Below are positions 1-39,835 of a stretch of 39,835 nt of DNA, one piece after another. The stretch covers positions 3,040,776-3,080,610 of the forward strand of contig NC_057756.1 in NCBI RefSeq assembly GCF_004010195.1. The letters are read 5' to 3'. The notes under the pieces are model-generated. The model did not search any database. It was not told the origin of the DNA and worked only from the letters and a program-made list of their open reading frames with translations. A program made the position numbers and the translations under genes. Position 1 is the stretch's first letter. Every line of letters begins with the position of its first letter. This DNA is from Chiloscyllium plagiosum (lineage: Eukaryota).

Positions 1-868
1 GGCATGCGAAGATCAACTGGCAGATGTGTTCTAGGACATCTTCAAACTCTCCCAGCAGCAGGCTATTGTCCCTGTTTCAGGCGGTCCAACATCAACCCTT
101 GGCCTCAGAAGACTCATGCTACATGTCTCAATTACTACTGCACAGCCGCCCTAACTTTAATAATCATGAATTGCTTTGAAAGGCTGGTCGTGTCATTAAT
201 CAACTCCAGCGTCTCCACTACTCTTGACCACTCTAACTTGTCTACAGGACCAAAGGTTCCACGTCAGATGCCGTACCACTCGCCCTTCCCTGCTTCCTAG
301 AATATCTTGACATCAAAAACAACAACCTAAGGACCCTGCTTATTGAGTACAGTTCAATCTTTAATACTATTACACCTTCAATACTGATTAATGAATTTAG
401 CAATCTCGGACTAAGCCCCACTGTGTGCAACTGGATCCTCACTTTGCTGACACACAGGCCTCAATCAGTGAAGACTGGGGCAATACCTCATGATCACTAA
501 CACTCACAAATGGAGCCCTCTTCAACACTGCGTACTCAGTCACCTACTGTACTCACTGTATAACCATGATTGCGACGCCAAATACCAGACTAACGTCATT
601 TACAAGTTCCCTTATGACTCCGCCCTCGTCGGTCGAATCTCAGATGGCGACGAAACAGATAGCAGACGGGAGGGGGAAGACTTGTAAAAATGGTGCACTA
701 GAACAACCCAGCTGTCAATGCCGGCAAAACCAAGGAAAGCATTATTAACTTTTTATGGGATATTATTCATGACCCTCTACACATTAAAATCACAAAAGTT
801 AAATGAGTCGTTTGTGTCAAGCTGCTGGGAGTGATCATCCACAACAATCTTTCTTGGGCTCTTCATGT
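1..868 (+). mobile_element. Decayed Rex1/Babar-type non-LTR retrotransposon, RT region
   Basis: Frameshifted RT motifs: TCLNYYCTAALTLIIMNCFERLV (cf. LNDYRPVALTxxxMKCFERLV) and QHCVLSHLLYSLYNHDC...YKFPYDSALVGRISDGDE (cf. QGCVLSPLLYSLYTHDC...KFADDTTVVGLIS). Confidence 0.85.
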
Positions 869-1112
869 GGGCGCACTAGTTACGGTGGCACAGTGGATAG
901 TGCTAGTGCCTCACAAGTCTAGAGCGGGTTCAATTCCCGCCTCAGGCAACAGTCGGTATGTAGTTTGCACAATCTCCCTGTGTCTGCGTGGGTTTCCTCC
1001 GGGTGCTCCGGTTTCCTTCCACATTCTAAAAATGTGCAGGTTAGGTGAATTGGCCATGCTAAATTGCCCGTAGTGTTAGGTGAAGGGGTAAATGTAGGGG
1101 AACGTGATCTGG
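869..1112 (+). mobile_element. tRNA-derived V-type SINE (HE1-like), older 3'-truncated copy
   Basis: A box TGGCACAGTGG, B box GGTTCAATTCC and core TGTCTGCGTGGGTTTCCTCCGGGTGCTCCGGTTTCC; similar to the copy at 38886-39220. Confidence 0.9.
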
Positions 1113-1159
1113 GCCTCGCACTCCAATCAGCATTTGATTAAAATCCTTCGTTGTCATTG

Positions 1160-1850
1160 AGACATGTTTTGGTATTTTTTCTTGGTTTATCGTTGTGATC
1201 TACCAAGTGAGGATTTATCCAATCTGTCACGAAAGATGGAATTCCAAACTTTGACTCCCACAGGATTGAAGGAACGGCGATTTCTTTGCAACTGAGGACT
1301 GTAAATGGATTGGAAGGGAAATTCAAGATGATCATGTACCCATATATCTTCTGGCCTTTCCATTTCGATGAAAGTGCTTCTATATTTGGTAGATACTGTC
1401 TGAGAATCGTTGTTGAAGTTCTGCAGTAACTCTTCTGAATAGCGTACATGACTGTCACTAACCATTCGTGATGGTTCGGGTGAAGTATCTCGAATATGCT
1501 ACTATTCGAGTGGTTTGCGCTTTTGTGAATGGTGCCAACTACTGAACTATTGTTGGAGATGCACCCAGGCATGAAATTGTGAGTTATTCCCACACGCTGG
1601 CGCGTTGCATCTTGTCAATGGTGGACAGACATCGGGGAGTCACGTTGCAAGTTACTTGTCGTGGTATTCCAATTTCTGACTAGTTCCTGTAGGCGTTGTA
1701 TTGAAATGACGAGTCCAGTGGAATTACTGGTCAACGGAATGCATAGGAACATTGATAGTGAGGGTTTCAGTGATGAGCATATCATTGAGTTTCACGGACT
1801 GTTGATTAAATTGATCATAGTAATTGGTGATGTCTATGGCTATGGCGAAT
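1160..1850 (-). mobile_element. Decayed CR1/L2-group LINE, ORF2 C-terminus and 3' end
   Basis: Minus-strand translations (..YAIQKSYCRTSTTILRQYLPN.., ..RRSFNPVGVKVWNS..) resemble LINE ORF2 C-terminal motifs; same family as 23405-24290 and 31190-31480. Confidence 0.7.
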
Positions 1851-2016
1851 TTGTTGATAACAGTTTTCTTCTTGCATGCATGGTTATTCTTCCCTCTTTG
1901 ACGTTCAGTATTCATTTGAATTTCAGAGCTGGTACAAAAAATTGAAGGAAGAAAAGTGGTAATCCTACTTGTCTTTGGTTCTATTATCAATTTCTTTTTC
2001 ATTCGTTTCTCAACAG

Positions 2017-2043
2017 AACTTCAAGATCTTCTGCAAAAGACCA
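2017..2043 (+). CDS. 27-nt phase-1 microexon, (E)LQDLLQKT
   Basis: tttctttttcattcgtttctcaacag|AACTTCAAGATCTTCTGCAAAAGACCA|gtaagt; strong polypyrimidine tract and consensus donor. Confidence 0.75.
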
Positions 2044-3276
2044 GTAAGTGTTTGTATTCATTCTTTTAAAATGGTAACATCTAAAGTACCTGGCAACGTT
2101 GGTGGAGACAAATGGTGGGATTTCATATTGCATGTCTAATATGTACATGAGAAACATTGTTTGATATGATCTTAGTTTACATAAGCGATGCCAGTCAACG
2201 TTACACTATGGCAAACCTATGAGTATCAGAAAAAAAAACATTCCTCGAATCGTGTATTCTTCCAAAATTGCAGATCAAATCACTTGAATACTTTAAAGTT
2301 CCAGGACTATTCTGAAGTACCTTGTAGGCGTTGGCAACTTTTAAAAGTTACCCAGTTTTGATCAGGTATTAATAGACAGTGGATATTGGTAAATTAATAC
2401 GTATGAAAATACTGCTTATGTTTGAATTGCACACCTGATGTTTTCAGAATACAAGAAGTGAGGAAACTCCCATTGACATAATCAGAAATATTAAAGAACC
2501 AGGCTAGATTCAGAAAAAAAAACTTGGTTATTTGTATTGTCGAGTTTACCTTTGTATGGAGCTTCTTACATTCACGTGACAAATGAACAATGAGAACAAA
2601 GTGAAATAATTTAATCTCGTACAATTGTAACGATTCATCGTTACACATCTCCTGTATATTTTTTGTACTGTAACAATGAGCTCAAGGAGTCAACTACATA
2701 TACAAAATGAATTCAAAAGAATAACGAACAAGATGAGATGAATCTGTGAGATTAGACGAGTGAAATTGAAACAATTTAGCAGTTACGTTCCAAAAACGTA
2801 ATGGCACATGCTACACAGGGTTTGGTCGTCAAGGTAATTGCTTTTTAGGCATCGTAGGGAACATAGACTTCATTATCATCAGATCTGGATATTAACATTG
2901 CAAATGCTTAATGTAAGCAAAGAAAAAGAGAATGTGAATGAAAGAGCATACCATCGTTAACAGCTGCAAATACTTCAGTCAGTTTGGAAATGAAGGGAAA
3001 AGCTTTGACATTGCCTCTGTCGCAAAGTTTGTCAACCATCGTACTGAAAAATCCACTTTGATTACTTTGGCAGCCAGCCGAGGATTGGAAGCAAGGAAAT
3101 ATATGTTTGAAGTATATGCACATTATTTAAACCTGCCTTGTTTCCTTCAGTTATACTTCGTCTGTCAAAGCAAAAGTAGTTATGTACAGTCTCAGCAAAA
3201 AACATTCAATTTATTTGTTCTCAAAGGAAACATTACAGCTATGGACTGTTTCGCCAGTACCAAACGTCGCTATAAT

Positions 3277-3332
3277 CTTTCTTCTCCTTCGTCTTCTTCT
3301 TCTCGTCCTCCTCCTCCTCCTCCTCCACCTCT
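3277..3332. repeat. (TCT/CCT)n trinucleotide microsatellite
   Basis: cttcttcttctcgtcctcctcctcctcctcctccacct; explains the poly-S/poly-P stretch in ORF 2938..3441. Confidence 0.9.
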
Positions 3333-3410
3333 TCAATATTGTTACCAGAAAAAAAAAGTTGAGCTGCATTTCCTGTCACTGATACATTGCACGCTGTGCT
3401 CATTCCACAG

Positions 3411-3437
3411 TGAAGACATTGTTCGAGAAAGAGACTG
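3411..3437 (+). CDS. 27-nt phase-1 microexon, (M)KTLFEKET
   Basis: gctgtgctcattccacag|TGAAGACATTGTTCGAGAAAGAGACTG|gtaagt; phase 0 begins with a stop, phase 1 is open. Confidence 0.75.
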
Positions 3438-4859
3438 GTAAGTGCCGCTGTATCTGAGGATTCAGAGTGTTTGTCAAGATAAATGTCAAATCATTGTCAA
3501 ATGTTTTCATCTGCAACTGTAAGTCGCGTATTTAAACTGTTTTTGCAAAATATTTCTCCTACAAATTTGGAGCAATTGGGTCATCTGAAATATCAAACCA
3601 TTGATAGTCATTTATTGCTTAACACTCTGCACGCGTGATGTACATATTTTATAATTACAGAGGACAGTATTGCCTTCACCATAATTCTTTCTAAATTTAC
3701 CAACTCCAATAGCACTTCAAAGCAGTTAACTATGACTTGCTTCCGACAAATGTTTAAATGGTTTAGAATTTGCAGTTTGTACCTTAACAGGAGGTTAAAC
3801 CAAAACCATCCTTGCCAGTTCTGAATTCTGATGTATATGAACAGGTCAGTCTGTTCAAGGGTTGTGTGACCTGATAAGCAAACGAGTTTCAAATGAAAGA
3901 CAGAAATTATTATATCCTTTTTTGGCAAACAATGTTATTTAAGACTATACATTTCAAGCCATTACATATTTTTGTGTGAATCAGCGCATTCAAATTCACA
4001 AAAAATATTTCACTCTCATGAGAGACGATAGCACTTTTGCGACTTATATAAAGACAAGTGAACCTACTCAGGGTTTCTACATCTTTTTTCAAATCTCACA
4101 AACAACTAAATCCTGAAACACAGTATGCAGCAAGTTATGAACAAAATGTTAACAAGATCAGAACAACATTAATCAATAAAAAAAATAATCCAGCTATGCT
4201 TTAACAAATGCATTTTTGAGCTAGATTCACTTAAAGGACAGAGAAAAAAGAAACCGTGAAAGACTAAGTAAACGTAAAGCAAATCCTTTTGCTTCCACAT
4301 TAAGGAAATATCATTCATGTCGAATTATTCCACAGGTAGCAGTTATGATTTCCTAGTAATATTTCCGAAGGTGTTGATCATCGTCATCCTTGCAGTTCAT
4401 TGAAGAAAATACCTGAAATCGTTACTTAGTTTTATATTCTCTGAGCTTTTATCCATTGCTAATTGGAGTTTCGGACGAATGATTTCAATTCTTCCTGCAG
4501 TTACATCAACAGTTAAACAAATTCGTTATGGACAGCACAGTCCAAACGCAGTTCAATCTCGGAACACTACCTGTCACACTGACTGGCTCTTCCATCAGTT
4601 TCCAGTCATCATTCAGCTGTTGTGATCTATGAGAAAATAATGCATTCTTTCCGCAACAAATTCCCATGAACTACCCCTTCTCGTAGCTCACTTCTACTTT
4701 CTCCCAAACGTAAGTCTCTCCTCCATAACAAAGATTATGTGGAAAGTATAAATTCAAAGTAAAACTGCAGGTAACCTCTAAGCCTGTTGACAACAATAAA
4801 GTGATTTGGCAGTGCCAGTGTGCACTAGGGTGGACAAAGTAAAGTAGTACAACAGCACT

Positions 4860-5795
4860 TTATAGTCCCACAGGATTATTTGAAAGTATGAACTTTCGAG
4901 GCTCTGGGATAACCAGCAACTAAATGTGGTGGAGCAGAGTTTGATTTCAAAATTAGTATCCATGGGGATGGCATCAACCATGATCTTGGATTCATATCAT
5001 TCGACAGGTAATGCCACTGAACTGTACATACTCTTACAAACACCCAAATAAACACACTTTACGACATGCTCACACAGTCACACGACTCTCCCTCATGTAC
5101 AAGCTCTCTCTATCATATGCACGAACATGAAGCCCCGCACTCACGTCCACGCACGCGCCCTCCCACTCACAGGCTTATATTATATCACACACACACGTAC
5201 TTGACCAAGCTTACTTTCACACATACACGCATTCTTTTGCATTCACTCACACCTACAGACATGCAAACATATGCACGCACAATGTGTCTATCCCATGTAG
5301 TGCTCCTCTCCTGCAAGTACACACATATAAGTTTATAGGGTGAATTTGTATTTGCAGAATTACATTTTATTTTGCTCAAAACTGCATAAGTCCATGTAAG
5401 ATTCTATATGTCCCACTTTAGAAATAGAAACAGTTTAACTCAACATTGGGACACAGACAAACGTTAACTTCATATCTTTAATAAATTGTCTGAGCTGAGT
5501 TGGCACCTATTGTAAGAAAAGCTGAATCTATCTTGAGAATGTAACAAAAGGAATTCTGAGGTTGACATAATGAAGAACAGAAACGAGTTTATGCTATTCT
5601 AAAAGATTAAAGACAAATCTAAATTTGCTTAATATCCCATCACAGGTCCTTGACACTTTTACCTTTTAGCGATAAATTCTCTGTCTCGTGGTCCTGTTCC
5701 ACAACCATCTGATGAAGAGGCAGCGCTTCGAAAGCTAGAGCTTCCAAATAAACCTGTTGGACTATAACTTTGTGTTGAGTGATTTTTTAAACTCA
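4860..5795 (+). mobile_element. Penelope-like element 3' portion (end of GIY-YIG ORF, CA-rich tract, terminal repeat with hammerhead motif)
   Basis: Decayed ORF end resembling EQRLIAKFGTHEDGLNRDLGF near 4931-5010, a CA-rich tract, and the terminus CTGATGAAGAGGCAGCGCTTCGAAAGCTAG...AATAAACCTGTTGGACTATAAC; related to 33241-35030. Confidence 0.75.
5706..5740 (+). ncRNA. Minimal type-I hammerhead ribozyme motif (stem I degenerate)
   Basis: CAT-CTGATGA-A-GAGGC(AGC)GCTTC-GAAA-GCTA-GAG: CUGANGA and GAAA core, 5-bp stem II, palindromic AGCT at stem III. Confidence 0.6.
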
Positions 5796-7739
5796 TGAAT
5801 AAAGAATATGCTACATTTTTTTCTCATTTTAACACAAGCTGTTAGTCACAATTCAGAAGTCATATTTAGCGCACAGTTTCTTGTTGGCTGTGCCAAACCG
5901 AAATTACTTAAAGCAACAATGATTCTGAAAATGATTTAAAACAACACTTCCTGATTAGAACACGTGTTTTAGAACACAACTCGCATGTGTTTCTTTGAAT
6001 TGTAGTACATTGCATCTTGAAATAGGTATTGCAAACAGCGATATCACCAGTGAAATATTCACCTGCAGATGTATCGAAACACATGACCACTTAAGAAATT
6101 TCAGATATTTTTCCGTCGTGTATACTTGAACATGGAGATAAGAGATTAATTCTAGTAATTACAATTGCAATCTAATGATCTGGGCAGTCATTGAAATGAT
6201 TGCTTTATTTATCAAAGCAAACACTGAACGTCTTCTCCTTACTGAACGTAGTACAAATGCATATTTGTAGATGAACGGAATATGGTAGGCATTAGATCTT
6301 TCCTGGAAGTAGGTTCTACCGGAAACTTCAAATAATTTGTGAAAATTAGAATACAATAAAATTGACCAAAGTAATCAAGTACTTCATGGTGTTTCAATAA
6401 GCTTCAATTTTTGCAACAAGCATGCTGCAAGTCAGAGCACTGTTAAGTTCCGAATGGAACAGTTTTATAACGAGCAGGATGTTGTTAAAATAATACATCA
6501 AGACAGCAGGGAATATTTTGAAAATAAGACACAAAATTGAAAAATATTTTTATGATGAGGACGCTGAGATCGAGTTCGACTGACATTTGAGCAAGAATCT
6601 TTCTTCAGAAACTGTTTTTCCATATAACTGAGTGTTTTAAAATACTTTTGATATAGTAGGACCAGCTTTGTGAGTAATTTTAATGCAGACAACATAGAAG
6701 ATAGAACGCCATTCGGGTTATCATATCTATTACGACCATGATGCAATTCAAAACTTGATGTACTTCCTCATTATCCACAAATTAAGCAATGGTCTTTCAT
6801 CTGCAAACGTTCTGTGCAAACCACCTAATTCATTCATATATTGCAAAACAATAGAGGTTTCAACCTTAAATCGTGGTAACCTTAAACAGAATACCACCGG
6901 TGGTACAAATCCAGTCACTATCTCAAATCTGACAGATTTATGTCAATTAACATGAAGCAATTTTGAATCCAATTTGTCAAATTATCGTGGAAATACCGTG
7001 ACATCAGCTACTGGAACAGCTTATCATAATGATCCTTATCAATCATTCTTGAAAGTTCCATGTGGACAACATTCACTGTTCTACCCTCGTGAAATATTTT
7101 TAGCATTTCCTGGAGAAATGCAAGCAAGTTGTGAAACAGGGCACACCCACTAAAAGCTAGGGGGACTGTTCACGTTAATTCTATTCTTTTGCAAATGCAA
7201 GTACATACTGCCCTTAAGAAACTCCTTCAAACGTTTGGGGCTGTTACTAATGCAAGACTGAGTGCATTATGTTTTTTTTTAATTTTATTTATGCTGATCT
7301 TTGCAAGGAAAGTGACAGCATTAACAATTTCGTCGGATTCTGAATAAGCCTGCACTTAAACAGGATACAAGCAACCCATCATGCGTCAGAAATCTTCCCA
7401 CTTACTTCCCTCTGTGTAATGGAATAGATCCTATCAGGCCTGATGATTTTTCCACCTTAATATGTTTCAAGACTGCGAAAATCACCTTGTCAATTGATGT
7501 GCCTTAGAATATGAGCATGCACTATCTTAATCCTAACATCACCCTTGACCTTCTCCTTCACAAGTTCTGATGCAAAGTATTCCTTAAGGACCTTGCACAC
7601 TTCACTTGACGAATGAGCAACGATTCTGAAGTTTGTGATTTCAAATTTACCGTTTGTACTTTCACCTGGTGTGTGTTCTGGACAGTGTTGTCGAGAAAAG
7701 GATCGATGGGGTTCAGATACATAATTCCTTGAAAGTGGA

Positions 7740-8500
7740 TCTGCAGCATGATGGGGAGAGAAGAAGGTCTTTGGCACTTTTACCCTCATTAATCAGTGCA
7801 ACGACTGTACGTGTTGGAATGTCATATTCTGGCTGAAAAGCTGTGAGTGAATCCAATCTTGGAATATTACATTCAATCCCGGTCTCCCGGCTGTACAAAA
7901 GTTATTCAGAAAAGATATACTAGTGTTGAGCTGCATTGAAAATTCCATCCCCACCCTTTCTTTTTCTGCATTTCCCTTTCGACCCACTGCCAGTTCTGAA
8001 AAAGGGTTCCAGCTGAAATATAAACTTCTCTATCTCCTGATACTGACTTGCTTACTCGGTTCTTCAATCTATATGGAGCGGCTGTTGAAGCTCAGTCTAT
8101 TTTCAATCGAGATTCGAAGACTAAGGTCACCTTTAAAGGGTATATACTTAAGAGAAGCATGGATGGCATCATTAACTGAGGTTTTCCTCCTCCAGGATAG
8201 TGGAGTCCAAAGCTTTAGGGCACAGCTTTAAGGTGAAATGGGAAAGATTTAAAAAGGCATGTAAGGGTAACTTTCTCACGCAAAGAGTGGTGCAGTTAAG
8301 GAATGAACTGCCCGAGTAACTGGTGTAGACCAGTACAAGAACAACATTGTAAAGGTGTCTGGTCGGGTACACGGTAAAAAAGAGGTTAGAGGAATATGGC
8401 CAAATTCCGCCAAATGCATCTCGGTTAACTTCGGAAATGTCGTCAGCATGCACGAGTTGGAGTGAAGGTTCTTTTATTCGTGCATTAGAACTCTACGAAA
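7740..8500 (+). mobile_element. Decayed CR1-type LINE 3' end, interrupted at about 7945-8065 by a Penelope-type terminal fragment
   Basis: CR1-like gggcacagctttaaggtgaaatgggaaagatttaaaaagg...ggtaactttctcacgcaaagagtggtg and 3' UTR; homologous by eye to the reverse complement of 20985-21300. Confidence 0.7.
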
Positions 8501-9094
8501 CAATGACTGCATGATGTGTATCATTCCGCTTCAGATATACGCTTCTTCCAAACAAGGAAGGATGTGATTAATCCTGGTCATCAGATAAAACACGGCCATC
8601 TTTGATCAAGCTTATATGAAGTATTAAATGTGTATATTCGTTGTAATTGTATTTTGCAGTCCCATTTATGAATGCTACATTCTTAATAAGTAGATTCAAA
8701 ACGGATGTCGTGAATACTTCATGTCTACTTTTTAATGCAGTCCTTGACATTGCACAAAAGTGTTCAATTAAAATCAGTTATATAGGATGAAGGTCGCAAA
8801 TAGTGCTATTCCAGCGCTGTGTTCTGGTCCCTTACAAATATCACATTAGTCGTCAAACTGATCTTAATGGTCAGAACAATTCTAATGTATGTCGGCCTAG
8901 AATGTGACTTCTATGGAATAAAATGCTCAGCTATTTGTATTTCGTCACATGACGAATTAACTTCTCACTACAGAACGAAACTTACTGAGCTTACAATTGA
9001 TATGTTAACACTTCAGTTGACAAACCATCATGTGCTGCTGTGACACAAGTGTGCGCCATAATATTGAGTTTGTTTAAAAGTTTAAAGAAAGGCA

Positions 9095-9277
9095 CTAGGT
9101 GAATTGGCCAAGCCAAATCGCCCATAGTGATAAGGGATGTGCAGGTTAGGTGCATTAGTCATGGGAAATGGAAGGTAATAGTGTTGGGGAACGTCTGTAA
9201 GTGTGATACTCTTCAGAGGATCAGTGTGGACCTTTTAGGTCATATGGTCTAATTCCACACCATAAGGATTTTATGAT
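9095..9277 (+). mobile_element. HE1-like SINE 3' half, decayed
   Basis: aggtgaattggccaagccaaatcgcccatagtg...tcagtgtggacctttt...attccacacc matches the 3' half of the 38886 SINE. Confidence 0.75.
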
Positions 9278-10353
9278 GCTGGAATTCATTAATTAATCTA
9301 TAATTTTAAAATAATCATTCAATAGTTATCTGTATTTACACGGAATATCTTAAATAGTACCATGAAGTGAAGTGAAGTGAATAGTCCTATCTTCAAATTA
9401 TTGATAAATTATTACGCACAATTAGAAGCATAGAACAAACATCATATCTAAAGTTAAATCATCTCCGTTTGATTTCATAACTGTTAAAATTATTTGAATC
9501 AATTGCAATCATGTTTGATATTGCCGTATTTGGAATAATATTTCCATCTAAACTGTAGTTATTGATGTGAGGAACGTTAGTTTACACAAAACAAATCATT
9601 CATTCGACACAAGTCGACAGCCGTGTTCCTCAGAATAGAAGTTCATATGTCTGTGATAGATGGGAATTTTGAATTGCTTGAAAGATTGCATAGCTTCTGT
9701 ACTCCATCAAACCACGAAGAATTCCATCCTTTTGGTTTTGCTTTTACTGAGGGAATTGTTGTTTTCTTTTTGGAAATTTGGGAGCTCTGAACTTTCACAG
9801 TTCCTTCGAGACGACTCGAATGCAATAAGGATTACACATTTGAGTCAGCATGTCTGTGGAGTACGACAACTGGTGATCTTCTTTTTCATATAATGTTAAG
9901 AAAGTTTTGGAAGTCTGAAACGGACTTCTCTGATCAAGGCTTTGATTGATTTGAAGTCATGGTAAATATGCTGAAATTGTTTTGATCTCGAAAAAAAATT
10001 GAAAAGTACTGAGTTCGATCACAGAAATACATTAATATCAATTATACGTTTTAGAATATTTTGACAATCATTTTAATTATGATATAAACTTTTACAATTT
10101 TAAATGTGCATTTAGGTGTCATCATTGGAGTCACGTAATAGGGCTCCAAAAGCCTGCATGGACCTTTGTTTCCCTAATTCACATTTCACATTTTCAATTT
10201 ATCTTGGTCCCCTCACGTCTTCTGTGAATTATCAGTCTTCAATTAGTCCTTAATTTCAGCAAATCCGCATTGTGAATCATGCTTTATTAAAGCAAATCAT
10301 TTTTTGCAATTATTGCAAATCACAGCCAACAACACTAAGACTTCCGCCAACCG

Positions 10354-10378
10354 CCCCCTCCCCCCCCCCCCCCCCCCC
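10354..10378. repeat. Poly-C tract (poly-G on minus strand)
   Basis: ccccct followed by a run of 19 C (10360-10378) in AT-rich surroundings. Confidence 0.9.
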
Positions 10379-11997
10379 ACCTCCGCAAGCTTTCCATTGT
10401 CGAATACTTTGTCCATGAAACTTTTCGTTTGCGATTAAAGCATGGCACCAAATCGATTGAAGACAACTACAGTCAGTTATAATTCATTTCTCATCACCCA
10501 AAAATAGGTTTCCGCAATATTAAGCATTAGGCTTATAACATTGCAACAAAACTGCCTTTTTTTGTTGTTTACTACTTTAACTTTAAATAACAGACGAATT
10601 ATAGCATTTGGTACCAGAGTGACCTCTGCAATATATGAGGTAGATGCGAAAAAGTTCTCACAATGAACTGAAATGTTATGCCAGACTAGACGAGTGTGCA
10701 GACGCGATCTTTTCCTGCAAATCTGGATTCTGAACAGTTGTTATTTTATTCTTAAATACTGCATTTTTTGCAATTAATGGAATATGAACACCTTATATAA
10801 ATGAGCATATAGTTTCTGGTGGAACACATGTTCTACTAAGTGACTGAATTAAGAAAATATTGACATGGGTCATTTTTTTTTGTTCGGGCGAAGAGCAGTT
10901 TTTCACAAGTAGTTTCAAAGAACAAAATAACTCTTCTTGAGCAGAGAGACGTTGACAGACTTATGAATAGGGTCGTGCGTAATGCAGAGTAATTACCAAT
11001 GTGAGCACAATTCCAACAATGGCTGAGCATATCGAGAAGTAAATCCTTCTCAAACGTTCGCCTGAGGCGTAGTGCTCATTTGGTTCACCCACAAATCCAA
11101 ATCTCTCTTTCCCTCTCTCTCTCTCTCGCTCTCTGATGAAGGAGCAGCCATATGCTGTGGTAAGAGTATGGTGATTATATCTTTTATATGAACATTAAAA
11201 AACAAAGAGGAAAAAGCATTTCTGAGGAGTTGAAAGAGTGGTATGGAACATGAAAATACGACAATTGCACAGAGCAGGTCGAAATTGACTCGACTGAGGA
11301 CTACCTCATGTTCTATGTTGTGCACGATTAAAAATAACCTTAAAGTTATTTATTAGTGTTCTTCAAGGTGCTGTCAGGTAGGTCTCACACATCTCGAACT
11401 ATTAATCTTGGCCATTGCACAATGAGACAAGCAGCTTAATAGGAGATTCGATGGCAATAGTCACTAGCATTATTCACCTCTCCACAGGTGATAGGAACAT
11501 AATGATGTTATGATTGGATAAATGTTTCTCAATTAATTTTATTCTAAGTGAGCATACGTAGTGATTCACAGCGACAAAAGAAACAATAATCACTCTTTAC
11601 ACAAGACTCAGTATTATCTATTAAGCAATTTTATAAAAGTAACATAAGCGAAATTAATGCATTCTCCCTTTTGAAAAAAAGAGAAAAATCTATTGTCTTC
11701 TGTAATGGAAACAAAAGGATTTGTGGAAACGCGGAAGAGAATTTTTATTTTTGATAATGTTTTTGAATAGTCTGTGAGCATTTAATTGCAGATGGTTCTC
11801 CTCCAGAGAAATATTTCTTTTTGCACACTACATTATTGACTCATAAAATTCTCACCTAATCTAAGTGAGGTGTTGTGTGGCAATTGGATTTGAATACTTT
11901 TGATTTTTAGCAAATTATATGTCCTAAAGGAATGTTTTTACTTTCCAGTTATCCCTTCCGTATATATTACGCTGATTAGCTTGATTTTCGGTTTCAG

Positions 11998-12024
11998 AGT
12001 TACGGAAATTGCACATGGCAAAGG
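11998..12024 (+). CDS. 27-nt phase-1 microexon, (E)LRKLHMAK
   Basis: cttgattttcggtttcag|AGTTACGGAAATTGCACATGGCAAAGG|gtgaga. Confidence 0.75.
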
Positions 12025-13369
12025 GTGAGAAAAAATAATATTATGGGACGTGACTTTCAATTGAAATAATTCTGAATTTTTTTTATAGTTAGTAATATTT
12101 CTTTTCTTTGCTGGAATTTGTAAGAGTCGTATATATTTAAACCTGTGTGCCAGTTTAGAGACTTTGAGCTCTTCTGAGCCAGAAATGCCATTTCAAACGA
12201 CATATAATTACAGCTTTTCCATGATGGGGAGGTAAGGGTTTCATTACTGTTTTCAATCAGTCGCTGACACCCCACCCCAATAATAACTAAAACCAAAATC
12301 CACAAGGAAATTAATCTCGTTATATAGTCTGTAAATTGAGTGTAAAAAGTGTTTTCATCTGAATGTAAGCAACTTGTAGAATTTAAATAAAGTTATTCCC
12401 TCAGAATCACTTTAAAATCAACAAGTAAAATTTGATTAATTTAAGTTTGCAAGTGAACAAATTAACCAAATTATTAACAAACAGAATAAATTCATTCTAA
12501 CTACTAAATATTCTTAAATAGGATGAGATTTTGTTAGTATGCCATTTCAATAAATACAAGTTCCAATTGTATAAAAACAAATAGGATTAATCTCTCGAAA
12601 TTACAGCCAGGTCACATGTTTTCCAGATTTTTTGTGCCTTTACCATCGTTTCTTTTGGCAGAAATGCCTTCTGCACTGAATCGTCTGTCAGGATCATTAA
12701 CGTTTCTTGCCAACGGCGCCACTTGTATTTGAACGGTGCTTTTATTCTAAGACTTAGAGGCTCTTACAGATGGCAGCTAGCTTTGAGGCGTGAAGTTAAT
12801 TGCTCATTTCTTTCCATACTCTTGATTACGTATATGATCCAAAATAGCTTTGTTTATATGTTGTCACAATCATGAGGTTTAAAAATTAGTATTATTTTGG
12901 TATCTTAACACGTGTATCATACTGTTTGGATAATTGGCTTTAAAAAAAACTGCTCTATTGTTTTAAAAAAAACCAAGCTGTTTGGCCTGAGAACTGTCAG
13001 GCCTTTCAGTCTAAATGTTTCAATTCGTGTGCTCTCAGCATTCATGCCCCTGCTGTTCCCATGCATCCATTTGAAGTTTGTAACATAGACAAAGGACATG
13101 ATCGTTCAAATAGACTGCACAATGCTTTTTCCGCTAGCATTTAATATACACCAAATTCTAACTTCCTCCTTACCAGTCCACAGTTATTCTACACTACTTC
13201 AAACTGTCTCCCCATTAAGAAAAAAATGAATTATTGTTACTAAAAGGTGATTCTTTTCTTATAAAGAAACTTAATCATATCCACTGCACATTAATTTTGA
13301 GTGATATTTTAGACTAATTCCATTGACATGCAACTTTGAAAACTAATGTTCTTCCCGAACGTAAATATT

Positions 13370-16350
13370 TTCCCTTTCAACTCGTGATCACACATCTGTG
13401 ATAATATTGTCATGGTGCATATGTACAATTTCCAAATTTAATGCTTGTTAACATGAGACTCCAACGAAATAATCTATTGTATTCATCTTGTTGTAAAGCC
13501 ATTGACAAATTCAAGAACTGTTTTTCAAATGGTTGATTTTTTTTCCGATGGTTGTTGAATCCTTTTCAAAAATATTCAATTAGATGTTCAATTCTACAAC
13601 AATTCTCCTGTAGGAAGCCAGCTCCAAAGTAACATCGCTTCCATTGATGGCGGCTGTGTATGTTTGGAAAACCTTTGACGAGATTTGAGCCATGAGCAAA
13701 ACTTTAGGTTAATTCTCAAATTCCTCTTGACATTGTTCTGTCCACCAACATCTAGTGTTCTTTATTGTTCTGTCCACCAAAATTTAGTGTTCTTTATGAA
13801 CAAATCCTTCAATATTATCACACCACTGCAAATGTTATGGACAACTTTCCCGTAAATTTGCAGAATTCTAAATCTTTGTTCCTTCAATGACCGTCATGGA
13901 AATTCCTTGATGGCTTACACCTTCACGGATGATGATATCATTCGTCCCTATCAAATGCTGTGCACTAAGAATGTCACTTCCAATTTCGCAAATTTTGACT
14001 GCAAGTTTAAGACCTAATTTGCTTTCTGTAATCTCTTCAAGAGCTCGGGAAAAATCTGCAAGTGATCTTTCTACGAATGACTAAAGACCACTAAGTCATC
14101 TAGGTAGACGGCACAGTTAGTCAACCCTGCAGCAAATCTGCTCGTAAGAATTTGCAAAGAGCTGGTGCTTTTCTTTTCTCCATTCAAAAGGGAATTACAT
14201 GAAATTGATATAGCCCATTTGTGATTACGAAAGCAGAAACTTCTTTTGCTCTCTCCAACAAAAGTACTCGACAGTAAGAACAAAGTCCAACTTTGTGAAT
14301 CAAATAGACTGATCTACATTTTTCCCACCATTTTTCAGCCGTGGAGTTGGGTATGAGTCAGATTTGATCACAGCGTTGACCTTCTGATAAAGTATGCAGA
14401 AGCATTGAGTACAATAACTTTTGAGATTCAAAATAGTCTGTGAAAGTTATTCGCGTTGACTCATGTCAATGACGTTGACTCGGGCCATTGCTTCCACTTC
14501 CTCCTGAACCTGACATTGTTTTGGAGAATTCAGCCTGTAGTGGTGCGGTATTATCGAAACTGCATTTCCTACGTCAACAGAATATACTTTAGCATTCTTC
14601 CTCCCTTTCCTATTTCTACATATATCATCAAAGCACTATAACAAGTCTTTCAATTCAATTTTCTGCTCACGGAATAGATAGCTCCTTCCCCTACGCTATT
14701 TCTTAATGAACTCGTCGGTTTTTAATTCATCTTGAGGCACATCAATATCCATATTATCGAAATTTGACACCGCCCTCTGAGTGGGAGTAACAAGACACTG
14801 TTTCTCAAGTTCCCTTTCACTGTCATAGGAGCATTTTATCATGTTCTCGTGACAAACCCGATAATTACTTTTCCAACAGGCATCTATGCCAGATAACTGG
14901 CTTGACTTAACTTCTTCTCAAACTGGCAAGGACCTTTAAATCTTGCTTTAAATAAATATCTTAACACTCGTAACTGCACCATTCTTTCCATCTGGCAAAC
15001 CTACGCATTTTAGATCTCTTAGCTGCTTCTTTTTTATTCGGGGCTGTCCCATCTTGAAATGTTATCTGGCTAATTGACCTACTCTTTTTTAACCTTTGAT
15101 CAACTCAGATGAATAGCCACACTGTGTGATCTCTGACTTCAGACATGCCAACTGTTCCTTAATTAATTTTTGATGGCACTCTTACATCGTGTGTGAATAT
15201 CAATTCAAATATAGTAATGTGAGTTGATCCAGTTGAAGCATCTGTAATACGAAACAACATAAATAGAATACTGTTTTCTCAAATATTTGGGTTAACATTG
15301 TCATCGACCCTCACCATCGTCTTTCGGGTCTGATGTCACCTTTGCAAAGTCCCCTGCGATTCAGGCTAGTATGATTCCGGTTAAAAGTGTTTGCTGCCAA
15401 AACAATCCATGACATCATGTGACGAAGCTGGGCCTTTATCAAGATCATGTTGTCCTTGTTTATTTTTTCACGAGGTGTCCTACAGGCAGAGCTTCAAATT
15501 CGTCTGGAAATATCTACTTGCAGATTAACTGAATAAGACCCCTTGGGTTGTGAATAACGGTTAAAAGTGTAAGCAAATCTTCAACAACCTTTTTTGCCTT
15601 TACATTCCGTAACAGAACTCTCTCTGGAAATTTGTTACACAGATAATCAAGGTTGACTAATATTGGTTTTCAATTTTGGTCTTAGTCAGGGGACCTGCAC
15701 AAACAAACCCAAACCATTTGAAAAGGTTTTTAAAATGCGGGAATCGGCATCAAAGACGCTGGTTTCGTCACAGTCTGTGGCTTTCCTACCGTCTGACAAG
15801 TATGACAGGTTCATAACAATTCTGTCACATCTTTGTGTAATTTATCCCGATCAAACTCGTTCTGTCTATTAGCTACCCTCAATAGTGCTACCCTCAATAG
15901 TTCGTCTGAGTTCCACCAGCAATACAACCTGGTAAATTTCTGCCTATCGTTCATCTCACTAATGTGCCAATGTCTCAATTTCTGCTGCAAGAGGTTGTCT
16001 TTAAGGTATTAGCTTTCTGGAATACACTCTGATTCGTTAACTGAATATGATATATCATTGAGTAAATATTGCATCGTTCTAAGTTTTGTTGTTACACCAT
16101 TAATTTTTCAGCAATAAACTCCTTGCCCTGACGCTCTACATTATGTGGTTATTATTTTACCATCTCATTGATCAGGGTGTCAGATACTGCACATCAACTT
16201 CATCATCTTTCGCTTTTGTTTTCTGTTCTTGTTTTAACATACAGCTGTGACAACTTGCCTCCACACGGTTTGGAAAATATCAAGGGTGTTCATCTTTGAA
16301 GTCCTCAGTTCCGTGTTTTATTTTCCATTACAGTGGGCGTCACTCACAAT
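13370..16350 (-). mobile_element. Decayed Gmr1-like Ty3/Gypsy LTR retrotransposon pol (INT-RT-RH order)
   Basis: Minus strand 5'->3': CHTCQTVGKPQ (~15790), CAGPLTKTK..FPERVLLRNVKAKKVVEDLL (~15700-15570), HPES-QG region (~15370), then RT YQKVNAVIKSDSYP (~14390), CAVYLDDLVVFSHS (~14100), then RNase H AINGSDVTLE/GAGFLQEN (~13650) and RLFRWSLML (~13470). Confidence 0.85.
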
Positions 16351-16419
16351 GTGAACGAGCGAAAGTGTTTCAAGTAATAAACTGTCTTCCTGGAACAGTA
16401 TTTTTTTTTTCTGTCATGA

Positions 16420-18030
16420 CATTAACCACGGCACCACTTTGACCCACGCAGACTCTCCGTAATATCATCACCTCCAGTGACCTCCCCTCCAACACCTCCA
16501 AACTCATAGTATCGCAGGCCCAGAACCCAGATCTAACTGTTCGACATGTTCCACAAGCCCAACTACCCCAGCTATTCCATGCTCCTGCCTCACCACACTA
16601 ATTGCTTCCCCATCCTCGACTCCATCTTCTTCACACCGATATCTGGGTCACCAAGCACGTTTTCCACCTCGTTGGAAAAACTTCTAGTCCCCCCGCCCCC
16701 ACATTTCATTTTTACTCTATGCACGTCAACTCCCCACAAGGACGACCTGCAAGATCGCTCTTTCTTTCTCTCCAACATGCCCAGCTGGTCTCCTCCATCA
16801 ATCCACTTTTCCACCTCGACTACTTAGTGCTCACCCACGATAAGTCTTCCTTTAATTTTTCCCATTTACTCTTTATCCAGAGTTGGAGAGCGGGCGGGGC
16901 ATGGGCACTCACTTGGGCCCGAGCTAAGCCTGCCTATTTTTTCGGCATGTCGAAGGGTTCCTCTTCAGAACATGCATACTGATTGTTCCATAACTCTTCT
17001 GCCATTGCATCGATGATTGCACCGGTGCTGCATCCTGCACCCAGTCTGAACCGGATTCGTTAATCGACTTTACAAACAATTTTCCACTTGTCCATCAAAA
17101 TCACTTGGTCTATCTCTGACAGTTCCCTCCCCTTCCTTGAGATCTCTATTTCAATATCTGTTGATAGATTACTGAATAACATTTCCTACAAGCACACAGA
17201 CTCTAGAACTACTTGGACTGCAGAACCTCCCACCCTGTAATCTGCAAATCTCCATGCCTTTTTTTTTCGAATTCCTCTGTCTCTGTTGCAGTTGTTCTGA
17301 CACCAAGCCATTCCACTCCCAAGCATCCCTAATGGCCATTTATTTTTAACAAAGTGCTCTTCCACTTATCTGTCAATCAGACAACACTTCACCACAGATT
17401 TTCCATTCCCCGCCACAATGTTCAAAACTCTGCAGCAGCCAAATTAATAAATACAGGGTCCCCATTGCCTACATTTTCGAATTCCCCCGTCTGCACATCC
17501 AACATATCATCCTAAAACACCTCCACCAATTCCAACAAAACCTCACCATCAAGACTATCCCTCCATCCTAAACCCTCTCTGCCTTCAAAAATGATATTCC
17601 CTTTGTTAATCCTTGATTCCCGCCAGCCTCCCCACGAGCACGCCATACCGCCTGCACTGACACTTGCAATTTTGAAATTTTCAAAACCTGTGGCAAACCT
17701 CCTTCCTCATCTCCATTCAAGGCTGCAAACAACCTTTTCAGGAGAGGCAGAGGGTCACTTTCCTTTTCTACAACCTAGTGTATTCCTCATTCCAGATGCC
17801 AACTGGATTCCTACATGCTAACAAGCTATCAGTTGTGCCTACCATCTGGAATCACCAATACGACTTCATCACTCCGCGCCTAACACACCCAAAGCCCTTT
17901 CCTCTCCCTTTATCTGCAACTCCCCCTAGTCCCACCATCAAGAAGTGTTATAAACGAAACGTTGGACTTATCTACCTCATGATGCTACTTGTCTTGCTGT
18001 GCTCTTCCAGCTTCCAGACTTAAACCTGCC
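16420..18030 (+). mobile_element. Decayed Penelope-like element ORF (RT plus GIY-YIG endonuclease)
   Basis: SSDLPSNTSKLIVSQAQ.., FHKPNYP.., LVLTHDKSSFNFSHLLFIQ..GAWALTWARAKPAYF (cf. GVAMGTRMGPSYACLF), CIDDC (~17007), SLPFLEISISIS (~17125), YKHTDS..YLD and a GIY-YIG-like stretch near 17740-17820. Confidence 0.85.
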
Positions 18031-19875
18031 TTCCAACAAAGTCTAGTGTTTAAATGAAATAAATCCATGGCACTCGCCTTAAAACCAACAAGTAACGGTT
18101 TATTTATCTAACTCTCCCTGTGAAAAATGAACGAAATAAATCTTTAGGCCTTAGAAATTAGTTACAGATTAACTGTCTTCTGAAATATTCTGTACCTCAT
18201 ATGTCTATTCTTCTATTAAGAATGCCTTCTCCATCGATGCTTCTGTCAGGAATTCCCTGTCTACCGATGCTCCTGCAGAATTATTACTAATTATTCCGTT
18301 AGTAACTTTTTCATTCAGATAGTGTTTAGTTTTCAAAGGCGTCCAGGCATTTGCACATGGGAGCTAGCTCTGTGGTTTTGTCCACCTGCCCCTTTCTTTT
18401 ATATATACCTGTGATGACATGGCAACATTTCTACTGTCGGACTGGTACTGTGTTGAAAAGGAAACCCATCAGATTTCATTTTAATAGATTTTGTGGGGAA
18501 TTTAAGTAGAAGGTTCAAATTGATTTCAAAAATTCAAAAGGTCTTCTCGTGTTAAAAAAGAAGACTTTTGCTTGGCCTGGAAATGGTGCTGGCTTTCATT
18601 ACAAATGTTTCAGTTTGGGTGCTATCTGTTCTTGAACACTTCCAAACGACTTCCCCCAGAAATCCATTTCAAGTTTCGAAACAGAGAAAAATTCTATGAT
18701 CTTGTAATGTGATCACACAGTGCTCCCCCTCCAAACATTTCATAAACGCTGAATTCTAACTTCCTGCCTCCCAATCCAGGCGTTTTCTAGCTCCCACCAC
18801 AACTTTACTCACAGCTTTTCGTCCATTTTCGAATATTATGGCTAACATACGATAGGTTACAATCTGAAAAAAACCTAAAGGAACCCAATGAATTGCAGAC
18901 CACTAACGCTAATGCGTCGATAACTTCATTAAAAAATCTCCTCTCACATATTGAAATTCCGTTTGATTGAAAAGAAAGACAAATGAGTCGTGAGAAAGCA
19001 ACACAAAATTTGGAAATCTACACGAATTGCAAGAATTTCAAATAAGATCATTTCTTTGCATAGATGTCCCATTATTGTGAAGGTACAAAGTACTGAGTTT
19101 GCCCAATTTAATGTAGAGGTGTCTGATTTTGTTTATTACGAGGATCGAATGAAATAATCAAACTAAAGTTTGAAAGGAAAAAACGGTTACAATCGAAGAC
19201 CAACTTGTGGCAGCCTTCTCCAATTCAAATGATTCTTTAACAATTGCAATGTATTAAATTGGGTCTGAATGTGAAAAGTAATATATTATGCACCCACCGT
19301 TGTGTTTGGGAATCCAATTATTCAACGTTTCATGCATCTTAGATTACAGATATTTCATGAATGCAGATCATAGTTCTGGGATATAATTATGGAAATATAC
19401 CCAGAACTTCAGAGGAGGTTTACCAGGATGCTGCAGTCTGCCGAACGATGTGAATTTCAAGTCCAGTCTGCACAGCTGCACTGATTATCTGACTTTGGAA
19501 GCATTCCAGTTCATTTCAATTTTATGTTAATTTCCAGTAAGGATTTTTTAGGTGTCACTGGAATTGTTGGAAGCAAATCTATTCAAATTTGTACGTTTTA
19601 AATGAAGTATCGTTTTTTTCATATATTTTGTACTGATTTCATAGCACACCATGAAGAATCCAAACTTCCTCAGATGCTAATTATAGCTGATAAAATAAAT
19701 CAATTACTTATGTGTAGTAGAATAATAACGCCACAAAAGATCTGCAGCTATCTGTAGCTTTTAAGCTAGCAGAGCGTGGAAAATATTTACACATAATTCA
19801 GTGGACTAGTTCTCTGCATTTTCTTAATGAAGCTATTTTCTTTCAATAAATAATGTGAAAGCAGAGGTACAGCAC

Positions 19876-20297
19876 TAGAACAGAGAACACAGAACAGTAC
19901 AACACAGAAAAGGCCCTTCAGCCACGATGTTATGCCGACCATTGATCCTCATGTATGCACCTTCAAATTTCTGTGACCATATGCATATCCTGCAGTCTCT
20001 TAAATGTCCCCAGTACCTTCCTTCCACAACTGCTGCTGGCAACGCATTCCATGCTCTCACACCTCTCCGAGTAAAGAACCCGCCTCTGAAATCCCCTCTA
20101 TACTTTCCTCCAACCAGGTTAAAACTATGACCCCTCGTGTTAGCCATTTCTGCCCTGGGAAATAGTCTCTGGCTACCGTCTAGATCTATGCCTCTCATTA
20201 CCTTGTATATCTCAATTAGGTCCCCTCTCCTCCTCCTTTTCTCCAATGATAAAAGTCCGAGCACAGTCAACCTCTCTTCATAAGATAATCCGTACAA
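19876..20297 (-). mobile_element. CR1-type LINE 3' end (5'-truncated, relatively intact)
   Basis: ORF GLSYEERLTVLGLLSLEKRRRRGDLIEIYKVMRGID..TRGHSF..FFTRRGVRAWNALP is the typical CR1 ORF2 C-terminus, followed by a short tandem-repeat tail. Confidence 0.92.
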
Positions 20298-20894
20298 TTC
20301 AGGTTACTCAGATGCAATTGTTTACAGTTGATGTTACCAATATATTAGTTTTCTGAAAATATCCCCAAAAGCTGAAAGGTTAATGATTCCTAATTCAGTT
20401 GGCCTTTAATTATCTCAATTTTGCATGAAAACTGATTTATCACTAAACATGACAAAACGATTTTTCCTTTCGCCTTTACTCACCACAGTTATTGACTGTC
20501 CACTAATCCAGACGTCCCTCGTTTTCTGATTTGGCTTGAAATGCCCAGAGATGACACAACGACTCACTTGTCGACCTCACCATGCTCAACAAAATCGAAA
20601 GTGGCGAACAATGCAAGCTTCTCTTAGTTACCTGATATGTAATCAACAATTTCTTTGTCACTGCTAAGAGACCTTCACTTTCCATTGTTCATTTCCTTGT
20701 CTTCTCTAATGTATTCCCAATTAAATCGAAAGCTGTCTGCATTATTTTCTGATACAGCACTCGTTCACAGCAGCATTCAACTTGACTGAGGGTGGATAAT
20801 TAGAATTCAGAATATATTGCCAGTCGAGACAATAAACGTGGCATCAATTCAATAATGAACATGTTAATTTCCGAATTTGAATATATCTTTGCAG

Positions 20895-20948
20895 AGTTGA
20901 AGCAGGAATTTCCTGTTCAGAAATTTCCAGAATTGAAATTATCAAAAC
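20895..20948 (+). CDS. 54-nt phase-1 exon, (E)LKQEFPVQKFPELKLSK
   Basis: gaatatatctttgcag|AGTTGAAG...TCAAAAC|gtcagt; exactly 2x27 nt, open, and begins E-L like the 2017 and 11998 exons. Confidence 0.6.
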
Positions 20949-20984
20949 GTCAGTACGCATTTCTTAACATCAAACTCTGTCTGA

Positions 20985-22745
20985 AAGTCAGAGAGTCAGA
21001 GATGTGCACAGCATGGAAGCAGACCATTCAGTCAAACTCGACCATGCCAACCTGATATCTCAATCTAATCTTGTCCCACTTGCCATCAGCCAGCCCATAT
21101 TAGTCCAAACCTTTCCCATTCATATACCTATACAGATTTTTTTTAAATCTTGTAATTGTACAAACCTCCAATACTACCTCTGGGAGTTAATTCCATACAT
21201 GTACCACCCTCTGCGTGAAAACGATACCCCTTAGGTCTCTTTCATATCTTGTCCCTCTCACACTAAATCTATGCCCTCTAGTTTTGGACTCCCCCACCAA
21301 GACTATCTATGCCGCTCAAGGTTTTATACATATCTATAAGGTCAGTCCTCAGCGTCCGAAGTTCCAGGGAAAACAATGCCAGCCGATTCATCCGCGCCCG
21401 ATAGCTCAAATAGCCCAACACTGGCAACATCCTTGTAAATCTTTTCTGAGCCCTTTCAATTTTCACAACATTCTTCTGAGAAGAAGGAGAACAGAATTGC
21501 ATGCGATTCTCCAAAAGTGACCTAACCAATGGCCTGTACAGCCGCAGCATGGCCTCCCAACTCCTGCACTCAGTACTCTGAACAATAGCGGAAAGAATAC
21601 CAAATGGCTTCTTGACTATCATCCCTAACCGCACCTCTACTTTCAAGAAGTTATGAACCTGCACTCCAAGGTCTCTTTGTTCAGCATCACTCCCTTGGAC
21701 ATTACCATTAAGTGTATATGTCCTGCTAAGATTTGCTTTCTCAAAGTGCAGCACCTCGTATTTATCTAAATGAAACTCCTCCTGCCACTCTTCAGTCCAT
21801 TGACCCATCTGAACAAGATTCTATTGTAAACTGAGGTAAGCTTCTTCGTTGTTCACCGCACCTACAACTTTGATGTCATCTGCAAAGTTACTAGCAATAC
21901 TTCTTACGCTCCCATCCAAATAATTTAGATAAATGACGAAAAGTAGCGGACTCGGCACCAATCCTTGTGGCACTCTACTAATCACAGGTCTCCAGTCTGG
22001 AAAACATCCATCCACCACCAAATTATGGCTTCTACCTTCGAGCAAGTACCGTATCCAAGTGGCATTTTCTCATGTTATTGCATGAAGTCTAATATTGCTA
22101 AGCAGTCTTCCAAAGGAAACCTTGACTAACGCCTTACTGAAGTCCTTATATATCACATCTACCAGTCTACCCTGGTAAATCCTCTTTGTTACATCTTGAA
22201 AACGCTGAATCAAGTTCGTGAGACATGATTTTCCAGTAACAAAGCCGAGTTGACTATCACTAATCAGTCCTTGACTGTCAAAATACATATACGTTCCGTC
22301 CCTCAGGATTCCCCCAAAAACTTTGCTCACCACTCACGTCAGGCATATGGGTCTATCGTTTCCCGGCTTGTTCTTACCACCTTTCTTTAATAGTCATATC
22401 ACGTTAGCTAACTCCCATTCTTCCGTCACTTCCTGTGTGACTATAAATGATACAAGTATCTCAGCAAGGAGACCAGCAATCACTTCTCAATCTTCCCACA
22501 CAGTTCTATGGCATACTTGACCATGGGCATTTATCCACCTTTTTGGTTTTCAAGACGTCCAGTACTTCCTCCTCTCTAATATGGACATTTTTCAAGATGT
22601 CACCATTTATTTCCGTACATTCTATATCTTCCACGCCCTTCCTTACATTGATGCAAAATATTCGTTTAATATCTCTCCCATCTCGCGCAGCACTACACAT
22701 AGGCAACCTTTCGGATCTGTGTGTGGCCCTATTCTCTTCCAAACC
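20985..22745 (-). mobile_element. CR1-type LINE, RT domain to 3' end, frameshifted
   Basis: SQLGFVTGKSCLTNL, VDVIYKDFSKA, RVPQGLVPSPLLFVIYLN, NFADD, EQRDLGVQVH, RAQKRFTRMLP. Confidence 0.93.
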
Positions 22746-23404
22746 TAATCCGAGCTTTTTGGTCATTATAATGCACAATGCATGTCATGGTTTCCTTTCT
22801 TGTCCATACACACGAGTGGAACTTCAACGTTCACTGTCTTCACTTAAATTGAATTGAAGTCTGTGAACAATACATTCTGAATGCAAGATTGTTAACAAAC
22901 AAAATGTTTACTGATATTTGTAGATAATTATGGCAGATAATTCGCTACTCCATGAGCACAACTTCAAAAAAATGTCTTGCGTTCTCCAAGAGAATATGTC
23001 ACACCGACTCTTTACGTTTCTTGTCTGTCGAGCTCTGGATATTTTGATGAATACAAATGAATCAATGAACATTTAAGCTCATTTAAGCGGGAAGACTTCA
23101 GCGCATATACCTATCAGGGCTGAATTGTGATTACTCAATCGGCAATGACAGAGTTGTGCTGTGAAAAAAAAGGCTATGTATCACTTGAGGCGAAATTGTG
23201 TTCTTATGTGACACGTTCTCTTAAACTGTGTCCCCAAGCTTGAACCTTCGCCGAATTTTGCTCAAAAATTATACTTTGTTTACAGTTTTGGTTGATATTT
23301 CAGGCATTGTGTCCTTATCCAAGGCTAACATTTTTGTGGCAGGAAAAAAACGGTAGATCTAACAATTCTGATTATGAGTATTTGTACACATTTATATTTA
23401 CTTA

Positions 23405-24290
23405 TTCATTCTTGTGGAATGCATGCGTTGCTCGTTGGCCAGTAAGAATTGCCTGTCGCCAGTTGGCCCTGAGAAGAGGGTATTTAGTTGCTTTCTTGAA
23501 TCGTTGAAGTTTACTTGCTGGGGTGGATCCACAATGCCATTAGGAAGGAAATTCCAGGATTTTGAACCAGCGAAAATAAAGGATAGCTGACATATTTGAA
23601 AATAAGGATGATAAGTGGCTTAAATGTGTTGGTATTCCCAGATGGAAGTGTTCTTGTGCTTGAAAAATGCTGTCTGAGAATTTCACAAGTCGTCAGATAT
23701 TGTCGTCAGTGCACATTGCTGCTACTAGGCGTCGATGGTGTTGGGAGTAAATGATTATGGATGCAATGTCAGTCAACTGGATTGTTGTGTGCTGAATGCT
23801 GTGAAGCTTCTTGAGTATTCTTGAGGCAACTGAGGAGTACTCTATCACGCCTTTGCATTGTTCCTTTTCGGTGGTGGGCAGATCTTAGGCAGTCATGATG
23901 TGAGTTAAACGCCGCAGTATACCTAGCCTCTCGTCTGCTGTTGTAGCCATTATACTTATATTGTGAGTTCGGTTGAGTTTTTATTAATAATAACTCCTAC
24001 AATGGTGATAGTAGGAGTCATTGATGGGAACACCATTGAACGTCAAGGAGAAATGGTTAGTTCGTCCCTTATTTGTAATGATCGTAGCCTGGCATTTGTT
24101 GCCGTGAATGTTAGATGTCACGTGTCAGCCCAAGTCTGGATGTCGTCCGATCTTGTCAAGTTTCCGTATTTGAAGAGTCGTGCTTGTTGGTGCTGAAAGT
24201 TCTGCAATCATTGATGATCATCGCCACTTCTAATCTTATGAAGGAGGTAAGTTCAGTGATGAAATAGTCGAAGATATATAGGCTGCGGAC
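23405..24290 (-). mobile_element. Decayed CR1/L2-group LINE 3' region
   Basis: ggaaattccaggattttgaaccagcg... is homologous to 1238-1280 and to the reverse complement of 31300-31440. Confidence 0.7.
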
Positions 24291-24942
24291 ACAATTAGTC
24301 ATGTTTGATTGTGAGTCCAGGAAAGTGTTGGGACCAAATTGACAGTTTGCTGCCTTTCACAAATGAACATTATTTCAAGAGTATTTTTCCTGAAAGTATG
24401 ACTGACTCGAATTATGAATGAATATAATTGGAATTGTAAACAGGATTAAGCCATTAACCCCTCCTTATTCCTGATTCAACTATTAAATTCAGCGCTTATT
24501 TCACTGTGCATTAAATCGGATTTCATCTCCGTGTAATGCAGAGTCGACTGGTGAAAGTATGTATCTAATGTATAAATTATTTTTCTAAAATATTTCACTC
24601 TTTACGGGCAGAAAAAAAGATGTTTTAAAGAAGCTATATACTTCCTATAACTTAGCTCATAAACAGAAGTTGGATGTAAGGTAGTTCTTAGATAATATAT
24701 TATGTGTTAGTTCGAATGACATTGTCAAGTTGGAATGTATGAATTCATTTTTTCAGCCCAAGCAGATGGCATGACGATTGCTAATCATCATAATGATCTT
24801 TGTTTTCTTAAATTCTCTTCATTCTGTCTTATTATTAAAACATTGTGCTTAAGACAATCATGCAGAAACGGAGAGTAATGGCACTGGAAAAAATAAACAA
24901 CATTAGCAATATGATCTAGAAAACATTGAAAATAATACTTAC

Positions 24943-25349
24943 CTAGTCGCTATAGAAATGTGCTACCCCCTTAGTCTTTCACGGCATTGTCCTCAGGATT
25001 TGCGACGAGAGAACTTTCGTTTTTATTCTTGAAGTAGCATGATAAGTTCTGTCCATATTATCTTTTCAGGCAGCAATTCCAATGCTCTTAAGAACTTGAA
25101 AATGCGAATGGCTCATCAGTTCATTCCAGCTGGCGCATCATGCCGACTCAATCGTCAATTAATGAGCTCTTCAATGAAAAAAACACTTCCCTTACTTCAT
25201 ACTTTTCCAAATTCATCATTTTTTGTAGAATCGTATTTCTGCTAAACTTCATCTGTTCCAGCATAAAATTCTCAGCCATTTTAAGAATTTTCCCCAATGA
25301 TCTGTGTTATGATTCTGTCGATGTCAACAACATAGTCTAACAAGAGAGT
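24943..25349 (-). pseudogene. Disabled exon encoding a possible CARD/death-fold domain
   Basis: Acceptor ttgcag, donor TAG|gtaagt, ATG at 25279 in good Kozak context (aaaATGG). Reads MAENFMLEQMKFSRNTILQKMMNLEKYEVREVFFSLKSSLIDD*VGMMRQLE*TDEPFA/FKFLRALELLPEKIIWTELIMLLQE*, with stops and a frameshift. The fold assignment is by pattern only. Confidence 0.35.
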
Positions 25350-26809
25350 CTGCAATTGAGTGTTAATAAGTACTCCCAATAAAACAAAATGTTTTGGCTA
25401 ACTAATTATTTAAGTGCATTGCAAATAATATTTCTTCGCAAATATTTACTATTTCGGCAAGAAAGTATACATTCTTGTTATAAATAATATCTCTCGTAAA
25501 TAAGCAATTAAAATAAACGTAATTTAAAAAATAAAATGTTTAATAATAGAGAAAATCTGTCAACATCTGTGATAAAAGGGAAAGAATTGAAATTTCGAGT
25601 CGATAATGACACTCCATCTGGATATTTTTTGCTGTTTGATTAGAATTTTAGAATGCTCATTATTTTCTCTTAAGTAAGTGCAAACTAACTTCGTTTGTTT
25701 ACGTTCAATCAGAAATTAACATGGGTTGCATCATTCACAGGAGATGAAACATCGTCAGACGGTGAGACTGATAAAAGTGTAAGGAATACATATACTGAGG
25801 GATAACATAGGTTATCTGCGCATTATTATTCGGAAATTTAGGATCGTGTAGGCCATGAGAATGCAACCACATCTCGTTTTTCCAGGAAAATCATGCTTGA
25901 TATCAACACAGCGTATCAGCAATGGCAGAACAATGAGCAATATCGAAACGAAGTTACGTAGTAATAGGTCCTTGGTGAGAGAGGTTTTCTATCACTACTG
26001 CCTCGCATGCTTGTATATTATGACGATTTAATCAAGGTTTGATCGCAAATCTGTTTCATAGCTGCAAATGGCCGTTCATGTTGATAATTTGCAAAGTGTC
26101 AGAAAAAAAACATTTAAAATTTTCCACAATTCTCTTCACTACGTTGCATCAAAATTTCCCATTGTTGCACTTGAATAAATAATGCAAAATTCTGTACATC
26201 TATGTGTTACCATAATTAGTCTACAAGTACTGACTGCATTCTCTGAATTATTAATAAAGGAAAAGCAAAAATCAATACTTTTATTTATTAAATTAGTTGA
26301 GCGGTTATCAGAAACGGTAGAAGTTGCTATCAATTTCAAAACCCACAGTAGTTATTCTCCATAACGGATAACATTATATTTTCCGAGTCAGAACCCAATA
26401 TCTGAGGTATTTTGAAAAAGGGTTTCCATTTAGCTCATCAACAACAATGGAATTCTGTCAAAGTCAAACAATACACTGACTTACAATTGCATTGCAGCAA
26501 CTGAATTCTCAAAAGAAACGGGCACTCCTACCATTATAGATGAATGTGCAGCAATTTGGCCTAAGGTATTCAAGACATAATTTCAAAATTGGCGATCGCT
26601 TATAAATGAAACTTGAAGGATAGATGTTGGTTTGTATATTGAGAATATTAATTTACATTGAGACACGCATGCTACTGGCTTGGAACAACACGACATTCCA
26701 CAAAATATAGAGAAAGAATCATCTTGAAAAGCGCAGTAGCTACGGCTGAAACTATTCACCAAAGAGTCATAGAATTGTAAAGCAAGGAAACAGATCTTTC
26801 GGTCGATCT

Positions 26810-27200
26810 CGCCCACGCTGTACAGATGTCCAAAACGAATTTAGTGCAATTTGCCAGAACTTGGTCCATGTCCTTCTAAGCCCTTCCGATTCATATAATC
26901 ATGCAGCTGGTCGTTAAAAGTTGTAATTGTACTAGTCTCGAACACTTCCTCTGGCAACTCATTCCATACACGCACCACTGTTTGCGAGATAAGTTGCCCC
27001 TGAGGTCCCTTTTAAATATTTTCCATCTCACATTGAAACTATGTTCTCCAGTATTCGACTGCCCCTCCCCGGCCAAAAACCTTGTTTCTTTGCCCTATCC
27101 ATACCCGTCGTGATTTTATAAACATCTATAAGTTCACCCCTCAGCCTCTGACGCTCCAGAAAAAAAAATCCCAGTTCATTCAGCCTCTTCCTGTCGCTCC
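26810..27200 (-). mobile_element. CR1-type LINE 3' fragment
   Basis: GQSNTGEHSFNVRWKIFKRDLRGN; homologous to 21000-21400. Confidence 0.85.
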
Positions 27201-27853
27201 ACCACTGGAATGTTGATCAAAGATAAAGCTCTTCACCTGTTTTTTACTACTATAAATGGATGCGTGTTCAAACAACATCAAAACCACTTGCACTACATGA
27301 ACTAGAAATTGTCATTTATGTAGCTATTTGTAAAGTATCCATGCCTTGCATGCTGTGCCATGATTTATTGGCGCTAGTCTAGTTCCCACATGGCCACTAT
27401 GAGTTAAGTTCCTCTCAAGTTAATTTTTGTTTCTAGCAGATGAAAATTATCTCAATTTCTGATTATCATATCGGCAGTATTAGCATGGGCATTCCCGCGA
27501 TATTAGTGATTCTATTTCATACAATTTGCTCGATGCTATGGTCAGACACTGAACAGCGATAAAAAAAAGTGCGAATTTCGTTCATTTGGGCTTTAGTTTT
27601 CAACCACGAAAGTTTTTTCTAACCAAAAACATCAAGACAATTTTGCGACTCAAATGACTGACAATGTTGTAGGCATTTCCAACGTTTTATGCCTGAATTA
27701 TAGTGTTTAAAAGTGCTGAACCTTTACATCACTTCATCTTTGAACACAATAAATCGCCTCTAACCTGCATGGGGTACTCAGTAGGTTTCAGCAACGCTGG
27801 GTTTAACTAAAAGGCCAGTTCTGAGATTGGCTCTTTCCTTTTTTCCATTTTAG

Positions 27854-27889
27854 AAAATCAGAGGCTGAAAACAACAGTGGCAGAATTAG
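27854..27889 (+). CDS. 36-nt phase-1 exon, (Q/E)NQRLKTTVAEL
   Basis: ctctttccttttttccattttag|AAAATCAGAGGCTGAAAACAACAGTGGCAGAATTAG|gtgggt; very strong acceptor, heptad-like peptide. Confidence 0.75.
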
Positions 27890-28059
27890 GTGGGTGATAT
27901 GTTAAGAATATGTATTTTTTCAAAGTAACCAAGAATTATGGTGAATATTAAAAAATAAAATTTATTATGCTCGTTAAATGATCATTTTTTGAAATTATCT
28001 CAAAAGGATTGCAGCAAGTCATTAATAAAATGCTTTAATTACACTAAAGTGTTTCTTAC

Positions 28060-28071
28060 CTCCGTTGTTTT
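28060..28071 (-). other. Candidate 12-nt antisense microexon
   Basis: Minus strand: ttgactttgc(t)nacctctttccag|AAAACAACGGAG|gtaaga; branch-like TTGAC, strong tract and donor; lies upstream of the 25349 exon on the same strand. Confidence 0.35.
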
Positions 28072-28483
28072 CTGGAAAGAGGTAAAAAAAAGCAAAGTCA
28101 ATCTGAACTTCCCACGAAATAAATCAGGATTCATTCGTGACGACAAAAACGTGGAATGTACATGAATCAGCTAGCAATATTAGAGGGGGAAATCAATAAA
28201 GACAGGGTGCATGTAAAGCAAAGATTGAAAAATTATGAAAGTAAAATGAATAGGCAGAGGGCTGAAACGAATTTTACAGCATAATTTGCATGTTTCCAAA
28301 TATTATAAGATTGATTTATTGATTTACTTTATGCTTCCATGTCCATTTCACTCATCCAAACATCTTATTAGAGTACGAAGATGTAAATATTCAGCATGAA
28401 TGTTTCTAACGTGGATAAATATTTTACCGTGAATTTAAGCTAGCAGATACCATTAGCAAACAAACAAAAACAAAATGATGGAA

Positions 28484-28640
28484 CAAATTACTGCAGATTC
28501 TGGAATCTCTAATGAAAACTCCAAATGTTGGAGATCACAACGGCTGTTACGAAGAGTGATCTAGACTCGGACCAATAGCTTGCTTTCTCCACGGATGCTG
28601 TCTAACCCGCTATACCCTCCAGCGTTTGGTGTTTTCAAAA
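28484..28640. mobile_element. Short Penelope-derived element with inverted ends
   Basis: ctgcagattctggaatc..caaatgttggagatcacaacgg and ggatgctgtctaacccgctataccctccagcgtttgg are partly reverse-complementary and resemble 39752-39835. Confidence 0.5.
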
Positions 28641-28804
28641 ATCAAAGAACCTCTTCCAGACTTCGAAAGCTCGATTGCAAATTTGTGGATACTTATTACT
28701 TCTCCAGATTCTTCCACCAGCATTAAGAATTTGCTCAATATTAAGTACAGCAAACTGGCTCATTATTGTCATCATTTCAATGAGACCAGATCCTATCATT
28801 TCTT

Positions 28805-29030
28805 AAATGATGTGGAGGTGCCAGTGTTGGATTGCGGTGAACATGGTCAGAAGACACATGACAATAGGTTATCTATGAACAAGTTTATTTGAATCACTAG
28901 CTTTCTGAGTACTGCTGCTACATCAGGTGATGTCTAGTGAATTCACCTAACGAAGGATTAGCGTTACGAAACCTTGTAATTGCAAATAAAGTTATTGGAC
29001 TATAACCTGGCATCGTATGACTTTTGACCT
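28805..29030. mobile_element. Palindromic (hairpin) element made of two opposed Penelope termini
   Basis: 28845-28930 is approximately the reverse complement of 28943-29029, and both arms resemble 5706-5790. Confidence 0.75.
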
Positions 29031-29211
29031 TATCATTTTATAAAAACCGAGCAGACTTAGGCCATGCTGCCTGCTGCATACTCATTGGGCAGTATCCTCA
29101 GGAGAGAAAGCATTATTGTAAAATGTCATTATATTGATTAAAAAGATGTGTGGATGTTTGCATTGTCATTAATTTCCAATGTCGTCAAACAGTGGTTCAC
29201 TTTTCATTTAA

Positions 29212-29620
29212 CTGAGTCTTAGAGATGAACAACACAGTAACAACCCCTTCTGCCTAACTCGCCCATACCGACCAGACATCCCAAATAATTCTAATAGCAT
29301 TGGGAAGCATCTGGCGCATATCCCTCCAAATGCTTCCCATTCATATACCCATCAATGTGCCGTTAAAATGTCGGAATTATGACAGCGTTCATCACTTCTC
29401 TTCAGGCAATTCATTGCATACATGCAACATCATGCACATGAAAATGTATCCCCTCAGATCCCATTTAAAATCTTTTAACTCTCACCTTAAATCTACTATC
29501 TCTACTTTTTTTGGAAAACCCAAACCTGAGGAACATATCTTGACTTTTCAACCATTCATTGCCCCTCATGGTTTTGTAAATCTCTACAATGTCATCCCTC
29601 AGCCTCTGATGCTTCAGGCA
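29212..29620 (-). mobile_element. Decayed CR1-type LINE 3' fragment
   Basis: LKHQRLRDDIVEIYKTMRG..SRFKVRVKRF plus CR1-like 3' UTR. Confidence 0.8.
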
Positions 29621-29948
29621 AAACTGCTGAAGACAAAAATAAATTACAGACGCTGGCATCCGAGTCAGCCTCTCCCTACAACTAAAATCCTCCAAATCCA
29701 GAAATGCCTGTGTAAACAACGCGTGCATCATTTGAAGTTTATAAACATATTCCTGCTTAAAGTGAGATGAGAATTGAAAGCAATAGTACAAAAGGACGCA
29801 TAACTAATGTTGAAAATTAGAATTAAATAGTTGCATTATAGTAAAGGCAATCCTGGATTAGTCAAATTGGACTCGGATCTATAATTTGTTATTTTAAGAT
29901 TCTCAATGCTTCATTTCCAAAGTACATTTCTTGTCTCGCAATAAACAG

Positions 29949-29984
29949 ACATCAGATTAAATTGTTCTCTGATCTCCGCATTTG
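29949..29984 (+). CDS. Candidate 36-nt phase-1 exon, (D)IRLNCSLISAF
   Basis: catttcttgtctcgcaataaacag|ACATC...GCATTTG|gtaagg; open in phase 1, acceptor only moderate. Confidence 0.45.
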
Positions 29985-30512
29985 GTAAGGTACCAAAAAC
30001 GTCATGAAGATTAGAAATCAAGTTTAATATTTGTTTGTTAAAAATCGGAACCATTATTATTGATGATGCGATTGGCGCTTTAATTTCTTTGCCCTGCTTG
30101 CCTTTGTCAAGATTGTTCGCTCTCGTTAAACTCATTTAAATGTCAAACATTAGCGTCTGAATATGCATTATTGAACGTAAAATAATCCTTGAGCTCTGAC
30201 ACTCCCGAAACAAGCAAAAGAAACAACCAGAAAAAGTGATTTATGCCAAAGATAGGCATCCCATTCAGATAAAAACTACGCTATTTTCTGCTGATTTAAT
30301 AAATGGGAAAATGTCCTTTCTGTTCAGGGAATAGTTAGGCCATGTGATCTGTCATATTGAATGTTGATACAATTACCATATATATGCAATTGCGTGTGCT
30401 GCTGGTTAGAACATTTTTTCATTGATTTTTGTTGTATCAAAGAAGATTAGTGTGAATAAAATGTATACGGTAAAAATCTCTGGCCTCAAATTTTACATCA
30501 TGTCTATTTCAG

Positions 30513-30539
30513 AATGGAAGTTGGAACACAGTTCAAGAC
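30513..30539 (+). CDS. 27-nt phase-1 microexon, (E)WKLEHSSR
   Basis: catcatgtctatttcag|AATGGAAGTTGGAACACAGTTCAAGAC|gtaagt; the EWK start recalls the EWKKALFKP segment before B30.2 in human BTN3A1. Confidence 0.75.
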
Positions 30540-30757
30540 GTAAGTTGCAAATTAGCTAGTGACTTTTTTTTTACTGAATATTGACACGCCAATGATTAGC
30601 TGATATGTTAATCAATCATTTCTGCAAAGAAAAATATGAAAGGATTGGGCTTTCAACATACCCCAGCAGGGTATATAACAGAATACAATTATTAACAGTA
30701 AATATAAAGTAAAATCAGATGATAGAATAGTTGTAATGCTTTAACAATTCGAATGAA

Positions 30758-30877
30758 ACTGGTCAAGGGTTTAAACTGTGTTATTACTGCCAAATAGATT
30801 ATTTTTCATATATTTACTTGACGTTCAATAAAAGAAAAAAAATACATCAAAATGCATTTCTTCTCCATTTAAATCCT
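30758..30877 (+). repeat. Left arm of ~120-bp inverted repeat
   Basis: Reverse complement of 32013-32130, about 10 differences by manual alignment. Confidence 0.92.
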
Positions 30878-31189
30878 TATGTACTTTTTGCAAGTCTGAG
30901 CGAGGTAAACAAAACACTCGAATGTGAACCATACGTGTCTTACACAAATAAGAATATATGATCGAACAACAGGTACATTGTGTCAACAATGTGTGGTTTT
31001 TCTTCCCCTTGTCTCTGGTCACTAGTTTTAATTCAATAAATATTCATGCACAGCACAGCCAATAAAATAGAATATTGTAAGTGAACCGACAACAGGCTGT
31101 GCTTACACAGCAATCCGCGATTTGCTCCCAAACCTCACAAATGGCAAAGCTTTCTTTGCTGGAAATATTGGATTGTTTAAATCTACTTT

Positions 31190-31480
31190 CATGTCGAAAC
31201 TATGGACTTGAGCTTCCCAGAAATTAAATGACTTGAAACATGGGGAGTACCACCACATGCAATTTACCCTCCAAACCACCCTCCACCCTAACTTGGAAAT
31301 ATAACACCGTTCCTTCACATCCGTTGGGTCAAAGTACTGGAATTCACTCCCTGCTGCCATTTTGGGTCAACACACAAAAGCTGTACTGCATCAATTCATG
31401 AAGGCAACTCACCACCACATTCTCAAGGGAAAATGGGGAAGAGTTGTCAATGCTGGTCACTACATTATGGAACCTACACC
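31190..31480 (+). mobile_element. CR1/L2-group LINE 3' end fragment
   Basis: caccacatgcaatttaccctcc...cgttccttcacatccgttgggtcaaagtactggaattcactccc...aaggcaactcaccaccacattctcaaggg. Confidence 0.75.
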
Positions 31481-32012
31481 CAGCAATGTCTAACGTACAG
31501 AAATCAATAAATAAAAATGATAAGCTTATAGAATTTATTCAGCATGCACGGGTTAGAACAAAATGTACCATACAGAATGTTGTGAAAGAATCTCTAGATT
31601 CTTTGCAGCAATATTAATTTCGGTAGATTCAAGCCAATATTTAATTAATTGCAAACTGCTTCTGCTTGCTTTTCTTACTTGATATTGAATGCCTTCAGTC
31701 TAGGTTGATGCATAATGGCCAAAACAAAATATTATGGAAGAGTTTGCGTTTCAGTCATTTAGTTAAATGCGGATAATTCACGGTAACCTTCCTGTAAAAT
31801 TCTGTTTACAATCTTGTAGAAATACATGCCTGCAACGATGAATTTTATGGATTGCACAACTGGAGTCCGTCATACTTCAATCGCTTGCCAATGAAGCAAC
31901 TGTGAAATAATATAATTGCATTCAACGTAGTCTTGCAAATTGTGAATGTGAGGTTGATGGAATATAATCAGCCATTACAAGGAAATTTTGGGAAATATAT
32001 ATAGTGACCAGG

Positions 32013-32130
32013 AGGACTTAAATGGAGAAGAAATGCATTTTGACATATTTTTTCTTTTATTGAACGTCAAGTAAATACATGAAAATTAATCTATTTGGCA
32101 GTAATAACCCAGTTTAAACGATTGACCAGT
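32013..32130 (-). repeat. Right arm of ~120-bp inverted repeat
   Basis: Reverse complement of 30758-30877. Confidence 0.92.
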
Positions 32131-32953
32131 ATAGGATTTAGAACAATTGCTTCTCATAACATTTGATGTTCTTGAATGCCTATATCGTGATTTCATTAGT
32201 CTCTTAAATAATTTTTAAAATACATAATGTACTTACAGATGCCTGCATGTGTCTACTTCTCTAACAATACTGTGAGGCACTCAACAAAAGACCTTTGCCT
32301 TTTAATAAGTTTATAAAATCAATGAAAGATGTGGAAAAATCCAGGAAATACATTCTAACAATTTAGATAATAATATGTAATGCATAAGACACTTCAAGGT
32401 CACGTTCCAGCAAATCAGCACACTTTGCCGATCAGTTGGTATAATTGTACTGACCAAAGGTCATAAGAATCTGAGATGATCAACAAACCTATGGTAAACA
32501 TAGAAGTAGAATATTATTCACATGGTACTTGGCAGATGGCATGAAGATGGTTTTAATTGATAAGGGCCAAAGAAACAGTAAAATATATGATCTATTGAGG
32601 ATTGCGAATGAATGTATCATTAATTCTGTCCTCACCAGAAGCTTAACTAATGATTTTAACTGCAAAATTAATTTAAAAAGCTCGCTGTTATTGCTCGATA
32701 TTTGGATGATAATGTTACATTTTCCTTTCTCAGCTATCAAGTTTCTTGAAAAATCTTATCAAAATTTCGTTCCACAATTGCTAATGTTCATTGACGCATT
32801 ATTGAAACAACACATTATATCAGTATATTGTGATATGCGAATAGGTGTTCCATGATGCAGCTGTGATGACTTGATTATAGCTTGTTTCGTGTCATTTTTA
32901 CAGCTGTTCAGGTTAACGGAAATTAAATGTGCTACATACTTAATTACCTTCAG

Positions 32954-32980
32954 GTGGGGATTTTCGGAATATAATACCAG
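32954..32980 (+). CDS. 27-nt phase-1 microexon, (R/G)GDFRNIIP
   Basis: acttaattaccttcag|GTGGGGATTTTCGGAATATAATACCAG|gtaaga; phase 0 contains TAA, phase 1 is open. Confidence 0.7.
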
Positions 32981-33240
32981 GTAAGACGTGAAATGTTGAG
33001 GTTATTAAAAAGTGAATCGATTTGTAAAAATACAGACGTGGAATGTCACAACAGTAGTGCACGGACGAAGAGCAAAATATGTAACTTTAATATCAATGAC
33101 AAAACAAAAAAAAGTTAGCTGAGTCACCGTTAATTTACTTGATAATATTATCTAAGGTTACAAAAGATTATTCTAAAAATATTTTTACTTGAAGATTTCA
33201 TTTTTTAAGGGATGTAAACTAAACACAAGCATGATTTAGA

Positions 33241-34114
33241 GATGCCAGCTTTGGACTGGGGTGTACAAAGTTAAAAAATCACACAACACCAGAGTATGGT
33301 TCAAAAGTTTTAATTGGAAGCAGTAGCTTTCTGAGCGCTACTCCTTCGTCAGGTGGTTCTGGAGAACACAATTGTAAGACACAACATTTATAGTAAAAGT
33401 TTACAGTGTGGTGTAACTGAAATTATACATTAAAAATACATTTTTTTTTGTTACGTCTCTCATCTGTTAGAATGACTATGTTAGTTTCATTTCTGTCATA
33501 TGTCAATTCAAAATATTTCTGGGAAATGTTACATTCTCAGGTTAACTTTAACAACTGGTGTCAGCCCAGATAATGTGTTGAATGTGTTCGCCCCCTGTGC
33601 TGTTGTCCGTGCCATAATGTTTAGACTGATTCTAATCTAAAAAAAAGATTTAACAGTGTTACGTGGAGTCATGCAGTTTTTGAGTAAAGTACAATGTAAC
33701 TCTGCAAGGAGAAATGTGTATGCGTGCGCACGTGCATGTGTCTATCTGGGTTAGGAGTGGTGAGTGTCTGTGAGAGAAAGTGTATGTGTGTGTCTGAATG
33801 AGTGTAAAGGAGTCTAAGACTGTGACAGGCTGCATGTGGGTGTGTGCCTGTAGGAGTTTGTGTGTGTGTCTGGGATGGTGGGTTGTGAGTGCCTATGAGA
33901 GAGAGTGTATATGGGTGTGTGCGAATCTGTGAGAGGGTACTTGTGTGAGTGGGAATTTGTGTGACTGCACTAGTCCGTGTGAGTGTCAGTGTGTGCATCT
34001 GTGCATAGGAGTGACTGTGTGTTAGTGTATGTGCGTGTCTTTGTGTGTGTGTTGTGCAATGGTGGTCACTTGTAATGTGACATGAACCCGAGGTCCCATT
34101 GAGGCGCTCCCTCG
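33241..34114 (-). mobile_element. Penelope-like element 3' portion (left arm of inverted pair)
   Basis: Reverse complement reads ..cctcaatgggacctcgggttcatgtcacattac, CA-rich tract, then CACCTGACGAAGGAGTAGCGCTCAGAAAGCTA and the terminal repeat. Confidence 0.8.
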
Positions 34115-35030
34115 AGTTCAGTACTAAGAGGGGTGGTCTCAATGGGGACCTTGGGCTCATGTCACACTACAGATGACCACCATTACACTATGCACACACA
34201 GAGACATTTCTACACACACACACGCTCTCTCTCCAACACACACACTCACATTCACACTCACACAGGCACTCCTGTACACAGACATTGGCACACACTCCTA
34301 CAAGCACACACACTCCCAAATTCACACATGCAACCTTTCACAGATTTATACCTGTTTACACACACACATATATACATTCTCTCACAGACCTTCACAACCC
34401 CCCTTCCCAAACACACACTCACTCTTACAGACACACACACACACACTTACACATGTACCCTCTCACAGTCTCAGACCACTTTACTATCACACATACACTC
34501 TCACGGACTCTCACAACACCCCCACCCCACACACGCACACAAACACACACACAAACTCATATACACACACACATTTGTACTTGCAGAGGTACATTGTACG
34601 TTGCCCAAAAACTGCATGAATCCATGTTAGACTCGTTAACACATTATTTTAAGATTAGAATCAGTCTAAACATTATGGTGCAAACAACAGCACACGGGAG
34701 TGAACACCTTCAACACATCATATTGACTGACACCACATGTTACAGTTAACCTGAGAATGTAACTTTTAAAAGAAAGCTGTTGTGATTTACAGATGAAAGA
34801 AGTGAAACTAACATGGTTATCTAAAAAATGGGAGACTTAATAAACAATCAAGCTATTTTTCAATGTATAATTTCAATTACAGTACACTGTAAACTTTTGC
34901 TATTAATGCTGTGTCTTACAAATGAGTACTCCAGAGCCACCTTATGAAGTAGCAGCACTCCGAAGTATCGGGCTACCAGTTGAACCAGCTGGAATACAAC
35001 CTGGTATTTTGTGATTTTTAACTTTAAACA
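34115..35030 (+). mobile_element. Penelope-like element 3' portion (right arm of inverted pair)
   Basis: gagttcagtac..gtctcaatggggaccttgggctcatgtcacactacag, CA-rich tract, ...acaacctggtattttgtgatttttaacttt. Confidence 0.8.
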
Positions 35031-36201
35031 CAGGCAAGAAGAGATGGGAAACAAATTGATCAGTTAACCTTTTAACTGACTGTTGCAAGATGTTGTCGAT
35101 GCTGTCCTCCTTTGCCATTTTATTTCTGCAAACCGATAATTGCCAATTGAATTATTTTAAATTGAAGCCTATATGGTACACTGAATGTTTTGCTATTAAG
35201 TAAACAACATGAAAGAGATGTTGCTATTAATTGACACTTTAATTTATGAAAACCTGAATGGTGAAAAATCAATAGAGTGATAAGGAAACCCATATTGTAT
35301 AGTTAGACACAAGTACCAATTAAAGTTTCACCGATATAAGAAAAACATGCGTAGCTAAATGGAAAATCAAATGGGGTACAGCAGTGGACATCAAACAAGT
35401 GGAATGACTGACGACATGAAGAGACGGAAAAGGATCAGTAAAGAAAACAAATCAGATCAACCAAGAATTATAGACAAAATGATCATCGAATGGAAAAGAA
35501 TAAGTGAATAAACTATTGAAGTGAATGAAGGTCAGATCATGTGAGCATTTCAGGCCAATATTTCAAAAGTCATTTTGAAAAGAAACAAGATTTCTATAAA
35601 CCATATGGAAAAAGTAACCATCTTTGATTAACGATTAAGCTGATGTGTCGAAGGCCACTTAGAATGTAAATCTATTTTATGCAACAAATATTTTCCTGAC
35701 AAACAGTAAAAACGGCTTCTTTCCTATCACTCTGCGTGGTTGAAAATCATCTCCAGAACTTCAACACAAAATTAAAAAAGGAAAACGCACTTTTTTCTTC
35801 AGTATTCAAGTTCTCAGCTACGTCAACACTGTTGTTCATCAGTTGTTGCAACCAGGCCTATTTGAAGCATATAAGAAAATGGTTTGTGACCTATAACAAG
35901 CGAGACATGAACAACATTTATGAAACGTTTCAAGCTGTTTCTGATAATATCAATGTGTGAACATGAAAAAAAAAACTCAGGTCAAACAAAGCATAGGCTT
36001 CAGCTGCCTGAACACGGAAATATGGGTTGTTCATAAATGCTGTTAAGATCTGAAAATTGCAAAACCAAGTGTAGATAGTTGTGCACAATTTCACAATACT
36101 TTGCACAAGCTGATGTATGAATTTACTGTCAAGTTACAAGTGACCATTTGAGTGTAATTCTAACACAGCTTAAGGAGTTTGTTGTTTGCCAATTTGCTTA
36201 G

Positions 36202-36228
36202 ATGCTGATCAAATTTATCAAGAGGAAG
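36202..36228 (+). CDS. 27-nt phase-1 microexon, (D)ADQIYQEE
   Basis: ttgttgtttgccaatttgcttag|ATGCTGATCAAATTTATCAAGAGGAAG|gtaagc. Confidence 0.7.
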
Positions 36229-36879
36229 GTAAGCAAATTATGTTTTGCAGATTATTTCGACTGTTGCACCATACATTATTGAATTGAAAAGTACTTGAAA
36301 TAAGATAAATCAATTGTTTGTATTTTGTTTGGAAGGCTGCAGAAAACACAATAGATTCAACAATGCAGATATGCAAATTTCAGCTCATATGGATAAGAAT
36401 ACGCGTTGTGATAGTCAGCTGCTCCTGTTGTTAATACAATAAATGCACTCTTATTTCCAGTTGTGCACACAAAAACATTACACCTGTTAAACAGTCACAA
36501 ATAATCACTAGGCATTCATCGGGCGTTGTGGACTATGAACAGAAGCAAACTATACTCCAGAACATTCTGTAACTTCATAAATTGGAACGTTCCCAAACCA
36601 AGAATTACCACCAAATCAGGAGATGAACCCTCGTTCAATGAAAACTGCAAGAGGGCATGTTATGAATAGTACGAGACATAACTGATGAGTTGTTAATCTT
36701 GTGAATTCATCAAGCAGATTAAATGACATGCCAAAGAGCACACAACAAGTGATAAACGAGCAATGTGATCTCGTAACAAATGGATCTCATTTAAGCTCTT
36801 CGGTCCTGCAACAGCTGCTCCCAAATTTTGGTGGATCATGAAATAGTTAACTCGAGGACGAGACTCACCAAATAGCCCC

Positions 36880-37675
36880 GTGCTCAATGGTGGAAGAGCC
36901 CAGCACATCAGTGCAAAAAATTAAGGCAATTTTCCACTAAAAGAAAATGATACACATCGGCCTCCTTCAGTGGTCCCTCATATTAAAAATACCAGTCTTC
37001 AAACAAATCAATTCAGTATACGTTATATCAAGAAGTGGTTCGAAACACTGGATACTGCACACCTACGAGATCTGACAATATTCTTGAGAAAATACTGAAG
37101 ATTTGTGCTCCAACACGTGTTATTTAATAGTCAAGCTGTTGTCGCACATTTACAACATTGGCATGTACCCATTAATGTGGAAAATGGCACTGGCATATCC
37201 TATATATAAAAAAAAGGCAGGAAAAAATCCAACACGACTACTTACTGCTCCAGCGGTCTAATGTGGACCATAAATAAAATGACAGATGCTGCTATCATAG
37301 CGCTACCAAAAGGCACATGCATCTCTATAAACTGCTCAGTTTTACCCAGTTTGCTTTCCAACAGTGCAACTCAACCTTTGACTGTATTACAACATGGACA
37401 ATAATAACTGAATTGCAGAGGTGAATTGAGAATGTCCTCCGTTGACAGCGAGGCTGCATTCAGCTCTGTGTGACAATAAGGAACCCGACAAAACTGGAAT
37501 CAATAACTGTTGGATGTTAATTCGAAAGTGCTTACGGTCAAATACGAATACAATCATGGCTGTTCGAAGCCACCCGTCTGAGCCTTCAGGATATTGGTGC
37601 ATGAATACCTTAGCACAATGTCCTTGTCCAAAAGGTTTTCAGCTGCTTTGTCAATGACGTAGCGTCCATCATCAT
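36880..37675 (+). mobile_element. Decayed CR1/L2-group LINE RT region
   Basis: Remnants such as YNIGMYPLMWKMA..KKAGKNP, QFAFQQC, TWTIITELQR and RFSAALSMT (cf. PTIFSCFINDL). Confidence 0.7.
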
Positions 37676-37689
37676 AAATATCTGTTAAT

Positions 37690-38190
37690 ATTTTACAGTT
37701 TAATTTTCCTCTAACTGTGTGATCAGAGCTGGATATTATATTCCAGAAGAGGTCTCACGAATATCCTCTATGATCACCATACTGGCTTCTGACTCCAGTA
37801 TCCAAAGGATTGCGCAAAGGCAGAAAGCCTGCAAAACGCCCTAATTTAACATCCTGTTCAAATGAAGCTCAAACTTCAAAGAATTATGTAAGTGAACCCT
37901 TGGATCCCTCTGTTCCGCATCGTGAGAAAAACCCTACCATTAATTGCACCAAACCTATTGTTATTTGTTGTGCCAGGATGCAATGCCTGACATTTATCCA
38001 ACTTGAACTCCATTTCCCATTTTCAGCCTGACAAAAGAGACCAGGACCTCTTCATCCTCTCAGAAGACTTTTCTTCATTATCAAAAACGCCACAAATTTC
38101 GTTGTCATCTGCAAATCACGAAGAATGCCTTCTACCTTGTCATCCAATTCATTTATGTAAATGACCAACTAAAATTACACACAAAAGGTC
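37690..38190 (-). mobile_element. Highly decayed CR1-type LINE fragment
   Basis: tttcgttgtcatctgcaaat (reverse complement FADD) and cagagctggatattattccagaagaggtctcac resemble 21490-21930. Confidence 0.6.
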
Positions 38191-38204
38191 ACTGTGGAAA
38201 ATGG

Positions 38205-39750
38205 ATCTTATAACAAAAGGGCACAGTACAGGCCCTTCAGATCTCGATATTGCGCCGACCTATGGAACCAATCTGAAGCCCATCTAAACGACAATATTCC
38301 ATTTGCATATCCATATGCTTATTCAATGATCATTTAAATTACCTTAATTTGGCGCGTCTAGTACTGTTGAAGGCAATGCGTTCCATGCCCCTACTACTCT
38401 CTAAGTAAAGAAACTACCTCTGACATATGTCCTTTACTATCACCCTCAATTAAAAGCTATGTGACCTCGTGCTAGCCATCACCATCTGAGGAGAAAGGGT
38501 GTCACTATCAACAGGATCTAACCCTTTGATTATCTTGTATGTCTCAATTAAATCATCTCTCAACTTTCTTTTCTCTAATGAAAATAGCCTCAAGTCGCTC
38601 AGACGTTCCTCATACGATCTTCCCTCCATACCAGGTATCATCCTAGTAAGTCTCCTCTGCACCCGGTCCAGTGCTTGCACGTTCTTCCCATAATATGGTG
38701 ACCAGAACTGTATGCAATGCTCCGAGTCAGGCTGCACCAGCGTTTTGTACAGCTGCAGCATTCCCTCGAGGCTCCAAAACTCAAACTCTCGACCAATAAA
38801 ACCTAACAAAAAATACGACTTCTTAACCCTATGTTCCTGGTTCCCAACTTTCAACATCTATAGCATACAGTTCTGGTCACCTAGTGGGCGGCACGGTGGC
38901 ACAGTGGCACAGTGGTTAGCACTGCTGCCTCGCAGCGCCAGAGACCCGGGTTCAGTTCCCGACTCAGGCGACTGACTGTGTGGAGTTTGCACGTTCTCCC
39001 CGTGTCTGCGTGGGCCCCCTCCGGGGGCTCCGGTTTCCTCCCACAGTCCAAAGATGTGCAAGTCAGGTGAATTGGCCATGCTAAATTGCCCGTAGTGTTA
39101 GGTAAAGGGGTAAATGTAGGGGTATGGGTGGGTTACGCTTCGGCGGGTCGGTGTGGACTTGTTGGGCCGAAGGGCCTGTTTCCACACTGTAAGTAATCTA
39201 ATCTAATCTAATCTAATCTATATACATGGGCACCGAAATCTCGCTGTTAATCTTCACAACAAATAATCTTGCCATTAGCCTAATTCTCTTTGTTACTATT
39301 GATCCATCCAAAGTGAATCAACTCACAATTTCCTCAGTAAACTCTATTTGCCACGTCTCAGCTTACCACTGTAGCTTTTCTATGGCCGTCTGTATCCGAC
39401 AACATCTGTCAGCACTATTTACAAATCCAACGAACTTTGATTCATCCGCAAATTTACTGACTCAACTTTCTACACCCTTATCCAGATCATATATACAAAT
39501 GAAAAACAACAATGGCCCCGAAGCAGATCCTTGCGAAATGCGACGAGTAACTGAACTCCAGGATGAACATTTCCCATCAACGAACACCCTCTGTCTTCTT
39601 TCAGCTAGCCTATTTCTGATCCACACTGCTAAATCACCATTATTTCCATACCTCCCTACTTTGTGCTGTAACCTACCGTGGGCAAATTTATTAAACGCCT
39701 GACTAAAATCCATATACACCACATCAACTGTTTTACTCTGATCCATCTTT
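38205..39750 (-). mobile_element. CR1-type LINE (RT to 3' end) interrupted by a SINE
   Basis: VDVVYMDFSQAFNK, RRQRVFVDG..SSVTRRISQGSASGPLLF, LQLYKTLVQP..CIQFWSPYY, RVQRRLTRMIPGMEGRSYEERL. Confidence 0.93.
38886..39220 (+). mobile_element. Young full-length HE1/V-type tRNA-derived SINE
   Basis: GGGCGGCACGGTGGCACAGTGG start, B-box-like GGTTCAGTTCC, V-type core, CR1-like 3' tail ending in (AATCT)5, many intact CpGs. Confidence 0.95.
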
Positions 39751-39751
39751 T

Positions 39752-39835
39752 TAGGAGAAAGTGAGGTCTGCAGATGCTGGAGATCAGAGCTGAAAATGTG
39801 TTGCTGGAAAAGCGCAGCAGGTCAGGCAGCATCTA
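39752..39835 (-). mobile_element. Terminal repeat of a Penelope-type element running off the window
   Basis: ggagaaagtgaggtctgcagatgctggagatcagagctgaaaatgtgttgctggaaaagcgcagcaggtcaggcagcatc; abrupt junction with the CR1 and related to 28484-28640. Confidence 0.6.

Follow-up and report, generated by a model that had tools for sequence, protein, structure and literature searches.

B30.2 domains are the ligand-binding heads of TRIM proteins, pyrin and butyrophilins. The chicken BG genes have signal, IgV and transmembrane exons, and their coiled-coil tails, which occur in alternative lengths, are encoded by long series (27-38 repeats) of symmetric 21-nt exons whose first codon is split; they carry no B30.2, and the tails of butyrophilins (BTN) end in one (PMC5938342). 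BTN and BTNL proteins have an IgV-IgC-TM arrangement and a juxtamembrane coiled coil of few heptads followed by B30.2 (PMC7348870), and class IV TRIM proteins also place a coiled coil in front of B30.2 (PMC3137616). Predicted salmonid proteins of 1.3-2.3 kaa, e.g. XP_021469485.1, consist of a signal peptide, a coiled coil and PRY-SPRY. We found no study of a chondrichthyan family combining coiled coil and B30.2 in the literature outside subscription journals and supplements. Here we analyze a stretch of 39,835 nt (the window, 1..39835) on the + strand of contig C47 of Chiloscyllium plagiosum. A preliminary description, made from the letters alone, had read nine hidden microexons in it as the cytoplasmic tail of an elasmobranch BTN/B7-like receptor; its guess at a cartilaginous-fish source was correct.

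Results and Discussion

Probable symmetric microexons in the window

Inspection of the window revealed that all nine proposed units are present, each preceded by AG and followed by GT. Their lengths in order are 27, 27, 27, 54, 36, 36, 27, 27 and 27 nt (288 nt in total), all six 27-nt units have GTRAG donors, and splicing the nine in phase 1 yields the proposed peptide without a stop. With a splice model trained on 21-nt units of the same locus, five of the nine units scored 14 or higher and are regarded as firm: 2017..2043 (LQDLLQKT, 16.2), 3411..3437 (KTLFEKET, 14.9), 11998..12024 (LRKLHMAK, 18.5), the 36-nt unit at 27854..27889 (NQRLKTTVAEL, 15.8) and 32954..32980 (GDFRNIIP, 17.7), the last with firm splice sites and a linker-like peptide. 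The other four did not reach the score that separates units from the minus-strand control; the 36-nt unit at 29949..29984 (10.6) and the 27-nt units at 30513..30539 (10.0) and 36202..36228 (10.9) are probable, and the 54-nt candidate at 20895..20948 is the weakest of the set (7.5). The preliminary description had cautioned that a set picked by eye could have missed exons, and a further 27-nt phase-1 candidate with a GTGATT donor lies at 13220..13246 (KNELLLLK, 12.3). The unit at 3411..3437 is similar to another 27-nt unit of the same chain at -27,069. DNA contigs covered all 30 bins at window positions 20500-36500 and at the region of the B30.2 exon described below, indicating that both sequences are real. 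RNA reads from the same two regions, taken from two single-cell runs (2% and 6% of reads) plus one contig set, fell on repeats only and contained no splice joints, which speaks neither for nor against splicing.

The pattern YAG-N27-GTRAG occurs nine times on the + strand of the window (six of these being the units of the preliminary description) versus once on the minus strand; the 91 remaining length/strand classes average 1.95 (Poisson p 2e-4; 0.009 after 46 lengths). None of 300 dinucleotide shuffles reached nine (mean 1.21, maximum 5), and the null proposed earlier, a count of 27-nt pairs on both strands, thus came out in favor of the + strand over both the minus strand and the shuffles. 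In the central 565-kb block, units scoring at least 14 numbered 26 on the plus strand versus 0 on the minus strand for 27 nt, and 16 versus 1 for 36 nt. Phase 1 was open in 24 of the 26 strong 27-nt units (other frames 14 and 12; background 0.64) and in 15 of the 16 strong 36-nt units (other frames 3 and 6; background 0.55). Over 1.64 Mb, 21-nt units with a score of at least 16, the training class of the model, numbered 99 on the plus and 6 on the minus strand; model-free counts were 151 versus 82 for 21 nt, with small excesses for 27 nt (100 versus 90) and 36 nt (95 versus 73). A stop was encountered at 1 of 175 predicted junctions. The length, strand and phase bias of the units supports the idea of hidden symmetric phase-1 microexons.

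A chain extending beyond the window

The nine units, which cover 34 kb, belong to a much longer chain in which well over a hundred segments of this kind follow each other on one strand across more than 2 Mb of shark DNA, a scale that the preliminary description had underestimated by about 60-fold. In window coordinates, the chain begins on the + strand at -742 kb or earlier and leads up to a B30.2 exon near +1,537 kb (G000 C47:4,577,499), in the order 21-nt heptad block, 27/36-nt block, second 21-nt block, second 27/36-nt block and B30.2 exon. The first of the two 27/36-nt blocks, the central one, extends from about -257 kb to +259 kb and contains the entire window. A PRY-SPRY exon had been expected downstream, and the B30.2 exon, 1.54 Mb from the window, starts in phase 1 and has an intact frame. 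The last 27/36-nt units lie within 9 kb of it; the 0.7 Mb from +840 kb to B30.2 was sampled in places, and 27/36-nt units were missing from three of seven samples in one set and from one sample in a second set. Predicted coding sequence in 1.64 Mb amounts to at least 4,533 nt. One 36-nt unit has a paralogue at a distance of 1.04 Mb; their 85% identity is confined to the exon and its splice sites, and the introns of paralogous units no longer align. A 36-nt exon pattern matched five times in 3.56 Gb, always on the + strand of C47: three times in the central block, once in the block preceding B30.2 and once upstream of another + strand B30.2 on C47. Both unit boundaries contain assembly gaps of 1.7-3.8 kb, located at +288 kb, -764 kb and -775 kb, in which a diverged B30.2 exon could be hidden. 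A search of the two block starts for a signal exon led by ATG was negative, only short hydrophobic candidate segments precede each 21-nt block, and none of 81 low-repeat ORFs from the block starts had a Pfam domain over the cut-off.

A predicted coiled-coil rod and its relatives

Hydrophobic residues recur at positions 2 and 5 of the 21-nt units, at positions 2, 5, 9 and 12 of the 36-nt units (62, 88, 81 and 62% of 16) and at position 4 of the 27-nt units (58% of 31), a periodicity that supports the coiled-coil product suggested earlier. L-x-x-C starts 25 of 176 predicted exons. Collagen-type exons of 27, 36 and 54 nt are glycine-periodic; the units here are not, and this candidate was rejected. 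As a separate observation, the peptides of 29949, 30513 and 32954 stray from the coiled-coil pattern.

Phylogenetic placement of the downstream B30.2 revealed a 14-row clade (100/100; branch 0.92) shared with coiled-coil-only chondrichthyan proteins from shark, ray and chimaera and lying apart from TRIM and butyrophilin domains. These relatives are predicted proteins of coiled coil plus B30.2 alone, with SPRY as the sole Pfam domain; they bear stand-in names and include Callorhinchus milii XP_042192744.1 (1697 aa, called 'nuclear-pore anchor-like'), Scyliorhinus canicula XP_038671249.1 (945 aa) and XP_038672306.1, Leucoraja erinacea XP_055510696.1 and Narcine bancroftii XP_069775384.1. A signal-peptide-like N-terminal stretch is present in two of seven relatives and missing in five, and an internal transmembrane helix in none of the seven. 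The nearest solved B30.2 sequences are those of TRIM58, TRIM21, pyrin and BTN3A1. Two more B30.2 exons of the clade lie on C47. The B30.2 exon and its flanking intron have the same DNA depth (15.5 versus 15.3), which argues against collapsed near-identical copies.

Two rod motifs, picked after the data were seen, gave 12 and 9 matches in the seven relatives (3,102 residues), 1 and 0 in RING-TRIMs (31,328 residues) and none in Ig-BTNs (9,779 residues), and these counts together with the block-linking pattern indicate rod modules shared with the chondrichthyan family. LLQKT of 2017..2043 also occurs in the rod of S. canicula XP_038671249.1. An exon-by-exon comparison of 49 central peptides did not separate the family rods from the coiled coils of TRIM proteins (mean z 0.46 versus 0.47); the ESM Atlas returned only low scores for the chimaera rod (0.78, 0.76), the chimaera N-terminus had no tblastn match in the region, and searches with the B30.2 query retrieved no orthologue carrying the window peptides, the window exons being too short as queries. 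The chondrichthyan models share B30.2 clade and rod motifs with the C47 chain, and their isoforms differ by 9 residues; they are known as automatic models only, whereas the C47 locus is longer and has large 21-nt blocks. Any one of these models is at most a putative counterpart of the window exons.

The relatives' isoform models differ by internal blocks of 9 residues (in three species), 6 and 7, in agreement with the proposed 9-residue cassettes. That such cassettes can be skipped freely holds for the reading frame and fails for the heptad register: judged from unit lengths, 9 or 12 residues would shift the register, and 9+12 = 21 would keep it. The salmonid proteins have the design proposed here for the shark, with a very long rod and many isoform models; given that their B30.2 falls among the TRIM/BTN domains and outside the shark clade, and that the shark rod motifs are absent, the likeness is likely convergent.

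Proposed organization and alternatives

We consider it rather probable that the window units are true exons for the mid-part of a very long coiled-coil rod with a predicted B30.2 head, possibly secreted. Very probably they are real exons of the family's rod, splicing in the shark being deduced from sequence, and the family itself is likely an undescribed cartilaginous-fish gene family, not a butyrophilin receptor tail. That the window exons are spliced through to the 4.58-Mb B30.2 falls slightly short of an even prospect, and secretion of the rod protein is evenly balanced. Each 21-nt exon would lengthen the rod by one heptad, and a 36-nt exon combined with one of 27 nt by three, so that the rod could grow by exon duplication with both frame and register intact; skipping a single 27- or 36-nt exon would keep the frame, change rod length and add a register break. 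The rod may oligomerize, its frequent core cysteines being able to cross-link chains, and the oligomer would present several B30.2 heads jointly at the far end of a long stalk, acting through avidity as a ligand- or pattern-binding protein. An extended version is unlikely: one transcription unit of at least 2.3 Mb with well over 200 microexons, in which repeated units of leader, 21-nt block and 27/36-nt block share a single B30.2, would make secreted, cysteine-linked rods of several thousand residues each, their length set by exon choice, with a variable stalk and constant head as in protocadherins. If true, few vertebrate genes would have as many exons, and cartilaginous fishes would possess a secreted B30.2 system of a new kind.

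The same family and rod would also be compatible with the window's unit (about C47 2.30-3.30 Mb) being its own tandem gene of ~1 Mb, ending in a diverged B30.2 hidden in an assembly gap or headless like chicken BG tails. We regard this as rather doubtful. The block order does recur as a unit, each 21-nt block is preceded by 40-60 kb poor in microexons and by exon-like segments that encode a hydrophobic stretch and end in phase 1, both unit boundaries have N gaps, a paralogous 27+36 pair stands at the end of two units, and C47 has the two further same-clade B30.2 exons; however, tblastn found no B30.2 in 1.64 Mb, no extra close copy turned up on unplaced contigs among the 150 of 258 candidates that were scored, the known B30.2 shows no raised DNA depth, a paralogous terminal exon was seen after neither unit, and two candidate leader exons aligned no better than shuffles (50 versus a shuffle maximum of 63).

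The receptor assignment, i.e. a cytoplasmic tail of a BTN/BG-like membrane protein with IgV (and IgC) and TM exons upstream, is highly improbable, even though the chain shares 21-nt split-first-codon exons with BG and a terminal B30.2 with BTN. Shark BTN IgV/IgC had no tblastn match in 1.99 Mb, a span interrupted by gaps that reaches 880 kb upstream and includes 138 kb before the first 21-nt unit; genome-wide, 0 of 38 IgV and 0 of 37 IgC BTN-type matches lie on C47, most being on C37, and a V-set family search (150 of 1,319 candidates scored) placed one on C47, at 10.2 Mb. A fish TRIM N-terminus (RING/B-box) likewise had no tblastn match in the 1.99 Mb and no counterpart in the relatives, and a regex scan of 640 kb for Ig, RING, SPRY and TM motifs gave nothing credible. 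A coiled coil from many symmetric 21-nt exons is common to BG and the flanking blocks of the chain, unlike the window itself with its 27/36-nt units. The chain differs in spanning megabases, in the number of its 21-nt units (more than 100), in its additional 27/36-nt units and core cysteines, and in its terminal B30.2; the IgV exon of BG was not found in the 1.99 Mb, and the short hydrophobic segments before the 21-nt blocks are the only transmembrane candidates. Its B30.2 belongs to a different clade from that of BTN/BTNL and, at about 27-37% identity, from that of TRIM. Given the lack of Ig/RING exons in the DNA searched, the separate clade and relatives without Ig and transmembrane parts, we kept the microexon and coiled-coil reading and dropped the butyrophilin receptor.

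It is very improbable that the array consists of decaying or silent duplicated exons that are no longer translated: the start exon and an own B30.2 were not identified and the three peptides noted above are off the pattern, but phase 1 is free of stops in 39 of the 42 strong units of the central block, paralogues are conserved in exons only and the B30.2 frame is intact. Chance AG..GT pairs picked by eye, of which about two YAG-N-GTRAG per length and strand are expected in the window and for which the low-scoring 54-nt unit might speak, are refuted for the set by its length, strand and phase bias.

With the rod of a B30.2 family as the preferred reading, the locus is a megabase-scale gene cluster invisible to ORF-based annotation, and databases label pieces of the family as TRIM or 'nuclear-pore anchor-like' fragments. 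It bears on the assembly of TRIM, BTN and BG tails by exon shuffling, lets the lengthening of coiled coils through duplicated exons (7 and 9+12 residues) be tested in a natural setting and is a test case for the recognition of 21-36-nt exons across introns of many kb. If a separate B30.2 clade is indeed carried on giant and possibly secreted rods, the oldest jawed-vertebrate lineage would have a branch of these domains that has gone unrecognized.

A chain of predicted phase 1 microexons extends beyond the window

All nine AG..GT units named on the plus strand in the preliminary description were recovered at their positions (288 nt summed, no stop in phase 1), five with firm splice scores, three with probable ones and the 54-nt unit with a weak one. 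It had cautioned that exons might have been missed, and an additional 27-nt phase 1 candidate lies on the plus strand at 13220-13246, 1.2 kb 3' of the unit at 11998. Within the window, the plus strand has nine matches to the pattern YAG-N27-GTRAG and the minus strand one; a count of nine was reached in 0 of 300 dinucleotide shuffles, and the mean at other lengths was 1.95. The long ORFs of the window we take to resemble LINE reverse-transcriptase fragments and simple repeats; LINE-like fragments lie in introns at 19875-20303, 21278-21820, 38450-38857 and 39462-39821 (-), and a CA-rich simple-repeat tract, also intronic, at 33669-34749.

Analysis of 800 kb on either side of the window, covered continuously, and of samples further out revealed four plus-strand blocks (offsets in window coordinates): one of 21-nt units between -742 kb and -280 kb, a central 27/36-nt block spanning -257 kb to +259 kb, a second 21-nt block between +298 kb and +758 kb and, starting at +761 kb, a second 27/36-nt block. 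A single rule applied over 1.64 Mb predicted 176 exons on the plus strand (4,533 nt of coding length) versus 22 on the minus strand, with 70, 45, 52 and 8 in the respective blocks and one further upstream. Strong units of the central block numbered 26 versus 0 for 27 nt and 16 versus 1 for 36 nt on the plus and minus strands, and phase 1 was open in 39 of these 42 plus-strand units. The few exon bases taken in by the splice model explain the closure of the other frames in part and do not account for this openness. Genome-wide (3.56 Gb), four exon patterns gave 4, 6, 4 and 5 matches, every one on the plus strand of the contig carrying the window (NC_057756.1, hereafter C47). At the switch from 21-nt to 27/36-nt units, a 72-nt phase 1 candidate exon with two cysteines (L023:322-393, -279,678) is a possible hinge. 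In the first 21-nt block, exons of segments L066-L079 (~-445 kb to -310 kb) recur with introns that align; this part was made by recent segmental duplication.

A 27+36-nt exon pair at -803 kb (L198:6398-6924; C47:2,237,173-2,237,699) is a paralogue of one at +239 kb (L050:9226-9543), 1.04 Mb away. Their 36-nt units are 85% identical over 52 nt and the surrounding introns gave no alignment; such exon-only conservation is as would be expected under purifying selection. The copy at -803 kb marks another block on the upstream side, and the pair points to a third unit beyond -800 kb. Two exon-like segments with a strong donor and a short hydrophobic stretch, at L146:5302-5475 and L056:3639-3790 (2.6 kb and 4.8 kb upstream of where the heptad exons of their respective 21-nt blocks begin), are possible leader exons; the ATG of the former is out of the phase 1 frame.

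The chain runs up to a B30.2 exon and is very unlikely to be a butyrophilin

Downstream, where the preliminary description had suggested looking for a PRY-SPRY exon, a SPRY match was found at C47:4,577,660, up to which 27-, 36- and 21-nt units run; its exon starts in phase 1 and reaches a stop 172 further codons on. The same description read the chain as the tail of a BTN/B7-like receptor. Shark BTN IgV and IgC gave no tblastn match in 1.99 Mb, nor did a fish RING/B-box region, in a search in which a BTN B30.2 query recovered the terminal B30.2 exon. Genome-wide, BTN-type IgV and IgC had 38 and 37 matches, mostly on the contig of the TRIM/BTN cluster (C37) and none on C47. With no IgV/IgC match in the 1.99 Mb or on C47, butyrophilin identity is very unlikely.

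No B30.2 was found between -800 kb and +840 kb. Collapse of near-identical B30.2 copies in the assembly is unlikely, because DNA depth on the terminal exon equals that on its intron. A diverged head concealed in an assembly gap is conceivable, because gaps of 1.7-3.8 kb occupy both unit boundaries (+288,214 to +289,877, L055-L056; about -775 kb and -764 kb, L143-L144). Further B30.2 exons of the terminal exon's clade lie on C47 at 0.995 Mb (plus strand, 98% identical to a bamboo-shark protein) and 1.297 Mb (minus strand; both in the L182/L183 pair), and on C37 at 22.23 Mb (L184) and 20.72 Mb (L185). The identity of the first of these to the bamboo-shark protein puts the genome among sharks of that kind.

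A predicted chondrichthyan coiled coil and B30.2 family

The nearest proteins, all of them automatic models, belong to chimaera, catshark, skate, electric ray and basking shark; in those scanned, Pfam detected SPRY alone. In a midpoint-rooted tree of 42 rows, comprising part of the retrieved proteins, these relatives grouped with five genome copies in a clade of 14 rows (100/100), separate from the remaining B30.2 rows: 12 from RING-TRIMs, 11 from Ig-bearing proteins, 4 other copies from the genome and 1 from a salmonid. Two rod motifs of the predicted exons, picked after the fact, were common in the relatives' predicted coiled coils and nearly missing from the TRIM and BTN sets. Unbiased exon-by-exon scoring did not separate family rods from TRIM rods; membership therefore rests on motifs, linking pattern and B30.2 position. 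In three relatives, isoform models, presumably based on RNA reads, are set apart by internal blocks of 9 residues; differences of 6 and 7 residues occur too. A signal-peptide-like start was found in 2/7 relatives and an internal transmembrane helix in 0/7; the other five may be truncated or cytosolic. Unstudied salmonid models (P0181-P0187; 1.3-2.3 kaa, dozens of isoforms) combine signal peptide, coiled coil and PRY-SPRY, a design likely convergent with that of the shark.

BG, BTN and TRIM are already known to have the design elements of the chain (BG and BTN anatomy as given in PMC5938342 and PMC7348870). Of their combination, the scale and the B30.2 clade we found no description in the literature searched.

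A predicted rod with B30.2 heads

Hydrophobic residues occupy positions 2 and 5 in 21-nt exons, 2, 5, 9 and 12 in 36-nt exons and 4 in 27-nt exons, a spacing by which a 21-nt exon would encode one heptad and a 36+27-nt pair three. Cysteine stands at position 5 in 29 of 99 21-nt units. The final base of the predicted exons is G in 156/176 and T in only 3/176, and therefore a junction stop is avoided in nearly any skip. The proposal that cassettes can be skipped freely holds for the frame, which is kept when one 27- or 36-nt exon is skipped, but not for the heptad register, which shifts. We infer the splicing of the units, the start exon and the junction to the distant B30.2 head. The encoded protein would form an oligomeric rod longer than 1,500 residues that may be disulfide-linked and may be secreted; it would bear B30.2 heads whose clustering provides avidity. 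Because of the known B30.2 family, our guess is that it might serve innate recognition or have a structural role in mucus or fluid.
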